From an uncultured cyanobacterium (lineage in GTDB: Bacteria; Cyanobacteriota; Cyanobacteriia; Phormidesmidales; Phormidesmidaceae), in the NCBI GenBank assembly GCA_963793265.1, contig CAWBZI010000001.1, forward strand, positions 192,001 to 256,000: a DNA stretch of 64,000 nt, in the 5' to 3' direction. Below the pieces are notes generated by a model, which worked only from the letters and a program-made list of their open reading frames with translations, did not search any database and was not told the DNA's origin. How positions within the stretch are numbered: the stretch's first letter is position 1; each line of letters begins with the position of its first letter. Position numbers and translations under genes: made by a program. This document shows, piece by piece, positions 1 through 64,000 of this stretch.

Positions 1-1239
1 GGTGCCACCGCCCAACTCAAAAGCCCTTTGTTCTAGCTTCCGCTGAAACGCCATGCCCGCTAGAGGATCGCCAGGATAGTCTTCTTCAGGGGTGATGCCT
101 ACAACAATCCCGCTGTTGGCATTTTTACCACTGCGCTCGTATTGGCTCATGCCGTTGGTCACCACGCGCCCCGGCTCAGAGGTCGCAGCGACCACCTGCC
201 CGCCCGGACACATGCAAAAGCTATAGACCGTTCGACCGTTGGAGCAATGATGAACAAGTTTGTAATCGGCGGCTCCTAGAATCGGATGTCCAGCACTTTC
301 TCCATAGCGGCACTGATCGATTAAAGGCTGAGGATGCTCAATGCGAAAGCCGACAGAAAAAGGCTTAGGTTCAATGTAGACGCCCTGAGCGTGAAGCATT
401 TCGAAGGTATCACGAGCGCTGTGTCCGACGGAAAGAACAACGTGATCGCTAGCGATAAATTCTCCATTTTCTAGCGTCACGCCTTTTACCTGTTGGCTTT
501 CTCCAATCTTTTCTACTTCCAGCTTTTCTACTTCCAGCTTTTCTACTCGGCTTTGAAAGCGAATTTCACCGCCGAGCGCAATGATCTGATTGCGAATGTT
601 TTCAACAATCTTGACAAGTCTGTAGGTGCCGATATGAGGCTTGCTGATATACAAAATTTCAGGCACCGCGCCATTCTCTACTAGCTCGGTGAGCACTTTG
701 CGCCCATGATGGTCGTTGTCTTTTATGCGGCTGTATAGCTTGCCGTCTGAGAAGGTGCCCGCACCGCCTTCGCCAAACTGCGCATTAGATTCGGGATTGA
801 ACTTGCGCTTGCTCCAAAAGCCGAAGGTGTCTTGCGATCGCTCATGAACCGCCTTCCCTCGCTCTAGCACAATTGGCCTAAAGCCCATCTGCGCCAGCAA
901 TAGCGCCGAAAACATCCCGCAAGGGCCGACCCCAATCACAATCGGACGAGTATTCAGATCAGCAGGCGCTTGAGCCACATATTTGTATGTCATATCGGGC
1001 GTAGACGAAACGCGCCCGTTCTTTTTAGCCTGTGACAGTATCTTCTTTTGCTTGGGCGTCTCAATATCGAGCGCATATACCAGCGAGATCGCATCTCGCT
1101 TGCGAGCATCATAACTGCGTTTAAAAACCGAGTAGCCCTTTAGCTCCTTAGGAGAAATCTTGAGCTTTTGAAGAATCGCTGAACGCAAGTCTTCTTCTGT
1201 GTGATTTAGAGGTAGTTTAACTTCTTTGAGACGCAGCAT
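1..1239 (-). CDS. FAD/NAD(P)-dependent oxidoreductase (uncharacterised FAD-dependent dehydrogenase family), runs off the left edge
   Basis: Not in the ORF track; hand-translated from ATG at 1239: MLRLKEVKLPL...PIVIGVGPCG (Rossmann GxGxxG)...QFGEGGAGTFSDGKL...YSFCMCPGG...VTNGMS; open to position 1. Confidence 0.9.
   Translation of the reverse strand, partial: MLRLKEVKLPLNHTEEDLRSAILQKLKISPKELKGYSVFKRSYDARKRDAISLVYALDIETPKQKKILSQAKKNGRVSSTPDMTYKYVAQAPADLNTRPIVIGVGPCGMFSALLLAQMGFRPIVLERGKAVHERSQDTFGFWSKRKFNPESNAQFGEGGAGTFSDGKLYSRIKDNDHHGRKVLTELVENGAVPEILYISKPHIGTYRLVKIVENIRNQIIALGGEIRFQSRVEKLEVEKLEVEKIGESQQVKGVTLENGEFIASDHVVLSVGHSARDTFEMLHAQGVYIEPKPFSVGFRIEHPQPLIDQCRYGESAGHPILGAADYKLVHHCSNGRTVYSFCMCPGGQVVAATSEPGRVVTNGMSQYERSGKNANSGIVVGITPEEDYPGDPLAGMAFQRKLEQRAFELGGGT
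508..547. repeat. 15-bp in-frame tandem repeat (CTTTTCTACTTCCAG x2.7)
   Basis: Seen directly; encodes VEKLE-VEKLE-VEK in the minus-strand oxidoreductase. Confidence 0.9.
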
Positions 1240-1490
1240 AGAAGGGAAAGTGGGCTAGGAAGGATTTAGAAAATGCCCTGTAGCTTCAGCTCAAATCCGG
1301 GCAGAACAGATTCGCCTGAGAGACGCAAAGGGCTAGATAGAATTTCTACCGATCTGCCTGGGCGATAGATTTCAACCTGCTTGTCCTTACGATTGATTAA
1401 CCAATAGTCTATCTTGAGAGCGGTTGAATAGACGGTTTGAGGTTATTTCATCTGGGTAAGGGCACAGAGATATATTCTAGGCAAAAATGG

Positions 1491-2900
1491 CTACTTGCCA
1501 ATACAAAAGCGGCTGAAGATTTCGTCGAGCATAGATTCTGTCATTTCTTCGCCAGTTACTTCGCCTAGCGCATGAATGGCCGTGCGTAGGTCAATTGTCC
1601 AAAAGTCTAAGGGCAGCTCGTTTTGAATGGTGGTCTGCACTTCAGCTAAGGCCGATTGGGCTCGGAGCAGGGCGGCTGCTTGGCGCTGGTTGATGGCAAT
1701 ATCGGTATCAGCCGCCGCGAGATTACCGCTGTGAACAGCCTTAAGAATAGCTTTCTCTAAAGCCTCAATGCCTTTTGACTGGGCGGCTGCGGTATAGACG
1801 GTAGCAGCGTTAGGAAGATTTTCAATGGTCTTGTTTGTTAAGTCTGTTTTATTCACCACTAAAATATGAGATTTGTTGCTTATTTGCGCGTACAAAGAAT
1901 CCTCAGCTTCTCCCCAGCCCTGGCTAGCATCTACAGTAAGAAGAACAAGATCAGCGGCTTGAGCAGCAGATTGCGATCTGGCTATGCCAATCTTTTCCAC
2001 TTCATCTACCGATTCTCGAATGCCCGCGGTATCGAGTACCCGCACGGGAATGCCGCCGACAGTTAGCTGAGACTCGACGACATCGCGAGTGGTGCCTGGG
2101 AGGTTTGTCACAATGGCGCGATCGCTCCGACTCCAAGCATTGAGCAAGCTAGACTTACCGACATTAGGCTGACCGATAATCGCGATTTTTATACCAGAGC
2201 GCAACAGTTCACCCTGACGTGCGCTCGATAGAATATGGGCGATTTGTGCCATGATCGCTTCGAGCTGCGATCGCACCTCATCCTCATCAATTGGCGGCAA
2301 ATCGTCTGCAAAATCCACCCGCGCCTCAACACTTGCGAGCACGTCTAAACACTGTGATCGCAACTGCCTAATCACGCCTGCAAGCTTTCCTCGAATACCC
2401 ATCAGCGCATTCTGCGCCGCCTGCGGTGACTGCGCGCCGACCAAATCAGCCACGCCCTCAGCCTGCGTCAAATCTAGCCGTCCGTTCAAAAAAGCCCGTA
2501 GCGTAAACTCTCCTGGCTGAGCGAGCCTGGCCCCCTGGCTAATACAGAGCTGTAGCACCTGCTGCACGGCCATAATACCGCCATGACAGTGAAACTCCAC
2601 CACATCTTCACGCGTGTAGGAGCGAGGAGAGAGCATGAGCAAAAGCAGAGACTCATCAATGACAGCCTGCGTGTCGGGTGATCGCACGTACCCATACAAA
2701 ATACGATGGCTCTCCCATACCTGCTGACCGGGCGCGTGAAACAGCGCTTGGGCAATCGCGATCGCCTCCACCCCCGAAAGTCGCACAATTCCCACGCTTC
2801 CCTGCTGCGGCACAATGGCCGTGGCGATCGCAACAATGGTTTCGCCCTGAATGATATCAGGAGAGACAGTAGGAGAAATAGAAGGCTGAGAAACGGACAT
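1491..2900 (-). CDS. mnmE: tRNA modification GTPase MnmE/TrmE
   Basis: [18 protein letters not shown]1 [24 protein letters not shown]-terminal FSRFCIGK. Confidence 0.98.
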
Positions 2901-3100
2901 GCAAAAATAGACGGCTGAAGAATAGACACCTTAAGAAACAGGCGCTCGGAAATGGTAGCTGATACTGTAAAAGTAAGTCTACTGCTTTGTAACTTCTCAG
3001 CGAATCTTCAGGTACCGCTATTTGGCCAAGCGGGTCACTACTATAGAATGGTGGTAGATCAAGAACAAAAAAGAACAAAGATTATCGTAACTGAGCACCC

Positions 3101-3832
3101 ATGCTAGATCCTGCTTCAAAACCTAATGTATCTGGTCAGGAGGCAAGCGCAAGCTATGGATCGAGATATGAGTATCCACATGGTATGAGTGCCAGAAGCC
3201 ATACGAGCCAAGTTCTTGAGAAGCCAAAGCAGTTACCAGAGCAGCCGTTGAAAAAACGCGATAGTAGACGCCCCTCTCTTCCTCAGAACTTTTTGCTCAA
3301 ATGGCTACATGCTCGCTATTGGCAGCGATTGCTACGCTATTTTTACATTCGTTTTTTGAGAATGCGGAGCAGTCCGAAGGCGATCGCACGGGGTATGGCC
3401 GCTGGGGTATTCGCCGGATCTTTTCCGCTGCTGGGTCTGCAAACTATTATTGGCGTTGCGATCGCCTCCTGCATTCGGGGCAATAAAGTCGTCGCCGCTG
3501 CGAGCACCTGGATCAGCAATCCTTTTACCTACGTCCCGCTGTTCGCGCTCAATTTTCACATGGGTCGCTGGCTGCTGCGTTTGCCAAGCATCGAGCTGCC
3601 CTCTTCGGCAGTCGGCATCAGAGTGTGGATGGAGATGGGCATGGGCGTAGTGGCAGCGCTGATGCTCGGATCTTTTATTACGGGCATTGTGTTTAGCATT
3701 GCGGGCTACTACGCTGGTCTGCGGATAGGGCGGCGCGTTCGGACGATTAAAGCGGCTAAAGCAAGACGCAAAAAGCAAATGCGATCAGAACAGATCACGA
3801 TAGAGGCTGGTTCTGACGAAAGCCGTTACTAA
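3101..3832 (+). CDS. DUF2062 family membrane protein
   Basis: SPKAIARGMAAGVFAGSFPLLGLQT...WISNPFTYVPLF pattern; hydrophobic segments; start uncertain. Confidence 0.8.
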   Translation: MLDPASKPNVSGQEASASYGSRYEYPHGMSARSHTSQVLEKPKQLPEQPLKKRDSRRPSLPQNFLLKWLHARYWQRLLRYFYIRFLRMRSSPKAIARGMAAGVFAGSFPLLGLQTIIGVAIASCIRGNKVVAAASTWISNPFTYVPLFALNFHMGRWLLRLPSIELPSSAVGIRVWMEMGMGVVAALMLGSFITGIVFSIAGYYAGLRIGRRVRTIKAAKARRKKQMRSEQITIEAGSDESRY

Positions 3833-3916
3833 AACTGAAACCTGAGAGTCCTTCGCTAGAGCGCCTTGTAAGCTGATGAATAGTTGTTCCATTCACTGAG
3901 TTTGCAAGTCATCTCT

Positions 3917-4702
3917 ATGTCAAAAGCTATGTCAAAAGCTAACCTGAATCATTCCTGGCGTCGTTTGCGCCATTCAGCCGCGATCGCCTCTTTCCTGCTA
4001 GTGCCTATCGCCGGCTGCACGCTACTGCCTACAGCCGCCAAAGCGCAGCCCGCTATGTCTTCAGCCTATCAGCAGCCCGAGCAAACGCTGAGTGTGACTG
4101 GCCAAGGTATCCAAACCATTCCGACCACCCTCACAGAAGTTAGATTGGGCGTGCAGGTTGAAGCAGAAACGGCTGAAGAAGCGCAGCAGCAGGCCGCGCA
4201 AAGGTCTACGGCGGTGATTGAGTGGGTGCGATCGCAAAACGTAGACAAGCTGCAAACCGCCGGTATTTCGCTCTCACCTCGCTACGACTACAGCGGTGAA
4301 CGTCAGGTGCTCATCGGCTATCAGGCGACCAATACCATTAGCTTTAGGGCTCCGACTGAAGCTGCCGGGGTCATTATTGACGAAGCGGTTGAGGTAGGGG
4401 CAACCCAAATTGACGGGGTGAGCTTTGTTGCAGATGATAGTGCGATCGCTGCGGCTCGTCAGCAAGCGCTACAGGCCGCGGTGCAAGATGCTCAGGAGCA
4501 GGCTGATACTGTGCTAGCCGCGCTAGGGCTTTCTCGCCAGGAGATTGTTAATATCACCATTGGTTCTGTCAGTGCGCCGCCACCAGCACCCGCCGCACCT
4601 AGAGCAGCACGCGCGTTGAGTTCTGAGGTAGCAGCAGATACGCCCATTATTGGGCAAGAGCAATCTATTAATGCTCAAGTTACATTGCTGATTGCTTATT
4701 GA
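3917..4702 (+). CDS. SIMPL/DUF541 (YggE-like) exported protein
   Basis: TLSVTGQG, LSPRYDY..GYQATNTI, ARQQALQAAVQDA; N-terminal signal-like segment; ATG at 3917 or 3929 (12-bp duplication) more likely than TTG 3884. Confidence 0.88.
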   Translation: MSKAMSKANLNHSWRRLRHSAAIASFLLVPIAGCTLLPTAAKAQPAMSSAYQQPEQTLSVTGQGIQTIPTTLTEVRLGVQVEAETAEEAQQQAAQRSTAVIEWVRSQNVDKLQTAGISLSPRYDYSGERQVLIGYQATNTISFRAPTEAAGVIIDEAVEVGATQIDGVSFVADDSAIAAARQQALQAAVQDAQEQADTVLAALGLSRQEIVNITIGSVSAPPPAPAAPRAARALSSEVAADTPIIGQEQSINAQVTLLIAY

Positions 4703-4728
4703 GGATCTGAGGGCTAATAATTTTCTGG

Positions 4729-4743
4729 GCCATACGCCCCTAC
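4729..4743 (-). repeat. Partial REP-like element (GTAGGGGCGTATGGC on minus strand)
   Basis: Shares GTAGGGGCGTA with the copies at 32962 and 36403; intergenic. Confidence 0.5.
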
Positions 4744-4828
4744 CGGTTAAATAACTACTTTCGTTGCTGGTTCGGCGTATGGGTGTCTTCAACTGGGTAA
4801 AATGTGCCCGAGAGAAACGCGGAAATAT

Positions 4829-7000
4829 ATGCTGGGACAGACGCTCGCTGGTCGCTATAAGCTTACGCGCATTTTAGGAGCGGGTGGATTTGGACAAACT
4901 TATTTAGCGATTGATACTCAAAAGAGCAGTCGGCCTCAGTGTGTTGTGAAGCAGCTTCAGCCTGCTAGCCAAGACGCTAATTTTTTGACGGTGGCACGTA
5001 GGCTGTTTGAAACTGAAGTAAAAACCCTAAAGCGACTGGGCTTCCACGGGCAAATTCCAGCCCTGGTAGACTCCTTTGAAGAAGACAGCGAGTTCTATTT
5101 AGTTCAAGAATATATTGACGGACAGTCGCTAGAAAATGAGATTAAGCAAAAAGGCCAGTTCTCAGAAGCGGACGTTGTTGCCCTCCTAGAAAGCGTGCTG
5201 CCCGTGCTGCGCTTCATTCACGAAAATCATGTGGTACATCGCGATTTGAAGCCAGACAATCTGATTCGCCGCCGCCATACGGGTGAGATTGTGCTGATCG
5301 ATTTTGGTGCGGTAAAGGAGATTCGCACGCGGGTGCTCACGGGCGAGCAAACTGCGCTGACGATTGGCATTGGCACTCAGGGCTATACGCCGAGCGAGCA
5401 GCTATCGGGCAAACCGCGCTACAGCAGCGATATCTATGCGCTGGGGATGACGGCTATTCATGCGGTAACGGGGCGATCGCCGACCGATCTTCCCGAAGAC
5501 TTCGACAGCCTAGATCCACGCTGGCAAGACTATGCAGAGGTCAGCCCTGGGCTGGCAATCCTGCTGGGCAAAATGACCCGGCACTATATCTATCAGCGCT
5601 ATGCCAATGTTGCAGACGTTGAGCACGACTTGAACCGGCTAGATGAGCTACCGGCTGAGGCCGCTGCTGCAGCAACCTACGTAGAAACATCGATTCCGCA
5701 GGATGCTTTTGTTAGTAAAGCACCCGTGCGATGGCGAATGCGCAAGCGGGCTCGGATTGTAACGGCTGCGATCGCTACCGCACTGACCAGTGCTTTTATC
5801 CTTGGCCTACAGCAAAAGGGGGCTTTTGTAGAAAGCGAGCTAGCCGCGCACGACTGGTTGGTGAGTACACAGCCTGATCAAGGCCCCGATCCTCGGCTGC
5901 TGATAGTTGAGATTACAAAAGATGACTTAAGTCGGCTCGGTGTTGCGACCCCAACCGATGCCTCAGTCGCAACCGTCATCGAAAACCTTCAAAAACATGA
6001 GCCAGCCAGCATCGGACTAGATTTGCTACGTGGCGTAGAGTATGCGCCAGGCCTTAGGCAGCTACAAGAGAGCCTCAAGAGCCGCAACGTCTTTGCGACC
6101 GCAAAGATTGGATCTCAGCCGGGCGCTGGCCCTGACTCGCCGCCTATAGGCATGACCTCTGATCAAATCAGCTTCAGCGACATCGTGACCGACTCCGACT
6201 TCATGGTGCGGCGATCGCTCATTCGTGACGCTTTGCCTGACGAGATTATCGATAGCGAAAGGGATCAAAATTTAGGCAATGACATCAACAACCCAGCGCC
6301 TGAGCCAGTAGACCAAAATATCTACTCTTTGAGCATTGATTTGGCTATTCACTACCTTGATAGTATTGAGAACGTTAGCCCGACTGGAACAGATCCCTTG
6401 CAGATAGGCGATGTCATCTTCAGGACAATCACCCCTACCTTCGGCGGCTATCAGTATGAAAAAGTTTCAGGCTATCAAATATTTATGCAATATCGCTCGC
6501 CTAAAAACGTAGCCCGTCGCATTAGCTTTTCGGATGTTTTAGATGACGACTTTGACGGGGCGCTGATTGAGAACAAAATTGTGCTAATCGGATCTACAAC
6601 AGCCGACGGACAGGACTTATCATTTACTTCTTACAATACAGGGGGTAACGATGAAAAAATGCCCCGCGTCATCTTACACGCTCAGGTCATCAGCCAAGTT
6701 CTCTCCGCCGTGATCGACGGTAAAACCCTTCCTTGGGCGCTACCGGACTGGGTGGAGACAATATGGATTGTCGCGCTCACCGCAGCAGGTGGCACGCTGA
6801 TGGTACTCACCCAGAAAGGGCCTGTGCTGATCGCCTTTGGCCTTAGCGGGCTATCTGTTGCCTGCCTGGTCAGTGTTGTATGCTTTCAGTTCGGCGGCTG
6901 GGTACCGATGTCGGCACCGATGAGTGCATTTTTCTTGTCCGCTGCCGGAGCACGTATCAGCAAAAGCTATCAACGCAGACATTGGGAGGCCAAACAATAA
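4829..7000 (+). CDS. Hanks-type Ser/Thr protein kinase with C-terminal CHASE2 sensor domain and TM helices
   Basis: LGAGGFG, VVKQL, HRDLKPDN, DFG, GTQGYTPSEQ; then TM; PDPRLLIVEI, IGLDL, KIVLIGST, LHAQVISQVL; three C-terminal TMs; start 4829 or 4802. Confidence 0.92.
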   Translation: MLGQTLAGRYKLTRILGAGGFGQTYLAIDTQKSSRPQCVVKQLQPASQDANFLTVARRLFETEVKTLKRLGFHGQIPALVDSFEEDSEFYLVQEYIDGQSLENEIKQKGQFSEADVVALLESVLPVLRFIHENHVVHRDLKPDNLIRRRHTGEIVLIDFGAVKEIRTRVLTGEQTALTIGIGTQGYTPSEQLSGKPRYSSDIYALGMTAIHAVTGRSPTDLPEDFDSLDPRWQDYAEVSPGLAILLGKMTRHYIYQRYANVADVEHDLNRLDELPAEAAAAATYVETSIPQDAFVSKAPVRWRMRKRARIVTAAIATALTSAFILGLQQKGAFVESELAAHDWLVSTQPDQGPDPRLLIVEITKDDLSRLGVATPTDASVATVIENLQKHEPASIGLDLLRGVEYAPGLRQLQESLKSRNVFATAKIGSQPGAGPDSPPIGMTSDQISFSDIVTDSDFMVRRSLIRDALPDEIIDSERDQNLGNDINNPAPEPVDQNIYSLSIDLAIHYLDSIENVSPTGTDPLQIGDVIFRTITPTFGGYQYEKVSGYQIFMQYRSPKNVARRISFSDVLDDDFDGALIENKIVLIGSTTADGQDLSFTSYNTGGNDEKMPRVILHAQVISQVLSAVIDGKTLPWALPDWVETIWIVALTAAGGTLMVLTQKGPVLIAFGLSGLSVACLVSVVCFQFGGWVPMSAPMSAFFLSAAGARISKSYQRRHWEAKQ

Positions 7001-7908
7001 ATTCTCTACAGCCGCAGGACTTACGCTCACTCATTGAGGCGCTTAAACCATTAAGCGGCCTGCCTAAACCGCCCTCTGGTCAACTGGATAGCTCAGCGCT
7101 AGACGGCTGGTCTTTAGCAGGCAGAGATCCAGATGTCTTTCGGCATATTATGCCGCTCATGGGCTGGCTGTATGACCATTACTATCAGATCAGTACGGAT
7201 GGATGGGAGCATATTCCAGCCGACGAAACGGTGATGATGGTGGGCTCGCACAATGGCGGAATGCCTGCGCCTGATATGCACATGATGCTCTATGACTGGG
7301 TGCGTCGCTTTGGCCCGCAAAAGCCGCTGTATGGGCTGATGCACCCTAGCGTATGGGCAGCTTTTCCAGCCGTTGCTCACATTGCAGCGAGAATGGGCGC
7401 TGTGAGAGCACATCCTAGAATGGGAATTGCAGCGCTAAATAAAGGGGCGAGTATTGCGCTGTATCCAGGGGGTGCGCAAGATATTTTTCGGCCCTATTCG
7501 ATGCGCCACAAGATATATTTTCACAACAGAAGAGGCTTTATTAAGCTTGCGATTAAAAAGGCAGTGCCGATTGTGCCGATGATTTCTGTTGGCGCACACT
7601 CTACCCTAAGGGTATTAGGCGATATTTATCCGCAGGTAAAACAGCTTCACGACTGGGGGATACCCTGGGCGTTTGGCATTGACCCGGAAGTCTTTCCGAT
7701 CTATCTCGGACTGCCTTGGGGTATTGCGTTTGGCCCTATTCCAAATATTCCACTGCCTTTGAAGATACATACTCGCATTTGTGAGCCGATTCGGTTTGAG
7801 CGAACGGGGGCTGAGGCTTTGCGCGATCGCAATTACATAGACGCTTGCTACAACCGCGTACAGGCCAAAATGCAGCAGGACTTAGATGCATTAGTAGCAA
7901 GCACTTAA
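6997..7908 (+). CDS. Lysophospholipid/diacylglycerol acyltransferase family protein
   Basis: VGSHNGG..PD (HxxxxD-like), LYPGG, RRGFIKLA, VPIVP; start uncertain, candidate ATA at 6997 behind GGGAGG. Confidence 0.85.
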   Translation: MNSLQPQDLRSLIEALKPLSGLPKPPSGQLDSSALDGWSLAGRDPDVFRHIMPLMGWLYDHYYQISTDGWEHIPADETVMMVGSHNGGMPAPDMHMMLYDWVRRFGPQKPLYGLMHPSVWAAFPAVAHIAARMGAVRAHPRMGIAALNKGASIALYPGGAQDIFRPYSMRHKIYFHNRRGFIKLAIKKAVPIVPMISVGAHSTLRVLGDIYPQVKQLHDWGIPWAFGIDPEVFPIYLGLPWGIAFGPIPNIPLPLKIHTRICEPIRFERTGAEALRDRNYIDACYNRVQAKMQQDLDALVAST

Positions 7909-9134
7909 CCCAATACAACAGGCAGATGCTTGTACGTATGCCAGCCGGGTTTGACATCTAGCTTTAGCGCCGATGGTTCTATAGCCAAACGTAAGTTTGG
8001 ATTACGCTTTAATAAATTAGCTAGCGCAATCTTTGTCTCCATTCTTGCTAAAGGGGCTCCCAAACATGAATGAATACCGCTGCCGAAGCCGAGATGTTTG
8101 TTAGGAGAACGCTCAATATCGAATACTTCTGGATTCTTAAACACAGCGGGATCGCGATTGGCCGCGCCTAGAAAGGGGAAAACCGCAGACCCTTTAGGAA
8201 TCCTGACGCCGTGCAATGTCACATCTTCTAGAGCATAGGCAGGCTTCGTACTATGAACAGGGCCGCTATAGCGCAAAATCTCTTCTACGGCTGACTCAAT
8301 GAGATCGGGCCGTGCTCTAAGTTTCTCTAGCTGATCGGGGTGTTGCAAAGGCGCAAGTACGCCATTAGTAATAAGCTGTACCGTGGTTTCGTAGCCTGCA
8401 ACAATCAGCAAAAAAACCATAGCAACCAACTCATCTTCGTTGAGCTTTTCGCCTTCATCTTCGGCCTGAATCAGCTTAGTAAGAATGTCATCTTGAGGAT
8501 TAGAACGCTTGCGCTCAATCAGCCTGCGGACAAACTTAGACAAGCGCGGCATATCCCAAAACACCGTGCGCACCATTGACCAGCCCGAGAAACCGTTTTT
8601 CAGGGCAGTGAGGCCGTCTTGAAATTTGGGCATATCTTCATCATCTACGCCCATCATTTCTTGAATGACTGTGACTGGAATAGGTAGGGCATAAGCTTCT
8701 TTAAGATCGACAGTTCCTTTTTTCTCTGCCTTGTCTAGCAAATCGTGGGTTAACTGATCGATTCGCGCCGACATCTTTTCAAGAGAGTGCCGAGTAAATG
8801 CCTGATGCACCAAATTTCTCAGCCTGCGGTGGTCAGGTTCGTCTTCAGTAATCATACTTTGCGCTATAAGCTGAACGGCTTTAGGCATTGGGAAAGGCAT
8901 TCTACCGCCACCTGTTGCTGTCGTACGGTTGCGGACGAAGCGCGGATCTTTAAGAAAGTTCACGCAGTCGTCGTAGCGAGAGAGTACGTAGACATTTAAG
9001 ACGCTCAGTTTACCGCGGAAGACGGGCGACTCCTCACGCAGCCATTTGTAGTACTCGTATTTGTTGTTGGCAAACTCTTTAGAGTTTAGATTGAGCGGAA
9101 GCTGCAACTTGTGAGGGGTCTGTGTGGTAACCAT
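7905..9134 (-). CDS. Cytochrome P450 (CYP107-like bacterial type)
   Basis: I-helix AGYETT, EILR (ExxR), heme ligand FGSGIHSCLG. Confidence 0.96.
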   Translation of the reverse strand: MVTTQTPHKLQLPLNLNSKEFANNKYEYYKWLREESPVFRGKLSVLNVYVLSRYDDCVNFLKDPRFVRNRTTATGGGRMPFPMPKAVQLIAQSMITEDEPDHRRLRNLVHQAFTRHSLEKMSARIDQLTHDLLDKAEKKGTVDLKEAYALPIPVTVIQEMMGVDDEDMPKFQDGLTALKNGFSGWSMVRTVFWDMPRLSKFVRRLIERKRSNPQDDILTKLIQAEDEGEKLNEDELVAMVFLLIVAGYETTVQLITNGVLAPLQHPDQLEKLRARPDLIESAVEEILRYSGPVHSTKPAYALEDVTLHGVRIPKGSAVFPFLGAANRDPAVFKNPEVFDIERSPNKHLGFGSGIHSCLGAPLARMETKIALANLLKRNPNLRLAIEPSALKLDVKPGWHTYKHLPVVLG

Positions 9135-9181
9135 TGACCGTCATCTCCTAATAACGCTTGCTCTGATAACTATCACGACCT

Positions 9182-12100
9182 TCAGCTTAGCTCTGCCTCC
9201 AGGTTTTCTGTTTTGGGCGTGAACTGCACGTACAGGCAAGGAATGACAATAAGCGCGGTGGCAGTCGCAGCAATCAGCCCAAAGATAATAGCGCTACATA
9301 AGGGCATCCAGGTGGGGTCGCTGAAGGCCAGCGGAATCAGGCCGAGGATAGTAGTGACGCTAGTGGTGATAATAGGCCGCAAGCGATCCGATACGCCGTT
9401 GGCGGCTGCTCGTCGCACCGTCATGCCTTCTTGCTGGTAGCCATTCATCGTATCAACCATGACAATTGCGTCGTTTACAACAATACCAACTAGGGCAATA
9501 ACGCCGATAAAAGTGGTGAAAGAGAACGGAATCCAGGCCAGGAAGGAGCCGACAAAGGTGCCAGTAAGTGCAAGCGGAATGGTTGCCAGGATGATGAAAG
9601 GCTGACGGAAGGATCTAAGCTGTAGCACTAGCACTGCGAAGACTAAAAAGATAGCGAGGCCCAGTGCTTGACCAGAGGAACCAAAGGTTTCGGCCTGATC
9701 TTCGCTTTCGCCGCCGAAGCTGTAGCTGTAGCCAGCGGGCCAAGACTGCTGTAGGTCTTCGAGTTTGGTTTCTAAGTCGGCAATGATTTCGTTTGCGGTG
9801 CGATCGCTATTTTTCGCCAATACCGTCACCGTCCTTTCCCCCCCGCGATGCGTCACCGACAGCGCCGACTCTCCCTGCACAGGCTCCACGACCGCCCCGA
9901 CTGGAATTACTTCGTTGTCAGCATTAGAGCCGAAAAAGCGAACCAAGTTCAGCTCATCACGTCGGGTCGGGCCACCTACAGCACCATCACGAGAAGGCCA
10001 CGCCGTACTCAACCGAATCTCCAAATCCTCCTCATTGCCGCCCACGTCAAAGTCTCCGACATCTACCGCAGTCGTGTAGTAACGAGCCTGACTGGTCACA
10101 TCCTCAGCCGTGAGCCCGTAAAAATCGAGCGCTTCTCGTCTGGGAATGAGCTGTAGGTCAGGCTGCAAGTCACCTAAATTATCACGCACGTCAGAGGTAC
10201 CCGAAATTTGTCTCAGCGCCTGCTGAATCTCGCCCGAAATCTGCCGAAGCTGGCTAATATCGCTACCTGAAACTTCTACCTGAATCGGATCGCCGCCGCC
10301 TGTAGCGCTTTGACTATTGATAACCAAAGACGCGCCTGGATACTGCCGTAGAACCTGACTAACTTCTGCGCGCAAGTCGTCTAGATAGGCATAAGAAATC
10401 ATGTCGCGCTCGTCTTCTGGTACAAACACCGCTGAAAAGCCTACTAAGTAGCTGCCTTCGGTAGGCTGTAACTCGCCTGAGCTAACTAAGTTGCTACGCT
10501 GCCCTGCATACTTAATCACGCTTTCAAAATAGTCTTTTTCTCTCAATAAGTTGCCAACATCATCAGCGAGCACCTGAGACGTGTTTAGGGTTGTTGTCGG
10601 CGGCAGCTCAACGTTAATACTCAAATTACGGCTGTCTTGCTCAGGAAACAGCGTCACCGGAACTTGAGTAAACGCGAATATTGAGCAGATGAACAGCGTC
10701 AGCGCGCCTAAAGACCAAGCTCTAGCGACTCCCTTGTTACGAACGGTGTGACTCAGGCTCCATCGCGTGAACTTCTCAGAGGCTTTTTCGCTTATGCGGT
10801 CAATTCGAGACTTTTTATTTTCTCCTTTAGCGCCTGCTAATAGGTAGCGAGAGAGCGGAATATCTACCAATAGCGCAATTACGAAGCTGAGCACCAGGCA
10901 GGTAATTGCCGTAATCGGCAGCACCCGAATAAACTTGCCCAGCGTACCGCTAATTGACATCAGCGGCGTCATTGCCAAAATAGTTGTTAGCTGTCCGGCA
11001 AAAGCAGGCCCAGCATAGGTTCTTACCGTCTTCAGCGCGGCTTGATTAAAGCTCAGACCTGACACATAGATGCCTTCGTGCATTCCCTCCATCATCAAGA
11101 TAAACACATCTACCAGAATGCCGAGCGCTAATACCATGCCGATAAGCACCATATTGTTTAGCGTTTGACCCATCAGCCACAGTATGGCTAAGGTGCCTAA
11201 AAACGTCAGCGGAATCGAGAGCCCAGCAATCAGCGCCTCACGCCACGAGAGCGCAATAAACAAAATAACAAACACTACGCCCATCGCCTGTAGTGCGTTT
11301 ACAAACAGGCTGCTGAGCTGATCCCAAATTACGTCCGCATCGCTAGCGGTAATTCGATACTCCATGCCAAACGGCCATTCACTAGATCTTTTAGCTGTCT
11401 CTAACGCCGCTTTCACATTGTTGATTACTTCAATAGAATCTTGCCCCGGTACCTTTTTTACCCCGACGCTTACTACTGGCTCGTAGGGTGCGCCCTGCCA
11501 GCTAATTGCCGCCCGCGTATCTTCTTGCTCTAGCTCTCTGCGAACTTGGGCAATCTCTTCAAGTCTGACGACGCGATCATCTATGCGAGCAATGGGCAAC
11601 TGCCGAAGATCTTCTAGCTGTCGAAATTTGCCGTAAAATCGAATCTGAGTGCCGATAGTATCGCTCTCAATTTCATTCAGCGGTGCGTCTATGTTGGCGC
11701 TACGAATCCGATTAGCTACCGTGGTTGGAGAAATTTGTAATGCTGCTAAGGCGGCAGGATCCATCTGTACCTGCACGACCTCTTCACGCGCACCGCCCAA
11801 GTTAACCTCTGTAACGCCTACAACGTCTTCGAGTCTATCTTGTAAATCTTCTGCGGCCTGACTGATAACTGTTGAATCGAGATCGCCAAATAGCGCAACC
11901 GTCACGATTGGCGCATCGTTGACAGAAACCTGTTCTACAACTGGCTGGTCAGCTTCGCGCGGTAGTTCTGGCGCTGCTTGAGATACCGCATCTCGCAGCC
12001 GTTGGATAGATTGGGTCGTATCGGCGTCTGAACGGAACTCAACGCTGATAAGAGAGAAGCCGCTGTAGGAAGCACTCTGAATCGACTTGAGTCCTTCTAC

Positions 12101-12424
12101 TGATTTAATCTCGGTTTCTAACTCGTTCGTGACCTGTTGTTCGATGGTGCTAGGGTCAGCGCCGCCCCAAGTTGTCGTCACCGTAGCGGTGGCAATGTCA
12201 ATGTCAGGGTTAGCCTCTTTCACCATTGATAGATAGCCTAATAGGCCACCGACAGTCAGCAAAAGTGCTAGCAGAATCCCAAAAATAGGCTGTAAAAAGA
12301 AGAAACGCATTAGCCCTGATGCCTTTTTAGGATCAGGGCCAGCTTTGGTATTGGGTGCTGAATTGTTGGAGCGGTGACCGTTTTGGCGATCGCGCAAAGA
12401 ACCCGGCGTAGAGGCTTGACTCAT
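9182..12424 (-). CDS. RND efflux transporter permease (AcrB/AcrD/AcrF family)
   Basis: 1080 aa, two large periplasmic loops, GILVDVFI and GIVVNDAIVMVD, RLRPIITTS. Confidence 0.95.
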   Translation of the reverse strand: MSQASTPGSLRDRQNGHRSNNSAPNTKAGPDPKKASGLMRFFFLQPIFGILLALLLTVGGLLGYLSMVKEANPDIDIATATVTTTWGGADPSTIEQQVTNELETEIKSVEGLKSIQSASYSGFSLISVEFRSDADTTQSIQRLRDAVSQAAPELPREADQPVVEQVSVNDAPIVTVALFGDLDSTVISQAAEDLQDRLEDVVGVTEVNLGGAREEVVQVQMDPAALAALQISPTTVANRIRSANIDAPLNEIESDTIGTQIRFYGKFRQLEDLRQLPIARIDDRVVRLEEIAQVRRELEQEDTRAAISWQGAPYEPVVSVGVKKVPGQDSIEVINNVKAALETAKRSSEWPFGMEYRITASDADVIWDQLSSLFVNALQAMGVVFVILFIALSWREALIAGLSIPLTFLGTLAILWLMGQTLNNMVLIGMVLALGILVDVFILMMEGMHEGIYVSGLSFNQAALKTVRTYAGPAFAGQLTTILAMTPLMSISGTLGKFIRVLPITAITCLVLSFVIALLVDIPLSRYLLAGAKGENKKSRIDRISEKASEKFTRWSLSHTVRNKGVARAWSLGALTLFICSIFAFTQVPVTLFPEQDSRNLSINVELPPTTTLNTSQVLADDVGNLLREKDYFESVIKYAGQRSNLVSSGELQPTEGSYLVGFSAVFVPEDERDMISYAYLDDLRAEVSQVLRQYPGASLVINSQSATGGGDPIQVEVSGSDISQLRQISGEIQQALRQISGTSDVRDNLGDLQPDLQLIPRREALDFYGLTAEDVTSQARYYTTAVDVGDFDVGGNEEDLEIRLSTAWPSRDGAVGGPTRRDELNLVRFFGSNADNEVIPVGAVVEPVQGESALSVTHRGGERTVTVLAKNSDRTANEIIADLETKLEDLQQSWPAGYSYSFGGESEDQAETFGSSGQALGLAIFLVFAVLVLQLRSFRQPFIILATIPLALTGTFVGSFLAWIPFSFTTFIGVIALVGIVVNDAIVMVDTMNGYQQEGMTVRRAAANGVSDRLRPIITTSVTTILGLIPLAFSDPTWMPLCSAIIFGLIAATATALIVIPCLYVQFTPKTENLEAELS

Positions 12425-14082
12425 CAGTTACTCACCTCCTGACTCTTCACAAGGCTGTCTGTTTGACCCTGCGCAATTTGAACAGTAGCCCCCTCCACAA
12501 GCCGGTTTTGGCCTGCTGTAATCACCTGCTCTCCAACGGCAACACCGCTGACAATTTCTCTTGTCGTGAGTCCTTCAACGCCAAGCTCTACCCGACGTTG
12601 TTCAACGGTGTTACTTTCAGCATCCACCACAAAAATATAGGGGGTTTGCTCGCGATAAACAACCGCGTTAAGCGGTACAACGGTTGCCTCAGATTCTTCT
12701 GCAACTGCAACCCACATTGTCACATTTTGGCCATGCTTGAGAGCGTCACCATTCTGAGTAATTTGCGCAGTCACTTCAATTGAACGTCCACCGGGATCAA
12801 CCGCTGGATTTACAGCAAACACCTGGCCGCGAGCGTCAGCCCGCGAAAGCAAATCATCCCCTCGACTGTTTGAGCGATCGCTCGTCACCAAAGCCGTCTG
12901 CCCCGGCTCAACCCGCTCACCCTGATAGGCCGCAAAATCAGCCACCACCTCATACTGACTAGGGTCAACAACAACGATTGGCACACGATCCAAAATAGCG
13001 GAGTAGTCTTGGCCGAGCTGAGAAGATACCGACTGAGGCGTATAGTATTCGTTCTCTCGCAGGTTCATATAGGCGACTATGCCGTTGAATGGTGCATAGA
13101 GCCGCGTATCTTCTAGCGCCACCTCAGCCTGAGTGAGCCTGGCCCGCGCTGTTTCAATTTGAGAGTCGAGCGCCTGCTGCTGTTGTTGCGCTGCCAAAAC
13201 GCCTGCTTGAGCGGTGTCCACCTGGGCTCTGGCTGCTGAAACCTGAGACTGAGCCGCTGCCACTTGAGCGCTTGTGTCTTGAACCGCATTGCGACGAGAG
13301 TCTAGCTCGGTAGCTGCTAATGCGCCCTGGCTATAGAGCGTTTGATAGCGTTGAAAGTCTGTTTGGGCCAGCGTTTGCGCAGATCGGGCCTGGTCTAATT
13401 GGGCCTGAGCCTGGTCTACTTGTGATCGCGCCTGAGCCACCTGAGACTGAGCGCTTGCCACATCTGCACCCGCTGCTGCCCTTCTCTGCCTGGCTTCAGC
13501 AACCGCCGCTCTCGCCTGGTTAATATCAGCTTGCAGCGTCCGGTCATCAATTTGAGCCAGCAATTCGCCCTGCTGAACCGTGTCACCCGCGCGTAGCGTT
13601 CGACCGTTGCGGTTAGCAATAAACGTCACATCGCCTGCGGTATCGAAGGCCAAATGTTTGAAGCGTTCTGCTTGTACCGTGCCTTCGCTAGAAGTCCAGG
13701 CTTGGATAGGCGCTTGCTGAGTGATCGCTGTTCTTACTGACACCGCAGCCGCTTCTTCAACCGCTGGGGGCGGCGCATTGTTGTCACGAATACGAATATA
13801 TGAGAGCCCGCCGACTGCTATCGCTAAACCCAAAGCAGGTACGAGCCACCACTTTTTCTTTAGGCGATCACCCACAGACTTAGACTCATGATCCTGCTCA
13901 CTGTCTTCCTCTCTCCCTTCAGGCAACGCTTCCGGCGATCCTTCTAGCAGCGCGGCTGGCGGTAATGGTGCTGCAACTGTGCCCTCTGATCGACGCATTG
14001 ATGGATCGCGATTGAGTGAGACAGGTTCCTTTTCTTCATTGAGAGAAGCAGAGTCAAGGGTGATAGATGGCTTAGAAGGCAT
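12424..14082 (-). CDS. RND efflux periplasmic adaptor (membrane fusion protein)
   Basis: TM anchor, lipoyl halves (GDTVQQGELLAQID, LYAPFNGIV), long Ala/Gln coiled coil, VNPAVDP; 1-nt overlap with the permease start. Confidence 0.93.
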   Translation of the reverse strand: MPSKPSITLDSASLNEEKEPVSLNRDPSMRRSEGTVAAPLPPAALLEGSPEALPEGREEDSEQDHESKSVGDRLKKKWWLVPALGLAIAVGGLSYIRIRDNNAPPPAVEEAAAVSVRTAITQQAPIQAWTSSEGTVQAERFKHLAFDTAGDVTFIANRNGRTLRAGDTVQQGELLAQIDDRTLQADINQARAAVAEARQRRAAAGADVASAQSQVAQARSQVDQAQAQLDQARSAQTLAQTDFQRYQTLYSQGALAATELDSRRNAVQDTSAQVAAAQSQVSAARAQVDTAQAGVLAAQQQQQALDSQIETARARLTQAEVALEDTRLYAPFNGIVAYMNLRENEYYTPQSVSSQLGQDYSAILDRVPIVVVDPSQYEVVADFAAYQGERVEPGQTALVTSDRSNSRGDDLLSRADARGQVFAVNPAVDPGGRSIEVTAQITQNGDALKHGQNVTMWVAVAEESEATVVPLNAVVYREQTPYIFVVDAESNTVEQRRVELGVEGLTTREIVSGVAVGEQVITAGQNRLVEGATVQIAQGQTDSLVKSQEVSN

Positions 14083-14229
14083 ATGCTTGTGCTGTTACTG
14101 ACCAGGGGGTCACATGGCTAGATAGTTATGCTACAAAACAAAGAAAGGGTCTTCACATGCTCGAAAGGGTGAAAGTCCCACTATTCCTAAGGTAAGGATC
14201 TGACTTTGTATAGAGGGTCTTTTGTGAGT

Positions 14230-16567
14230 TCACTTTAAATCGCCGAATTTAGGCGACCAAAAACCACCATCACGGCTTTGAAAAAACGCCACATCTTTGC
14301 ATTTTCCCTTGCGATTTTCCAGTAGCGAGCAGCGCAGCATAACCTTATCAACGCCTTCTTTTTGGTAGGCATGACGGATGAGTAAGGCCCCACAGATTCG
14401 GGCAAGGATGGTCGGTGAACGCTTTTGGATCGACCGGGCGCTGGGCATAGGGCAGCTCGTATCCTTTCTTCGCCGGATTCCAAAACATGACGGTATCGCA
14501 GCTAGACGATTCGCATTTTAAAAAGTGGTTTGCCTTTAGTTTTTTAGAGCGCGATGGAATTTTGCTCATGACTTGAGCGCATTTTGGGCATTTGGTTTTG
14601 CTTTTTTGGATCTGAGACTTTTCGGTCTGGGGCTTGTTTGCTTGGGGCTTTCTACGAGATTGTTTGCGCAGCGGCTTGTTTGATTTTGCTGTTGGGCTAG
14701 CTGTTGAAATAACTTTGCGACGGGTAGGCGCTGAAGTCTCTTTTGCGACAAGTGCTTTGGCTGGCGGTTGACTGACGTAGGTATCGGCAGCGTGCTGTAA
14801 GTCTCGCATGACGCCTGCGGAGAGCTTGGTCTTAGCTTGAGCGATCGCAGGTGCAAAGTAGTCTTTATGCCAGTCGGTCAAATACGTTTGCCAGTCTTGT
14901 TTACCAGCAGCGATCGCATCCAATTCATTCTCCATCTGCGCCGTAAAATCAGGCTCAATCAAATCAGGTAATAGCTTCTCCAAAGCTGCATCTAGCGACA
15001 GCCCTAGTTCAGTCGGCTGAAGCTTCCCTTTTACAAGGGTTGCATACGTTCTTGTCCGCAGCGTTTTAATCGTCGGCGCATACGTACTCGGACGCCCAAT
15101 GCCTTTGCGCTCCATCAGCTGCACTAGCTTAGGCTCGGTATATCTTGGTGGCGGTTGAGTCTGCTTCTGGTCAGCCTGCGCTTTTTCTAGTGTCACAGCC
15201 TGCCCTTCGTTTAACGTTGGTAGCTGCGAGTCGGCGCTTAAGTTATTCCAGTACTGGGTGTAGCCTGCGAACTCAACCACCTGCCCTCTCGCCTCCCAAT
15301 AAGCCTCTCCCGATTGGGTCACAATTCGCGTTTTACGCAGTTGAGCCGGACGACACTGAGAGGCTACAGCGCGATTCCAAATTAGCTCGTAGAGGTTAGC
15401 GGCATCGGTAGAGAGTGCGTTTTTGAGCTGCTGTGGAGTGGCGGTAACTTCAGTCGGACGGATAGCTTCGTGTGCGGCCTGCGCGTTTTTGGCTGAGCGA
15501 TGTTTGGCGGTTTGTTTAGGAACGTTGGCCGCATCGTGCTGGCTAAGGTAGTCTCTAACAGCGGCGCAGAAAGGGGCCGACAGTACAACAGAGTCGGTGC
15601 GCATGTAGGTGATGTGGCCCGCTTCGTAGAGTGACTGGGCCACTTTCATGGTTTGGTCAGGGGTGAAGCGGAGTTTGGAGCCTGCGGACTGCTGTAGCGT
15701 GGAGGTGATGAAGGGCGGCGGGGGCGATTGGCGGGTGAGTTTGCCTTGGATGGAGATGATTTTGTGGGGGGTGGTGCGGGCGATCGCAACCAGCCGATCC
15801 GCCTCAGCCTGCGTCGTCACCCGTTCAGACTCAGGCTCTTTTGATTTACCCGCTGACTTACCCTTCGAGCTAGCTTTATCAGCGCTATCTATCTCACTCT
15901 CCTCAGTCTTCTTAGGCCGACTAGCCGTAGGCTTCCGTCGATAAAAAGCTTTAAAGCCTTCCTGATAGCTCACCCATACGCTCCAATAGTCTTGTGGGGT
16001 AAACGCTTGAATCTCGCGCTCGCGCTGACACAGCAAATGGAGCGTCGCACTCTGCACACGCCCCATAGACTTCGCGCCGTTATTCAGCGGCCACACCACA
16101 TGGCGGCTACCTTTATAACCCACCAGCTTATCCAAACAATCACGCGCTCGACCCGCCGCAATTAAAGACTGATCGAGCACACGAGGATTTGCGACAGCGT
16201 TGCGAACCGCAGCGGGCGTAATTTCGCTGTATACAACGCGGTGAGGTTTCTTGAGGCGCAAAGCCTGCTGCAAATGCCAGCCGATCGTCTCGCCCTCGCG
16301 GTCGGGATCAGTCGCGATGTAAACCGTGTCCGCCTGCTTTACGGCCTGACGCAGGCCCGATATTGTCTTCTTGGCCCGCTCATCTCGCGGCGCATACTTG
16401 CAGTGAATCTGTCGGCCTTCCATATCGAAGCCTAAAGCATCTTCACCTTCATTAGTCAGCTCTCTGATATGGCCCATACTGGCTTTCACGATCCAACCAG
16501 GGCCTAGAATTTGGCTAAGCTTCTTCAGTTTTCCAGGGCTTTCGATCAGCAGCAGCTTAGCCATCAC
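14230..16567 (-). CDS. topA: Type IA DNA topoisomerase (secondary TopA-like), with 1-bp frameshift near the C-terminus
   Basis: TOPRIM LIESPGK, ASMGHI, ATDPDREGE, GRVQS, active-site ITYMRTDS, AHEAIRPT, GIGRPSTYA; Zn-ribbon CPKC; tail HPCP/ICGALL split between frames at 14397-14398. Confidence 0.9.
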
Positions 16568-16580
16568 GGTTGTCCTTTTT

Positions 16581-16625
16581 ATAGGCTTGCGTAGCGCAGC
16601 AAACAGCCACCCTGCGCAAGCCTAT
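16581..16625. promoter_or_regulatory. Inverted repeat just upstream of the topA start
   Basis: ATAGGCTTGCGTAG (16581-16594) / CTGCGCAAGCCTAT (16612-16625), 13 of 14 matching. Confidence 0.55.
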
Positions 16626-16628
16626 TTT

Positions 16629-16642
16629 AGTACAAACGATCT
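16629..16642. promoter_or_regulatory. Possible cyanobacterial LexA box
   Basis: AGTACAAACGATCT resembles AGTAC-N4-GTWCT with one mismatch; about 60 nt upstream of topA. Confidence 0.35.
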
Positions 16643-16696
16643 TACTTAGCGAATTAAGAAAATCTGAGTTCTCTTATGTTCTCTAGGCGTTGTTCT

Positions 16697-17203
16697 CTAT
16701 GCGTCTACTTTTCTAGCAATCTGACGAACTTCTTCTATGCTTGACTCCGAGCCTCTAACAACAACTCTATAAATATCAGTCGCGTTAGGATCTGTCTTAT
16801 CCCTTTGCTTTTGGGGCTGAGAGGCAAGTGCTGCTTTACCGATGAACGCACCGAGCGTAGCACCGCCAAACGCCAAGCCGAGAATCAACAGGCGGTTGAA
16901 GTTGCTATTGGCATACATGCTGTCGTTCCAATAAACAAGAATTGGAACAATGATGACGCCCAGCAAGCTCCCGTAGAGGCCACCTAGCCAAAACCCAGCC
17001 GCACCGCCAGTAATCGTGCCCATCGCCTCTAGTCTGCTACGCAAGCTCGTTCTGTCATCGATAGCGACCTGCTCAATGGATGAACCTGCCGATTCGATGG
17101 CTTCCTTAACTTTTTGTGCAGACTGACGGTTGTTAAAGTTAGCAATAACCTCATCTTTAGAGCGGACAGATGGCTGATTGGGCCGTACTGATTGACTTGT
17201 CAT
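16697..17203 (-). CDS. Hypothetical membrane protein with two Gly-rich TM segments
   Basis: 168-aa ORF with ATG; GGAAGFWLGGLYGSLLG and FGGATLGAFIG glycine-zipper-like helices. Confidence 0.7.
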   Translation of the reverse strand: MTSQSVRPNQPSVRSKDEVIANFNNRQSAQKVKEAIESAGSSIEQVAIDDRTSLRSRLEAMGTITGGAAGFWLGGLYGSLLGVIIVPILVYWNDSMYANSNFNRLLILGLAFGGATLGAFIGKAALASQPQKQRDKTDPNATDIYRVVVRGSESSIEEVRQIARKVDA

Positions 17204-17374
17204 AAAATTGTTTTCCGTTGAAAGTAAGCAATGATTCTATGATGACGAGTCTGTTGTGGTGTTTTCTCTATAGCTTGATAGAGCCTATTAGTTCCGTGGA
17301 GAGAAAAAACACATGCTAGCTAGCTCAACAGCTCTGTCGGAAGATCGCTAGAAGATATCATCTTAAGCACGAGG

Positions 17375-17404
17375 GCGAGCCATCGGATACGTTTAATGGC
17401 TCGC
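17375..17404. terminator. Hairpin downstream of the 82-aa gene
   Basis: GCGAGCCAT / ATGGCTCGC 9-bp stem; no clear U-tract. Confidence 0.4.
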
Positions 17405-17417
17405 TATATGGCTAGCG

Positions 17418-17666
17418 CTACAGTCTGACGCGGCGGGTCAATACGACCATAACTTCATTGCGATCGCCCGTTGGCACAGGCTTACTCCAATCGTTAGGCT
17501 CGGCGTAGTTGAGCTTGAACAAGGTGCGAATGGTCGCTTGGACTGCATGAAGGGAGCCCCGTATGGTGTGGGTCACAATCTCGGGGCTATCGTCTGAGGG
17601 AAATGAGGAATTGCCGACAGGAGGAACGGTGAACGCAGAGGCGTCCGGGCGAGCTGAAGTAAGCAT
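17418..17666 (-). CDS. Small conserved-type cyanobacterial hypothetical protein
   Basis: 82 aa, AAAGGA RBS upstream; pattern VTHTIRGS..AVQATIRTL..LNYAEPNDWS.P..TG..EVM.VL.R recalled from a widespread unnamed cyanobacterial family. Confidence 0.75.
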   Translation of the reverse strand: MLTSARPDASAFTVPPVGNSSFPSDDSPEIVTHTIRGSLHAVQATIRTLFKLNYAEPNDWSKPVPTGDRNEVMVVLTRRVRL

Positions 17667-17675
17667 AACGTTGAA

Positions 17676-17890
17676 TTTCCTTTGTTTTTGTAGGAAACCA
17701 GAACCCCACTAAACCAAGCCACCCCGCGAAAATGTAGTGCAAATCGGGGTGGCTAGAGTAAAGTGACTCTAGCCGCCGGGACTGCCGATTAGTCCGGGGG
17801 GTTAGCTATCGGTAGGTGTTGACGCACCTATCGATAGTGCTGAGCGAAATCGAGTTCTGGCAAGAACGACTGTGATAGGCATCACAGCTT
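17676..17890. ncRNA. Putative structured cis-regulatory or antisense RNA (seven clustered hairpins)
   Basis: Stems at 17676-17697, 17717-17754, 17748-17777, 17779-17795, 17806-17837, 17854-17867, 17870-17887 in a non-coding gap. Confidence 0.6.
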
Positions 17891-18035
17891 AGAACTGACG
17901 ATAATCTGATTCTTTGCTGCCGTCAAGTGGAAACGTATTTTTTCCGAGACGCCTCGGCGATTAACCCAAGTGCAAAGTCGAAAGTGTCTCATTATTTTCA
18001 AACCGCTTACTATGCTCAACCGTCGCTCTGATCTT

Positions 18036-18272
18036 TTAAGCGGCTGAATCTGCATACTGATAGACCGGAACTTCTATAAATTGCTGAGGCTCTGAGTCAT
18101 CTAGGATAAACGATTGCAATTTCTCTACTGTATCTAGCGAAAAGAGCTGTTCGCCTGTCTCTTCGTTTACTCTTGCTGGCACTCCTTTAATTACGATAAT
18201 TTTGCCGTCTATCTCCAACGTGTAAGTGACCAGTTTTTCTACCAAAGGTTCCTGCCAATTGTTATTTGCCAT
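18036..18272 (-). CDS. YgiT/MqsA-type antitoxin-like protein (Cys-less variant)
   Basis: VTYTLEIDGKIIVIKGVPARVNEETGEQLFSLDTV matches the YgiT-type 'VPA..C..CGE..F' pattern without the Cys residues; overlaps the upstream DUF4258 gene. Confidence 0.8.
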   Translation of the reverse strand: MANNNWQEPLVEKLVTYTLEIDGKIIVIKGVPARVNEETGEQLFSLDTVEKLQSFILDDSEPQQFIEVPVYQYADSAA

Positions 18273-18588
18273 TTTCAGTTTGTCTCCTCTCAGTAAAGCT
18301 ATTTGTCCAGATCTGCGGATCGGGTTCGTATAAAGTAATGACTTTGATTGACGGCCTAGATGGATAGGAGCATTGAATATGGATAGGACGCATATCCCTT
18401 GTAAAGCCGAATACTAAGCAGCTTGGCCCATATTTGTCATTTGGGTATTTTTCGATGATCTGACCGCTAGCGATCGCCTCTTTGATCTCCTGCACTCTGA
18501 TTTTTCGGATACCTGATTGATCAATAGCATGTTTAGAAAGCTCAACTTGATTTCTTTCGACTTTTTCGCGAATTTCATCAATCATCAA
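18262..18588 (-). CDS. DUF4258 family putative toxin
   Basis: SKHAIDQS..R.I...EI, IIEKYPNDKYGPSCLVFG, RPIHIQCS, VITLYEPDP. Confidence 0.85.
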   Translation of the reverse strand: MMIDEIREKVERNQVELSKHAIDQSGIRKIRVQEIKEAIASGQIIEKYPNDKYGPSCLVFGFTRDMRPIHIQCSYPSRPSIKVITLYEPDPQIWTNSFTERRQTENGK

Positions 18589-20129
18589 CCTAGTCGCTCT
18601 ATCAAATGGTCGCCTACGCGCATAGCGTTAGCCATGATGGTGAGAGAAGGGTTAACGGCGGCGCTAGAAGGGAAGAAGCTGCCGTCTACAACATAGAGGT
18701 TGTCTATATCGTGGGTTTTGCAGTGGGTGTCTAGTACGGAGGTAGCTGGATCGGTGCCGAAGCGACAGGTGCCGACCTGATGGGCGATCGCACCAATCGG
18801 CAAAATCTTACTAAAATACCAGGACACCGGCAGCACGCTACCTTCATTGTCCACGTCCTGAACGACCTTAATCCACCGCTTAATCAGCCGCTTAAACGCC
18901 TTCATATTATTGGGCTCATACTTCAAAGTAATCTGCCCATCTTTTACCATCACCCGGTTCTCAGCATCCGGGGCATCCTCACCCGTGAGCCACCAGTCCA
19001 CCGTCCGCTTCGCCGCCACCCGCAGCGCCCAGGTCGGCGCAATCTTCGGCACATCTAGCGCCAGCATTCGATGGTTCACCTTGCCGAGTAGCTGAACGTG
19101 GCCCATCGGATAGTCAAAGCCAGGCTCGCCCCAATAGTAATCGTTAATCGCCAAAGTCTTTTGGAACACGCTGTCATTTTCTTTCAGAGAAAGTCCAACA
19201 ATCGCTGCTGCCAAATGCTTCATAAAATTGCGGCCCACCTGATCCGAACTGTTGGCAAGTCCATTCGGATGCTGTTCATTAGCAGACTTTAGTAGCAGCG
19301 CCGCAGAATTTACCGCACCACAGGCAACAACAACAATATCGCCCGAGAAAGTCTGCGTTTCGCCATTAATTTCAGCTTCTACGCCCGTAATCTCTTTCCC
19401 CGACTCGCTCGTATGCAGCTTGTTTACCTTCGCCTCAGTAATCAGCCGAACGTTGGCATTCCCCATCGTAGGCCGAATACAGTTCACATCCGCATCAGAT
19501 TTGGCATCAATAAAGCAGGGAAAGCCATCGCAGGTATTACAGCGAATGCACTCACTTAAAAAAGCATCTTTTTCATTGAGCTTCACCGACAGCGGCAGAT
19601 AAAAAGGATTAAGCCCTTTCTTTTGTAGCGCTTTATCCATCCAGGCAATTCGCGGCTCATGGCTCACAGGCGGATAGGCATAGTCAGCGCTGCGCGGCGG
19701 CTCAGTCGGGTCATCACCTTGTTTGCCGTGCACCTGATACAGTTTCTCAGCCTGTTCGTAGTAGGGCGCAAAGTCGTTATACTTCAGCGGCCAGGCGGGT
19801 GATATGCCTTCACTCAGCCTCACTTCGTCAAAGTCTTCTTCTCTTAAGCGAAACAGCGCACCGCCGTAGACTTTGGTATTGCCACCGACCCAATAGCCGA
19901 TGCCCGGATTAATATCGTTACCGTCTCTATCGGCCCACACCTCATTGGTTTGGTAGCGGCCATCTCGAAACACAGCGTCCGTGCTCCAGTTCGCTTTTTC
20001 TTTCGGTAAAAAGGAGCCGCGTTCTAGCACCAGCACTTTTTTACCGCTAGGCGCTAACCGATGGGCTAACGTACCGCCACCCGCGCCCGTGCCAATGATA
20101 ATCACGTCGTAATGTTCGGCTGCGGTCAT
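18585..20129 (-). CDS. GMC family oxidoreductase
   Basis: YDVIIIGTGAGGG, VGGNT, CIRCNTCDGFPC, HQVGTCRFG, NLYVVDGSFFPS..AVNPSLTIMANA. Confidence 0.95.
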   Translation of the reverse strand: MTAAEHYDVIIIGTGAGGGTLAHRLAPSGKKVLVLERGSFLPKEKANWSTDAVFRDGRYQTNEVWADRDGNDINPGIGYWVGGNTKVYGGALFRLREEDFDEVRLSEGISPAWPLKYNDFAPYYEQAEKLYQVHGKQGDDPTEPPRSADYAYPPVSHEPRIAWMDKALQKKGLNPFYLPLSVKLNEKDAFLSECIRCNTCDGFPCFIDAKSDADVNCIRPTMGNANVRLITEAKVNKLHTSESGKEITGVEAEINGETQTFSGDIVVVACGAVNSAALLLKSANEQHPNGLANSSDQVGRNFMKHLAAAIVGLSLKENDSVFQKTLAINDYYWGEPGFDYPMGHVQLLGKVNHRMLALDVPKIAPTWALRVAAKRTVDWWLTGEDAPDAENRVMVKDGQITLKYEPNNMKAFKRLIKRWIKVVQDVDNEGSVLPVSWYFSKILPIGAIAHQVGTCRFGTDPATSVLDTHCKTHDIDNLYVVDGSFFPSSAAVNPSLTIMANAMRVGDHLIERLG

Positions 20130-20178
20130 AGCTTTAGTCCTAGAGAGTTGAGAACGAAGTCAGCAAAAAAGGGAGTGC

Positions 20179-21045
20179 TTAGATTCTTCTTTTATACGCT
20201 TTTAGTGTCAATGGGCCGAAGGTAATAAACAGTACCAGGCTCCAGGCTAGCGTAACTAATACTAATCTCATGGCAGGCTCACCGCTCGCCAAGGCTCGCA
20301 TTGCTTCAGAGATGGTGGAAACGGGGTTGAGGGTGACAAAGCCTAAGGCCCAGTCGGGAAAGCCTTCTTTGGGGACGTAGCCGACGCTCATGAAGGTGAA
20401 GGGCAAAATCCAGGGATTCATGATGGCGGAGATGGTTTCGGATGATTTTGCACCGACGGCGATGTAGAGGGCGACTAAGGCGATCGCTAATGTAAACACA
20501 GTCGGCAGCAGGAAAAAGCCAATCGCGCCCATCAGCCCACCGTAAAAGCGAAAGCCCACTAGATAGCCTGCCAAAACAATGCCGCTAATTTGAAAGAGCA
20601 CGCGCACGGCAGCAGCTAGGAGTCTTCCGCCCACTGCGGCGAGCCGGGCAATGGGCATGGCCCGCAGGCGCACGTCTCTACCGCTGCTGAGATCGTCGTA
20701 AAAAATGCTGCCAATATTAACGGTGGTAAAAATCAGCCCTTGAATGAGTGTGAACGGCAGTAAAAACTGGGCATAGCTGCTGTAGCTTTCGCCGGGCGCA
20801 ACGACTTTGGCAAAGCTGGCGGTAAATACCAGGAATAAGGACACCGGGAAGGCGGTAGACACGAGGATTTCGGCGGGGTTGCGAAAGTCTAGCAGGAGGT
20901 TGCGCCGGGCGATGGTAAGGATGTCGTTGAGCGATCGCCCCCATCCGCCCTCACGCCGCGCGGCTACCATCGCCGCAATCGAGTCTTGGTCAAGCTTTTC
21001 TGGTGTCATGGCGTCCGAGGGCATAGCGTCTAAGGTCATATTCAA
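20179..21045 (-). CDS. ABC-2 type transporter permease (DrrB/DrrC-like)
   Basis: Six TM segments, RLRAMPIAR, FMSVGYVP..FPDW..LNPVS. Confidence 0.88.
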   Translation of the reverse strand: MNMTLDAMPSDAMTPEKLDQDSIAAMVAARREGGWGRSLNDILTIARRNLLLDFRNPAEILVSTAFPVSLFLVFTASFAKVVAPGESYSSYAQFLLPFTLIQGLIFTTVNIGSIFYDDLSSGRDVRLRAMPIARLAAVGGRLLAAAVRVLFQISGIVLAGYLVGFRFYGGLMGAIGFFLLPTVFTLAIALVALYIAVGAKSSETISAIMNPWILPFTFMSVGYVPKEGFPDWALGFVTLNPVSTISEAMRALASGEPAMRLVLVTLAWSLVLFITFGPLTLKAYKRRI

Positions 21046-21884
21046 AGCTGCTTATAAAGTCGAACCGACCAGAGCCCTAAGCCTATCCATAGCGCCACGA
21101 GCCACAGAAAGCTAGCTACAAAAAGCTCACCGCTTGCCGTACTGCCATCGACTAAAGCCCGCAACGCATCGCAGGTAACGCTCACCGGCTGATAGCGCAC
21201 AATTGGCTGTAGCCAGCTTGGAAAATTTTCGGTCGGGCTAAAGCCATTGCTGAGCAGTAGCAGCGGCGTGTAAGGAATAATGGCGACTGAATTTACCAGC
21301 GATGGATTGCGAAGCTTGAGCGCAAGGACGCTGTAGCCGGTAATGCAAGTGGTGGTAAATAGCGTGACCAGAATGAAGTAAGCCAGGAAGGCGAGCGACC
21401 CGCCGTAGAAGCGAAAGCCTAGCAGACAGGCGACTGCGAGCAAAATCACGGTCGCCAGTAATGCTCTTACCATGTAGGCCAGCACCAGCCCAGCCACCAC
21501 GGCCACGCGCGAAATTGGCATGGCCCGGCAGCGTTCCATCATGCCGGTTTCAATGTCGGTAGCGAGCATTACCGCTGAGCCAAACCCAGCGAAAAATAGC
21601 GTCTGCAAGTTGATTACGGGCACTAAATACTGGATATAGACCACGCCTTGAGCAGCCATCAGCTTTTGGCCGACGATCCAAAAGCCCAAGAGGAAAACCA
21701 TGGGGAAGATAGCGATCGCAACGATCACAATCGGGTTCCGCTTCAGCCGAATTAAATTACGCCAGGTAATCAACAGGCTGTCATCAATCGCCCTGCGCCA
21801 TCCCGTCTCCTGACGCTGAGCGATCATCTGCTGAGCTAGCTCGGCCACATCGTAAGTAGAAGGCATAGAAAATAAAAGAGCCAT
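21042..21884 (-). CDS. ABC-2 type transporter permease (DrrB-like)
   Basis: ITWRNLIRLKRNP, DIETGMMERCRAMPISR, LSNGFSP..FPSWLQPIVRYQPVS; ATGA overlap with the next permease. Confidence 0.9.
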   Translation of the reverse strand: MALLFSMPSTYDVAELAQQMIAQRQETGWRRAIDDSLLITWRNLIRLKRNPIVIVAIAIFPMVFLLGFWIVGQKLMAAQGVVYIQYLVPVINLQTLFFAGFGSAVMLATDIETGMMERCRAMPISRVAVVAGLVLAYMVRALLATVILLAVACLLGFRFYGGSLAFLAYFILVTLFTTTCITGYSVLALKLRNPSLVNSVAIIPYTPLLLLSNGFSPTENFPSWLQPIVRYQPVSVTCDALRALVDGSTASGELFVASFLWLVALWIGLGLWSVRLYKQL

Positions 21885-22130
21885 GGAAAAAATAGGCCAT
21901 CCAGAGTGTAGGCCAAAAAACTATCGAAAATCCAGGTTCGATTGAGGGGCGATCACCTGCATTCGGGCTGCGATCGCTTGCATTCGTTGTTTGAGGTTGC
22001 GGGCGGGTAAGTTAATAGCACGCTGAGCAAACAATCAATCTTGATATCGGCCATCTCGATTGATATCAGGCGCGCCGTTAAAAGTTCTCAGCATTGGGTG
22101 CTTTTTGATGGATATTTCTGGACTATAGCT

Positions 22131-23096
22131 ATGTTGAGAATTGCGATCGCAAAAACCCCTGAGCTAGTAGACGAAGTGCTCAAGCTGCGCCACCAGGTAT
22201 GGGGCGACGTGTGGGATGACGTTTGGGCCGATCAGCCCGATCAGCTTGTGCAAACCGATCCGACTCGCCTGATGGATCGGTTCGACACCTTCCCCTCCAC
22301 CACGCACATCGTTGCCATGGAGCAAACCCACCTGATCGGCAGCCTGCGCCTCACCCTCAACACATCCGCCGGAACCCCTGTCAGCGAGCTATACCATCTC
22401 AAGAGTACGCCGCCACCCGGACGCGTGCTCCTAAGCTGCGATTTACACTGCATTCACCCTTCCCATAGCGAGTCTTCAACTGCTGCTCAAACCACGTTGG
22501 GGCTAATGCTGATGGCTTGCTACGTCGGCATCAGCCAGCAGGTTACTCATATTGTCGCCTCTGTTCATCCTAAGAACGTCAGCCTGCTAGAGGGAATTGG
22601 GTTTCAGGTAATGGCCCATAAGATTACTCAAACCGCCGAAAAGCTCGATCATATTCCACTGATATTAAATATTAAAAGAGATCTTAAAGATGCATTTATG
22701 GAATTCTCTGAGCGCAACGAACTACAAGAGCTGATGCACTCGTACGGATGCGTACTCTATAGACCCGGAGAATCTATCTTGAGAGCAGGAACAACAGGCG
22801 ACTGCGCCTTTGTGATTGCCGATGGAGAAGTAGAAGTCAAGCACGCTGGCTCTCAAGCGGCAGTCGATACCATGGGCGTCGGTGAAGTGTTTGGCGAGCT
22901 AGCGCTATTAACAAATCAGGTACGCTCAGCAGACATTATCGCGAAAACTGAAGTGCGAGCAATGATCTTAGAAAAGTCTGTTTTTGTTGATCACCTCATG
23001 TCTGAGCCTAAAGTTGCGCTTAAGCTACTGACCAGCATGGGCCATCGTATGAAGCACCTGATCGATTATTGCAATACGCAAGAGATTAAAGCATAA
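22131..23096 (+). CDS. GNAT-fold acyltransferase (FeeM N-acyl amino acid synthase/LuxI-like) fused to a C-terminal cyclic-nucleotide-binding domain
   Basis: N-term RIAIAKT..VLKLRHQV..DRFD..THIVA..IGSLRLTL..GTP; C-term GDCAFVIADGEVEV..GEVFGELALL..RSADI (phosphate-binding cassette); ATG 22131 preferred to TTG 22041. Confidence 0.8.
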   Translation: MLRIAIAKTPELVDEVLKLRHQVWGDVWDDVWADQPDQLVQTDPTRLMDRFDTFPSTTHIVAMEQTHLIGSLRLTLNTSAGTPVSELYHLKSTPPPGRVLLSCDLHCIHPSHSESSTAAQTTLGLMLMACYVGISQQVTHIVASVHPKNVSLLEGIGFQVMAHKITQTAEKLDHIPLILNIKRDLKDAFMEFSERNELQELMHSYGCVLYRPGESILRAGTTGDCAFVIADGEVEVKHAGSQAAVDTMGVGEVFGELALLTNQVRSADIIAKTEVRAMILEKSVFVDHLMSEPKVALKLLTSMGHRMKHLIDYCNTQEIKA

Positions 23097-23126
23097 AGGT
23101 CGCTTGCTAATAAACACAGTCACACT

Positions 23127-26100
23127 ATGCCCAACACATATGGCCTTTCGCTGGCATTCATAACGCCTGCTTTGACCGCTACAGTAGGGCTACTGCCAGC
23201 TCAGGCAGAGTCGATCATAGCCGCGCCTGATGGCACCGGGACGGTGATTGTTCAACAGGGCACACAGTTTGATATTGAGCAGGGCAGCTTTTCAGACGAT
23301 GGCGCTAATCAGTTTCACAGCTTTGAGCTGTTTTCTTTAGAAGCCGGGGAGCTAGCAAATTTTATAGCGCCCGCTGACGTTCAGAACATTGTCGCAAAAA
23401 TTAGCGACAGTGCGCCTTCAGTGATAAACGGCCAGCTACAGGTGTCAGCAAACGGCGGCGTGCCTGATGTGTATTTACTGAATCCTGCGGGCGTGCTTTT
23501 GGGGCCTAATGTCAGTCTAAATTTGCCTGCTAGTTTAACCATATCAACGGCGGATAGCATTGGGTTTGAAAACGGTTGGTTTGGCGGGGTTGACACAGGC
23601 AATCTTGGAGATTTGAGCGGTACGCCTACAGGTGAATTTGCCTTTTTGAGTGAAGAAAATGGAGCGCGTGGGGCGATCGCTAACCAGGGCACCCTATCGC
23701 TCACACCCGGCGCGAGCCTGTCGCTAATCGGCACCTCAATTACCAACACAGGCACAATATCCACGCCAGGCGGAAATATCACCCTAGCCGCTGTACCCGA
23801 AGAAAGTGTTGTTAAGCTCAGCAGGCAAAATAGCCTGCTGTCTTTAGAGCTAAGCGTGCCAGCCGGTTCAAACAACACGCTTTCCTTACTCGAACTGCCT
23901 GAGCTGCTTACCCATAGTGAGCGATCGCACGCTACCGAACTGATTACAAATCTCGATGGCTCTGTCAGCTTAGTCAATGCGGCCGCAAACAGTGTTGTAG
24001 CATCAGGCTCGCTGTCTGTTGAGAGTGAAACAGGGGTTGGTGGCGGTGTGGTGGTGGTGGGCGATCGCATCAATCTACAATCTGCCACCCTATCCGCATC
24101 CGGGCTCACAGGCGGCGGCACCGTCCGCATCGGCGGTAACACCAGAGGTCAGCGCGGTCTACCAACAGCTTCCTACACTCGTATTGATTCAAATACTTCT
24201 ATTGCAGCCGACGCCCTTCAGAGCGGGCAGGGTGGACAGGTTTCAGTCTGGGCCGACGATACCACACAGTATCTAGGCACAACGACCGCAACTGGCGGCG
24301 AACTTGACGGAGACGGCGGGTTTGTTGAAGTATCAGGCAAAAGAAACCTTTTTTTTGACGGCGTTGTCGATACGCGTGCCCCACAGGGTCAAACCGGATC
24401 GCTACTGCTCGACCCTGAAAACATTCTCATCATCAACGGCGCTTCAGCCCCAGACGACGATCAAATCACAGATGCCACCATCCTCGCCGCAGAAGGCGAC
24501 GGCCTCTTCACCATTGCCGAACGCACCCTAGCTAAGATATCCAGCCTCACGGATGTCACGCTAGAAGCCACTAACAACATCACCGTAGGCGTACTACAAG
24601 ACCAAACGCTCACCTTCGCGCCTAGCACCATATCTGGCACGCCTATTCCAAGCGGCGCTATCACGCTTAGAGCCGATGCGGACGGCGACGGCGCAGGCGA
24701 TTTCATCATGACTGATCCTGACACCATACTGATAGCGCCAGGCCGAGACGTTTCTATCTCAGGTGCCAACTTACAGCTAGGCGATCTCAATACAGCCGCA
24801 CTGTTTCAAGCGGGCAATATCACCCTTACAGCGAGCGGTTCGGTAACCACAGGCGATATTGACGCTCATGCCCCCCAGTCCAACAGTCAGGGCGGCAACG
24901 TTAGTATCACAGCCGCCGATATTACAACACGAAACATTCTTACTGACAGTCCTGCGCAAGCAGGCAACGTCTCGCTAATCGGTCAAATCGGCAGCATCAC
25001 CACAGGCGAAATTTCAGCCGCATCGCTCAATGGCCAGAATGGATTGATAGACCTCGCCTCGCCCGGCAGTATTTCAGTCGGTGGAGAAGTGATCCAAGCA
25101 CCACAGCCGCAAACGCCACCAGAATCTACGCCAGGAACACCACCAGATTTGTCACCAGAAGTACCAGCGACGCCAGCAATACCAGAAGTACCAGGCGAAA
25201 CGATAGGCGAAGCTGCCCTTGGTAATGCTGGGCTGACGGTTGGTTCACGTCAAACACTAGGTAGCTCAAACTCGGCTGGAGCAAGCGGCGGCGGTAGTGG
25301 GTTTGCTGGGCTAGGTGGCTTAGTCGGCGGCGGTGATGACGATGCTTCAGGGAGTAAAGGCGGTGGGAGCGTGGTGCTAAGTGAAGCGGAGGCTAATGAG
25401 GCGATCGCACAAATTGAAGGCGATCGCACCCAAACCTTCTCTAACTACTTTGGCCGCACCCTCGAATCCACTGAAAGGAACCTGGCCGATATTAAACAGC
25501 TCCTTACAGATGTAGAAGCCGAGAGTGGCAACCAATCAGCGTTTGTCTACGTAAAAGCGCCTGCTGCACGTCCAGACGGCACCGAAAGCCCCCTAGAGCT
25601 GATGCTAATAACCGCTCGCAGTGCGCCCGTGAAAATAACAATTCCCGAAGTCAAAAGCGCTGAACTGCTCAAAACAGTCTCAACCTTCCGCGACGACATG
25701 CTCACCTCTGTAAGGAGAGGCGGCACCCCTTATCTCACCTCAGCCCAACAGCTCCATCAGTGGCTCATCGACCCGATTGAAGCGGCCCTGCAAAACGAAC
25801 CGGGCGTTGATACGCTGGCATTCGCCATGGACGCTGGGTTGAGAACAATTCCGATCGCTGCGCTGCATGACGGAGAACAGTTTTTAGTTGAAAAATACAG
25901 CGTTGGCGTGTTGCCCTCACTGGGCTTAGTCGATCCGCACTACGCTTCCTTGCAGAACGCCCAGGTCATCGCCATGGGTGCCAGTGAGTTTGCCCGGCAA
26001 GATCCTCTACCGGCTGTGCCGCTCGAACTAAATCGCATCGATCAGCTTTGGCCCAGCGCTACGTTCTTAAACGAAAAATTCACCCGACAAAATCTCATCC

Positions 26101-26663
26101 AGCAGCGCGCCCAAACGCCCTACAACATTATTCACTTAGCCACACATGCCGACTTCAACCCAGGCAGCATCGACAATTCCTACGTTCAGCTTTGGGACGA
26201 AAAGCTCCCGCTCAGCGAACTAAAGCAGCTCGGGTGGAACTCTCCAGCCGTAGATTTACTTGTCCTTTCGGCCTGTAGTACGGCAGTGGGTAGCCCAGAA
26301 GCTGAACTCGGTTTTGCCGGGCTTGCCTTGGCCTCGGGCGTACGATCTGCTGTTGCGAGCCTGTGGTCGGTAGACGATGCCGGGACGCTGGCGCTGATGA
26401 GTGAGTTTTACCGGCAGCTAGCAATTATGCCGACGAAAGTAGAGGCATTGAGGGCTGCTCAGCTAGCCCTGCTGAACGGTCAGATGAACGGCCATCTTGA
26501 TAGAGAAGAAGATCCTGCAAGCGGACAACTACTGAATGGAGATATAGACGGAGGCAGTGAAAACGCACTTACGCACTCATTTGAGGCGGGTACTTTAAAA
26601 GACACAGACTTCTCTCATCCTTACTACTGGTCGGGCTTCACGATGATCGGGAGTCCGTGGTAA
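23127..26663 (+). CDS. Filamentous haemagglutinin (TPS)-domain exoprotein with C-terminal CHAT caspase-like protease domain
   Basis: Signal peptide (LPAQA), NQFHSFELF, VYLLNPAGVLLG; GGFVEVSG/GSLLLDP repeats; CHAT IHLATHA (His) and LVLSAC (Cys), ASLWSVDD, HPYYWSGFTMIGSPW. Confidence 0.92.
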   Translation: MPNTYGLSLAFITPALTATVGLLPAQAESIIAAPDGTGTVIVQQGTQFDIEQGSFSDDGANQFHSFELFSLEAGELANFIAPADVQNIVAKISDSAPSVINGQLQVSANGGVPDVYLLNPAGVLLGPNVSLNLPASLTISTADSIGFENGWFGGVDTGNLGDLSGTPTGEFAFLSEENGARGAIANQGTLSLTPGASLSLIGTSITNTGTISTPGGNITLAAVPEESVVKLSRQNSLLSLELSVPAGSNNTLSLLELPELLTHSERSHATELITNLDGSVSLVNAAANSVVASGSLSVESETGVGGGVVVVGDRINLQSATLSASGLTGGGTVRIGGNTRGQRGLPTASYTRIDSNTSIAADALQSGQGGQVSVWADDTTQYLGTTTATGGELDGDGGFVEVSGKRNLFFDGVVDTRAPQGQTGSLLLDPENILIINGASAPDDDQITDATILAAEGDGLFTIAERTLAKISSLTDVTLEATNNITVGVLQDQTLTFAPSTISGTPIPSGAITLRADADGDGAGDFIMTDPDTILIAPGRDVSISGANLQLGDLNTAALFQAGNITLTASGSVTTGDIDAHAPQSNSQGGNVSITAADITTRNILTDSPAQAGNVSLIGQIGSITTGEISAASLNGQNGLIDLASPGSISVGGEVIQAPQPQTPPESTPGTPPDLSPEVPATPAIPEVPGETIGEAALGNAGLTVGSRQTLGSSNSAGASGGGSGFAGLGGLVGGGDDDASGSKGGGSVVLSEAEANEAIAQIEGDRTQTFSNYFGRTLESTERNLADIKQLLTDVEAESGNQSAFVYVKAPAARPDGTESPLELMLITARSAPVKITIPEVKSAELLKTVSTFRDDMLTSVRRGGTPYLTSAQQLHQWLIDPIEAALQNEPGVDTLAFAMDAGLRTIPIAALHDGEQFLVEKYSVGVLPSLGLVDPHYASLQNAQVIAMGASEFARQDPLPAVPLELNRIDQLWPSATFLNEKFTRQNLIQQRAQTPYNIIHLATHADFNPGSIDNSYVQLWDEKLPLSELKQLGWNSPAVDLLVLSACSTAVGSPEAELGFAGLALASGVRSAVASLWSVDDAGTLALMSEFYRQLAIMPTKVEALRAAQLALLNGQMNGHLDREEDPASGQLLNGDIDGGSENALTHSFEAGTLKDTDFSHPYYWSGFTMIGSPW

Positions 26664-26722
26664 TTGAGGGCATGAGAGGGATTCAATGATTTTAGAGTCC
26701 TGTTTTAAGAGGCAACGCACCC

Positions 26723-27448
26723 GTGATAAACCTTAAGTTACCGCTGTTGATAACGGCTACTTTGCTACTGAGCACTTTGCCTGGCTATAGTCTAGAGTTT
26801 CCAAGAACTAGCGATCGCGGTGCTCCTTCTCGGACAGCCAGCGGCGGCACTCGGGGCGATCGCTGTCAGCTCCCTGCTAACAAACGCATCAGCGCCCTAG
26901 TACCCCGAAATAACATCAGCACGTTCACTAGCACCCAGGCCAGCCTTTGGCTACGCATTCCTACAGAACTCAGCCAAAAAAGAGCTGAAATCTTCGTTCA
27001 AAATCCTGAAACTTTCGAGATTGTCTACCAGCAGCAGTTTCTCTTATCAGACCTTGAAACTGGCATTTCAAAGATAGATCTACCGACTACGAATAACGAA
27101 GGAACCGCGCTATTAGCTATTGGGCAAGACTATTTTTGGGAGTTTGCAGTCATCTGCGACGCCTCCGATCGCACTAGAGATCATATTGCTCAAGGATTTG
27201 TACATAAACTCGAAACAACAGAAGCTTTTGAAGAAAAGCTTGAAACCCTTACACCCAGTCAGCAGGCCGAGCAGTACGCTGAAGCTGAAATCTGGCAAGA
27301 GACTTTAGAGTTAGCCTTGCAAACAAGAGCTGGTGACCCAACAGCATGGGCGCAGCTACTTGATTCTGTAGGACTCAACTTTTTGGCTGATGAACCCGAG
27401 GCTAACGACATCCTTTTAGACTGCTGTCAGCCTAGCGAGCCCAGCTAA
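26723..27448 (+). CDS. DUF928 family exported protein
   Basis: Signal peptide; GAPSRTASGGTRG..C, ALVP, YFWEFAVICD..DR, YAEAEIWQETL, WAQLLDSVGL; GTG start. Confidence 0.88.
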   Translation: MINLKLPLLITATLLLSTLPGYSLEFPRTSDRGAPSRTASGGTRGDRCQLPANKRISALVPRNNISTFTSTQASLWLRIPTELSQKRAEIFVQNPETFEIVYQQQFLLSDLETGISKIDLPTTNNEGTALLAIGQDYFWEFAVICDASDRTRDHIAQGFVHKLETTEAFEEKLETLTPSQQAEQYAEAEIWQETLELALQTRAGDPTAWAQLLDSVGLNFLADEPEANDILLDCCQPSEPS

Positions 27449-27454
27449 AAGATT

Positions 27455-29668
27455 ATGAAAAGCTGGCGGCATCGATTATGGCAACAGCGGCACATTTTAA
27501 CCATTGCGCCAAGTGTTGCTGGTGTCGTCATATTACTCAGGCTAGCGGGGCTACTACAGGCGTGGGAGTGGGCCGCTTACGATCAGTACACGCGGCTGCG
27601 CCCTGCAATGCCAGTAGATGAGCGCGTTGTGATTGTCGGCATCACTGAAGCCGACGTGAGTGAGATTGGGCAGGCCATTATTCCTGATGGTGTGTATGCC
27701 AAGGTGATTGAAAAACTGCGATCGCAATCTCCCCGAGCCATCGGCCTAGACATCTATCGCGATCTTCCTGTAGAGCCGGGTCACGACAGGCTGGTGAAAG
27801 TATTTGAAACCACGCCCAACCTCATCGGCATTCAAAAAGTTGTTGGCAACGCAGATCGCCAGACCGTATCACCGCCGCCCGCACTTGCCGCACGAGGTCA
27901 AGTGGGCGCAAACGACCTGATTATTGATGCAGACAACACGCTGCGCCGAGGGCTGCTCTCTACCCAAACCGCCGAAGGCACGACAGCCTACAGCCTCAGT
28001 TTGTACCTATCTCTACTGTACTTAGAGGCCGAGGGCATCGGCCCCGAAATGGTTGATGACGATGTTTGGTGGCTGGGCAAAACCCTATTCAAACCATTTG
28101 AAGCCAATGACGGCGGCTACATTCGAGCCGATGCTAGCGGCTACCAGCACTTAATCAACTATAGAGGCGGCGATCGCGCCTTTACCCAAGTCTCCCTGCT
28201 AGACGTATTACACAACCGCATTCCTTCAGACTGGGCCACCGACCGCATCGTCTTAATCGGCGCAGTTGGCGATAGCTTTCAAGATACCGTTTATACGCCC
28301 TACAGCAGCACGCTGCGCTCTATTCCTGAGCCGATGTCAGGCGTAGAAGTTCACGCTAGTGTCACCAGTCAGCTTGTCAGCGCCGCACTAGACGGGCAGG
28401 TGCAGATGCGTAGCTGGCATGAAATTGGTGAGTGGCTTTGGATTTTAGGATGGTCGGGCGTGGGGGCTGGGTTTGTTTGGCAGAGTAGGCAAGCCGGAGG
28501 GCGTTGGAGAAAAGGAGGATTGGGGGTCGCAGCTTTAGGTGTCTTACTAGGTGGCACCTACGCACTCTTCCGCTTTGGCTGGTGGGTGCCTGTCATCCCG
28601 GCTGTGCTCGCTGTCGGTGGATCAGCCATTGCCACAACCGCATACATTGCTCGCAGCGCTCATGACATTCGCCGCACGTTTGGCCGCTACCTCAGCGATG
28701 AAATTGTCACCACGCTTTTAGAAAATCCTGAAGGCCAAAAGCTCGGGGGCGAACGCCGGGAGATTACCATTCTCACCTCCGATCTTAGAGGATTCACCTC
28801 TGCGGCTGAAAGGCTCGCCCCCGAAGTTGTTGTTAAAGTGCTGAACTTTTATTTAGGCGAAATGGCAAAAGTGATCGTGCGTCACAAGGGCACGATTGAT
28901 GAGTATATGGGAGATGGCATTTTGGTGCTATTTGGGGCACCGATTCAGAGAGAAGACGATGCGAAAAGAGCGATCGCCTGCGCTGTAGAAATGCAGCTCA
29001 CGATGGAAGCTGTCAACAAAACTATGAAAAGCTGGAACCTATCTTCTTTGGATATGGGCATTGGCGTTCATACCGGCGAAGTGGTTGTGGGCAACATTGG
29101 CTCCGAGCAGCGGTCAAAATATGGTGTCGTCGGCAGCCCGGTCAATTTGACCTACCGTATAGAATCTGTAACTGTGGGCGGTCAGATATTAATTTCAGAC
29201 GAAACTCTTCAGGCCGCAGGTACAGGTGTACAGACTATCAATCAACAAACGATTATGCCAAAAGGCATTGTCAGACCTGTTGTAGTGCATGAAGTAACAG
29301 GCGTTAGTGAACCCTATCACTTACAGCTAACGAAAGCGACAGAGACTTTTTCGCCACTAGCAGAGCCTCTACTCATTTGCCTACGGCACATCAAAAACAA
29401 GCAGGTCGGCACTGATTCTTTTATCGGTCAAATCGTTGCGCTCTCCGAAAAAGGCGCTTTATTCAAAACAGAAGAATCGGCAGTTCGCACTATCGAAACA
29501 TTGAGCAACTTGAAGATTAATTTTCTGTCACTGGGCTCAGTTACAGCGAGCCAGGACGCCTATGCCAAGGTAATTTCAAAAGATGAGCGCCAGTGCCAGC
29601 TACATATTCATTTTACGGCGCTGCCTGAGGCGATAGCGAGGCAGTTAGAGAAAGCAGTCCGAGCGTAG
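27455..29668 (+). CDS. cya2: CHASE2-domain class III nucleotide cyclase, Cya2-like (probable guanylyl cyclase)
   Basis: TM-CHASE2-3TM, then ILTSDLRGFT, IDEYMGDG (Glu at the substrate position), KYGVVG..VNLTYRIES; as recalled, closely matches Synechocystis Cya2; PilZ-like tail (ALSEKG). Confidence 0.85.
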   Translation: MKSWRHRLWQQRHILTIAPSVAGVVILLRLAGLLQAWEWAAYDQYTRLRPAMPVDERVVIVGITEADVSEIGQAIIPDGVYAKVIEKLRSQSPRAIGLDIYRDLPVEPGHDRLVKVFETTPNLIGIQKVVGNADRQTVSPPPALAARGQVGANDLIIDADNTLRRGLLSTQTAEGTTAYSLSLYLSLLYLEAEGIGPEMVDDDVWWLGKTLFKPFEANDGGYIRADASGYQHLINYRGGDRAFTQVSLLDVLHNRIPSDWATDRIVLIGAVGDSFQDTVYTPYSSTLRSIPEPMSGVEVHASVTSQLVSAALDGQVQMRSWHEIGEWLWILGWSGVGAGFVWQSRQAGGRWRKGGLGVAALGVLLGGTYALFRFGWWVPVIPAVLAVGGSAIATTAYIARSAHDIRRTFGRYLSDEIVTTLLENPEGQKLGGERREITILTSDLRGFTSAAERLAPEVVVKVLNFYLGEMAKVIVRHKGTIDEYMGDGILVLFGAPIQREDDAKRAIACAVEMQLTMEAVNKTMKSWNLSSLDMGIGVHTGEVVVGNIGSEQRSKYGVVGSPVNLTYRIESVTVGGQILISDETLQAAGTGVQTINQQTIMPKGIVRPVVVHEVTGVSEPYHLQLTKATETFSPLAEPLLICLRHIKNKQVGTDSFIGQIVALSEKGALFKTEESAVRTIETLSNLKINFLSLGSVTASQDAYAKVISKDERQCQLHIHFTALPEAIARQLEKAVRA

Positions 29669-29697
29669 GTCTTTAAACAGTGGCAAACAGCAAATTT

Positions 29698-29713
29698 TGT
29701 ATACGATGTCACA
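29698..29713. promoter_or_regulatory. Possible CRP-family site (TGTAT-N6-TCACA)
   Basis: TGTATACGATGTCACA inside a TTTTGT...ACAAAA palindrome; 8 of 10 positions match TGTGA-N6-TCACA. Confidence 0.35.
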
Positions 29714-29747
29714 AAAGCCTCACATGCACACTCAATTATTATGTTTT

Positions 29748-29761
29748 GTAGCTTGCAATAC
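29748..29761. promoter_or_regulatory. Possible NtcA site (GTA-N8-TAC)
   Basis: GTAGCTTGCAATAC, about 100 nt upstream of the ATG at 29861; no ideal -10 at 22 nt. Confidence 0.35.
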
Positions 29762-29860
29762 GGTTTGTAAGCTTGTACAACTTTAGATAGATATTTTATA
29801 AAGCAGCTAAAAAGAAAAATCGCACAAGTACCGCAGCGGACTACCTACCGGGAATTCAAT

Positions 29861-30553
29861 ATGGCCTCTCTCAACCAAGCCTCACGCCCTAACGCTCAAG
29901 CTAGAGATCAGTTCAATGACCTGCACGCTCAGCACACTATCGACAGTGGTGATTTGCTCGTCATTTGTAGCTTAGCCAACGTAGACAATATTTTTGAGCG
30001 CGTAGAGTCTTGGAGCTTCGAGCAGTTTTTTGGATTTGCAGCCTATCTGTTTATCACCACCGACTCGGCGGAGACTCGCCAGCAGCTTGCTCAGATCATG
30101 CCAAAATTTGGTAGCAGAGCGGTGCTATCACTGGTCAAAATTTTGCACCATGCTCAGCTATCAAATGACAATAAGAGCCTGTCGCTAAAAGCGCTAGCAA
30201 CGCAAAGCTTGGGTGCAATGAATCCCTACACCTTTGCGATTGGCCTAACAGAAGTGTTAGCTCAAGATAATGCGGCAGAACTAGGATCTGTTGCAGCTAA
30301 GGCACTGGTAAAAATTAGCTACGAAAGCAGCGACTCTATTCTTTTACTATTGCCTCAACTGCTGCCCGCGAAGTCCTGGCAACTGCTCAAGGCTAAACTT
30401 GTTAGCGAACCTTCTTTTACCAGCATTAAAAAGAGTATTAAAGAAGACACCGAAGCTCAGAAAATGGCGGTCAAAGCGTTGAACAAAATCAACGTCAGCG
30501 CTGATGAGCTGTCCTTTATTGAGAGTCCTCGACCTGTGTCGTATGGCCAGTAA
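29861..30553 (+). CDS. Hypothetical helical (HEAT-repeat-like) protein
   Basis: 230-aa ORF; QLAQIMPKFGSRAVLSLVKIL, AAKALVKI resemble HEAT/PBS-lyase repeats; 3' end overlaps the convergent ATPase by 38 nt. Confidence 0.6.
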   Translation: MASLNQASRPNAQARDQFNDLHAQHTIDSGDLLVICSLANVDNIFERVESWSFEQFFGFAAYLFITTDSAETRQQLAQIMPKFGSRAVLSLVKILHHAQLSNDNKSLSLKALATQSLGAMNPYTFAIGLTEVLAQDNAAELGSVAAKALVKISYESSDSILLLLPQLLPAKSWQLLKAKLVSEPSFTSIKKSIKEDTEAQKMAVKALNKINVSADELSFIESPRPVSYGQ

Positions 30554-31541
30554 GGGCAAAAAACACGTCATCTAAGCTAGGGCGGCGGAGTGAAATATCG
30601 GCTAGCGGAATGTTTGCAGACTCCAGGCGTAGCACTATTTCTGTGAGTGTTTTTGCACCGTCAGGCGCAGCGATCGCAATTGCTTTCCCCTTACCGGCTT
30701 CATCACCCGCCCCACTCACGGTCATATCTCCCATATCAGCCAGCAAGCGCTGCACGCGCGGAATATCTTCTGGATTAGCCAGCCGTAGCTCACAAAATTT
30801 ACCGCCTACTTTGTCTTTAAGTTCGTCAACGGTGCCCTCTGCAATCACCTGCCCTTGATCGATCACAACAATCTGATCGGCTAGCGCATCGGCCTCTTCT
30901 AGATATTGAGTGGTCAAAATGATGGTAATGCCCTGCGCCTTTAAGTCTTGAACAACGGCCCAAAGCTGCTGCCGACTGCGAGGATCGAGGCCGGTAGTGG
31001 GTTCATCTAAAAATAGAACTAAAGGCAGTACAACAATACTCGCGGCCAAATCTAACCGCCGTCGCATACCGCCCGAAAAGGTTTTGACCTGTCGGTTAGC
31101 TGCCTCTGTTAAGTCGAACTGGGCCAGCAGTTCTTGTGCTCTTTTTTTCGCGGCTGCACCTGAAAGCCGCAGCAGCCGGGCAAATAAAATCAGGTTTTCG
31201 CGTGCGGTGAGGGCTTCATCAACGGCGGCAAACTGGCCCGTTAGGCCAATGAGCGATCGCACCGCCTCTGGCTGTGTCACCACATCGTAGCCCGCGATTG
31301 TCGCCGTGCCGCTATCTGGCGTCAGCAGCGTCGTCAGGCAGTTGATTGCCGTCGTTTTTCCGGCTCCGTTAGGCCCCAGTACGCCCAGCACCGTTCCGCT
31401 TGCCGCCGACAGGTTAATCCCACGCAACACTGGCGTATCCCCAAAGCGCTTCGTTAGATTCTTCACCTCTACAATCATCTCTGCCACTAGAGCCACAGAA
31501 TACCTTTCCTTAGGCGATACGCTAAACCAATAACCTAGCAT
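30516..31541 (-). CDS. ABC transporter ATP-binding protein, DrrA-like
   Basis: Walker A GPNGAGKTT, GLTGQFAAVDEALTARENL, FSGGMRRRLDLA, LFLDEPTTGLDP, LTTQYLEEAD, RRPSLDDVFFALTG; likely start 31478. Confidence 0.95.
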   Translation of the reverse strand: MLGYWFSVSPKERYSVALVAEMIVEVKNLTKRFGDTPVLRGINLSAASGTVLGVLGPNGAGKTTAINCLTTLLTPDSGTATIAGYDVVTQPEAVRSLIGLTGQFAAVDEALTARENLILFARLLRLSGAAAKKRAQELLAQFDLTEAANRQVKTFSGGMRRRLDLAASIVVLPLVLFLDEPTTGLDPRSRQQLWAVVQDLKAQGITIILTTQYLEEADALADQIVVIDQGQVIAEGTVDELKDKVGGKFCELRLANPEDIPRVQRLLADMGDMTVSGAGDEAGKGKAIAIAAPDGAKTLTEIVLRLESANIPLADISLRRPSLDDVFFALTGHTTQVEDSQ

Positions 31542-31741
31542 CGTAACCTACCTGCTCCAGCATTATTCTTTCTACAGGGCGAGGCGGTTTTTGGCTAGCT
31601 AAACGAAAATACGTAAAAGCCGCTGTTCATTTTGTAGACAATCCTTCGGTCATAGCGCCGATTACTTTCCCTGATCAGGCTAGCTACGCTTGTTAAGGTT
31701 ACGGCCAGCACTACCGTTCGTTAGAAATCCAGGAAATTTGC

Positions 31742-32965
31742 ATGTCACGTTCGCTTCATCTTTGGTACCAGCAGCAGGCTGCTCGGCTTGCCTACCGCCA
31801 GGGACTTGCCCATGTTCGCCAGGCCGCTCACTCTGAAGCGATCGCAGCATTCACCGAAGCGATAGAAAAGGGATATCAAAAGTCGAACCAGGCGCTATTT
31901 GCCAGGGGTCTTAGCTATGCGCGGATGAGAGATGTAGAGGGCGCGATCGCAGACTTCTCAACCATTATTGACGAGGCTTCGCCAAGCAAAGGGCAGAAGC
32001 GAAATGCTGAGGCCGAGTTTTTACAGGCCCAGGCCCACCACCATCGGGGCCTGCTCAAGCAACAATTAGGTAATGAGGCGGGCGCGTTAGCTGACTGGTC
32101 TGAGGCGATCGCTCACTGGCCCAACTACCCCGAGCCTCACTATCAAAGGGCGCTAGTTTTCTTAGGCCAAGGACACCACAAGCAGGCACAGATTGACTTG
32201 GACGCGGCGCTTGAAGGCAATCCGACCATGGCACTTGCCTATGTGCAAAGAGGAAATTTGCGCCATCAGCTAGGCGATATTCCGGGTGCGGTTTCTGATT
32301 GGGAGCTGGCCGTGTGTAACGATCTTGGCTTAGAGAGCGTCAAACAAAAGCTGGCAAGCATACATCAAGCCGCCTACGATGCTAAGCTCAGCGCCGTCTT
32401 AAAAGCGCCGCTGGCAGCTAAAGGTCTTACCGCAGAAGTGACTCACAGCGGATCTCAGCTCGACATTCACGTTCACCGGCAGCTAGGCACAGGCGTAAAC
32501 TACTACACGCTGCCCGATCTCATTCGCGAGCATCTGGTACCGCTACATTTAGCCGACGTTAAAAAGTTTCAGCTCATCGGTCATCTAGCGGAAATTAATC
32601 GACCTGAGTGGAGCCAGTCATACGATTTGTACAAAGGTCAACCCTGCCCGCCTAGCAACTGGCAAGCGGCTTTTTCTACCCTGGTCGTGTTTCCTCCCTT
32701 CGGTATTCCTGCCTTCATCCAAGCGGCTCAGGTCAAAAAGCTCTACAGCCGCGGTCAGTATGTAGAGGCATTGAGTGCATCTAAGTCTGTGAAGGGGCTG
32801 TGCGTAGCAGGCAGTGTCACGCTAGGATTTTGTACGCTGCTGCCATTAGGATACGTAGCCTACGATTCGATGCAAGCAGAGCCAACATTTCGAGTCGTCG
32901 CCGAGCGCCTAGAACAACCCCACCGCCCCTACCAACAAATCCGCCGAAACAACCCCGACCTGTAG
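31742..32965 (+). CDS. TPR-repeat protein with C-terminal CD225/dispanin (IFITM-like) membrane domain
   Basis: Several TPR units (ALFARGLSY..GAIADFS; AYVQRGNLRHQLGD..GAVSDW); C-term PPSNWQAAFSTLVVFPPFGIPAFIQAAQVKKLYSRGQYVEALSASKSVK. Confidence 0.8.
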   Translation: MSRSLHLWYQQQAARLAYRQGLAHVRQAAHSEAIAAFTEAIEKGYQKSNQALFARGLSYARMRDVEGAIADFSTIIDEASPSKGQKRNAEAEFLQAQAHHHRGLLKQQLGNEAGALADWSEAIAHWPNYPEPHYQRALVFLGQGHHKQAQIDLDAALEGNPTMALAYVQRGNLRHQLGDIPGAVSDWELAVCNDLGLESVKQKLASIHQAAYDAKLSAVLKAPLAAKGLTAEVTHSGSQLDIHVHRQLGTGVNYYTLPDLIREHLVPLHLADVKKFQLIGHLAEINRPEWSQSYDLYKGQPCPPSNWQAAFSTLVVFPPFGIPAFIQAAQVKKLYSRGQYVEALSASKSVKGLCVAGSVTLGFCTLLPLGYVAYDSMQAEPTFRVVAERLEQPHRPYQQIRRNNPDL

Positions 32966-32988
32966 GGGCGTAAGGTCTTACGCCCTCC
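32962..32988 (+). repeat. REP-like palindromic element (GTAG class)
   Basis: GTAGGGGCGTAAG-GT-CTTACGCCCTCC; its TAG is the stop codon of the TPR gene. Confidence 0.75.
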
Positions 32989-33033
32989 GGCTGAAATCCC
33001 GCCCCTTACCAAAACCACCCTCTCACCAATCTC

Positions 33034-33957
33034 TCACATCGAAAGCGACACTTCCTTAGGCAACGCCAACAAAACATCCAAAAAAGCAAAAACAGCGCGC
33101 GGCAGCACGGCATTCTCCAAAATGGCAACACCCACAACACGCTCCAAAGGCTCAGGCAAAGACTTTACCCGCACGCCCGCAGGCACCGGCTCTGCCTCCA
33201 AACGCGCCAAAACAGCCGCACCCAACCCTTTCTCTATCATATTCATCAGCGTAGAATCTTCTCTCACTTCGTAGTCGGCAGGCAGGTGATAGCCAAAGTG
33301 CGCGAGGTGCGCTCCGACCAAATCATTGTGTTGAGTAGAGCGTAAGTTCACAATCCGCGAATAGCTCACTAGCTGCTCCCAAGTCAAAGAGTTCTGTTCT
33401 TTTTCATCCACCGCTTTCTCATCAGGCGGCAGCAGTGCAACAAACTCTTCTCTAAAAATCTCCCAAGATTGAAACTCTGACGGCGTAGGCAGTAGCGTAA
33501 AGCCTAAATCGGCCTGCCCTTCTCTCAACGACTTCTCTACATCAGCATAGCGGTCATGCTCCGAGATCTCGACGGTCAGCCGGGGATGAACCCGCCGAAA
33601 CTGAGAAATAACGCCCGGCAAAATATGTGTTGCGACCGTACGAATAGCCGCTACGCGAACCCGGCCTGTCTGCAAATCTTTCGCCTGGCTAGCCGTCTGT
33701 TGAATATCGCTCAGACCGTTCAGCACCGTCTTTGCCTGCTGATAAATTTGAGTGCCGATGGGCGTAAGCACTGCGCCAACACGGTTTCTTAATAAGAGGA
33801 CAACGCCCAAATCTGACTCTAGCGTGGCGATCGCATGACTCACCGTAGACTGCGCTAACCCTAGCTGAAGCGCCGCTGCACTAAATCCGCCCTGCTCAGC
33901 GACAGCGACTAGAGCCACAAGCTGCGAAATTTTAAGCTGTTTGCCAGTCTTAACCAT
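33034..33957 (-). CDS. LysR family transcriptional regulator
   Basis: HTH GGFSAAALQLGLAQSTVSHAIATLESDLG..LL.R; substrate-binding domain; divergent from the NhaC-family gene. Confidence 0.96.
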   Translation of the reverse strand: MVKTGKQLKISQLVALVAVAEQGGFSAAALQLGLAQSTVSHAIATLESDLGVVLLLRNRVGAVLTPIGTQIYQQAKTVLNGLSDIQQTASQAKDLQTGRVRVAAIRTVATHILPGVISQFRRVHPRLTVEISEHDRYADVEKSLREGQADLGFTLLPTPSEFQSWEIFREEFVALLPPDEKAVDEKEQNSLTWEQLVSYSRIVNLRSTQHNDLVGAHLAHFGYHLPADYEVREDSTLMNMIEKGLGAAVLARLEAEPVPAGVRVKSLPEPLERVVGVAILENAVLPRAVFAFLDVLLALPKEVSLSM

Positions 33958-34032
33958 CGGTCTTAGCCGTTTTTAAACAGGCGATCGCACGTATTTAAAC
34001 ATCAGTAGACTCGAAATAGAGCCCATAGCACC

Positions 34033-34047
34033 ATCGACGGCATCGAT
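34033..34047. promoter_or_regulatory. LysR-type T-N11-A operator
   Basis: Palindrome ATCGA-CGGCA-TCGAT in the divergent lysR/nhaC gap. Confidence 0.6.
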
Positions 34048-34133
34048 AATAGCTATCACAACATCACCTTGTCGAGACTAAGCTCGCTCCTTACAGTGAA
34101 GGAATTCGATCCTGCGCTCGCGCCTTGCACAGT

Positions 34134-35534
34134 ATGCCAAACAACAACCTCGATCTGATTGTAGTTTTGTTATTCTCGTTTGGTCTATTAGTAACGAGCG
34201 CGCTCACAGGCACTTTCATTGCCTATCCCCTATTGGTTGCACTGATACTGTTTATGGCCGTTTTAGTGCGGCGTGGGTTTGCAGTGCGATCGCTTCTCAA
34301 AATGGGGTTCATCGGTGCCCAACAGGCGCTACCTGTTGTAAAAGTGCTCTTACTAATTGGCATAGTCACGGCAATTTGGATGGCCTCGGGCACGGTACCA
34401 GCACTGGTTTACTACGGCACAGGCTTAATTTCGCCTCGTTTTTTCATTTTATGGGCCTTTGTTCTCACAGGTCTGCTTTCCACGCTCATAGGCACTTCCT
34501 TTGGCTCAGTGGCCACGCTTGGCATTGCGCTGATGGTGATGGCTCGCAGTAGCGGTGTGGATGCTAATCCTGTGGCGGGGGCAATTATTGCGGGGGCCTT
34601 CGTAGGCGATCGCTGCTCCCCGATGTCTTCTAGTGCGCACTTAGTCGCTAGCATCACCCAAACATCTCTCTACGGCAATTTGCGAAATATGATTCGCAGT
34701 AGCCTGTGGCCGATTGCGCTCTCTTTAGGCTTCTACGCAGTTCTCTCTCTTTTTCATCCTGCGCAGCTCGCCGCCAATCCTATAATGGCTGAGCTGCCCA
34801 AAGCCTTCGATCTTTCACCTGTAGTTCTACTTCCGGCGGGTGCTGTTTTACTTTTGGCCGTTTTAAGGGTAGATGTGAAGCTGGCTATGCTGGTGAGTAT
34901 TGGGCTGGGGAGTGCGATCGCCTATCACTTTCAGCACTATTCTTTCTTCAGCATTATTCAGTTCGCGCTGCTTGGCTTCCAGCTCGATAGTTCACCTGCG
35001 CTTCAAAGCATTCTCTTAGGCGGCGGGCTGATCCCTATGGCAAAAGCCACGCTCGTTGTCTTTATCTCTACCGCCTTTGCAGGCATATTTTCAGGCAGTC
35101 GCACCCTCAGCTTCATCGACCGCTGGTTTAGTCACATCCATACTCAGCGCCAGCTTAGCCGGGCCACTGTCTTTGTCTCTATTCTCTCTAATCTCTTTGG
35201 CTGCACGCAAACGATTGCCATTTTGCTTGCCGGGCAAATCATGCAGCCTCACTACAAAACGCTTTGGCCTAATCGAGATAGAGCGGCTCATAACCAACAG
35301 CTAGCGCTCGATTTAGAAGACACTGCCGTCATGATCGCGCCCCTTATTCCATGGAATATTGCCGGGCTCATTCCAGCCACCGTTCTTGCCGTTGGCCCAG
35401 GATTTATCCCCTACGCGGCCTATCTCTGGCTACTGCCACTGTTCACGTTTTTTAGAAACAGTACGCTTCAGCCTTCGCCAAAATCTCCGTCTTCAGGTCG
35501 CTCGCTGGCGTCTAAAAGAACTGTCTTAAAGTAG
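34134..35534 (+). CDS. Na+/H+ antiporter NhaC family transporter
   Basis: WMASGTVPALVYYG, IGTSFGS, GAIIAGAFVGDRCSPMSSSA, LEDT..APLIPWN; ATG 34134. Confidence 0.88.
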   Translation: MPNNNLDLIVVLLFSFGLLVTSALTGTFIAYPLLVALILFMAVLVRRGFAVRSLLKMGFIGAQQALPVVKVLLLIGIVTAIWMASGTVPALVYYGTGLISPRFFILWAFVLTGLLSTLIGTSFGSVATLGIALMVMARSSGVDANPVAGAIIAGAFVGDRCSPMSSSAHLVASITQTSLYGNLRNMIRSSLWPIALSLGFYAVLSLFHPAQLAANPIMAELPKAFDLSPVVLLPAGAVLLLAVLRVDVKLAMLVSIGLGSAIAYHFQHYSFFSIIQFALLGFQLDSSPALQSILLGGGLIPMAKATLVVFISTAFAGIFSGSRTLSFIDRWFSHIHTQRQLSRATVFVSILSNLFGCTQTIAILLAGQIMQPHYKTLWPNRDRAAHNQQLALDLEDTAVMIAPLIPWNIAGLIPATVLAVGPGFIPYAAYLWLLPLFTFFRNSTLQPSPKSPSSGRSLASKRTVLK

Positions 35535-35606
35535 AGGTGATCGCCTCGAAGTTAGGGTACGGTTAAGGTTAGAAAACTTCAATCACACAGCCAAAACACT
35601 ACTCAC

Positions 35607-36362
35607 ATGACTGACACTCAAGACAAAATGGCCGCTTCTTTTAGTCAGGCTTACCAGACCGCCGAGCAGTTAGGCGGCCTAGTGTCGGCCGTTGGCACCC
35701 AAATCTTCAACAAAGTATCGAGCGCTACTGTTGATACAACAACTCGCGTTAGCGAAGCTGCTGCCGAATCTGCGCATGTAGCGGTAGAGCAGGCAACTGA
35801 GAACGTGGGAAATACCCTGCATCCTATTGCTGAAAATCCGGCCATAGATTATGTCGCCAAGGTTCCAGGATTAGGCTGGCTCACCAGTGCATTAGGAAAG
35901 GTTGACCAGAAAAAGGTGAAAGCAGACGTTGAGAAGCTGAAAGCCAAGCATCCTAATGAAGCGGCTGAGGATTTGGCGCATCGAATTATTGTTGATACCA
36001 CGATTAGAGCAGGCGGGATTGGCCTGGCGACGAATATTATTCCGCCGATTGCTCTGGGGTTGTTTGCGGTGGATTTGGCCGCGATCGCTGCTCTCCAATC
36101 TGAAATGCTCTACCGCATCGCCGCCATCTACGACTTCAAGCCGACAGATCCTGCACGCAAAGGCGAAGCCCTAACCGTATTTGCCCTTTCACTAGGCACC
36201 TCTACTGCCGTAAAAACAGGACTCAGCGTCGTTGAGCTAATCCCCCTTGTCGGTGCCGCCGTAGGTGCTAGCAGCAACGCAGGCATTCTCTACAGCTTCG
36301 GCATCGCCGCCTCCGAATTCTACAAAAGAAAACGCGCTAAAATCAAAACACCGGCCTATTAA
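35607..36362 (+). CDS. EcsC/DUF697-like membrane-associated hypothetical protein
   Basis: GGIGLATNIIPP..AVDLAAIAALQSEMLYRIAAIY, ELIPLVGAAVGASSNA. Confidence 0.7.
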   Translation: MTDTQDKMAASFSQAYQTAEQLGGLVSAVGTQIFNKVSSATVDTTTRVSEAAAESAHVAVEQATENVGNTLHPIAENPAIDYVAKVPGLGWLTSALGKVDQKKVKADVEKLKAKHPNEAAEDLAHRIIVDTTIRAGGIGLATNIIPPIALGLFAVDLAAIAALQSEMLYRIAAIYDFKPTDPARKGEALTVFALSLGTSTAVKTGLSVVELIPLVGAAVGASSNAGILYSFGIAASEFYKRKRAKIKTPAY

Positions 36363-36402
36363 TCCAAACCCCCATCAACATCCAGCCGCCAACCGATTCA
36401 CC

Positions 36403-36429
36403 GTAGGGGCGTAAGGCATTACGCTCTCC
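36403..36429 (+). repeat. REP-like palindromic element, second copy
   Basis: GTAGGGGCGTAAGGCATTACGCTCTCC, near-identical to 32962-32988. Confidence 0.7.
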
Positions 36430-36503
36430 AGCCTCCACCCCAAAAAACCCTTTTTCCGTTTATAAGAATTAAATTAGAAATCCAGAAATATCAGCAAAAA
36501 TGG

Positions 36504-36532
36504 TTGCATTATCTATTCCCTATCGCTATGAT
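36504..36532 (+). promoter_or_regulatory. Sigma70-type promoter
   Basis: TTGCAT-N17-TATGAT. Confidence 0.65.
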
Positions 36533-36702
36533 TGCTAGCATTGGTAGACCGCCAATCACTACACACAGCCCTCTAACAGCGTTAGAGATAAGCGATGATT
36601 CACTCACTCCCCCCCATTCTGTCCGCCCATTAGAGATGGCAGCAAAGACAGTCAAACCCCTCTAGCGGCAAGCATTTCAAGAAATATTCGGGAGGCTCCA
36701 CG

Positions 36703-36756
36703 ATGGCTATAATTACTACTTACCTATTCACTGCACCGATTAAAGTACGGCGATAG
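36703..36756 (+). CDS. Putative leader peptide MAIITTYLFTAPIKVRR (17 aa)
   Basis: GGGAGG at 36690-36695, ATG 36703, TAG 36754-36756; lies between the promoter and the ABC exporter gene. Confidence 0.6.
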   Translation: MAIITTYLFTAPIKVRR

Positions 36757-37089
36757 ATTCACGCGTCTTTTCTTAATAGGTTTCAGCAAAATCTCAAGAC
36801 ACTTTTCATCCTCAGCTTTCACAGTAGCTAGCGTGTAAGCAAACATTTTGCATTGCTAAAGTTCTAGTATCAGAGCGCAGCAATCCACTATGGCTGCCTG
36901 GGCATAGTCGCCTATTACGCTGCATCAGTACAGGTGTAAAAGCGTCTTACAAAACATTTTCAGCAGTAGAATGCTGAAATAATTTGCTGTTCTCCTTTAT
37001 CTGTTACTTTACAACAGATAAAGAAGAGTGCCTTTTGACTGGCCTATTAAATTTTCCTATCCATTCAATACCCTCATATCTTTAGACCC

Positions 37090-38899
37090 ATGCAAAAGTT
37101 TTTAACTATCTTGGGCTACTATCAGCGCTATTGGAGAATCACCATCTTCAGTGCCGCGATGATGAGCCTTTTTGAAGTAATAGACCTCTTCGTACCCTAC
37201 GCGACTGGGCAAATTCTCAATCTAATCTCACAGCAAACTATAGACGATAGGCTTCAACAGACCATCAACTACATTGCAGGGGTCTTCAACCAGCCAGTTA
37301 CTCAAGAATTCTCGCTGATTGTGTTAGTGGTTCTAATCGGTATTGTCACCGTGGGCCGCGCCCCGATTCAGCCCTGGCTAGGAGGATGGTTTGGCTGGGA
37401 CACCGCTTTTCGCGCGCGCCGGGAGAACGCAGAGAAAGGCGTTGAAGAAGATTCTGACACTACCGCTGGAATTTTATGACGAAAACAACCCTGGTCGGAT
37501 TGCGGCAAGGGTCGCGAAAGGGCTTTCAAACTTTACCTGGACATATCCAAGCATCACCGAGCAGCTCATTCCTAAAACGGTTCGTATTCTTGGCATCTTT
37601 GTTGTCATTAGCCTAATCGACTGGCGAATTGCAGCAATTGTGCTGGTGTCGGTCAGCGGCATTTTGCTGCAAAGCTTTTTAGGCTTAAAAGAGCTTTCAG
37701 CGCGAGAAGAAAAGCTCGATACCTACATCGAAAACACAGATAGCCGTAATTCAGAGATTATCTCTAATATCAAAACGGTGAAAGCCTTTGGCAACGAACT
37801 CACTGAGCTAAAGCGCCAAACGCAAAGGCTAGATCGCGAATTCAAGGTGCTCGACTATCGTATTCACAAGGGCTACACGATACTCAGCACGTACCAAAGA
37901 ACTTTTGTACAAAGCTGTATGTTTGTAGTTCTTGCTTCTACGCTATGGCTCACGGTTAACGGCAATATTTCTATCGGTCACTTCATCACCACGCTTACAG
38001 TAGCGAGTATGGCCTATGCCGAGGTCAATCCCATTTGCGATTTGGCTGAAATGTTTGCCAGGCGATACGCGCCGATGTCCAGGTTCCAAGAGTTCACGGC
38101 CCTACCGCCAGGCAGAGATGCAGGCGCGCTGCTGCCAGATACGCCAACCTACGAGTTCACAGGCAAAGTTCATTTTCACGGGCTTACCTTTGGCTACAAC
38201 CCTGCTGATCCAGTGCTAAAAAACATTGAGCTGCTGATTGAGCCCTATCAGACGGTGGCCTTAGTCGGGCGGTCTGGTTCAGGAAAATCTACGTTAGTGA
38301 AGCTGTTGTTGCGCTATTTTGAGCCTGATGACGGCGCGCTACTGATAGACGGCAAAGATATTCGACAACTTGACGTTACGGGCTATCGCAAGCGGCTCGC
38401 TATCGTGCATCAAGAGGTTGATATCTTTAACGGCACGCTAATGGATAATCTGTTGTACGGAAATCCTGATGCGAGCTTTGAAGAGATTGAAACAGCCTGC
38501 AAAATTGCGCAGGCCCACGATTTTATTCAACAGCTTCCAAAGGGCTATTTCACGACAGTAGGAGAGCGTGGCGTACGGCTTTCGGGTGGTCAGCGGCAGC
38601 GGATTGGGATTGCGAGAGCTTTAGTCGTAAACCCTGATGTGCTGGTGTTTGATGAGGCGACCTCTAGCCTGGATTATGAGTCTGAACGGGCGATTCAGGT
38701 GGCGATGCGATCGCTCTTTGGCACCCGAACACTCATCATCATCGCTCACCGCCTCAGCACCGTTCGCGATGCTGATAAGATTGTTGTTCTCGATCAGGGC
38801 AGCATTAGCCAAGTGGGTGCTCACGACGAGCTGATCGAAGAAGGTGGGCTTTATCGGAGGCTACATGCGCTGCAAGAAAGTGGCGAGCTGATTGATTAG
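37090..38899 (+). CDS. ABC exporter, fused TMD+NBD (MsbA/Sav1866-like), with a 1-bp frameshift at 37426-37427
   Basis: ORFs 37090-37479 and 37391-38899 join as RARRE/TQRKALKKILTLPLEFYD; GRSGSGKST, LSGGQRQR, FDEATSSLD, IAHRLSTV. Confidence 0.9.
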
Positions 38900-38904
38900 G
38901 GTTG

Positions 38905-38945
38905 CTGCTGTGCTCTCTAACCTAAGAAGTTAGGGAGTACAGCAG
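38905..38945 (+). terminator. Hairpin directly after the ABC exporter stop
   Basis: CTGCTGTGCTCTCTAAC / GTTAGGGAGTACAGCAG 17-bp stem with two G-U pairs on the + strand. Confidence 0.6.
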
Positions 38946-39013
38946 TCTCGTACAATAATTGTGCCAAAGAGTATCTGTGTATTACACTAATAAATAGCTA
39001 AGCTCACTGGTAA

Positions 39014-39184
39014 ACAGATGGTTGCCAATGGATTGCCGACTGGCGGCTTAAGCAAATTGAAGTTTATCGGCGGCAAGCCGCTCAGCTACGGCTAGTAGAG
39101 ACACTGGTGGTTGGTGATGCGCTTACTTCACCGCTACTACCAGGATTTAACTGCCCACTCGCAGCTATTTTTCAATTGCCTTAA
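39014..39184 (+). pseudogene. C-terminal remnant of a Uma2 (DUF820) family endonuclease
   Basis: Hand translation WIADWRLKQIEVYRRQAAQLRLVETLVVGDALTSPLLPGFNCPLAAIFQLP*; in-frame stop at 39011 and no start codon. Confidence 0.8.
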
Positions 39185-39202
39185 CTAATTTACCCGATTG
39201 AT

Positions 39203-39817
39203 TTAGTTAGGTGCTCGGTATTGAATTTGGACGCGATCGCTAAACCGGCTCTCTTTTTTACGAAACGTCTCTCTTTTCACTACGCTCAGCCCAATCTCTT
39301 CAAACTGGGCCAGCTCTTTTTGCGAAAGCGGCCAGGGCGGGCCATCAGGAATATCATCAGACTCTCTGGTGTAAGTCGCTAATAGCAAAGTGCCACCCGG
39401 TTTCGGTAAAGCGGCGATTCGAGCAATGGCCTCTGTTCTGACGCTTACGGGCAGTGCTTGAACGGTGCGAAACTCAAAAACAACATCAAACGAACCAAGC
39501 CAATCAGCAGGCAGATTAAACAGATCAGCCGCGACATAGTGAACTGAAGAGTTAGGGAAGCGCTCTTTGGCCCAGGCGATCGCACTTTGCGAAACATCAA
39601 AAGCCGTCACCTCAAATCCCGCCTTTGCCAGCGCCTCGGCGTCATCACCCAAACCGCAGCCGACGACAACAGCCGATTTCCCGGTGCCATCGACACTGTT
39701 TTGACTAAGCCAATTAGTGAGGTAGGGCACCGGGCCTGATAGCGCCCAAGGTACCTGGGAGGTATCACCCGAAGCCTTTGCATAAAGCGGCTCAAACCAA
39801 TCGTATGTGTCTTCCAT
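39203..39817 (-). CDS. Class I SAM-dependent methyltransferase (TPMT/thiol methyltransferase-like)
   Basis: WFEPLY..VPW, VVGCGLGDDA, AFDVS, ADLF, GPPWPLS. Confidence 0.9.
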   Translation of the reverse strand: MEDTYDWFEPLYAKASGDTSQVPWALSGPVPYLTNWLSQNSVDGTGKSAVVVGCGLGDDAEALAKAGFEVTAFDVSQSAIAWAKERFPNSSVHYVAADLFNLPADWLGSFDVVFEFRTVQALPVSVRTEAIARIAALPKPGGTLLLATYTRESDDIPDGPPWPLSQKELAQFEEIGLSVVKRETFRKKESRFSDRVQIQYRAPN

Positions 39818-40037
39818 AATACGCAGCTATCAACAAGACTTATTGTAGCGCCGTTCAAGCTACCTTCTCGAACTCATCAGATCTACGGAAGGTTTTCAGT
39901 TTTTTGGAACTATCAAACCTCTCCTTCAGTGTCATCTCTGAAAAAGGAAGAGAATTAAACAACAACATATCTCCGGGTACAAGAAAGTTATTGAGAATAA
40001 GTAATAGACCGCACATCGAAGCACGTCTATACATTTT

Positions 40038-42557
40038 ATGGCTCAACCCAGCGCTCAAGAACAGCTTTTACTAGAGCTTACTAACCGATTTCGACTAAAC
40101 CCAGCCGCCGAATATGACCTGCTCGTAAACTCAGATAATACCGATGTTATCAATGCGCTCAACTTTTTCGGCGTAGATTTATCCGTGCTTGCCAACCAGT
40201 GGAATTCTCTGGTTGCAGCGCCAGTTTTAGCCTGGTCTAGCCAGATGAATGAGTCAGCCGCCGTTCACAACCAGCTCATGATTGACTACGATCAGCAAAG
40301 TCATTCCCTACCCGGCGAGCCTGGCATTCTCGATCGCATCAACAGTGCAGGCACTAACCACTATACTTCTGTTGCAGAGAATATCTACGCCTACTCAACT
40401 TCTCCTTTTCACACTCACGCAGGCTTTGTTATAGATTGGGGAGACGATGACAACAATAGTAGCAACGGATTCGGTACGGGCATTCAGAATCCCGCAGGCC
40501 ACCGTGTCAGCATCCTAAGCCCTAGCTATCGAGAGATCGGAATATCTATTGTTGAAGAAACCGATCCTGCAACGGCAGTTGGGCCTTTGGTGGTGACTCA
40601 GCACTTTGGTAAGCAGGCTTCAGTTACGGAGGCTTGGCTATTGGGCGTGGCCTTTCAGGACTTCGACGACGATGACTTTTATAGCGTTGGCGAAGGACTA
40701 GGCGATGTCACCGTTAATATATCCAGCAGCACTTTCAATACTTCGGTGCAAACTGGGCTAGCCGGAGGCTATCAAACCCTTTTGCCTCAAGGTACCTACA
40801 ACGTAGACTTTATCCGCAACGGTCAGTTGCTACAAGCCTACGACGATGTAGTAGTAGGTAGCAACAACGTTAAAAGAGACTTGTTAGTTGAGGTAAGTCC
40901 TGAACCTAACGCAGGAATGGGCAAAGTAGTAGGCATTCAGTTTGATGATGCTAATGAGAATGGCGAAAGAGATGCGGGCGAGCTAGGCATTGCTGGGCGC
41001 ACCGTTTTTGTTGATGCTAACCGGAACAAACAGCTTGACGATGGCGAGCGTTCGGCTATTACAAACGCTGACGGCGTTTATACTTTCAACAATCTAGCGC
41101 CTGGCACCTATCATATTCTGTCAGTGCTCCCAGCAGGTAGAGCGCAAACGTTTCCAGATCCTAGCGCGCCAATTGGTTCTGAGACTTACCAGCTTGATAG
41201 CGGTAGCGGCAATAGCTGGGTGGGGTTTACAGAAGATGTGATCGCCTTCAACCGGTTTGAAACGATTGCTAATCAAGAAACACTAACCTCTATCACTGTT
41301 GGCCTCTCTTCTCAGGGCAATCCCACAAAGCTGTTCATCTATCAAGATGCTGATGGCGACAATACACCAGACGACAGCGAGAAGGTGTTAGAGATTGCGC
41401 CGACGCTTGCGGGCAGCAATGGGTTTGCGAACGTTGCGATCGCACCCACCCTCGTAAACGGTACCTTCTTCGTAGGTGCTCTGTACGAAAAACCAACCTC
41501 AGACTACAACTGGATAATCAGAGATACGGTTTCTCCTGCGAACCAGTCCTGGTTCGCAGTTACACCCAGTCCTAATAGCTTCACTGCCCAGTCTTATGAC
41601 GCTGCTAACTGGCTGCTTAGAGCCAATGCAGCAGGGTTGGTGTCGCAGATTGTCACAGTAGCGGCAAACGAGACAGTGAGTAATGTAGATTTTGGAGATC
41701 GCACCGATATCAACATCATTACAGGCACTGCTCAAGCTGATTCGCTCAGAGGCAGCAGCAAAAAAGACAGTATCTCGGGTAAAGCCGGGAACGACATAAT
41801 TCTTGGCTTTGGCGGTGATGACCTGCTCAATGGAGATGGTGGTAGAGACACGATTAAAGGTGGGGGCGGTAACGACAGGCTGAGAGGGGGGGCTGATAAC
41901 GATGTTCTGATGGGTCAGACTGGCAACGACAGCATTAATGGCGGCAATGGCAACGACACTATCTCAGGAGATGCTGGTAACGATACCTTGGATGGCGTGA
42001 ATGGCAACGACACACTTGACGGCGGTAGCGGTGATGACCTGTTGCGTGGCGGCGATGGCCGCGATACTTTGAATGGCGGCATCGGTCATGACAATATTGT
42101 TGGGGGCAATACTAAAGACTTTCTCTTTGGCGGCAGCGGGCGCGATCGCCTCGACGGTAACGGCGGCTTTGATGAGCTTACGGGGGGCACAGGCGATGAC
42201 CTGCTGCGTGGTCAGGCGGGCGACGACATTCTTATTGGTACCGATCCGAATGCTGCCGGTCAGGCTCGAAAAGAAATTGATAACTTGATCGGTGGCATAG
42301 GTGCCGACAGGTTTGTTTTAGGCGATCGCAATGCCGCTTTTTACAACAGCTTAGGCAGCGCTGACTATGCCATTATTAGAGACTTTAAGCTATCAGAGAA
42401 TGACACCATTCAGCTTAAAGGCAGCAGCAGTGACTATAGCCTGAGAACGCTTGGCAATAGCACATTTGTCTTTTCGAGCAGCGATAGTAGCGAGCTAGTC
42501 AGCATTGCTAAAGGCGTGACGCTCAATAGCTTTAGCAGCGGGTTTACTTTTGTTTAG
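40038..42557 (+). CDS. Secreted CAP(SCP)-domain protein with SdrD-B-like domain and RTX Ca-binding repeats
   Basis: EQLLLELTNRFR, AENI, PAGHRVSIL..YREIGI..VTQHFG; FDDANENGERDAGE; many GGxGxD nonapeptides. Confidence 0.88.
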   Translation: MAQPSAQEQLLLELTNRFRLNPAAEYDLLVNSDNTDVINALNFFGVDLSVLANQWNSLVAAPVLAWSSQMNESAAVHNQLMIDYDQQSHSLPGEPGILDRINSAGTNHYTSVAENIYAYSTSPFHTHAGFVIDWGDDDNNSSNGFGTGIQNPAGHRVSILSPSYREIGISIVEETDPATAVGPLVVTQHFGKQASVTEAWLLGVAFQDFDDDDFYSVGEGLGDVTVNISSSTFNTSVQTGLAGGYQTLLPQGTYNVDFIRNGQLLQAYDDVVVGSNNVKRDLLVEVSPEPNAGMGKVVGIQFDDANENGERDAGELGIAGRTVFVDANRNKQLDDGERSAITNADGVYTFNNLAPGTYHILSVLPAGRAQTFPDPSAPIGSETYQLDSGSGNSWVGFTEDVIAFNRFETIANQETLTSITVGLSSQGNPTKLFIYQDADGDNTPDDSEKVLEIAPTLAGSNGFANVAIAPTLVNGTFFVGALYEKPTSDYNWIIRDTVSPANQSWFAVTPSPNSFTAQSYDAANWLLRANAAGLVSQIVTVAANETVSNVDFGDRTDINIITGTAQADSLRGSSKKDSISGKAGNDIILGFGGDDLLNGDGGRDTIKGGGGNDRLRGGADNDVLMGQTGNDSINGGNGNDTISGDAGNDTLDGVNGNDTLDGGSGDDLLRGGDGRDTLNGGIGHDNIVGGNTKDFLFGGSGRDRLDGNGGFDELTGGTGDDLLRGQAGDDILIGTDPNAAGQARKEIDNLIGGIGADRFVLGDRNAAFYNSLGSADYAIIRDFKLSENDTIQLKGSSSDYSLRTLGNSTFVFSSSDSSELVSIAKGVTLNSFSSGFTFV

Positions 42558-42566
42558 GGCAAAAAT

Positions 42567-42619
42567 TAGAAAGGGCTATATACGCTACGTGATGCGTGTA
42601 GCGTATATAGCCCTTTCTA
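42567..42619. terminator. Perfect 22-bp inverted repeat between convergent genes (bidirectional terminator-like)
   Basis: TAGAAAGGGCTATATACGCTAC (42567-42588) / GTAGCGTATATAGCCCTTTCTA (42598-42619). Confidence 0.8.
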
Positions 42620-43219
42620 GCCATTGTTCTTTGTGGTGCTAGTGCTATCGGGCCACCCGGTCGCTAGCCAAACCCAACTTCGCACAATATCGCGAGGAAT
42701 CTTCCAGGCGTGCTCTCCAGATTCGATCATATTTTTCTCTGTCACCTGCACGTTCACAGGCGTACACACAATCCCTCGGCTACCAAATATCCAGAAGGCA
42801 ATCACCTCAGCACGGGGCATGTGATAGTCAGCAGTGACCAAATACACATGGCGAATGTTGTGGGCTCGTAGCGCTGCTACTGTGGTTGTAAAGTTCATAA
42901 GGGTGTCGGTAGCCCGATCGTCAATGATCACGCGATCATGCGGCACACCTGCATCTGCAAATCGTTGATAGATAATATCAGGCGATCGCTGCGTAGATAT
43001 CCAGGCGGTCATCTCTGACTCGTGCTGCGCTAGCTGAGCCGCTTGGATATCTCGTTGTTTCTCTCCGCCCAGCATCAAAATAGCTTGAGGATCAGGCACT
43101 TGATGCCTAGCAATTTTCAGACGCACACTGATAAAGACCGTAGTCAGCACCAGGCACAGCACCCCGCCGCCAAACCCTAGCTTCAAAGATCTGCTGATCC
43201 AAACGTTTACCTCATCCAT
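42617..43219 (-). CDS. YdcF/DUF218 (SanA/ElyC-like) protein
   Basis: N-terminal TM, AILMLGG..R, ATDTLMNF, LVTADYHMPRA. Confidence 0.88.
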   Translation of the reverse strand: MDEVNVWISRSLKLGFGGGVLCLVLTTVFISVRLKIARHQVPDPQAILMLGGEKQRDIQAAQLAQHESEMTAWISTQRSPDIIYQRFADAGVPHDRVIIDDRATDTLMNFTTTVAALRAHNIRHVYLVTADYHMPRAEVIAFWIFGSRGIVCTPVNVQVTEKNMIESGEHAWKIPRDIVRSWVWLATGWPDSTSTTKNNG

Positions 43220-43238
43220 CCGCTATTTACTAAACCAC

Positions 43239-44102
43239 TTACCACTGGTAGCCTAGCTTGTTCAGCGCAGTCTCTAAATGAGGGCGAATTTGTGCCATCG
43301 TTTCAGCGTCAAGTACATCCGTCCAAACTCTCTGCCGACTTGGATCGGCGCTGCTGGTTACAAAGTCAATTAGCGGCTGGCTAGCTGGCAGCTCTGCAAA
43401 CGCTGTAATTGCTGACATCGTTGTTTCAGGCTGCGCAATCAAATCTTCATAGCGAAAACGATAGTAGTGCGAAGCGGGCAATTTGCTCCCATCTTCTACC
43501 GCCTGCGTCGCTGTCGCGGCCCATTGCTTTGCCAATATAACAGGCTGCGGATGGTTGCCTACCCAGTCTTGCCAGCCTGCCGGACGCGGCCCCCAAAAGG
43601 GAATGGGCTTACCGGCTAGCTTACTTAGCAAAGTCTCTTGAATTCTAGGCCAGTGAGCAGGCCACTCAGCTATTGGCGTTTCAACAAGCATTTCACTAAA
43701 GCGACTCTTCAGCTTATCAGGCCGGTAAAATCCAGTTTCTAGCATGTCGCTTGCTGAGCTAAATACAGAGCGTCCGTCGCGAATCACGTGAATAATTTTG
43801 GCGTCAGGAAATACCTTATGAATAAACGGCAGGCGCAGGCAGTTACTCGGCGTTTTCTCAAACAAACGCGCTTTTCCCTCTGCGGCTACAAACTGCTGAA
43901 ACCGGCTGCGAATATGCTCGACAACCTTCGGCTGAGCATCTTCAGAGGTAAGCACATCATCTTTTCGATAGTTGTTGCCCCACGACCATACGTAGCGCGG
44001 CTCCATCCAGCAGGCCAAATCAGGGTGCCGAGAAAATACGCGGGTTAGCCATGAGGTACCTGAGCGATGGGTACCGACTAATATAATAGGAGAGTTGATC
44101 AT
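43239..44102 (-). CDS. Sulfotransferase
   Basis: 5'-PSB VGTHRSGTS, EKTP, 3'-PB IRDGRSVFSS, RYEDL. Confidence 0.92.
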   Translation of the reverse strand: MINSPIILVGTHRSGTSWLTRVFSRHPDLACWMEPRYVWSWGNNYRKDDVLTSEDAQPKVVEHIRSRFQQFVAAEGKARLFEKTPSNCLRLPFIHKVFPDAKIIHVIRDGRSVFSSASDMLETGFYRPDKLKSRFSEMLVETPIAEWPAHWPRIQETLLSKLAGKPIPFWGPRPAGWQDWVGNHPQPVILAKQWAATATQAVEDGSKLPASHYYRFRYEDLIAQPETTMSAITAFAELPASQPLIDFVTSSADPSRQRVWTDVLDAETMAQIRPHLETALNKLGYQW

Positions 44103-45340
44103 GGGTTCGTAACAACACCTGTAGGAGAGTTTTTTGGAAGCGTAAGCGTTGTGGCCTCTGTCTCTAAAGAGACGTTTAGAATATCGGCATATTCGTTAGC
44201 CAGTCGGCGGGCAATACTATCCCACGTGTAGTTATCAAAAATGAATTGCTTGGCTTGTTTGCCCATTGCTTGCGCCTCAGCAGGTTCTGCAAAGCAGCTA
44301 AATAGCGCTTCAGAGATTGCCGTGCTATCAATTGCAACTTCGTGGGCGACGCCAGCCTCACGGGCCTCAGCGAAATTACAGCCAGTGGTAAATATGCAGG
44401 GGAGTGCTGCTGCCATCCCTTCGAGTATTGACATACTGAAACCCTCAGAGCGTGAGGGGGCTACATATACGCTTGCTGCTGATAGTGCCGCTAGCTTTAA
44501 ATCGCCTTTAATCATGCCTGTAAATGTGGTCTGCTCCACGCAGCCCGCCGTTTCAAAATAAGCTTTGGCGGTGGGCAAAAAGTCGATGCTATCTGGCCCA
44601 GCAACAACAAGGTGAGCATTAGGGTAAGCCTTTGCTAGTGGCGCAAAAGCAGCCGCTAAAAGATCTAATCCCTTTTTAGGATCGATACGGCCTAAGAATA
44701 GGATTAGTGACTTATCTTTTAGATGTGGGTACTGATCGTAAAATAGTTGCGTCGTCGGTAGCTGCTCAAACTGCTTGCAGTGAATACCATTAGGGACTAG
44801 CGCTGTTTTCTTCAGCCCTAAATCACGAATTTGTTCTACTTCAACAGACGTTAAGGCTTGAATAGCAGCGGCTTTTTGAAGCGATCGCCCCTCAACTAGC
44901 CGGTAATAAAGCTTCTTCTTCCATGCCTTGTAGGCCAGCGCCCAAGGCTCTAACATGCCGTGAGGCGTCATGACGTAGGGTATGCGCTTTATTTGAGCGA
45001 TCGCATGGGCCATATCCATTAGCGGCGTAAATAGCGTATGGGTATGAATCAAATCATAGTCACTTGCATGTCGCCATAGCCATTGCAACAAATCGCGGCT
45101 CAAAACAAAATCGTTACGATTCCAGCTCGCAAAATACTGCACGCGATAAGGCGTCTGTTCATTACCTTGTTCTATCCAAGTATTCAGCGGCACCGCTAGC
45201 TTCGTTGCGTCGTTAGCATTCGTCGTCACCAAATCTATTGTCAGCGGCTGCTTACCCAGCGCGCCGACAATTTCAGGAACGACCGTCGCAATCCCACCAT
45301 ATACTGGCCCCAGATAAGGCGCAATCATCAAAATCTTCAT
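44099..45340 (-). CDS. GT4 family glycosyltransferase
   Basis: MKILMIAP..GG, TPHGML, FLGRIDPKKGLD, SRSEGFSMSILEGMA; start 45340 or 45379. Confidence 0.92.
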   Translation of the reverse strand: MKILMIAPYLGPVYGGIATVVPEIVGALGKQPLTIDLVTTNANDATKLAVPLNTWIEQGNEQTPYRVQYFASWNRNDFVLSRDLLQWLWRHASDYDLIHTHTLFTPLMDMAHAIAQIKRIPYVMTPHGMLEPWALAYKAWKKKLYYRLVEGRSLQKAAAIQALTSVEVEQIRDLGLKKTALVPNGIHCKQFEQLPTTQLFYDQYPHLKDKSLILFLGRIDPKKGLDLLAAAFAPLAKAYPNAHLVVAGPDSIDFLPTAKAYFETAGCVEQTTFTGMIKGDLKLAALSAASVYVAPSRSEGFSMSILEGMAAALPCIFTTGCNFAEAREAGVAHEVAIDSTAISEALFSCFAEPAEAQAMGKQAKQFIFDNYTWDSIARRLANEYADILNVSLETEATTLTLPKNSPTGVVTNP

Positions 45341-45371
45341 AGAAAAAACGGCATCCCTAATTGATAAAATC

Positions 45372-46400
45372 TCAGGCAACTATCGGCAGTTCCGACTTTC
45401 TTCTCACATCTTCTCTCTGCGACATTTCTGTCTGTGACGTTGCATCGTGCTTAGCCCGCACCGATCTCGCGCTTTGAGAGAACTGATATCTGTGCTGATA
45501 GTCATTGAACGCCTCGGCCATATCTTCAGGCAGTTCAATCGTTCTAGCCAAAGACTTTTGCAACCTAATTTCACTAGCTGCTAAAGTCAGCCACTCAGCC
45601 GGTGCTGAGAGCCCCAAAAAGTCACAGAGCTGCCTCAAAACTTGCTCGGGTTCTTCTACAAACTGCTCATACACAATCTCGCAAAGTTGAGAGCCCAAAG
45701 GCTTTCGCCACCTATCCATTTCTGCTAGGCTCGTAAGCCATTCGTATGCGCCGCGCTGAGACTCTTTCGTAAGCTGTTCTACTTCATTGGGCCAATAGCC
45801 TGCTTGGGCACCTTCGCGCTGAAGCCGATTCCACTTTTCACCCGCAATACCCCACCACTGATTTAAATCAGGTTTGCCTGCAATTTTATAAGGGCTTCCG
45901 GTTGCCAGGCGGCTGATAGAGTGGGCAACATCTACGCCATCGCGGACAATATGAACAAACCTAGCGTGAGGGGCAAGCGCTCTTAAGTAGCCAATCCGAA
46001 ATACGTTCAGCGGCGTTTTCTCTAGCATCATTTGGGCCTGCTTACTCGGCCAGAACAAACGCGAAAACAGGTTGTGAGAATCTTCACTTACCAGATCCTC
46101 ATCCATCATGAGCTGAGCGCTGCCCTGATGGTAAAGATTGAGCACATCGCTACGCTGATCGACGGCTGCCCAAAGATGATAAGGCTCAAATCGATAGCTG
46201 ATCTGTGGATGGGTTGCCATCACTTTGCCTAAAATAGTCGTTCCCGAACGCCCACAGCCGACTAAGAAAGTGATTGGCGGCGCTGTCTCTAGCAGATGAT
46301 TAGCCGACGAGTGGCTAGCGCCTGATGAGCGCCACTTAGCTCTTTGATATAGCCAGGTATATTTCAGCGCCCGGAAAATAGGTTTTAAGCTCATTGCCAT
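45372..46400 (-). CDS. Sulfotransferase
   Basis: VGCGRSGTT, EKTP, HIVRDGVDVAHS; ATG 46400 preferred. Confidence 0.9.
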   Translation of the reverse strand: MAMSLKPIFRALKYTWLYQRAKWRSSGASHSSANHLLETAPPITFLVGCGRSGTTILGKVMATHPQISYRFEPYHLWAAVDQRSDVLNLYHQGSAQLMMDEDLVSEDSHNLFSRLFWPSKQAQMMLEKTPLNVFRIGYLRALAPHARFVHIVRDGVDVAHSISRLATGSPYKIAGKPDLNQWWGIAGEKWNRLQREGAQAGYWPNEVEQLTKESQRGAYEWLTSLAEMDRWRKPLGSQLCEIVYEQFVEEPEQVLRQLCDFLGLSAPAEWLTLAASEIRLQKSLARTIELPEDMAEAFNDYQHRYQFSQSARSVRAKHDATSQTEMSQREDVRRKSELPIVA

Positions 46401-46509
46401 AAAACTGTCTCGAAGAAAACTGTTGTAGATGCTTTGACAGAGGTCTTTACAAGAAAGCACCTCCCTTTAAAGAGGTTTTTCTTGATTTATAGTCGATAGT
46501 GCCCATCAG

Positions 46510-47307
46510 CTAGGCAGTTTTCGCTATGTCTACCCAGCTATGATCCAATTCGTATTCCAGCTTGATGAGAGCCTCTCCTGCATACTTATCAAATACCTGG
46601 CAGGCTTCAGACGAAAACTGATTTCGCCAGTCTCCAACAATGCCTTTTCTCAAAAAGCTGTTCTTATTTTCTTCACCCGGCTTGCGCCCCGCCTGCTTAG
46701 CAAACGAAAATTCTTCTACAATTTCAGCAGCGCTATCAGCTGTAATATTTTCTCCTGTTAGCTCATGCACAATCCGCTGTAGCTCAGCCGGGCCGTTGGT
46801 TCTAAGATCTTCGTATCGAACGTAGGTCACGTCATCGCGGCCATACCATTTGCTGACGAACTGCGGCCAAGAAAAGCTCATGGGCCGATACTGTGTAAAA
46901 CACTGTTCTATAAAAGCAGGGAGGTTGCTGCGCACGTCATGGTAATCGTCGAACTGAAGGCGCGATCGCAGCTCATTTACAATCGGCGCATTCCGCCCGC
47001 TCTCATTCACAAACAGCGTGTGGTGATACCAGGACACCATCATGTCTCGCCCGTCTCGCCAAACGATCAGCGCATTTTCCATGCCCCAGGGCCGCAGGTA
47101 GTGACCGTGCATCATACTGGTCGATAGCGTTGGAAACTGGTTTCTAGGAAAAGGCAGTCCGGTCGCTCTACTCACCATTTGCCCTACCCAAGTTCCGCCC
47201 GATTTGGGATACTCATTGACGATGTAAAGGGGTGAGATGGGCGTGAGGCCGTGCACCATGGCGTATCTTACAGCCGCTTGGAATTTGACAGCGATCGCAT
47301 TAGACAT
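46510..47307 (-). CDS. Sulfotransferase (SULT-like domain)
   Basis: YPKSGGTW, RDGRDMMVSWY, RYEDL, FLRKGIVGDWRN. Confidence 0.92.
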   Translation of the reverse strand: MSNAIAVKFQAAVRYAMVHGLTPISPLYIVNEYPKSGGTWVGQMVSRATGLPFPRNQFPTLSTSMMHGHYLRPWGMENALIVWRDGRDMMVSWYHHTLFVNESGRNAPIVNELRSRLQFDDYHDVRSNLPAFIEQCFTQYRPMSFSWPQFVSKWYGRDDVTYVRYEDLRTNGPAELQRIVHELTGENITADSAAEIVEEFSFAKQAGRKPGEENKNSFLRKGIVGDWRNQFSSEACQVFDKYAGEALIKLEYELDHSWVDIAKTA

Positions 47308-47341
47308 TGTTTTTGCTTCTTAAATGATGGCTTAAGTAGAA

Positions 47342-48652
47342 CTAGGTAGACAAAGGTTGTGTGATTGAGAGCGTATCTTCAGCGGCTAAATCTGGCTGCA
47401 AAGCTGGCTGAGACAGATCGCGCTGCAAACTTTTCATCGCTAAAACGATGGCGTCTGTACTTTCTTTCCAGGTTGGCTGTTGCTGGGCTAATGCTTTACC
47501 AGCAACAGAAAGCGCCTGTCGTTTTTCTGCATTTTCCAGTAACGTGCAGACAGCTTTAGCGAACTCTTTGGCAGAATCAGCAGCGATCGCATCTCTCCCT
47601 GGCTCGCATCCCGCTACCGTAGAAAGTACAGGCGAAGTAGACACCAGCGGCACGCCCGCAGTCAGCGCATCTAGCGCTCGATTAATCAGCCCGGTACTGT
47701 GAACAATGGGGACAACAGCTAGGCTTACTGAGTTATATAGTTCAACTAAATCTTCAACAAAGCCCAGTGCTTTTACCTGTGGCGGCAAGCTGCGAGCAAT
47801 CTCACTGTCAGGATCAGGCGGCGTTCCGGCCAGTAGCAAATTGGCCTCTGGATGCTTTGCTAAAACTAGCGGCCAAACTCTTTGTAAAAACCAGCGAGAC
47901 TCTTGCGCGCGACCGCCCTTGAGGTGGGTCATGTACAGAACTGTTTTAGGCGCTTGAGGGTTATAGGTAACCTGATCGAGCGATCGCTTTCGACCGTTCT
48001 GCGCAGCGAGCACCATAGGCTGTTTGGCCTGATTTCCTAACAGCCAGTGTGCGCGTTTTTTCTCCAACGGCGTCTGCACATGCAGCAAATCCACATCTTG
48101 CAAGTAACGCTTCTCTAATGGCCACACCACAACAGAGCGTAGCCCCTGAAACAACCGTTGCAGAGAAAATCCTAAGCGTCCGCTCACCCACTCTCTTAGA
48201 GAATCTACATACGTGGTCGTAATCACGTCATTGCAGCCCAAAGCGACAATAGGCGGCACCGAAAGCTTAGCCTTTCGACAGGCTAAAAGAAGTCCTAGCC
48301 CACCGACAGGTGAAACCCAAACCGCATCATAGGTATTAGCGGCAAATATCTCTTTTAGCCTTTTGGTGTCGTAACCGTTGATAAAAAAGGTTGGACGCTG
48401 TAGGGTTAGCTCTTTCAATAGCTTATGGCCGCTAGTATGATCGCGGCTCGGTAAGCTCAATACCTGCTTCACGCTCGCAGGTACGTTTTGTTTTCTTTCT
48501 TCTAGTAGCTGTTCGTCTTTAGGCGATTGCGTAATCACCAGCATGTCCAGCTCAAACGACGCCGATAGCGCCTCAGCAATATGTGCGTTCGGCAGCTCAA
48601 TCCCCTGACGCGGCGGAAACGGAATTGAGGTCGTTACAAACAAAATCTTCAT
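47342..48652 (-). CDS. GT4-like glycosyltransferase
   Basis: MKILFVTTSIPFPPRQG, WFLQRVWPLV, LGFVEDL, AVVPI..TGLINRALDALTAGVPLVST. Confidence 0.85.
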   Translation of the reverse strand: MKILFVTTSIPFPPRQGIELPNAHIAEALSASFELDMLVITQSPKDEQLLEERKQNVPASVKQVLSLPSRDHTSGHKLLKELTLQRPTFFINGYDTKRLKEIFAANTYDAVWVSPVGGLGLLLACRKAKLSVPPIVALGCNDVITTTYVDSLREWVSGRLGFSLQRLFQGLRSVVVWPLEKRYLQDVDLLHVQTPLEKKRAHWLLGNQAKQPMVLAAQNGRKRSLDQVTYNPQAPKTVLYMTHLKGGRAQESRWFLQRVWPLVLAKHPEANLLLAGTPPDPDSEIARSLPPQVKALGFVEDLVELYNSVSLAVVPIVHSTGLINRALDALTAGVPLVSTSPVLSTVAGCEPGRDAIAADSAKEFAKAVCTLLENAEKRQALSVAGKALAQQQPTWKESTDAIVLAMKSLQRDLSQPALQPDLAAEDTLSITQPLST

Positions 48653-49932
48653 ACCGCTACCTCCACGGGTCTAAGCGTTTCTAAAAACTGAAAGCTGGTT
48701 CTCGCAGTTGCCTTCGCCTGCTCAACGGGCATCTGCACAGCAGGCGGTTCACCTGCTTCGATTGCGGTCATTAATCGCGCTGTTAATGTCTCTGCCGAAA
48801 GCGATTGAATCGGCATCACCCAGTCATCATCTAGCCCAACTTCCTGAGCAAAATCAACGCATTTTTGATGGTAGGAAAGCACGCCAAACGGCGTCCCCAC
48901 TGCGTAAGAGATAACGGCTGCATGGAGGCGGCTAGCAAGGACTAAGCTACATTCGCTGAGCTGCTGGTACATGGACTGGGGGCGATCGCTATAAGGCAAC
49001 AGCCTCACCCTCTCCTTTGCCTCTAATCGCTGCTGAAGCTGAGCTGAAGCCGCCTCATCCACATCGCTAAAGTTCAACAAATTTACCACTACAGCGTCAT
49101 TCGCAGACTGCAATGCATTCAAACTTGTCGCCAAAGCCGTCATCATCGCATCAGGCGTATGCCCCTGCCGCAAAGCAATGCCCACACTAGGCCCCTTCAA
49201 AGGTTTCGGTTCGCTCACTGTCTCACCTGCAGGCAACAGCTCCGGTAGCAACAAAGCAATATCCATAGCTCGCACCGCCGGAATACCCACATCAAGCTGT
49301 TGCAAAACGTCCCAGGATCGTTGATCTCTCACGGCAACGAAATCAAGCTGCCTGAGCACCTGCTGGCAAGCATACTTCTCGGCCTCTGTTTTGAACGGCC
49401 CGAGCGATACGCCAATAGCACCAATGAGAGTATCTGAATGAAATAGCCTGGTGGCGGTGACGACCTTAGCTAACCGCTGCGACCGAAAAACAGAATGAAA
49501 GATAGACCCTCCGCCGACTAACAACACTGGAGAAGACTTGGCCAGGCGATTATCAAACAGTAGCGGATTGAGCCAGCGGCGCACATAAGGAATCTGTTGA
49601 AACGTGTTGTAGCCTGCAAATCCTTTAATGCTATCAGCGGCGCAATTGGCGTCTATATGCGATTCATCAGCGACATAGTGAGCCAAGCAGGCGTCATCAG
49701 CCAGCAGGCGAAATCGTACCTGCTGGCTGAAGTTTTTCAAAACATAGTTGATAATTACCGCCGTCATGGCGTCATCGCCAACGTTGCGCTTTCCATTCCA
49801 ACCAATCAAACTAACCGCATCTGAACTGGCAGTAGCAAGGCTCTCTCCATCAGGTCTAATCACATTCACGCGAGCGGTCTTCAAACTAATCATGGTTGAT
49901 TTTGAAATAATAGGAATATCGTCACTTAGCAT
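48649..49932 (-). CDS. Polysaccharide pyruvyl transferase family protein
   Basis: GWNGKRNVGDDAM, VGGGSIF, GVSLGPF, VRDQRS, SRLHAAV. Confidence 0.9.
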   Translation of the reverse strand: MLSDDIPIISKSTMISLKTARVNVIRPDGESLATASSDAVSLIGWNGKRNVGDDAMTAVIINYVLKNFSQQVRFRLLADDACLAHYVADESHIDANCAADSIKGFAGYNTFQQIPYVRRWLNPLLFDNRLAKSSPVLLVGGGSIFHSVFRSQRLAKVVTATRLFHSDTLIGAIGVSLGPFKTEAEKYACQQVLRQLDFVAVRDQRSWDVLQQLDVGIPAVRAMDIALLLPELLPAGETVSEPKPLKGPSVGIALRQGHTPDAMMTALATSLNALQSANDAVVVNLLNFSDVDEAASAQLQQRLEAKERVRLLPYSDRPQSMYQQLSECSLVLASRLHAAVISYAVGTPFGVLSYHQKCVDFAQEVGLDDDWVMPIQSLSAETLTARLMTAIEAGEPPAVQMPVEQAKATARTSFQFLETLRPVEVAV

Positions 49933-49965
49933 TCAAAAGCAGCAGTTTTCAAAGCAGATAGAAAA

Positions 49966-51411
49966 CTAAACGGCTACTTTCTTAGAAGATAAAAAGTTAA
50001 TTAGAAAGATATAGAACGCGAGCTGCCCACATCGAATAACCAGCCAGGAGCCGGTATTGTCGAAATTTCCCGACATAATGCTTTCAGTAATCATCAGCAT
50101 CACAAATCCCTGCAAGATGAAGGATACATCCAGGTCTTTTACCCGCTGAAAGCCACAGATAATTGCGGCCCAAAGTGACCCTAAGCCAAATGCAAATGCA
50201 GGCACATAGCCCCCTGCCATCAGTCGTAGCGCACCCCATATTCCGACAGCTCCTGCAAAAGACTTATCACTGTCAAAACCAATGTAAGCAATCCCAACCG
50301 CCTTGCCTGTGGTCATACTGGCCACGCCGCCATCAAAAGGAACAAGTTTGCTGATAATTCTTTGCACCGTATTAGACAAGCTAAACACATCCCGCAGCAA
50401 GTCTGGCTGATAGATATTAGTAACCAGCAGGCCATCAAATCCATTAAATCGAGTGGTGACCAAATCGACAAAATACACCACGTTGTCTAGCCGAAGGGCT
50501 TCAGCCGCGCCATTTGCAAAAGCCTGGATAACGTTAAATCCATAGGACTGACCTGCAAACAAAATGGTATAGCGAATCTGGTTGGCGACCGCAAAGGTTG
50601 TAAATAGTAAAAAAACAGCGATCGCTGAAGTGACAGCGGCTCTCTTAACAGATATTTTGAAGTTGCCGCGTTCGTACAAAAAGTAGATCACGGCTAAGAT
50701 TGCAATCTCAGCTAAAGCACCTTTGCTGCCGCCAATCAGGCCGAGTATAACAAAGCCGATTAAAACAGATATGTAGAACTTAACGTGATACCTATACTTG
50801 AAGATATAGAGTAAACAGGCCAGGTGAATAAAGATCTCGGGAATGACAAATGACCATATTCCAGAAGATGACGTAGTGGCTTTCTTGACACCAATCTTGA
50901 GAAAAACTGCAAATACGGTGCTCATCAATAGAGCGACTGTTGCGGCTGCTTGAACATACTTTTGCTTTTTCTCTAGCAGGCTTTTCGAGCGCCCGGCAGC
51001 TTTAGCAAGATGGCCGTTTGCCAGCAGCTCTCGACTACTCGGCGCTAGTATCATAGAAGTCAGGCAAAATCCTACCAACAAACAGCCGCTATAGAGTCCC
51101 GTTTGAACAAGAGATGCTTGAATAAGGTCATTGCTGATACTGCTGAAGCGGACGTACTTAAATAGCTCTAAATTAGGCAGCAGTATAAACGGTCGCAAAA
51201 GATGCGTCAGCCACAATACGAACGAGATAAATAGGCAGGTTTGCTTGAGCCGCAGCGAGATTGGGAAAACGTAGTAAGGCACGACCAGGCAGCTAGCAGC
51301 AAATGTATACCTTAGCCCTACCTCAGCATCGTAGAGCAGCATGAGAAACGAGCCAATGACGTTGAGAAGCAAAAAGTAGTCAGAAACTTTTAAAGACATA
51401 TCTAAGCCCAA
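49966..51411 (-). CDS. Multi-pass membrane protein, probable Wzy polysaccharide polymerase
   Basis: About 10-11 TM segments, GGSKGAL motif, periplasmic loop; position within the EPS cluster. Confidence 0.6.
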   Translation of the reverse strand: MGLDMSLKVSDYFLLLNVIGSFLMLLYDAEVGLRYTFAASCLVVPYYVFPISLRLKQTCLFISFVLWLTHLLRPFILLPNLELFKYVRFSSISNDLIQASLVQTGLYSGCLLVGFCLTSMILAPSSRELLANGHLAKAAGRSKSLLEKKQKYVQAAATVALLMSTVFAVFLKIGVKKATTSSSGIWSFVIPEIFIHLACLLYIFKYRYHVKFYISVLIGFVILGLIGGSKGALAEIAILAVIYFLYERGNFKISVKRAAVTSAIAVFLLFTTFAVANQIRYTILFAGQSYGFNVIQAFANGAAEALRLDNVVYFVDLVTTRFNGFDGLLVTNIYQPDLLRDVFSLSNTVQRIISKLVPFDGGVASMTTGKAVGIAYIGFDSDKSFAGAVGIWGALRLMAGGYVPAFAFGLGSLWAAIICGFQRVKDLDVSFILQGFVMLMITESIMSGNFDNTGSWLVIRCGQLAFYIFLINFLSSKKVAV

Positions 51412-52436
51412 TTCCTTTGAACTTGCTTTCTTTTAAGAAAGGTTCTGTCAATAGCTTTACTGAGTTCTTTGCTGGGTAAATACAGCTTGGCGCGTAGCTT
51501 GCTTGTCAAACTCAACTTTGCGCCAACTATCTCATAGCCCAGCTCTTCCATTTGTTTTTTATTCAAATATTCTACTAAGGCAATATCACCGCTGGGCAAA
51601 TCAGTCTTCCAGCTTTCCAAGCTTTTAGTATTCACAGAGCCTGCCGCCGCCGAGAAATGAGACGCGGCCCATTCGGAAGAATACAGATCTGCATCAGGGA
51701 CAGCCTGGTTAGTAGGGGTAAGCATTGCAGGCTCAAACTGTTCTTTAAGAAAGCTACAGGCTTCTATCAAAGAAGATCTTGGTGACTTTGCTAAGGCTTC
51801 ATAGCGCATTGGGTAAACCCTAGTATCCGAGGCCCACCACTGCAGGTGCTTAACGCTATCTTGCCACCTGAGCGCATGGGCAACAACATCACTTCCTCCC
51901 CAGGGCACTCTTGCCATCGAAGCAGCGACGCTTCTAGGATCGCGAATCATATAGATAATTTGAGCGTTAGGATACCAGTTCAAAAGCTGTTCGATATAAG
52001 CGTAGTGTGCAGGTGTCTTTTCTCCCCAGCGAGGTTTGTTTCTCTTTTCAGCATATTGCTTCAGCAAGCCGGAGAATAAATTTCTGTATTTATTCCCATT
52101 TCTATCCAGATTCGCTTTGTTCGCTTCAGTAAAAACCGAATCATACAGTGAGCATGCATCCAAATCAAAGTAACCAAACCGCTGGCTGTTGGTAAACGTA
52201 TGCCAAAAGTTTTGAAAGCCTTCTTGTGATCTAATCACGTCGGGCGGAAAACGCTGCATCCAATAGTTTAAAAGGTGGCTTTCTGGGGCAATACAAATGT
52301 TTGAATGAGCAGAGAGCAACCGGCTGAGTAGGGTCGTTCCTGAGCGGGGCATACCAACGATAAAGATAGGCGCTGTGCTAGCGCTGCCATCTTTATTAAT
52401 TTCCAAATCCATCACACTAGCCATACAGAAGCCCAA
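51402..52436 (-). CDS. Sulfotransferase
   Basis: FIVGMPRSGTTLL, WGEKTP, IRDPRSVAAS, RYEAL. Confidence 0.93.
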   Translation of the reverse strand: MGFCMASVMDLEINKDGSASTAPIFIVGMPRSGTTLLSRLLSAHSNICIAPESHLLNYWMQRFPPDVIRSQEGFQNFWHTFTNSQRFGYFDLDACSLYDSVFTEANKANLDRNGNKYRNLFSGLLKQYAEKRNKPRWGEKTPAHYAYIEQLLNWYPNAQIIYMIRDPRSVAASMARVPWGGSDVVAHALRWQDSVKHLQWWASDTRVYPMRYEALAKSPRSSLIEACSFLKEQFEPAMLTPTNQAVPDADLYSSEWAASHFSAAAGSVNTKSLESWKTDLPSGDIALVEYLNKKQMEELGYEIVGAKLSLTSKLRAKLYLPSKELSKAIDRTFLKRKQVQRNWA

Positions 52437-52464
52437 AAAGTCTAAAAAACAGATTTCTCACGGG

Positions 52465-53907
52465 TCAGGCAGCTTTTTGCAGCACTAGCCTGGTGACCTT
52501 AGCCAGCGTACCGGGCGAAACTCTTGACACGCAGCCCACATAAATCACGACGCCCAAAGCCACACAGCTTACTACCATCGCCCAGTTAGAAAGCCAAGAA
52601 GCTTCTATTTGCTGCAGGCAGACCATGCCTAAAGTCGCTAGCATTCCGCTGAATACCACCGGCCAAACTTCCTTAACATAGGTCGCGTAGCTAATTTGAG
52701 TCAGTTTCCGAATTGCTAGAAGCGGCAGCGGAAACAGCAGGTAGCCCCGCACGACATAAGCCAGCGCAACGGCCCAAATTCCCCAGCGCACAGCAATAAA
52801 AAAGGCCGGAAAGTTAACTGCCGCATTGAGAAAGTTAAACCCCAGTCGCCAGGAAGGCTTGCCCATTGCAATCATCAGGTTTGCATTCAAACCGCCCATC
52901 GCGTGAATTGGGCCAATGAGTGCCAATACCTGCATCACAGGAATACTCGGAGCCCATTTGTCACCGAATAACAACGGTACAAGCTGAGGCGCAAGGGCAG
53001 CGGCAAATAAAAATGCTGGAATTGAGACTAGGCCCACCATTTTAGTGCTGCTATAGAGGGTTTTGCGCAGCAAAGGAAGGTTGTCTTGCAGCTTGGCAAA
53101 CGCTGAAAATGCCACCTGATTCACAGGCGCATTGATTAGCTGAGTCATTAGCAGCAGCAGTTGATAGGCGACGTTGTAATAACCTAATGCAGCGGTGCCT
53201 AAGTAATAACCCACAAGCAGATCGTCAGAACGGCGATTTACAACATTAAGAATGTTAATACCCATAATGCTGATGCCGAAAGCAAGCAGCTCCTTTAGAG
53301 AAGAGAAAGAAAACCTCAGTCGAGGCCGCCACTTACCCACTTGCCAAAGCACGACTACGGCGACTAATGCCCGCGTTAGTTCTTGTGCGACCAGGCTCCA
53401 AACTCCAAATCCTGCCAGCGCCATCACCATTGCCACAACGCCGCCGATAGAGAGTGCTAGCAACGAGCGAATCGCTAGCGACTTGAACTTTAGCTGCCGT
53501 TGAAGGATGGCCGTTTGTACGCTGTTGAGCGCAATTAGAACAAATACAGGCGAGAGACTTTTGAGCACTAAAGCCAGCTCGGGCGCTTTGAACTGAATAG
53601 CGATCGCATCAGCGCTCAAGAAAGTAACGGCACTGAGTATTAAGCTAATCGCCAGGCTGCTCCAAAAAGCCGTATCCAGGCTCTCAGGCTTTAGCTCTTT
53701 AGCCTGAACAATCGCCTGGGCAAACCCCTGTTCAACAAAAACGCGAATAAAGGCGACGACCACGTTAGCGAGCGCAACTAAGCCAAAAGCCTCAGCAGAC
53801 AAAAGGCGTGTCAGCAGCAGCAAAGAGGCAGAATGAAAAAACAAACCGCCCCATTTTTGTACCACAGACCAAAATAGTCCTCTGATAGCCAGAGACTTCA
53901 AACTCAT
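52465..53907 (-). CDS. wzx: Polysaccharide flippase (Wzx/WzxC, MOP family)
   Basis: MSLKSLAIRGLFWS, LTRLLSAEAFGLVA, GF..AIVQ, LGYYNVAY; about 12 TMs. Confidence 0.9.
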   Translation of the reverse strand: MSLKSLAIRGLFWSVVQKWGGLFFHSASLLLLTRLLSAEAFGLVALANVVVAFIRVFVEQGFAQAIVQAKELKPESLDTAFWSSLAISLILSAVTFLSADAIAIQFKAPELALVLKSLSPVFVLIALNSVQTAILQRQLKFKSLAIRSLLALSIGGVVAMVMALAGFGVWSLVAQELTRALVAVVVLWQVGKWRPRLRFSFSSLKELLAFGISIMGINILNVVNRRSDDLLVGYYLGTAALGYYNVAYQLLLLMTQLINAPVNQVAFSAFAKLQDNLPLLRKTLYSSTKMVGLVSIPAFLFAAALAPQLVPLLFGDKWAPSIPVMQVLALIGPIHAMGGLNANLMIAMGKPSWRLGFNFLNAAVNFPAFFIAVRWGIWAVALAYVVRGYLLFPLPLLAIRKLTQISYATYVKEVWPVVFSGMLATLGMVCLQQIEASWLSNWAMVVSCVALGVVIYVGCVSRVSPGTLAKVTRLVLQKAA

Positions 53908-53961
53908 ACTCTACTCTCAATCTTCTCTAACATTTTTATCTTAAAAGCACCCAAGCCAGCC

Positions 53962-54747
53962 CTATACCCAGCGTTCTAAGATTTGGTCTATCTCAGCTTT
54001 AGAATAAAAATGTTGAAGATACTGAGACTGCTGCATCCTATCTAAATAACCTTTCGGAAATTGGATATGCCGCTTAAACTCGTCGTATGTTTTAGAATAT
54101 TCTTTACTAGCGCCCACATTGCGAGAAACAATATTGAATGCGCCGGGCTCCAGATTTAAGAATGCTTCAACCTGGCGTGTCTTTTGGGCGTCTTCTAAGT
54201 CACAGCGCATGACCAATAGCTCAAAGTCATCTTGCTGGTACGTGCAGGATTTTTCGCTGAGAGGAAAAGGTTTAGCATACACATCAATGCCAGTGTAGCG
54301 TTTGATGTACTGATCAAACCACGTCAGCGGCGAATTGTGGTGCTGGTATTTGTTAAAAAATAGATCGTTTAAGGCTTCTAAACTGAAGTCTGATGTGGCA
54401 TAGGCGCGCCCTGTATTTTTCTCGTAGTTTTGAAAGAATGAAGATACGTTTTTGCCGATAGGATCTCTGACTAGAGAAATAATTTTTAGCGGGATTTTAG
54501 GCGCTATTAGGTGTTTGTAGAGGACTTGCGATCGCGGATGCACCGGATCATTCATAAAGTGGCTTGTAAAAACCGCAACCCCTTTGACGCTATTGAGAGC
54601 CTTGGCAATAGAAGTGCTGCCAACCTTCCCCATCGACCAGATGAATACAGGTTGATTGCGCTGCACCTGTAGCTGCACCTTCGGTTCAAACAAAGCATTC
54701 CGAACTGCCTTATTAATATCAATCCCCACAACTCCAGACACTGCCAT
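53962..54747 (-). CDS. Putative capsular polysaccharide synthesis protein, sulfotransferase-like fold
   Basis: MGKVGSTSI and LVRDPIGKNVSSFFQN resemble the PAPS-binding motifs. Confidence 0.7.
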   Translation of the reverse strand: MAVSGVVGIDINKAVRNALFEPKVQLQVQRNQPVFIWSMGKVGSTSIAKALNSVKGVAVFTSHFMNDPVHPRSQVLYKHLIAPKIPLKIISLVRDPIGKNVSSFFQNYEKNTGRAYATSDFSLEALNDLFFNKYQHHNSPLTWFDQYIKRYTGIDVYAKPFPLSEKSCTYQQDDFELLVMRCDLEDAQKTRQVEAFLNLEPGAFNIVSRNVGASKEYSKTYDEFKRHIQFPKGYLDRMQQSQYLQHFYSKAEIDQILERWV

Positions 54748-54793
54748 ACTTATCTAACCTATCAACAAAAACTAATGGATAGATACAAAATAA

Positions 54794-54829
54794 CCGTGAG
54801 ATTTCGCACATACAAGGGAAATCTCACGG
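54794..54829. terminator. Intergenic hairpin (12-bp perfect stem)
   Basis: CCGTGAGATTTC / GAAATCTCACGG. Confidence 0.55.
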
Positions 54830-54910
54830 ATAGACACTAATCGAAAGTAGTGATAGGAGAGTGGCACGTCTAGCTAAAGCTGACTAGACGAGAATAGTCA
54901 AGCAGACCAC

Positions 54911-56197
54911 TTAGACAAAATTAACGCCGATGCCCGCCGACAAATCAATGCTGCCAGAAACATCATTTGCGAAAACAGCAATAATATCACTTGTGCTGTT
55001 CAGAACAATTCGCGAATTCCCTGTAGAACGAACAGTTTGCAATTGATAGTCACTAGCTGATCCAAATAGCTGAATCACATCACCCTCAGAGAAGTCAAAA
55101 TCTCTAATAATGGCTCTATCAGCACCCCCATTATCGTAGAGAACGTCGCCCGCCACGCCTAAGACAAAAGTGTCAGCACCGCTACCCCCGATCAAGAAGT
55201 CTCTCTCACCAACATTCGTACCGCCACCGTTCAAAAAGTCGTCGCCTGCTTGCCCCTGCAAACGGTCGTTTCCAGATTCTCCGGTTAAGCTATCGCGACC
55301 GCTGCCGCCTCGAATATCATCGTTACCGCTACCGCCATAAAGGTCATCCATACCTGCCTGGCCCCGTAGCTTATCACGACCGCTCTCGCCATAGAGCACA
55401 TCAACCCCTAGTCCGCCGAATATCAGGTCGTTGTTGGCTCCACCAAACAAAGTATCGTTACCGTCATTGCCAAACAGCTTATCATTGCCATTCGCGCCCG
55501 ATATTGTGTCATTGCCAGCGCCGCCTCTTAAAACATTGGGAGTGCTAGTCCCAATAATAGTGTCATTATTCTCTGTACCGCCCACGTTGGCATAGCCAGG
55601 TGTGGCCGTAGGCTGCCCTTGCGCCGCGCTAAGAATGTCAGTCTGGTTGATGACATTTGCGCTACTAGAAGGGTCGCGTACCAGCGAAACGCCGTCAGTC
55701 GTCGTTCCCCAATCCTCTACAGTGCCAACTAAAGCCGCGGTAGGAGAGAATCCTGCATAAGTGACAGGACTATCAGCCGCAGCGCCGTTGTAGGTGAGCT
55801 GAACGTATTCGTTTGCGTTAGGGTCAAGCAGAACGATGTTATCACCAGAATTGTTGAATACGCCTGAGTTTCCCAGTCCAGCATCAAAAACTAGCGTCGT
55901 ACTGTTAGCTTTTGGCAGTGTGCCACCGCTGGTTCCTGAAACAATATATGCGTATTTTCTAGATTCCAACAAAGAGCCGTTAGGAATCGTAAACCAGTTT
56001 CCAGCCGCGGCATCCCAAAGCTGCAGGCCACTAATATCGATAGTATCTTCAGAGGTATTGTATAGCTCTATAAACTCATCACCAGCTCTAGCGCTGCCGC
56101 TGCGATCGGTGTCAAAGTTGAAGGCAGCGCCACTAGGATCGCTGAGAACCTCATGAATAATAATTCCGCCGAGTAAAGTGCTGGCTGTATTAGGCAT
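54911..56197 (-). CDS. Lamin-tail-domain (LTD) protein with RTX Ca-binding repeats
   Basis: [40 protein letters not shown]; GGxGND repeats. Confidence 0.85.
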   Translation of the reverse strand: MPNTASTLLGGIIIHEVLSDPSGAAFNFDTDRSGSARAGDEFIELYNTSEDTIDISGLQLWDAAAGNWFTIPNGSLLESRKYAYIVSGTSGGTLPKANSTTLVFDAGLGNSGVFNNSGDNIVLLDPNANEYVQLTYNGAAADSPVTYAGFSPTAALVGTVEDWGTTTDGVSLVRDPSSSANVINQTDILSAAQGQPTATPGYANVGGTENNDTIIGTSTPNVLRGGAGNDTISGANGNDKLFGNDGNDTLFGGANNDLIFGGLGVDVLYGESGRDKLRGQAGMDDLYGGSGNDDIRGGSGRDSLTGESGNDRLQGQAGDDFLNGGGTNVGERDFLIGGSGADTFVLGVAGDVLYDNGGADRAIIRDFDFSEGDVIQLFGSASDYQLQTVRSTGNSRIVLNSTSDIIAVFANDVSGSIDLSAGIGVNFV

Positions 56198-56262
56198 GTC
56201 AAAAAATCTCGTTAAAAAGCTGTAGCAATCGTAAAACTACGGAACACTACCGTAAAATTGCT

Positions 56263-56278
56263 TGTACTAAATACTACA
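56263..56278. promoter_or_regulatory. Possible NtcA site (TGTA-N8-TACA)
   Basis: TGTACTAAATACTACA, about 65 nt upstream of the ATG at 56197; TAGTTT -10-like hexamer 24 nt away on the minus strand. Confidence 0.45.
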
Positions 56279-56418
56279 AATGCTACTTAGAGATTAGTGA
56301 GAATACTGGCATCCTTTACCATGTCATCATATTGAACAGATCTTTGATAAAAGCATTTGAAGATAAGCAACAGACGGTTGCCGCTATTTTTCAAAGAAGA
56401 GTATTCGCATCTTTAAAG

Positions 56419-56460
56419 AAAAAGGTCGTTTGATTTGTATAAATCAAACGACCTTTTTTT
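56419..56460. terminator. Rho-independent terminator (bidirectional type)
   Basis: AAAAAGGTCGTTTGATTT-GTAT-AAATCAAACGACCTTTTTTT, 18-bp perfect inverted repeat with A/T tails. Confidence 0.85.
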
Positions 56461-56526
56461 AATTTGATATCAACTAGCCGCTGCTATGCGATTAAACATC
56501 GCTAGATAATAGTAGCTGATTTATCA

Positions 56527-57777
56527 CTATACGAAGCTAAAGCCTGTGCCCGTTAATAGATCAACGTTTTGAGCGGTAATGTCGTTAGCAAACACAGCAA
56601 TTAGCTCCTCTTGCCCGCCTATGTTCGCAAGCAAGCGAGAGCGGCTTCCGGCGCTGTACGTTTCAATAAAATAGTCAGAGGCAGAGCCTGCTAGCTCAAT
56701 TATATCTCCCTCACCGAGATTAAAGTCTTTGATAATAGCCCTGTCACCAGCCCCTCGACTTCCTTGTCCACCCGCATAGAGAATAGTGCCGTTTCGTCGT
56801 CCTAACACAAAAGTATCAGCACCCGCACGTCCAATCAAAGTATCTATCTCGCCTGCCGTAGCACCCCCGCCATTAAGACGATCGTCACCGTCACCACCAG
56901 TTAGCTCATCATGACCAACACCACCACTCAAATTGTCGTTGCCAGTGCCGCCATTCAATATGTCGTCGCCGCTATTGCCGTACAGACGGTCGTTGCCAAG
57001 GCCACCAAATAGCTTGTCGTTGCCCTCATCGCCATTCAAGGTATCTCTACCGCTATTGCCGCGCAAAATGTCATTGCCAGCCCCACCAGAAATGGTGTCA
57101 TCACCGCCGCCGCCAGTAATAGTGTCTCTGAGGCTGCTGCCAACAATAACATCATCAAACTCAGTGCCGCCGCCATTAGACATACCAGGCGTGGCAAGTC
57201 TATCGGACAAAATTTGATCCTGTCTGAGTACCTGAGTACTCGAAAACAGATCGCGAACAAGGGAAGTGCCATCATTATCCTGGCCCCAATTTTCTACGTC
57301 GCCGTTACGGCTTGCCGTACGAGAAAATCCTCGATAGTCAGTGATAGGGTTGTCAATCGCGTCATCATTGTAAGTAAACTGAATGAATTCATCTGTGACT
57401 CGATCGTACAGAACTACATTGTCGCCGCTGTTGTTGAATACAACCGATCTTCGGCCTGCATCAAACGCTAAGCTATTGCTGTTGGGCAAGCTAAGCGTAC
57501 CACCGCTGGTGCCCACAGCGACATAAGCATAGCCGCCCCCTTCTAGCACTGCATTTGCATCAAAAGTAAACCAATTGCCAGCTTTAGCATCCCAAAGCTC
57601 CAAACCGCCTATACTAAGAGTCTCGTTAGAATTATTGTAGAGTTCTATAAATTCATCTGTATTTTCAGCAGCACCGCTGTTGTCTGTATCAAAGTTTTGT
57701 CCGAATGCACTGTTAGGATCAATCAAGATCTCGTTGAGAATAATGCCACCACGTATAATACTGTTAGTTTCAGGCAT
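56527..57777 (-). CDS. Lamin-tail-domain protein with RTX repeats (paralogue of 54911-56197)
   Basis: [43 protein letters not shown]; GGxGxD repeats. Confidence 0.85.
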
Positions 57778-57927
57778 AACAAATTTCCTATTGAAAACGA
57801 ATCTACTACAGAGTTAAGATGCCCAGGGACGTATTAGAACAAGCAAACTTGTATTGATTGATTTGGCTGTTCTGTCCGTATAAACAAGGTTCCCAAAGGC
57901 ATCTAAAAACAAGCAAAGGGACAATCT

Positions 57928-57965
57928 AAAAAGGCGTGATCTAACTATGTAGACCGCGCCTTTTT
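57928..57965. terminator. Rho-independent terminator
   Basis: AAAAAGGCGTGATCTA...TAGACCGCGCCTTTTT just downstream of the GT4 stop. Confidence 0.7.
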
Positions 57966-57989
57966 ACTTATTCTATTTTATGTTTTACC

Positions 57990-59330
57990 TTATGAATTTG
58001 AAGTAGCGCTTTGAGCGAATGAGCCGGATAGTGAAGTCGCTGCTGACTCAACAACTTCTAAATACTGCTCCGCAATAATTTCAGGTGTGAAGTGAGTTTC
58101 TAAGTATTGACGACCAGATTTTCCGAGGCGGCTGGCTTTCTCTTTATCTTGAGATAGCTCAAGAATATAGTCAGCTAGCTGCTGGGCTTCACCGTTGTTA
58201 AAGGCGGTGCCGCAGTTAGCCGTTTCTAGTAAAGAGCCTAAATAAGACAAAGAGGAACAAATTGCCGCGATCGGTCGGCCGGTTGCCATTGCTGGATATA
58301 GCTTGCTGGGAGCCACTAAACTTTCCATGCCAGGTGCTACGCTCACTAAGGAAAGATCGCTGGCGGTCAGTGAATAGGGTAAAACAGATTTTTCTTGATA
58401 GGCTAGAAAACGAAAGTTTTCTAGCCTACTGTCTTCTACCTGTGCCATCAGATTTGTGCGCTTAGCACCGCCACCAATACAAACGAACGTAATAGGCTCG
58501 TCTTTTAGTAATTTTGCCGTTTCAAACAGTGTATCAATGTCATGGCATCGCCCCATGTTACCGGAGTAGAGCACCACAAAATTATCTGTGAGGCCGTGCT
58601 CTTTGGCAAACCAGTTATCTTCTTTGGCGATCGGTACAATCTGCTTATCGTTCGACCAGCTATGAATGACGGATATTTTGGCTTCAATATCTGGGCAGTG
58701 TTCTACAATTCGCTGCTTCATCGAAGAACTCAGCACAATTACACTAGCCGACCTGCGCCAAACCTGACGGTTTAGTGCCCGCCATATCTTTGCAACAGGG
58801 TTGTTGACAGATACCACTTCTAGCTCTACAGCAATATCAGGATACAAGTCATACAGCAAGCAAACGTAAGGTAGGCCGAACAGTACGTTTGCAAGATAGC
58901 CAATCACAGGTAAAAAAGGCGGCGCGGTCGTGACTAAAAGCGCCTGATACTGACTGGAGCGCCGAAATAGGTGCAACATAGCGCGAATAGCAAACATTAG
59001 CCCGTTGATAGCTTTGCCGCGGATTCGGCTGGGAAAAAGCTGGCTCATGCGCGATCGCTTGATCCACACGCTCTCTTTTTGCTCTACTTTAGGCGCTTCG
59101 CCCTTAGCAAAGGCGTACCCCGGCTGTCCGGTAAATACGCTGACATCAACGTCTTGCTTGCCAAGCTGATTGACCAGCTCTTCTATAAGCTGACCGGTGG
59201 CCGCAAAATCGGGTGGAAAGAACTGCGTCATGATCAGTAGCTGCAAAGCGCTAGAACCTGAAGCCATCGGATTTTTGATGGTTTCTTCCGATACCCAAAC
59301 GTTTCGAACTAAAGGTTTTTCGAGTACCAT
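57990..59330 (-). CDS. GT4 glycosyltransferase, WcaI/CapE-like
   Basis: TQFFPPDFAATGQL, TTAPPFL, YDLYPD, YSGNMGRCH, APSKLY. Confidence 0.9.
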   Translation of the reverse strand: MVLEKPLVRNVWVSEETIKNPMASGSSALQLLIMTQFFPPDFAATGQLIEELVNQLGKQDVDVSVFTGQPGYAFAKGEAPKVEQKESVWIKRSRMSQLFPSRIRGKAINGLMFAIRAMLHLFRRSSQYQALLVTTAPPFLPVIGYLANVLFGLPYVCLLYDLYPDIAVELEVVSVNNPVAKIWRALNRQVWRRSASVIVLSSSMKQRIVEHCPDIEAKISVIHSWSNDKQIVPIAKEDNWFAKEHGLTDNFVVLYSGNMGRCHDIDTLFETAKLLKDEPITFVCIGGGAKRTNLMAQVEDSRLENFRFLAYQEKSVLPYSLTASDLSLVSVAPGMESLVAPSKLYPAMATGRPIAAICSSLSYLGSLLETANCGTAFNNGEAQQLADYILELSQDKEKASRLGKSGRQYLETHFTPEIIAEQYLEVVESAATSLSGSFAQSATSNS

Positions 59331-60412
59331 ATCTTCTTTCTCATAACAATATTACGGCCTTCAGAAGGCACAATTAAAACTTGTCGTAGATGCCAGGCGC
59401 AAAAGCCTAACAGCGCAACCAACTCCAGGAGAAGTGTCAGACTACTGACTATTCCCACCATTGCTAACGCTAAACTACCCGTCGCCAGTGTTAATACATA
59501 AACAATCCACACAACAGCCTTATGGGAGAGATCTAAACTCAGTAGTCGGTGATGAAGGTGACGGTTATCGGCGCTAAAAGGAGAGTTTTTACGGTAGAGC
59601 CTGGCTAGAATAACACCGGTCATATCGCCAACAGGAATCGCTAGGATAACAAGCGGTAGCAGCGTCGAAAACGGATTATCGATATGTTGCGGGCCGACAA
59701 TGCATAGGCTAGCTAGGGTAAATCCAATAAAGTAAGATCCGCCATCTCCCATAAAAATTTCGGCTGGGTTGTAGTTGTAGTACAAAAAGCCAAGTAGGCT
59801 ACCTAGCAGCGCCGAGCCGATAAGAGCAGTGACCGGCTGCGCCATAGCGATCGCCATGACCACTAGCACCATCGTGACAATACTCGATACGCCAGCAGCT
59901 AGCCCATCTAGGCCATCTATCCAGTTAATCGCATTTACCACGCCCGCTAGCCATATTACGGTGATTGGCAGACTCAATAGACCTAGCGAAATCGGCGTCT
60001 CTATTCCCGGCAGTATTATCGTATCGACGCGAATGCCAAACCACCAGAGTGCAGTTGCGATCGCAGCTTGCATCCATAAGCGATGGAAAGGAGACAGATC
60101 GAAAAGATCGTCTGTGAAACCTACTAGGAAAAAGCCACTGCCACCTAGCAATAGAAGTAAAACGGTTGAGAGTGAATCTGGCGTTAGATATCTACCCGAG
60201 TCGAATAGGCAGACGCAGAGGAGAGAGAGTAGAGTGGAGCCAAAGATAGCTACGCCACCTAGCCGTACCATCGGCTGTTGATGTACCTTTCGATCTGAAG
60301 GTGCGTCTATCTTCTTAAATTTGAGCGCGATTGATTTGATAAAGGGTGTTGAGGTAAGAACAACTCCTGTAGAAATTACACAGACGATTAAGTAGATCCA
60401 ATAGATGGTCAT
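59309..60412 (-). CDS. UDP-GlcNAc:undecaprenyl-phosphate GlcNAc-1-phosphate transferase (WecA/TagO, MraY-like family)
   Basis: RKVHQQPMVRLGG, GFTDD, NAINWIDGLDGLA, IFMGDGGS, DNRHLHHRL. Confidence 0.92.
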   Translation of the reverse strand: MTIYWIYLIVCVISTGVVLTSTPFIKSIALKFKKIDAPSDRKVHQQPMVRLGGVAIFGSTLLSLLCVCLFDSGRYLTPDSLSTVLLLLLGGSGFFLVGFTDDLFDLSPFHRLWMQAAIATALWWFGIRVDTIILPGIETPISLGLLSLPITVIWLAGVVNAINWIDGLDGLAAGVSSIVTMVLVVMAIAMAQPVTALIGSALLGSLLGFLYYNYNPAEIFMGDGGSYFIGFTLASLCIVGPQHIDNPFSTLLPLVILAIPVGDMTGVILARLYRKNSPFSADNRHLHHRLLSLDLSHKAVVWIVYVLTLATGSLALAMVGIVSSLTLLLELVALLGFCAWHLRQVLIVPSEGRNIVMRKKIWYSKNL

Positions 60413-60887
60413 TTGCTATTTTCCTACGTGGGAAAACGTTTGTTACATTCGTACTTTATTCGGTAGTCGCAAATGTAGCTTTGCAGTTAATTCAAGATAC
60501 ATAGCGTTATTCTAAAATCAGCACCCTTTTGTTTGATTTTATACAGCTTGTTGCAAAATTCACCGATGCAACAGAATCAAAAATTTTACAGCGAAGCAGA
60601 TATTCACGTTTTAGTAATGCATCATGTGTTATCGATGTGACGACATAAACCTGTTAAGGATGTAAGCGCCAAAGCAAAAACTAATCACAATATGCCTGAA
60701 CACATCATTCTTTTTCGGTTGAAGAAGTTTGATGTCTGCTGTAGTTAAGTTTCCCGAGATAAAGGTAGAAATAAGCGATTACAGCGAGCTAAAGTAAAAA
60801 AGTTGATAGATGAGTGTCTACGTAAGTGTCCATAGCTTAGCCTTGAGCAGGCTTAAGATTAAGCCGTTAGAGGTAGTAGAAAGGGCT

Positions 60888-62333
60888 TTAGCTAGCTTTT
60901 ATAGCGATCGCACTTGAAGAAGCTTCTACAGCACCTAAGCGTAGAGGCTTCAAAGCCTGAGTCTGCCACTCACCCGCAAATTGACTGACCAGGAACGGAC
61001 AAACTTCAATTTTTTGAGCGTGCAGAGGGCGCACGTTGATCTTAACAAAGCTATGAAACTGCTGTCTTTTGGATCTATAGCCGCGAACACCCGCATAAAG
61101 CTGAGACTTTGCAACAACGCCAGTGTAGCTTCTCTTGCTATGAAAAATTTTTCCTAAAATATCAGCACCCGCCTGCCTCTGTCTTCTTAGGCCAGCACCA
61201 CTTCCCCCGCAGACTAGCCAGTCCATCTCACTATCGGCATGGCCTGTTTGAGCGGTTTTTAGATGTTCTAAACAGTGCGCATGGCCACTGATTATTAGGT
61301 CAATTAAGGGATCTTGCTGTTGATCAACGTCAGTAGTTTTCTCTAGAGCTGCCGCGACACGATCCAAAACAGTGCGTAAATGCTTGCGTACCCAAAGCGT
61401 CTCTGGCTGCTGCCAGCGAATTTCTTCGGTGGTATAAGGAGAATGATGGAGATAGACAATTCGGCCTATCTTGCCGGGCGATCGCCAGGAGGTTATCAAT
61501 GAGTCTTCTAACCAAGCTAGCTGCTCCACATCGAAATCTTTAGCGTCGCAGCCAGCGTTCCAGGTGCTAGAATCTAGCGCAAAAAAATCTACGCCGCCGT
61601 AGCAAAAGCGATAGTAGCGGTTGGGCAAACGAGTAAACTGGCCAGGCTGATAGTTTAGGCAGTAGGTAGCGTTTGTAGTGGTACCTATGCCGCATAGAGC
61701 GCTGTAGTGAGCGGCTAAGTGAGCGGTGAGCTGTTCGGGTGATCGCACAGACAAGTCGTCTAAAAAGGTTTGGCCGTACGCCTCCGAACCCGAGCCGTCA
61801 TAGTGGCCTAGGTCAATGCCTATGCTGCGGAGGCGATCGCACAACGCGCTTAGCAAACGCGGTAACAAACCAGCATTCCTCTCTCTTGCATAGTCATGAT
61901 TGCCTGGCACCGGCAATAGCGGTCGGGCAAAGACAATATCATCACTTCGATAGCCGCCGTTTTTAGGCAGGTCAGCCAGTAGTGAGTGATAAGGTTGCAG
62001 GAACCCACGTAAGTAATTCTCGTATGAGCCAACTGGATAGGTGACATCACCTGTATGCAACAGAAAACGACTCTCACCTAGCTGCAAGAGCAACTGCTGA
62101 GCAAAAGCATTAGCAAACTCAGACGTATTCGCTCGCGGTGAGGGCCCTGCGTCAGTATCGCCCATGACCAGGAACGAGAACGGTGTGGGCTCGGTTGGCG
62201 CACTGGAGATCGCGATCTGAGTTTGATCAATTCCACCCTGCTTTACTTTAGGATGCTGCCATTGCACCTGCTTGCAAAGCGTTGACTGGATTCCTGAATA
62301 GAGCAAACTGCGTTTAGAAAGGAAGGTCGTCAT
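60888..62333 (-). CDS. Calcineurin-like metallophosphoesterase
   Basis: VMGDT, HTGDVTY, PGNHDY, YLHHSPY, SGHAH. Confidence 0.9.
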   Translation of the reverse strand: MTTFLSKRSLLYSGIQSTLCKQVQWQHPKVKQGGIDQTQIAISSAPTEPTPFSFLVMGDTDAGPSPRANTSEFANAFAQQLLLQLGESRFLLHTGDVTYPVGSYENYLRGFLQPYHSLLADLPKNGGYRSDDIVFARPLLPVPGNHDYARERNAGLLPRLLSALCDRLRSIGIDLGHYDGSGSEAYGQTFLDDLSVRSPEQLTAHLAAHYSALCGIGTTTNATYCLNYQPGQFTRLPNRYYRFCYGGVDFFALDSSTWNAGCDAKDFDVEQLAWLEDSLITSWRSPGKIGRIVYLHHSPYTTEEIRWQQPETLWVRKHLRTVLDRVAAALEKTTDVDQQQDPLIDLIISGHAHCLEHLKTAQTGHADSEMDWLVCGGSGAGLRRQRQAGADILGKIFHSKRSYTGVVAKSQLYAGVRGYRSKRQQFHSFVKINVRPLHAQKIEVCPFLVSQFAGEWQTQALKPLRLGAVEASSSAIAIKAS

Positions 62334-63999
62334 CTTTTGAGAAAGTGTTAAAGCGAGCAGATTGAACTGTACTCAGTTCTACAGTCTCGTCGATAGCCGC
62401 ATCGCTACCATAGCCATACGCGTAGTAGCGATAGCCGCTCATGCCAGAAGATTTGACGCCGTTAGCCACTAAGCCCAATGTCGGAATTTGCGCCAGCCTC
62501 AGCGTTTCGATAGTTTGTGAAAGCACTGTTCTATCTGTTTTACCGATGCGAGTCACAAGCACTAAGCCATCGGTGCGCTGACCGATTAAGCTCACGTCAG
62601 CTAGGCCAGTTGTCGGCGGCGCGTCGTAAATTACCAGATCAAAACAGCGCTCGAAGGTACCCATAAGCTGCTGCATTTTTTGAGAGGCTAGCAGCTTTGT
62701 TGGATCGGGCGGAATCTTACCTGCCGTTAATACGAATAGCTGACCGTTAGGATCGGCCTGTTGAATCACAGACTTGAGAGGCAAATCGTCAGCAATCAAA
62801 TTAGAAAGCCCAAGCTTATTAGGAAGATCTAAACGGTCGTGAATCTGAGGCTTACGCAAATCGGCGTCTACGACCAGCACCCTTTGGCCCATCGCCATTG
62901 CAACCTGAGCTAAGTGAGCCGATACCGTAGACTTTCCATCTCCGGGTAAGGCAGAGCTAATGATAATAGAGCGGATGGCATGGTCTGAGCCTAGCATCCG
63001 AATATTGGTGTGCAAAACCCGCAGGGCTTCTAAAAAATTTGCTTCACTATCGTAGGCGTAGTAAGGAGACTTGCCAATCGATCCTTTAGAGAGCGAATCT
63101 GCAATTCTACTCAGCGCCGACCGCTTATCCGTTCGACTATCTCTTAGCTCGCGGTTGAAGGGTAAAGTACCCAACAGCGGCAGCTTGGTTCCGGCCTTGA
63201 GTTCGTCTATGGTGTGATAAACATTATCGAGCTTTTCAATGAGGAGTGCAGCCATTAGACCCAACAGCAGGCTAGCGGCGATGCCCATCAAAATGCTGCG
63301 TGGTAGATTAGGAGAGATGGGCTCGGTTGGCTGCACCGGAACTTCGATAAGCTGCCACGGAATTTCTGTTTGAGCCGCTTCAATTTCTAGCGTTTCACGG
63401 GTGACCCTAAACCGGGTGAGTGCTTCTGTCGAAATCTCTAGCTCGCGCTGGAGGTCAGTATATTGCCGAATGAGTGATGGGAGCTGACCGATTACCTGTT
63501 CTACCTGACTTTCAGCATTCAGCAGCGTCTCGCTCTGACCTGCAATGACCTGTAAGTTATTAGTTGCGATCGCCTGCTTAGTACCCACCACCCGCTCAGC
63601 TTCTTGCTGCAACAGCGGTAAAATATTCTCTCGCTCTTCTTCTAATACACGAATAGCCAGGCTGCTAGGATCAAATCTGGTTAGCTCTGCCGCTATCTTT
63701 GTTTCTACTGCTCGCAGATCACGCAGTAGCTGCTGATAGATAGGCGCACCGTCAAGCGCAGCGAGCGCGCCGTCTTGTACCTGCAAATTTTGGGCAATTT
63801 GCTGCGCTTCAGAGAGCCGAGTATCAAGACTCAGGCGCTGCTCAATAAGTCCGGTTGTTTGCCGCGACAGCTGAGAAGATTGCATCTCAGGCGTAATAAA
63901 ATCGTACTGGCGGCGAAAGCTTTCTAGCCGGTCTTGAATAGAATCAACCTGAGCTTGCAAATCAGGAAGCTGATTTTCTACAAAATTGATGCCCTGTCG
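62314..63999 (-). CDS. wzc: Polysaccharide co-polymerase/tyrosine autokinase (Wzc/GumC), 5' end beyond the window
   Basis: Coiled coil, PTEPISPN+TM, EALRVLHTNI, Walker A PGDGKST, DADLRKP, IYDAPP, Tyr-rich tail GYRYYAYGYG; frame open to the right edge. Confidence 0.93.
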   Translation of the reverse strand, partial: RQGINFVENQLPDLQAQVDSIQDRLESFRRQYDFITPEMQSSQLSRQTTGLIEQRLSLDTRLSEAQQIAQNLQVQDGALAALDGAPIYQQLLRDLRAVETKIAAELTRFDPSSLAIRVLEEERENILPLLQQEAERVVGTKQAIATNNLQVIAGQSETLLNAESQVEQVIGQLPSLIRQYTDLQRELEISTEALTRFRVTRETLEIEAAQTEIPWQLIEVPVQPTEPISPNLPRSILMGIAASLLLGLMAALLIEKLDNVYHTIDELKAGTKLPLLGTLPFNRELRDSRTDKRSALSRIADSLSKGSIGKSPYYAYDSEANFLEALRVLHTNIRMLGSDHAIRSIIISSALPGDGKSTVSAHLAQVAMAMGQRVLVVDADLRKPQIHDRLDLPNKLGLSNLIADDLPLKSVIQQADPNGQLFVLTAGKIPPDPTKLLASQKMQQLMGTFERCFDLVIYDAPPTTGLADVSLIGQRTDGLVLVTRIGKTDRTVLSQTIETLRLAQIPTLGLVANGVKSSGMSGYRYYAYGYGSDAAIDETVELSTVQSARFNTFSKDDDLPF

Positions 64000-64000
64000 C

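Follow-up and report, generated by a model that had tools for sequence, protein, structure and literature searches.

A polar GC-skew footprint at HIP1 sites in a cyanobacterial genome

Introduction

Published work on the surroundings of HIP1, the palindromic octamer GCGATCGC, deals with flank extensions of 1-3 nt only, such as GGCGATCGCC. One-off variants of the octamer were found to differ mostly at positions 1 and 8, CGATCGC 7-mers being favoured too (Elhai 2015, PMC4390886), and a passage of the same paper proposes HIP1 as the nick signal of methylation-directed mismatch repair with a reach of ~1 kb. That model shares with the present results the octamer and the reach (~1 kb postulated; ~700 nt for the long component found here), but it concerns the creation of HIP1 and predicts no polar compositional footprint. 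The word "skew" is absent from Elhai 2015 (PMC4390886) and Xu 2018, and a 2026 GBE paper uses it for sampling only; we found no published description of a polar skew footprint at HIP1.

Several described systems resemble such a footprint in part. Replication GC skew is likewise a strand asymmetry of G against C, clearest at synonymous sites and with a far weaker T versus A part, but it divides a genome into two replichores, whereas the HIP1 skew extends 0.06-1 kb around ~6,900 anchors, and the HIP1 switch (+ to -) has the sign of a terminus rather than an origin. The local amplitude at HIP1 (0.4-0.6) is far above replication skews known from other bacteria. At the replichore scale we saw no two-domain pattern on any contig, the skews of 100-kb segments being irregular (-0.10 to +0.10). 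Chi is also a recombination-linked octamer, with G-rich sequence on the strand 3'-ending there, and is reported to lie in GT-rich islands; HIP1, unlike Chi, is a palindrome and hence without orientation, RecC was found in 0/5 genomes, and TGG-type words do not exceed what base content predicts. GC-biased gene conversion, a fixation-type bias from the correction of heteroduplex mismatches, also acts at neutral sites without raising the rate. In its ordinary form it promotes G and C equally on either strand, whereas the bias at HIP1 is for G and against C on one defined strand, so that skew changes strongly while G+C at fourfold sites hardly moves (0.57 to 0.59).

A further parallel comes from human meiotic break hotspots, for which passages of Hinch et al. 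2023 (PMC7615360) describe C>N and A>N changes on the strand left single-stranded, C>G and A>G standing out among them; this asymmetry is a mirror image between the two sides and covers 1-2 kb, and the strand 3'-ending at the site loses C and A. As described there, those are de novo mutations at a raised rate in a eukaryote, whereas HIP1 presents a bacterial equilibrium composition, with no detectable rise in rate and a better fit to a fixation-type process.

Results

The window analysed here is a stretch of 64,000 nt (1..64000) that contains 73 HIP1 sites. The preliminary description reported a local switch from G-rich to C-rich sequence centred on HIP1, from hand counts at the first three of the following sites and by eye at the other four:

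15780..15787, HIP1 site in a minus-strand topoisomerase gene (14348-16567); 40-nt flanks G/C = 19/3 upstream, 8/18 downstream
24061..24068, HIP1 site in a plus-strand TPS/CHAT-domain gene (23127-26663); 40-nt flanks G/C = 23/2 upstream, 5/16 downstream
34914..34921, HIP1 site in a plus-strand Na+/H+ antiporter-family gene (34125-35534); 40-nt flanks G/C = 18/4 upstream, 3/11 downstream
18784..18791, HIP1 site in a minus-strand gene (18585-20129); flanks G/C = 16/10 upstream, 6/12 downstream
20931..20938, HIP1 site in a minus-strand gene (20179-21045); flanks G/C = 18/6 upstream, 8/22 downstream
36081..36088, HIP1 site in a plus-strand gene (35607-36362); flanks G/C = 15/9 upstream, 6/16 downstream
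38707..38714, HIP1 site in a plus-strand ABC-transporter gene (37391-38899); flanks G/C = 15/7 upstream, 5/17 downstream

Recounting reproduced the hand counts exactly, along with the strands of the three genes, and all four sites picked by eye (4/4) have more G than C upstream and more C than G downstream. Directly 5' of site 24061 lies TGGTGGTGGTGG. Across the window, G exceeds C in the 40 nt upstream at 52 of the 73 sites (sign test p = 4e-4) and C exceeds G in the 40 nt downstream at 53 of 73 (sign test p = 1e-4). Both flanks are switched at 39 of 73 sites versus 12.4 +- 3.2 in 2000 draws of random positions (maximum 24); with all window sites set against random positions, the switch is no product of site picking, which had been a worry as long as sites were chosen by eye. 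Within 15740-38760, the region first delimited, both flanks are switched at 19 of 31 sites; the switch is present there, but the limits are arbitrary, as it spans the whole window and the whole genome. Taking the window alone, the fourfold skew on the strand entering HIP1 is +0.516, +0.249, +0.112 and +0.087 at 6-30, 31-70, 71-150 and 151-300 nt.

The 5.68-Mb genome carries ~6,887 copies of HIP1 (1.21 per kb) versus 307 of the reversed word, a gross over-representation; 6,332 copies are in called genes and 540 between genes. S denotes the strand whose 5'->3' direction leads into a HIP1 site; this is the + strand to the left of the site and the - strand to its right. Raw counts over all sites, made without annotation, give a + strand GC skew of +0.36 at -5..0, +0.16 at -30..-20, +0.07 at -80..-60, +0.04 at -150..-100 and +0.014 at -300..-200, and the downstream side is the mirror image. 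At fourfold-degenerate positions 6-70 nt away the mean skew on S over all ~6,887 sites is +0.367 (se 0.003). The control values are -0.012 +- 0.048 (141 palindromic octamers other than HIP1) and -0.007 +- 0.047 (441 permuted octamers of the same composition). The only control octamers with high skew are those that overlap HIP1, which is an extreme outlier among octamers also when all positions are counted, and skew is flat around GATC and CGATCG outside HIP1. The footprint is positive at 86% of 5,790 HIP1 sites and all contigs agree on it (7/7). Plotted against distance for all HIP1 sites and control octamers, fourfold skew is thus not flat but reaches +0.37 at 6-70 nt with controls near 0, confirming that the G-rich to C-rich switch at HIP1 is real and far larger than the hand counts implied.

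Independence of gene direction, likewise proposed from the few inspected sites, holds when sites are split by coding strand: amplitudes with S coding versus S template are 0.411 vs 0.416 (16-30 nt), 0.342 vs 0.349 (31-50 nt) and 0.144 vs 0.135 (101-150 nt), so that the two gene strands are equal, and 5' and 3' amplitudes lie within 0.02 of each other per bin. Skew is ~+0.47 at fourfold sites near HIP1 (+0.07 at 150-300 nt), +0.15 in intergenic DNA and +0.04 to +0.07 at codon positions 1 and 2. Since codon positions 1 and 2 shift merely ~0.04-0.07, the caveat that amino-acid content contributes can be dropped. The response grows with the freedom of the site (fourfold > intergenic > codon positions 1 and 2), and we tentatively attribute the weaker intergenic response, one third of the fourfold one, to constraint.

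The fourfold composition of S is A.175, C.173, G.416, T.236 at 16-30 nt and A.183, C.259, G.312, T.246 at 151-200 nt; toward HIP1, G goes up and C down with A and T nearly constant. Twofold sites, taken in their two orientations, change by -0.69 and +0.40 in ln(C/T) and by +0.52 and -0.48 in ln(G/A), a shift equal in size to the fourfold one. A one-parameter model (G +s, C -s, s = 0.47) matches the four fourfold frequencies within 0.012 and predicts twofold shifts of 0.47, where the values used are 0.45 and 0.40; the composition is best fitted by such a one-parameter fixation-type bias. Mirror complementarity around HIP1 was not found (z within +-1.6 at distances of at least 4), nor was a word-level signal on S, 82% of 5-mer enrichment being explained by base content; TGG-repeat and Chi-like words on S show no enrichment beyond base content (residuals |z| <= 2.2). 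Hairpins, a discrete motif and coding artefacts were rejected as causes of the footprint.

On isolated flanks (n=591), where footprints are longer and stronger, skew follows 0.48 exp(-d/61) + 0.27 exp(-d/697) (chi2 10.8 on 9 df), against a chi2 of 78 on 11 df for one exponential. There are hence two decay lengths, of ~60 nt and ~700 nt, and skew is still +0.07 at ~900 nt. The push being opposite on the two sides of each site, synonymous GC skew forms a genome-wide sawtooth across the intervals between neighbouring HIP1 sites, with HIP1 at both ends.

Dependence on the site itself was assessed between the studied genome (G000) and its congener G007, with 398 kb aligned at 73.5% identity. Where the orthologous octamer has at least 3 mismatches (n=205), skew at 6-70 nt is +0.303 with HIP1 versus +0.019 +- 0.020 without; with 2 mismatches (n=83) it is +0.366 versus +0.105 in the other genome, and with 1 mismatch (n=72) +0.343 versus +0.338. 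The footprint thus follows the HIP1 site between orthologous loci, and the full footprint at one-mismatch loci fits a lag after site loss and also a skew older than the site. Congeners no more than 72-76% identical to G000 nevertheless each have a footprint of their own, which speaks for its maintenance.

Lineages differ in amplitude: two HIP1-rich genomes of other families show no footprint, and most of the families sampled show a weak or moderate one. One genome, G017, has 2.6 HIP1 per kb and a footprint of 0.00 in the identical pipeline; the footprint is therefore no general property of HIP1. Lineages also differ in the one-off variants described by Elhai: 59-83% of these fall at positions 1 or 8 in G016, G017, G018, G020 and Nostocales loci, and 19% in G000 (15% in Phormidesmis-like loci). 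The clade of G000 reads the strict octamer.

Substitution rate was compared near and far from 296 conserved HIP1 sites, in alignable genes and close to saturation (p ~0.60, ceiling ~0.74). The near/far ratio of synonymous GTR distances is 1.05 (95% interval 0.957-1.162), that at 6-30 nt, the zone of highest skew, is 1.00 (0.83-1.20), and fourfold p-distance is flat (0.607-0.615 in 6/6 distance bins). An additive-damage model that fits twofold sites too predicts 1.24 and a fixation-type model 0.95; the latter lies just under the observed interval and is thus not a clean fit, and a mixture with some added mutagenesis is possible.

In Pfam profile searches whose positive controls matched, MutH and Vsr were each found in 0/5 genomes, which leaves room for an unrelated nickase. 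The MutL C-terminal domain, RecJ and ExoVII are each present in 5/5 and ExoI and RecC in 0/5, and none of these seven repair genes separates strong- from null-footprint genomes. A conserved dcm-type C5-methyltransferase (G000:C4:630912-632333) is a candidate CGATCG m5C enzyme. It tracks amplitude loosely: G016 has the enzyme and no footprint, and G037 and G065 show the footprint without it.

Discussion

These results show that a polar, strand-specific DNA transaction, symmetric on both strands, has its fixed end-point at HIP1. At weakly constrained positions S is pushed to G and off C, A and T being neutral, with a strength that declines on ~60-nt and ~700-nt scales. In part, the data also show that this pressure resembles a weak bias in fixation or in the choice of strand, with log weights on S of ~+0.47 (G) and -0.47 (C) 6-70 nt from the site, and not added mutagenesis. 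The preliminary description had suggested that HIP1 marks the start of a polar mutational or repair process; the polar, strand-symmetric and DNA-level character of a HIP1-anchored skew process is borne out by fourfold skew, by both strands and by orthologous loci, but its mutational nature is not established, the rate ratio being 1.05 against the 1.24 predicted, and neither is the suggested nick plus resection or resynthesis.

On balance, we find it somewhat probable that the whole is best explained by a HIP1-anchored polar repair or recombination process with strand-specific biased gene conversion. In the most likely version, the strand leaving HIP1 5'->3' would be excised from a nick at HIP1 and recopied from S. 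This might happen while mismatches are corrected in heteroduplex DNA, formed between chromosome copies or by transformation, or possibly post-replication. A mismatch recognised by MutS would be resolved toward the base on S, and an unrecognised one would segregate randomly. Mismatches with G on S (G.T, G.G, G.A) would on average be recognised best, those with A or T on S would be intermediate, and those with C on S (C.C, C.T, C.A) worst. This order is that of E. coli MutS specificity, and would produce G > A = T > C on S, as observed, with an unchanged substitution rate. As no nick, gap or heteroduplex was observed, the polarity of the excised strand rests on the E. coli MutS specificities. 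The strength of HIP1-anchored conversion would differ between lineages.

The same geometry and sign, as given in passages of Hinch et al. 2023 (PMC7615360), could arise from added mutagenesis if a break or nick at HIP1 were resected 5'->3', leaving S as an exposed 3' single-stranded tail or gap template on which C (and A) is damaged and miscopied. Extra C>G alone, or C>G with C>A and A>G, yields roughly the right fourfold composition, and these models predict rate ratios of 1.12-1.19, the lowest of which lies within the observed 0.96-1.16. Pure C>T deamination is rejected, however, because it would raise T on S to 0.35, where 0.19 is observed, and the rate ratio to 1.28, and so is pure C>G change, which cannot shift twofold sites, although these move as much as fourfold ones. 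When C>T and A>G are added so that the twofold sites fit, the composition fit worsens (maximum deviation 0.032) and the ratio reaches the 1.24 given above, against 1.00 at 6-30 nt; we regard added mutagenesis as unlikely. Slightly less probable again is selection on the flanks at codon-bias strength, in which a G-rich, C-poor strand 3'-ending at HIP1 would be the better substrate (RecA loading or pairing, structure-free ssDNA) at a Chi-like site. The fixation-type model fits composition and rate for selection too, s ~0.5 being comparable to the strength of codon-usage selection; a preference of RecA for TGG repeats that resemble Chi is reported (in a passage of PMC3763553), and an excerpt of Kamoku and Nielsen reports Chi-like action of HIP1 in transformation of another cyanobacterium. 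Against this, S carries no word-level signal, TGG and Chi-like words included, RecC is absent from the five genomes and two HIP1-dense genomes have no footprint at all; selection would moreover need to act on tens of thousands of single synonymous sites out to ~1 kb, and intergenic DNA, free to respond, responds less.

Causation could also run the other way, with switches arising otherwise and HIP1, itself G-rich then C-rich (GCGA followed by TCGC), being created or kept at them. One-mismatch orthologous octamers already at the full near footprint would suit this, as would HIP1 sites unshared with the congener being as strong as conserved ones. We hold it to be quite improbable: orthologous octamers with at least 3 mismatches sit near zero, the ends of the sawtooth are HIP1 sites, isolated flanks are longer and stronger, as expected of sources, and G017 has dense HIP1 and no switches. 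We also know of no independent cause of thousands of G-rich to C-rich switches. A literal form of the Elhai model, in which nascent-strand mismatch repair is more efficient nearer HIP1 and the mutations surviving there come mostly from errors on S, is a shade more doubtful still. The 700-nt component matches its postulated ~1 kb reach, and generic polymerase error asymmetries would give the right sign; but with a saturating dependence on distance it leads one to expect clearly lower divergence near HIP1, with a ratio of ~0.7 by rough estimate for the required asymmetry, against the observed 1.05 (0.96-1.16). The implied mutation-rate gradient is not seen in the flat p-distances, and the searches of five genomes found neither a MutH analogue nor Vsr. 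Hardly credible, finally, is an effect at the coding or mRNA level, or an artefact of the way sites were picked or genes called or of amino-acid content. The switch is strongest inside genes, and an mRNA-sense pattern would look strand-independent; yet annotation-free raw counts show the switch, fourfold sites respond most and codon positions 1 and 2 least, 5' and 3' amplitudes agree, intergenic DNA responds, G017 yields 0.00 with the identical pipeline, the footprint is lost from the same genes where they lack the site, and mirror complementarity is lacking. The controls (raw counts, fourfold and intergenic sites, G017, orthologous loci) already refute this explanation.

A directional, strand-specific DNA process anchored at HIP1 offers a handle on the long-unknown function of this octamer.

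The HIP1 footprint in the window and the genome

The window holds 73 copies of the palindromic octamer HIP1 (GCGATCGC). The preliminary description had claimed that sequence around such sites switches from G-rich to C-rich independently of gene direction. Its three hand counts (sites 15780, 24061 and 34914) and the gene strands given with them were exact on recount, and the four sites it had picked by eye (18784, 20931, 36081 and 38707) all have more G than C upstream and more C than G downstream. The switch does not depend on the picking of sites: both halves of it are seen in the 40-nt flanks of 39 of the 73 window sites, compared with 12.4 ± 3.2 at random positions.

In the assembly, called G000 here, the window is G000:C1:192001-256000. 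Across this 5.68-Mb genome (6,886 usable sites), the GC skew of the + strand upstream of HIP1 is +0.36 next to the site, +0.16 at 20-40 nt, +0.07 at 60-80 nt, +0.04 at 100-150 nt and +0.014 at 200-300 nt, and the downstream profile is its mirror image. AT skew has the opposite sign and is 3-4 times weaker. All 7 contigs agree, and the footprint is positive at 86% of the 5,790 scorable sites. There was no sign of a division into active and inactive sites in the strengths of left and right flanks (r = −0.23), the negative correlation reflecting background gene skew. Recently acquired genes show a mild gradient only, with +0.39 in the lowest decile of codon typicality and +0.50 in the top quartile.

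Two kinds of genes in the window are unrelated to the footprint and adjoin a long run of glycosyltransferase and polysaccharide-export genes:

Window 23127-26663: large gene for a TPS-secretion/CHAT-domain protein
Window 40038-42557 and 54911-56197: two genes for RTX-repeat (HemolysinCabind) proteins

Site classes, base composition and shape

A crude gene call (open reading frames of at least 80 codons, a codon-usage score and greedy resolution) produced 4,690 genes, which take up 85-88% of each contig. A breakdown by codon position places the skew mainly at third positions and at fourfold-degenerate sites. For the latter, + strand skew upstream of HIP1 is +0.40 at 15-30 nt, +0.31 at 30-50, +0.24 at 50-70, +0.19 at 70-100, +0.11 at 100-150 and +0.065 at 150-200 nt, with identical profiles for genes on both strands. 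Codon positions 1 and 2 shift by just ~0.04-0.07 and intergenic positions by ~0.13-0.15. This weak intergenic response is a property of the positions and not of the HIP1 sites: intergenic positions respond weakly wherever HIP1 is located, and around the 540 HIP1 sites that lie between genes, fourfold sites in the adjacent genes are skewed by +0.24 at 31-70 nt and +0.13 at 71-150 nt. The response therefore probably scales with freedom to change, as would be expected of a weak directional pressure opposed by purifying selection.

The base change is simple when read on the strand that runs 5' to 3' into HIP1, here called S (the + strand left of the site, the − strand right of it). Fourfold sites located 16-30 nt from HIP1 have, on S, the frequencies A.175, C.173, G.416 and T.236, compared with A.183, C.259, G.312 and T.246 at 151-200 nt; thus G replaces C, with A and T nearly static. 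Coding and template strands shift equally when they serve as S. Twofold sites, at which only transitions are silent, shift as much as fourfold ones (at 6-30 nt in the two orientations, ln(C/T) changes by −0.69 and +0.40, and ln(G/A) by +0.52 and −0.48). A single parameter, raising G and lowering C by an equal factor and neutral for A and T, describes all site classes.

Each interval between HIP1 sites is a sawtooth running from ~−0.4 to ~+0.4, in gaps of 300 nt to more than 3 kb. Isolated flanks, with the next HIP1 more than 2.5 kb away (n = 591), have a skew of +0.61 at ~10 nt, +0.31 at ~125 nt, +0.15 at 350-500 nt and +0.07 at ~900 nt. This decay is fitted by two exponentials (61 nt and 697 nt), where a single one fails, and the all-site averages are lower because the footprints of adjacent sites add together.

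Specificity for the octamer

Of the 142 palindromic octamers present at least 30 times each, HIP1 stands far apart as the extreme, both over all positions at 10-60 nt (0.145, compared with −0.004 ± 0.019 for the remaining palindromes) and at fourfold sites at 6-70 nt (+0.367, se 0.003, compared with −0.012 ± 0.048). The second-ranked palindrome, ATCGCGAT, reaches +0.199, and 160 of its 298 copies overlap or abut a HIP1. Octamers composed of the same letters (441) gave −0.007 ± 0.047 at fourfold sites, their top four being HIP1 shifted two bases out of register. GATC and CGATCG give flat profiles when they lie outside HIP1 and 300 nt or more from any copy of it, and among the 24 one-mismatch variants a near-full footprint is found only at GTGATCGC (n = 178) and GCGATCAC (n = 208).

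The variants also differ between lineages. In G000 and in loci L042-L054 and L022-L033, positions 1 and 8 account for only 15-19% of the one-mismatch variants; the share is 59-83% in four more distant cyanobacterial genomes (G016, G017, G018 and G020) and the Nostocales loci. HIP1 is read as a strict octamer in the clade of G000. The commonest one-off variant of this clade, the C>T product at position 2 (20%, 766 copies), is not elevated in other lineages and looks like deamination of a methylated C. The sub-words CGATC, GATCG, ATCGC and GCGAT are enriched beyond base content (z = 20-30) within 100 nt of HIP1 in G000, a sign that incomplete or decaying copies may gather around intact ones. Of the gaps between HIP1 sites, 18% are below 200 nt.

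The footprint follows the site between species

Twelve congeners (G001-G012) share 72-76% DNA identity with G000, and in samples of 20 kb each the footprint is present in nine (z = 3.0-6.0); the remaining three (G003, G004 and G008) have at most 4 HIP1 sites each in the sample. At this level of identity, the footprint must therefore be maintained independently in each species. One congener, G007, which has a fourfold footprint of its own (+0.379, +0.244, +0.159 and +0.079; 868 sites), was compared with G000 directly; 820 kb of G007 yielded 398 kb of alignment at 73.5% identity, with 296 HIP1 sites shared, 188 in G000 only and 172 in G007 only. At shared sites, fourfold skew at 6-70 nt is +0.42 and +0.39 in the two genomes. 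At unshared sites, the genome without HIP1 carries the skew when its octamer is one mismatch from HIP1 (+0.343 with HIP1, +0.338 without; n = 72), carries little at two mismatches (+0.366 and +0.105; n = 83) and lacks it at three or more (+0.303 and +0.019 ± 0.020; n = 205). The first half of the alignment data gave the same mismatch-dependent result. The same genes at the same positions therefore carry the switch only where HIP1 is or recently was. Which is cause and which is effect does not follow from this comparison alone, since octamers close to HIP1 in sequence have the short-range footprint already.

Several other explanations can be weighed against these data. Protein or gene context, which would make the switch a by-product of what is encoded around HIP1, is rejected by its absence from the same genes when HIP1 is missing. 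A replichore effect has no regular global skew to which the footprint could relate: G000 shows no regular GC skew at replichore scale, its 100-kb skews ranging irregularly from −0.10 to +0.10. (A positive stretch lies at the start of contig C4.) If the flanks formed a hairpin or cruciform, mirror positions should be complementary; complementarity equals that of shuffled partners for d ≥ 4 (z −1.6 to +0.7) and is depleted at d 1-3 (z = −15), so there is no position-by-position pairing and hence no extended hairpin. Discrete G-rich, Chi-like or TGG-repeat words leave residuals of |z| ≤ 2.2; base content explains 82% of the 5-mer enrichment on S, and only sub-words of HIP1 stand out beyond it. 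No single word drives the effect, and TGGTGGTGGTGG at site 24061 is therefore an extreme of a per-base trend.

Distribution among cyanobacteria

Judged by the MnmE gene of the window, the nearest named relatives are Phormidesmis and Phormidesmidales MAGs, at no more than 83% identity. The identical pipeline that gave +0.47 on a 400-kb piece of G000 gave zero in G017.

Fourfold skew by distance from HIP1 (6-30, 31-70, 71-150 and 151-300 nt, as far as listed). Because every named locus lies around a single gene and related genomes are not independent, the lineage counts serve as a description of the sample and not as tests.
Same-genus pool: +0.42, +0.21, +0.16, +0.10 (177 sites)
Phormidesmis-like named loci (MnmE identity at least 74%, grouped after per-locus scores were seen): +0.41, +0.19, +0.12, +0.07 (199 sites)
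Nostocales-like, 45 loci: +0.22, +0.19, +0.04, +0.05 (734 sites)
Other Leptolyngbya-like loci: +0.13, +0.03, +0.03 (347 sites)
G018: +0.17, +0.04
G019: +0.22, +0.10 (56 sites, noisy)
G020: +0.10, +0.02
G016: +0.02, +0.00 (64 sites)
G017: +0.007, +0.004, +0.002, +0.003 (1,040 sites in 400 kb)

A phylum survey of 20 genomes, one per family and 7-20 kb each, found positive third-position skew at 6-70 nt in all 13 same-class genomes with at least 9 sites (+0.07 to +0.33, highest in G084 at +0.33 and G040 at +0.27); in another class, five high-GC genomes gave values near zero (−0.02 to +0.07). Among cyanobacteria rich in HIP1, the footprint is thus widespread; it peaks in the clade of G000, and some genomes lack it.

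The survey samples of two genomes, G058 and G030, contained no HIP1. G058 has 8,832 copies genome-wide and none in the first 20 kb of its chromosome (L190, G058:C1:1-20000). A 21-kb locus of a Pegethrix bostrychoides MAG (L065) also has none, where neighbouring lineages have ~1.5 per kb. The HIP1-free stretches in G058 and Pegethrix may be foreign islands or belong to lineages without HIP1.

Mutation or fixation bias

A footprint of this kind could arise from extra mutation near HIP1 or from a bias in which variants persist, and the two predict different substitution rates. Binned by distance from the nearest HIP1, G000 and G007 differ at fourfold sites by a p-distance of 0.607-0.615 in each of the six bins. 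On S at shared sites, the near/far ratio of GTR distances is 1.00 (0.83-1.20) at 6-30 nt and 1.05 (0.96-1.16) at 6-70 nt, and the corresponding ratio at 71-150 nt is 1.07 (0.98-1.17); the intervals are bootstrapped with equal sample sizes from this one species pair, for which the alignment was doubled. Models with extra substitution predict 1.12 for C>G alone, 1.17 for C>G with A>G, 1.18 for C>N, 1.19 for C>G with C>A and A>G, and 1.28 for C>T alone, the last with far too much T; the additive model that also matches the twofold shifts predicts 1.24 (composition error at most 0.032). Zero-sum redistribution between strands would give 0.93 (error 0.016), and a fixation bias of s = 0.47 would give 0.95 (error 0.012). 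Composition and the twofold sites rule out C>T deamination, and likewise C>G change, as the sole process. These results argue against simple added damage and against a strong gradient of repair efficiency. On balance they favour, though not decisively, a bias of the fixation type or of strand choice over modest added mutagenesis: the observed ratio lies between the two model classes, and the distances are near saturation.

Repair genes and C5-methyltransferases

None of MutH, Vsr, MutL, ExoVII, ExoI, RecJ and RecC separates strong from null genomes (G000, G016, G017, G018 and G020). G000 has seven C5-methyltransferase genes, four of which were searched for across 27 genomes (L206 and L208 were left out). 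Three of them are located as follows:

G000:C4:630912-632333 (locus L203, 1354-2778): dcm-type C5-methyltransferase, widely conserved, orphan-looking
G000:C6:499621-514138 (loci L204 and L205): two C5-methyltransferase genes, 10 kb apart

The dcm-type enzyme has matches of 48-68% identity in 13 of the 26 other genomes and an additional 39% match in G084. With skew measures mixed, the footprint is at least +0.10 in 13 of the 14 genomes with a match (the exception is G016) and in 4 of the 12 without (G037, G065, G018 and G019); apart from G016, all clear null-footprint genomes lack the enzyme. Its matches carry an in-frame stop in the congeners G001 and G007 and in G025, and are split in two in G022 and G040, and all five genomes have the footprint despite this. 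The association of this putative enzyme with footprint amplitude is loose and confounded with phylogeny, and we treat it as a lead. According to a passage of Elhai 2015 (PMC4390886), a few HIP1-rich strains have no CGATCG methyltransferase. Another of the enzymes has distant matches only (36-46% identity). The pair on C6 has no close homologues among the 27 genomes, congeners included (no match for L204; 37-40% in 2 genomes for L205), and probably belongs to strain-specific restriction-modification systems.

A proposed mechanism

Taken together, the data show a polar process at the DNA level, anchored at HIP1 and symmetric between the strands, that favours G and disfavours C on S at all weakly constrained sites, over two length scales and with no detectable change of rate. 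In the version that we propose as the most likely, it would begin with a nick at HIP1, from which the strand leaving HIP1 would be excised 5' to 3' and recopied from S during mismatch correction in heteroduplex DNA. Recognised mismatches would then be resolved in favour of S, and unrecognised ones would segregate. MutS of E. coli recognises G.T and G.G mismatches well and is not known to recognise C.C, those bearing A or T being intermediate; combined with resolution in favour of S, this order would give G > A = T > C on S at an unchanged rate.

Other observations agree with this mechanism without setting it apart from others: all 5 genomes examined have RecJ, ExoVII and MutL and lack ExoI. 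The same holds for a nick signal with 1-kb reach that part of Elhai 2015 (PMC4390886) places at HIP1, and for the methylation-dependent stimulation of recombination by HIP1 reported in another cyanobacterium, as cited from Kamoku and Nielsen. The closest geometry described, in a portion of Hinch et al. 2023 (PMC7615360), is the mirror-image flank asymmetry of human meiotic break hotspots.

We tentatively propose, as a possibility that may well prove wrong, that a polar cyanobacterial system of mismatch correction or recombination enters DNA at HIP1, by a nick or by strand choice, and excises outward along the leaving strand. Its strand-specific conversion bias would have rewritten a large share of silent sites into a genome-wide GC-skew sawtooth, replacing the usual replication skew in these genomes. 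If this is true, footprint amplitude (0 to 0.5, depending on the lineage) would serve as a readout of the system's activity, and the enzyme reading HIP1 would emerge from a comparison of amplitude and gene content over hundreds of genomes.

Significance

The function of HIP1 is still called unresolved three decades after its discovery in published work, a passage of Elhai 2015 (PMC4390886) among it. We found no published description of compositional skew around HIP1 in full-text literature whose coverage leaves out most subscription journals; term look-ups found no such account in Xu 2018, Elhai 2015 or a 2026 GBE paper, nor was there one among the best 10 of 1,183 literature matches on local GC skew around palindromes.

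In genomes with the footprint, synonymous codon choice and local GC skew depend to a large extent on how far away the nearest HIP1 lies, and this will confound analyses of codon usage, selection and replication origins. The footprint is evidence, written in the genome, that HIP1 anchors a directional, strand-specific DNA process in vivo. The properties of this process can be measured, namely its polarity, its tract lengths (~60 and ~700 nt), its base preference (G > A = T > C on S), its per-site strength (s ~0.5) and its lineage-dependent amplitude, and each is testable at the bench or by comparative genomics.

Follow-up and report, generated by a model that had tools for sequence, protein, structure and literature searches.

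According to two reviews, PMC10117731 and PMC4284465, bacteria and cyanobacteria have few known cGMP targets: in the parts drawn on here, the cyanobacterial components named are a cGMP synthase, Cya2, reported as a guanylate cyclase, and a phosphodiesterase, and no receptor appears. The first-pass annotation of the present DNA, which knew of no established cGMP effector enzyme in cyanobacteria, agrees with those accounts. Cya2 of Synechocystis sp. PCC 6803 (sll0646), in which a CHASE2 domain is combined with a class III catalytic domain, is given no cGMP effector in the same parts of these reviews. An enzyme target is described in Xanthomonas campestris in the portion of PMC3770947 considered here, where XC_0249, encoded beside the class III guanylate cyclase XC_0250, combines a cNMP domain with a GGDEF output, which is a diguanylate cyclase, and is activated by cGMP. 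Another precedent is the mycobacterial Pat (MsPat, MSMEG_5458; MtPat, Rv0998), a protein with a cNMP-binding domain and a GNAT-superfamily acyltransferase that is activated by cAMP through relief of autoinhibition, as set out in the excerpted text of PMC8556138. Both the mycobacterial Pat and the Xanthomonas pair had been overlooked in the first-pass annotation.

The locus described here lies in a window of 64,000 nt (contig CAWBZI010000001.1 of assembly GCA_963793265.1, positions 192,001 to 256,000, forward strand), within which a block of four co-oriented genes is found; coordinates below are those of the window and residues those of the encoded protein.

22131 (ATG) to 23096, + strand: gene 1, encoding F, a FeeM-like acyltransferase with a cNMP-binding domain (Pfam matches to FeeM and cNMP_binding); alternative start at 22041 (TTG)
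F residues about 1 to 190, + strand: N-terminal domain, FeeM/LuxI-fold acyltransferase (Pfam FeeM; structural match to 2g0b)
F residues about 195 to 321, + strand: C-terminal cNMP-binding domain (PF00027, 62.9 bits)
23127 to 26663, + strand: gene 2, TPS-CHAT, a predicted exported TpsA-like protein (Pfam TPS and CHAT)
26723 to 27448, + strand: gene 3, DUF928 protein (Pfam DUF928)
27455 to 29668, + strand: gene 4, CHASE2 class III cyclase of Cya2 type (Pfam CHASE2 and Guanylate_cyc; match to 2w01)

Gaps of 30, 59 and 6 nt separate the genes in the order F, TPS-CHAT, DUF928, cyclase. An ORF check reproduced the four + strand genes and gaps of the first-pass annotation, and Pfam searches returned its domain calls for all four. 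The start of F is likely the ATG at 22131, since the identical protein P0005 (321 aa, 100% identity) and the MLKIAIAK of relatives begin there. A promoter and terminator scan of the block gave scores no better than those of shuffled sequences and is thus uninformative on co-transcription.

As in the XC_0250/XC_0249 pair, a class III cyclase gene is here accompanied by the gene of a cNMP-domain enzyme. The output differs, being a predicted FeeM/LuxI-fold acyltransferase in F instead of GGDEF, the cNMP domain of F is C-terminal, unlike that of XC_0249, and the cyclase of the block carries a CHASE2 sensor and is accompanied by DUF928 and CHAT genes; cGMP binding raises XC_0249 activity (same portion of PMC3770947), whereas for F such gating is a prediction. 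Pat has the cNMP domain N-terminal and a lysine-acetyltransferase GNAT domain C-terminal, while in F this order is reversed and the catalytic half is of FeeM/LuxI type. With respect to Cya2 as covered by the two reviews, the difference is that the block includes a cNMP-domain enzyme gene.

Judged by its sequence, the fourth gene is as close to Synechocystis Cya2 as an orthologue would be. It matches Guanylate_cyc (PF00211, 85.7 bits with the cut-off at 21.9) and, over residues 22-338, CHASE2 (PF05226, 221 bits), which is flanked on both sides by hydrophobic stretches in the translation and is predicted to be a periplasmic sensor between membrane segments. Residues 428-626 (199 residues) match the Cya2 catalytic domain (PDB 2w01) with E 3e-78, and in the alignment each column of the motifs IDEYMGD and KYGVVG corresponds to one of IDEFMGD and KYGVVG in 2w01, so that E483 and G557 occupy the columns of its Glu and Gly; the Cya2-like cyclase with a Glu/Gly signature proposed in the first-pass annotation is recovered in this alignment. 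We take these columns to be the substrate-specifying positions, which hold Lys and Thr/Asp in adenylate cyclases. In 6fht, an engineered adenylate-cyclase version, the first of them holds Lys where gene 4 has Glu. The metal-binding residues D443 and D487 and the transition-state residues N564 and R568 are intact, as in Cya2 (2w01), and invariant in all 22 aligned relatives. Among the seven cyclase domains of the genome the Glu/Gly pair is found in gene 4 only, the remaining six having Lys with Thr, Ser or Asp (adenylate-type). A preference for GTP, with cGMP as product, is most likely on these sequence features.

The N-terminal domain of F matches FeeM (PF21926) with 48.6 bits, the cut-off being 27, and AF2 gave a confident two-domain model (pLDDT 87.3, pTM 0.86). 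The three best structural matches of residues 1-193 have Z 17.7, 16.9 and 16.2, the first being FeeM (2g0b; Z 17.7, rmsd 3.5, 178 of 188 residues aligned) and the second LasI (Z 16.9), and the closest folds overall are small-molecule enzymes, namely FeeM, LasI, TofI and RpaI (Z 14.8-17.7). FeeM/LasI-type enzymes share with F the FeeM fold and, in the N-terminal half, the Arg/Asp cluster, but they are only 10-15% identical in sequence and have no cNMP domain. All 35 F-family sequences have the LuxI-type cluster itself (R20, R46, D52 and R73) unchanged.

When the profile of the N-terminal domain was compared with solved sequences, the only significant matches were BjaI (E 1.6e-5) and RpaI (E 2.9e-4), both of them acyl-homoserine-lactone (AHL) synthases. 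Together with LasI and TofI near the top of the structural matches, and a weak Autoind_synth (PF00765) match that becomes stronger in relatives, this would fit a cGMP-gated AHL synthase of LuxI type, by which envelope sensing is turned into a quorum-signal output. We consider such a role very unlikely, given that Autoind_synth reaches 16.3 bits in F, under its cut-off of 24, that FeeM outscores the LuxI type in both sequence and structure, and that conservation is lacking at the F positions aligned with the LuxI-type E-x-S-R strand; in the profile alignment it is lacking, too, at those equivalent to LuxI E101 and R104. The sub-threshold Autoind_synth score, set against a profile that nevertheless reaches BjaI, places the relation of F to LuxI at the superfamily level.

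The wider family of F bears on the nature of its product. It comprises 330 representative clusters at E <= 1e-10, most of them non-cyanobacterial and from several phyla, and a cNMP domain is present in 89 of the best 150 clusters. One relative, P0243, is fused to a cytochrome P450, and in four of four non-cyanobacterial loci the partner gene encodes an LCM methyltransferase (carboxyl-methyltransferase family), with no cyclase nearby. The fusion and the pairing suggest a lipid-like small-molecule product. Acylation of a protein, for example of TPS-CHAT or DUF928 before export, or a non-catalytic role of the FeeM-like domain as a ligand-binding module, would be compatible with the modest FeeM score (the cyanobacterial members P0027 and P0028 fall below Pfam detection), with the absence of the E101/R104 equivalents, with constant neighbours of the F gene that are exported proteins, and with the precedent of Pat, the sole characterised cNMP-GNAT fusion and a protein acetyltransferase according to the excerpted text of PMC8556138. 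We find this quite improbable, since the nearest folds are small-molecule enzymes, the profile matches are AHL synthases, the Arg/Asp cluster is conserved in F, and the P450 fusion and methyltransferase pairing of its relatives point the same way. F is best described as a cytoplasmic candidate for a cyclic-nucleotide-gated N-acyltransferase, and it looks functional from its FeeM fold, invariant Arg/Asp cluster, intact cNMP cassette and confident model. Its product would most likely be an N-acyl amine, and among these an N-acyl amino acid.

The C-terminal domain of F exceeds the cNMP_binding cut-off of 27.5 bits (62.9 bits), CNB domains match it structurally with Z 14-16, and all 35 F-family members keep the residues G255, E256 and R265 of its phosphate-binding cassette. 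The R-S-A cassette is identical in cyanobacterial F and in those relatives from other phyla whose genes stand without a cyclase nearby; the same cassette is found in bacterial domains that prefer cAMP and is not diagnostic of the ligand; cAMP or dual specificity of F is thus possible. Identity of F with full-length Pat (NCBIfam NF058543, cut-off 460) was rejected, since F scores 46.8 bits and its match is limited to residues 224-341 (the cNMP part). The nucleotide bound by F likely differs from that of Pat. All 20 cyanobacterial rows, and 2 of the 15 others, have Asp or Glu at position 312, which belongs to the C-terminal helix of the cNMP domain, and it is on the equivalent helix that N145 and E146 of XC_0249 read the guanine, as described in that portion of PMC3770947. 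This clade-specific acidic residue and the linkage of the genes are hints of a cGMP preference.

In regard to that linkage, F is rare in cyanobacteria: within the order it was found in 11 of 173 genomes, and these 11 belong to one genus. Of the 46 genomes of this genus, 13 carry the Cya2-type cyclase, that is, 11 of 11 with F as compared with 2 of 35 without it, and none of the 46 carries F without the cyclase; in G523 and G527, whose completeness is 92% and 94%, the cyclase is present and F was not detected. At 10 of 12 distinct loci F lies inside a cyclase/DUF928/CHAT block, the genes being arranged in four or more different orders, with 43-66% identity between the F lineages, and all linked cyclases checked have Glu/Gly (11/11, as 5/5 and 6/6). 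The linkage is broken in two cases: in G521 (L195) F stands amid housekeeping genes with the cyclase block on a separate contig, and in G524 F (L192) is found with CHAT genes and the cyclase and DUF928 are on a separate contig (L199). The linkage in other genomes that the first-pass annotation had asked for is seen at most loci, with L192 and L195 as exceptions, and every F-bearing genome has the cyclase. The block itself has been inserted into an ABC operon, between its ATPase and permease genes, which are contiguous in genomes without it, the neighbouring permease being found in 41 of 46 genomes of the genus. All linked loci come from one genus and are thus kin, and the block may have been inherited as one island.

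This history gives some weight to the idea that F answers to cAMP, or to cyclic nucleotides without selectivity, that the cyclase is its neighbour by virtue of a shared island, and that the true readers of the cyclase are elsewhere. The broad, mostly non-cyanobacterial family with its four cyclase-free loci, the common cassette, the two unlinked loci and the six Lys-type (adenylate-type) cyclase domains of the genome are all consistent with it. Even so, we regard it as unlikely, because the cyclase follows F so closely across the genus, because the linkage outlasts several rearrangements and the divergence between F lineages, and because the acidic residue on the lid helix of F is specific to the cyanobacterial clade. 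In addition, other cNMP-domain genes adjoin Cya2-type cyclases at other loci: MscS-cNMP genes lie directly downstream of them at 3 of 20 sampled loci, and a cNMP-AAA+-Fer4_5 gene adjoins the cyclase in L196 and L199. That different cNMP genes take this place supports the adjoining cNMP protein, here F, as the probable reader of a Cya2-type cyclase.

The two genes between F and the cyclase encode putative exported proteins. Gene 2 has a signal-peptide-like N-terminus in translation, a TPS domain (PF05860, 93 bits, residues 36-241) with a filamentous haemagglutinin N-terminal match in NCBIfam (TIGR01901, 51.5 bits against a cut-off of 29.1), and a CHAT domain of the caspase-fold protease type (224.7 bits, residues 872-1176), an architecture repeated in related blocks. 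Its motifs HLATHADF and LSACSTA hold a His and a Cys that may form the CHAT His/Cys dyad. No ShlB-family ORF that could represent a ShlB/FhaC-type TpsB was found within the window, two ShlB homologues being on other contigs of the genome; with no TpsB gene in the window and no phosphodiesterase gene seen, the system is not self-contained as had been proposed. Gene 3 matches DUF928 with 133.2 bits against a cut-off of 26 (E 1e-38) and also has a signal-peptide-like start.

DUF928 adjoins the Cya2-type cyclase at 16 of 20 sampled loci, and CHAT/TPS appears at 4 of the 20, the latter counted with narrow HMMs of our own making; CHAT/TPS is the looser companion of the cyclase. Frequent clustering of CHAT, DUF928 and CHASE2 genes, as claimed in the first-pass annotation, thus holds for DUF928 and much less for CHAT; nor could it be called established in print within the literature searched, where no paper joining 'CHASE2', 'DUF928' and 'CHAT' was found. 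Three co-folding runs of DUF928 with CHASE2 gave ipSAE values of 0.62, 0.62 and 0.61 (0.00 for the best of three controls), with at least 75% of contacts in common and a partner pLDDT of at least 78; of 157 solved complexes 116 attain the pass mark of this procedure, as do 2 of 215 mismatched pairs, counts that apply approximately here because our own alignments were used. The interface is formed by DUF928 residues 24-46, an N-terminal peptide, and the contact residues are invariant columns in both DUF928 and CHASE2. DUF928 is thereby predicted to be a periplasmic partner that touches CHASE2.

Taken together, we give slightly better than even chances to the block being an outside-in cyclic-nucleotide pathway in which F is gated by the nucleotide from the cyclase. 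The conserved N-terminal peptide of DUF928 would dock in a conserved face of CHASE2, a change of state in this periplasmic domain would lead the gene 4 cyclase to make cGMP, and the exported TPS-CHAT protease would be a looser accessory, possibly acting on the input arm. In the output, which is the new part, the cyclic nucleotide would bind the C-terminal domain of F and gate the acyltransferase allosterically, as is proposed by analogy with the cAMP-activated mycobacterial Pat and the cGMP-activated XC_0249; we infer that the ligand would be cGMP and that it would switch the activity on rather than off. An envelope signal would then lead the cell to make an N-acyl amine, with an N-acyl amino acid as the likeliest product. 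A fuller chain can be drawn, in which the exported CHAT protease acts on periplasmic DUF928, the DUF928 peptide serves as a tethered ligand of CHASE2 and thereby sets the activity of the cyclase, cGMP directly activates the FeeM-type synthase, and an N-acyl amino acid, or an acyl amide related to it, is made as signal or lipid; this chain as a whole is unlikely.

If it is true, the block would amount to a complete bacterial cGMP pathway not described before, and F would be the first cGMP effector identified in cyanobacteria and, in any organism, the first synthase of a lipid or signal to be gated by cGMP. The block offers a specific candidate for a cGMP receptor-enzyme in cyanobacteria, and the MscS-cNMP channels and the cNMP-AAA+ protein beside Cya2-type cyclases are two further candidate receptor types. 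The DUF928-peptide/CHASE2 co-fold gives an idea of what CHASE2 domains may sense. Beyond the cyanobacteria, cNMP-linked FeeM-like enzymes are now defined as a broad and as yet uncharacterised family across several phyla and, since some of its members are paired with a carboxyl-methyltransferase-family gene, nucleotide-gated synthesis of metabolites of the acyl-amino-acid type may be common.

The four co-oriented genes that the first-pass annotation had proposed as a cGMP signalling system are supported both by the ORF coordinates, which confirm the gaps of 30, 59 and 6 nt, and by Pfam, which agrees with every domain named in each gene:

22131-23096 (+), gene 1, encoding F: FeeM (48.6 bits, cut-off 27) and cNMP_binding (62.9 bits)
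23127-26663 (+), gene 2: TPS and CHAT
26723-27448 (+), gene 3: DUF928
27455-29668 (+), gene 4: CHASE2 and Guanylate_cyc

The longest frame of gene 1 opens with a TTG at 22041; the ATG at 22131, from which the product begins MLKIAIAK, is where the database entry (P0005, 321 aa) starts, as do all close relatives. What NCBIfam contributes is limited to a filamentous-haemagglutinin N-terminal domain for gene 2 and, for gene 1, a partial match to mycobacterial Pat that covers the cNMP half. A 230-aa ORF at 29861-30553 was rejected as a fifth conserved gene, being without a Pfam family and unlike the ORF at the same position in the related locus L045. The promoter and terminator scan of 21500-30700 was uninformative (6 promoter-like sites versus 7.8 expected from shuffles, and 10 terminator-like sites versus 9.1).

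The AlphaFold model of F (35-sequence alignment; pLDDT 87.3, pTM 0.86) agrees with the suggested fusion of a FeeM/LuxI-like acyltransferase to a cNMP domain. In this model, residues 1-193 best match the structure of FeeM (2g0b; Z 17.7, rmsd 3.5, 178 aligned), followed by the AHL synthases LasI (Z 16.9) and TofI (Z 16.2), and residues ~187-320 resemble numerous cyclic-nucleotide-binding domains (Z 14-16), a result with which Foldseek concurs. Against solved sequences, the N-domain profile retrieved the acyl-HSL synthases BjaI (E 1.6e-5) and RpaI; an N-terminal Arg/Asp cluster is common to all three proteins, and conservation does not extend to the LuxI-type E-x-S-R strand. The residues R20, R46, D52 and R73, as well as G255, E256 and R265 of the cNMP cassette, are invariant in 35/35 F-family sequences. 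F is predicted to be cytoplasmic because its translation contains no signal peptide or membrane segment. In a Rosetta-stone search for cyclase fusions, no protein of 563-2000 aa scored for the FeeM half, which is weak evidence.

Residues 428-626 of gene 4 align with the crystal sequence of Synechocystis Cya2 (2w01) at E 3e-78, and the Cya2-like signature noted on first pass, Glu in IDEYMGD (E483) and Gly in KYGVVG (G557), is matched in this alignment, where Cya2 reads IDEFMGD and an identical KYGVVG. The engineered phytochrome-Cya2 adenylate cyclase 6fht has Lys where Cya2 has Glu. All 22 aligned relatives retain the metal-binding Asp residues and the Asn/Arg pair. Seven class III cyclase domains were found in the host genome (G000), and Glu/Gly occurs in gene 4 only, the other six having Lys with Thr, Ser or Asp. 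A second cyclase/cNMP pair is present within G000 (L007, contig C5: 9494-12988), where a channel gene of MscS-like type, also encoding a cNMP domain, comes after a cyclase gene; the translation of this cyclase shows substitutions at Asp positions that are presumably metal-binding. Cya2-like catalytic domains are present in 69 of the 401 genomes of the phylum sample (E <= 1e-40), and 20 such loci, chosen by high identity from other cyanobacterial families, all have Glu/Gly. On its sequence, the gene 4 cyclase can be assigned to a known kind, that of Cya2, which, according to two reviews, adds to cGMP and not to cAMP levels and has a higher turnover of GTP than of ATP (PMC4284465, PMC10117731). 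CHASE2 is unmentioned in a Sinorhizobium paper (PMC7529298), which hence offers no tie between CyaK and CHASE2.

The linkage between the fusion and a Glu-type CHASE2 cyclase, anticipated on first pass, holds in other genomes. Among 12 distinct cyanobacterial F loci (the window, L001, L002, L044, which is identical to L188, L045 and L189-L195), ten have F together with a Glu/Gly CHASE2 cyclase, DUF928 and TPS/CHAT genes in a single block. The gene order varies: F comes first, as in the window, in L191 and L194, lies 3' of the cyclase in L002, L044, L045, L189 and L190, is flanked by two TPS-CHAT genes in L193 and is duplicated together with DUF928 in L001. F identity across lineages is only 43-66%, and the association with the cyclase has therefore outlasted much divergence. 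The two exceptions are L195 (genome G521), where F lies amid riboflavin synthase, ferrochelatase and other housekeeping genes with the cyclase block on a separate contig, and genome G524, where F is found with CHAT genes (L192), DUF928 and the cyclase being on another contig (L199). Of 173 genomes of the order, 11 gave a hit for the FeeM half of F, and all of these belong to a single genus (11/46); across the 401-genome phylum sample, it was detected only in G000 and G052 (a contig-end fragment), the remaining 55 matches covering the cNMP half only. Within the genus, 13 of 46 genomes have the Cya2-type cyclase, and every one of the 11 that bear F is among them, a co-occurrence that is not a statistical test since these genomes are kin. 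Two of the F loci also contain, a few kb away from the F-containing block, a CHAT-CHASE2 fusion of ~830-866 aa with its own DUF928-like neighbour (L191:2046-4643, minus strand; L192:9854-12346, plus strand).

In the window, the block is nested between genes of an ABC-2 exporter:

20179-21884 (-), two permeases, on one side of the block; then a GMC oxidoreductase, together spanning 18585-21884 (-)
30516-31541 (-), ATPase, on the other side

This nesting is repeated in L001, L045, L190, L193 and L194; in L044/L188 and L189 the transporter genes flank just one side. Four of the six module-lacking genomes fetched (L200-L202, L204) have an uninterrupted run of the ATPase and the two permease genes, and the block is therefore read as having been inserted into a housekeeping operon; in the other two, L203 has a 1.4-kb gap in the operon and L205 lacks an ATPase gene next to the permeases. 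The insertion site is shared by several genomes of the genus, and TPS-CHAT genes also adjoin the ABC-2 operon in L206 and L207. Given this contiguity without the module and a permease in 41 of the 46 genomes of the genus, the ABC-2/GMC flanks were rejected as part of the system, a functional tie being possible; GMC is nearby in 4/6 module-lacking genomes. Elsewhere in the window, the stretch 3884-7000 (plus strand) contains a second CHASE2 protein (732 aa), in this case a fusion with a Ser/Thr protein kinase at the N-terminus; a SIMPL/DUF541 gene and a DUF2062 gene lie ahead of it. A long polysaccharide cluster (43239-60412, minus strand) includes glycosyltransferases and four genes of the sulfotransferase family, along with a pyruvyl transferase and a flippase-like gene; two RTX-repeat/lamin-tail-domain proteins come next (54911-57777).

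At the 20 sampled Cya2-like loci, the clustering of CHAT, DUF928 and CHASE2 genes, which the first-pass annotation had taken as established in cyanobacteria, stood for DUF928, the immediate neighbour of the cyclase in 16/20, and less so for TPS or CHAT, found within ~10 kb in 4/20 by custom HMMs built from 4-5 sequences and less sensitive than Pfam. As for its being established, we found no publication joining CHASE2, DUF928 and CHAT, and only an unrelated mention of DUF928, most subscription journals lying outside the search. In 3/20 loci a cNMP-domain gene lies directly downstream of the Glu/Gly cyclase, and all are of the MscS type with a C-terminal cNMP domain, making them candidate cGMP-gated channels:

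L167:11016-12473, MscS-cNMP gene
L171:11561-13024, MscS-cNMP gene
L172:5518-8438, two MscS-cNMP genes in tandem

Two genomes of the genus, of which one is without F, have next to the Cya2-type cyclase a gene whose product (~870 aa) combines a cNMP domain at its N-terminus with a sigma-54-type AAA+ module and a Fer4_5 domain (L196:4834-7458, minus strand; L199:6711-9308, plus strand), possibly a third type of reader. The three architectures are unrelated, having in common only the cNMP domain and adjacency to a Glu/Gly cyclase, as would be expected if they were the receptors of the cyclase.

In regards to nucleotide specificity, the phosphate-binding cassette FGELALL...RSA is the same in the cyanobacterial and non-cyanobacterial F groups, and the R-S-A cassette occurs in cAMP-preferring bacterial domains too. 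An acidic residue (Asp or Glu) occupies position 312, which lies in the cNMP domain's C-terminal helix, in 20/20 cyanobacterial and 2/15 other rows. Guanine is reported to be read in Xanthomonas XC_0249 by N145 and E146 of the C-terminal cNMP helix (PMC3770947). Position 312 would lie near these residues, because the structural alignment of F with 5h5o ends at model residue 314 and chain residue 147; as a guanine reader, this acidic residue is a lead only.

On the input side, residues 36-326 of CHASE2 (22-row alignment) and mature DUF928 (residues 24-241; 23-row alignment) were co-folded, giving ipSAE values of 0.62, 0.62 and 0.61, against 0.00 for the best of three controls. The pass mark is reached by 116/157 solved complexes and 2/215 mismatched pairs, rates that apply only approximately here because our own alignments were used. 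The runs had at least 75% of contacts in common, with partner pLDDT of at least 78. The DUF928 side of the interface consists only of the N-terminal segment, residues 24-46 (window 26792-26860), including the family-invariant F26, P27 and R44, and the CHASE2 side (window 27560-28432) includes the invariant D99, Y101, R102, K128, G131, N153 and D154. The predicted complex supports binding of DUF928 to CHASE2, the N-terminal peptide looking like a peptide-in-groove ligand. Any action of the CHAT protease on DUF928 is purely conjectural. The window yielded no TpsB gene, and two ShlB homologues are located elsewhere in G000.

A search with the FeeM half yields 1192 representative relatives at E <= 1e-3, a number that falls to 330 at E <= 1e-10. 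Among the 150 best, a custom HMM detects a cNMP domain in 89, and 49 have a length below 250 aa. The ESM Atlas holds several FeeM+cNMP clusters of 60-84 members each, most commonly from Pseudomonadota, Cyanobacteriota and Actinomycetota. With this distribution across phyla, the fusion is therefore old and widespread, and the cyanobacterial F clade was captured by, or itself captured, a Cya2-type module. In all four non-cyanobacterial loci, an LCM-family (PF04072) carboxyl methyltransferase gene ends 8-13 nt before the F-family gene, and no cyclase was found near it:

L047:9081-10927, LCM and FeeM-cNMP pair
L048:9104-10933, LCM and FeeM-cNMP pair
L049:9111-10927, LCM and FeeM-cNMP pair
L050:3432-5247, LCM and FeeM-cNMP pair

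This arrangement is suggestive of a two-gene unit that would make a methylated acyl-amine. Single representatives have FeeM-cNMP fused to a cytochrome P450 (P0243, 720 aa) or to HisKA-HATPase (P0135, 533 aa), and the LCM and P450 partners point to a lipid-like small-molecule product. An LCM partner was also sought in the host and rejected, PF04072 not being found in G000 (98.97% complete).

The logic of the module has been proven elsewhere for a cyclase with an adjacent cNMP-domain enzyme in Xanthomonas XC_0250/XC_0249 (PMC3770947) and for the cNMP-gated GNAT Pat of mycobacteria (PMC8556138). In contrast to both, the output here is a FeeM/LuxI-fold acyltransferase, and this is the new element; our search for N-acyl amino acid synthases with cyclic nucleotides found no publication on a FeeM-cNMP-type fusion, again with most subscription journals outside it. 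What is said here of the ligand, regulation and product of F is inference. With no cGMP receptor of cyanobacteria named in passages of two reviews (PMC4284465, PMC10117731), F is a candidate for such a receptor.
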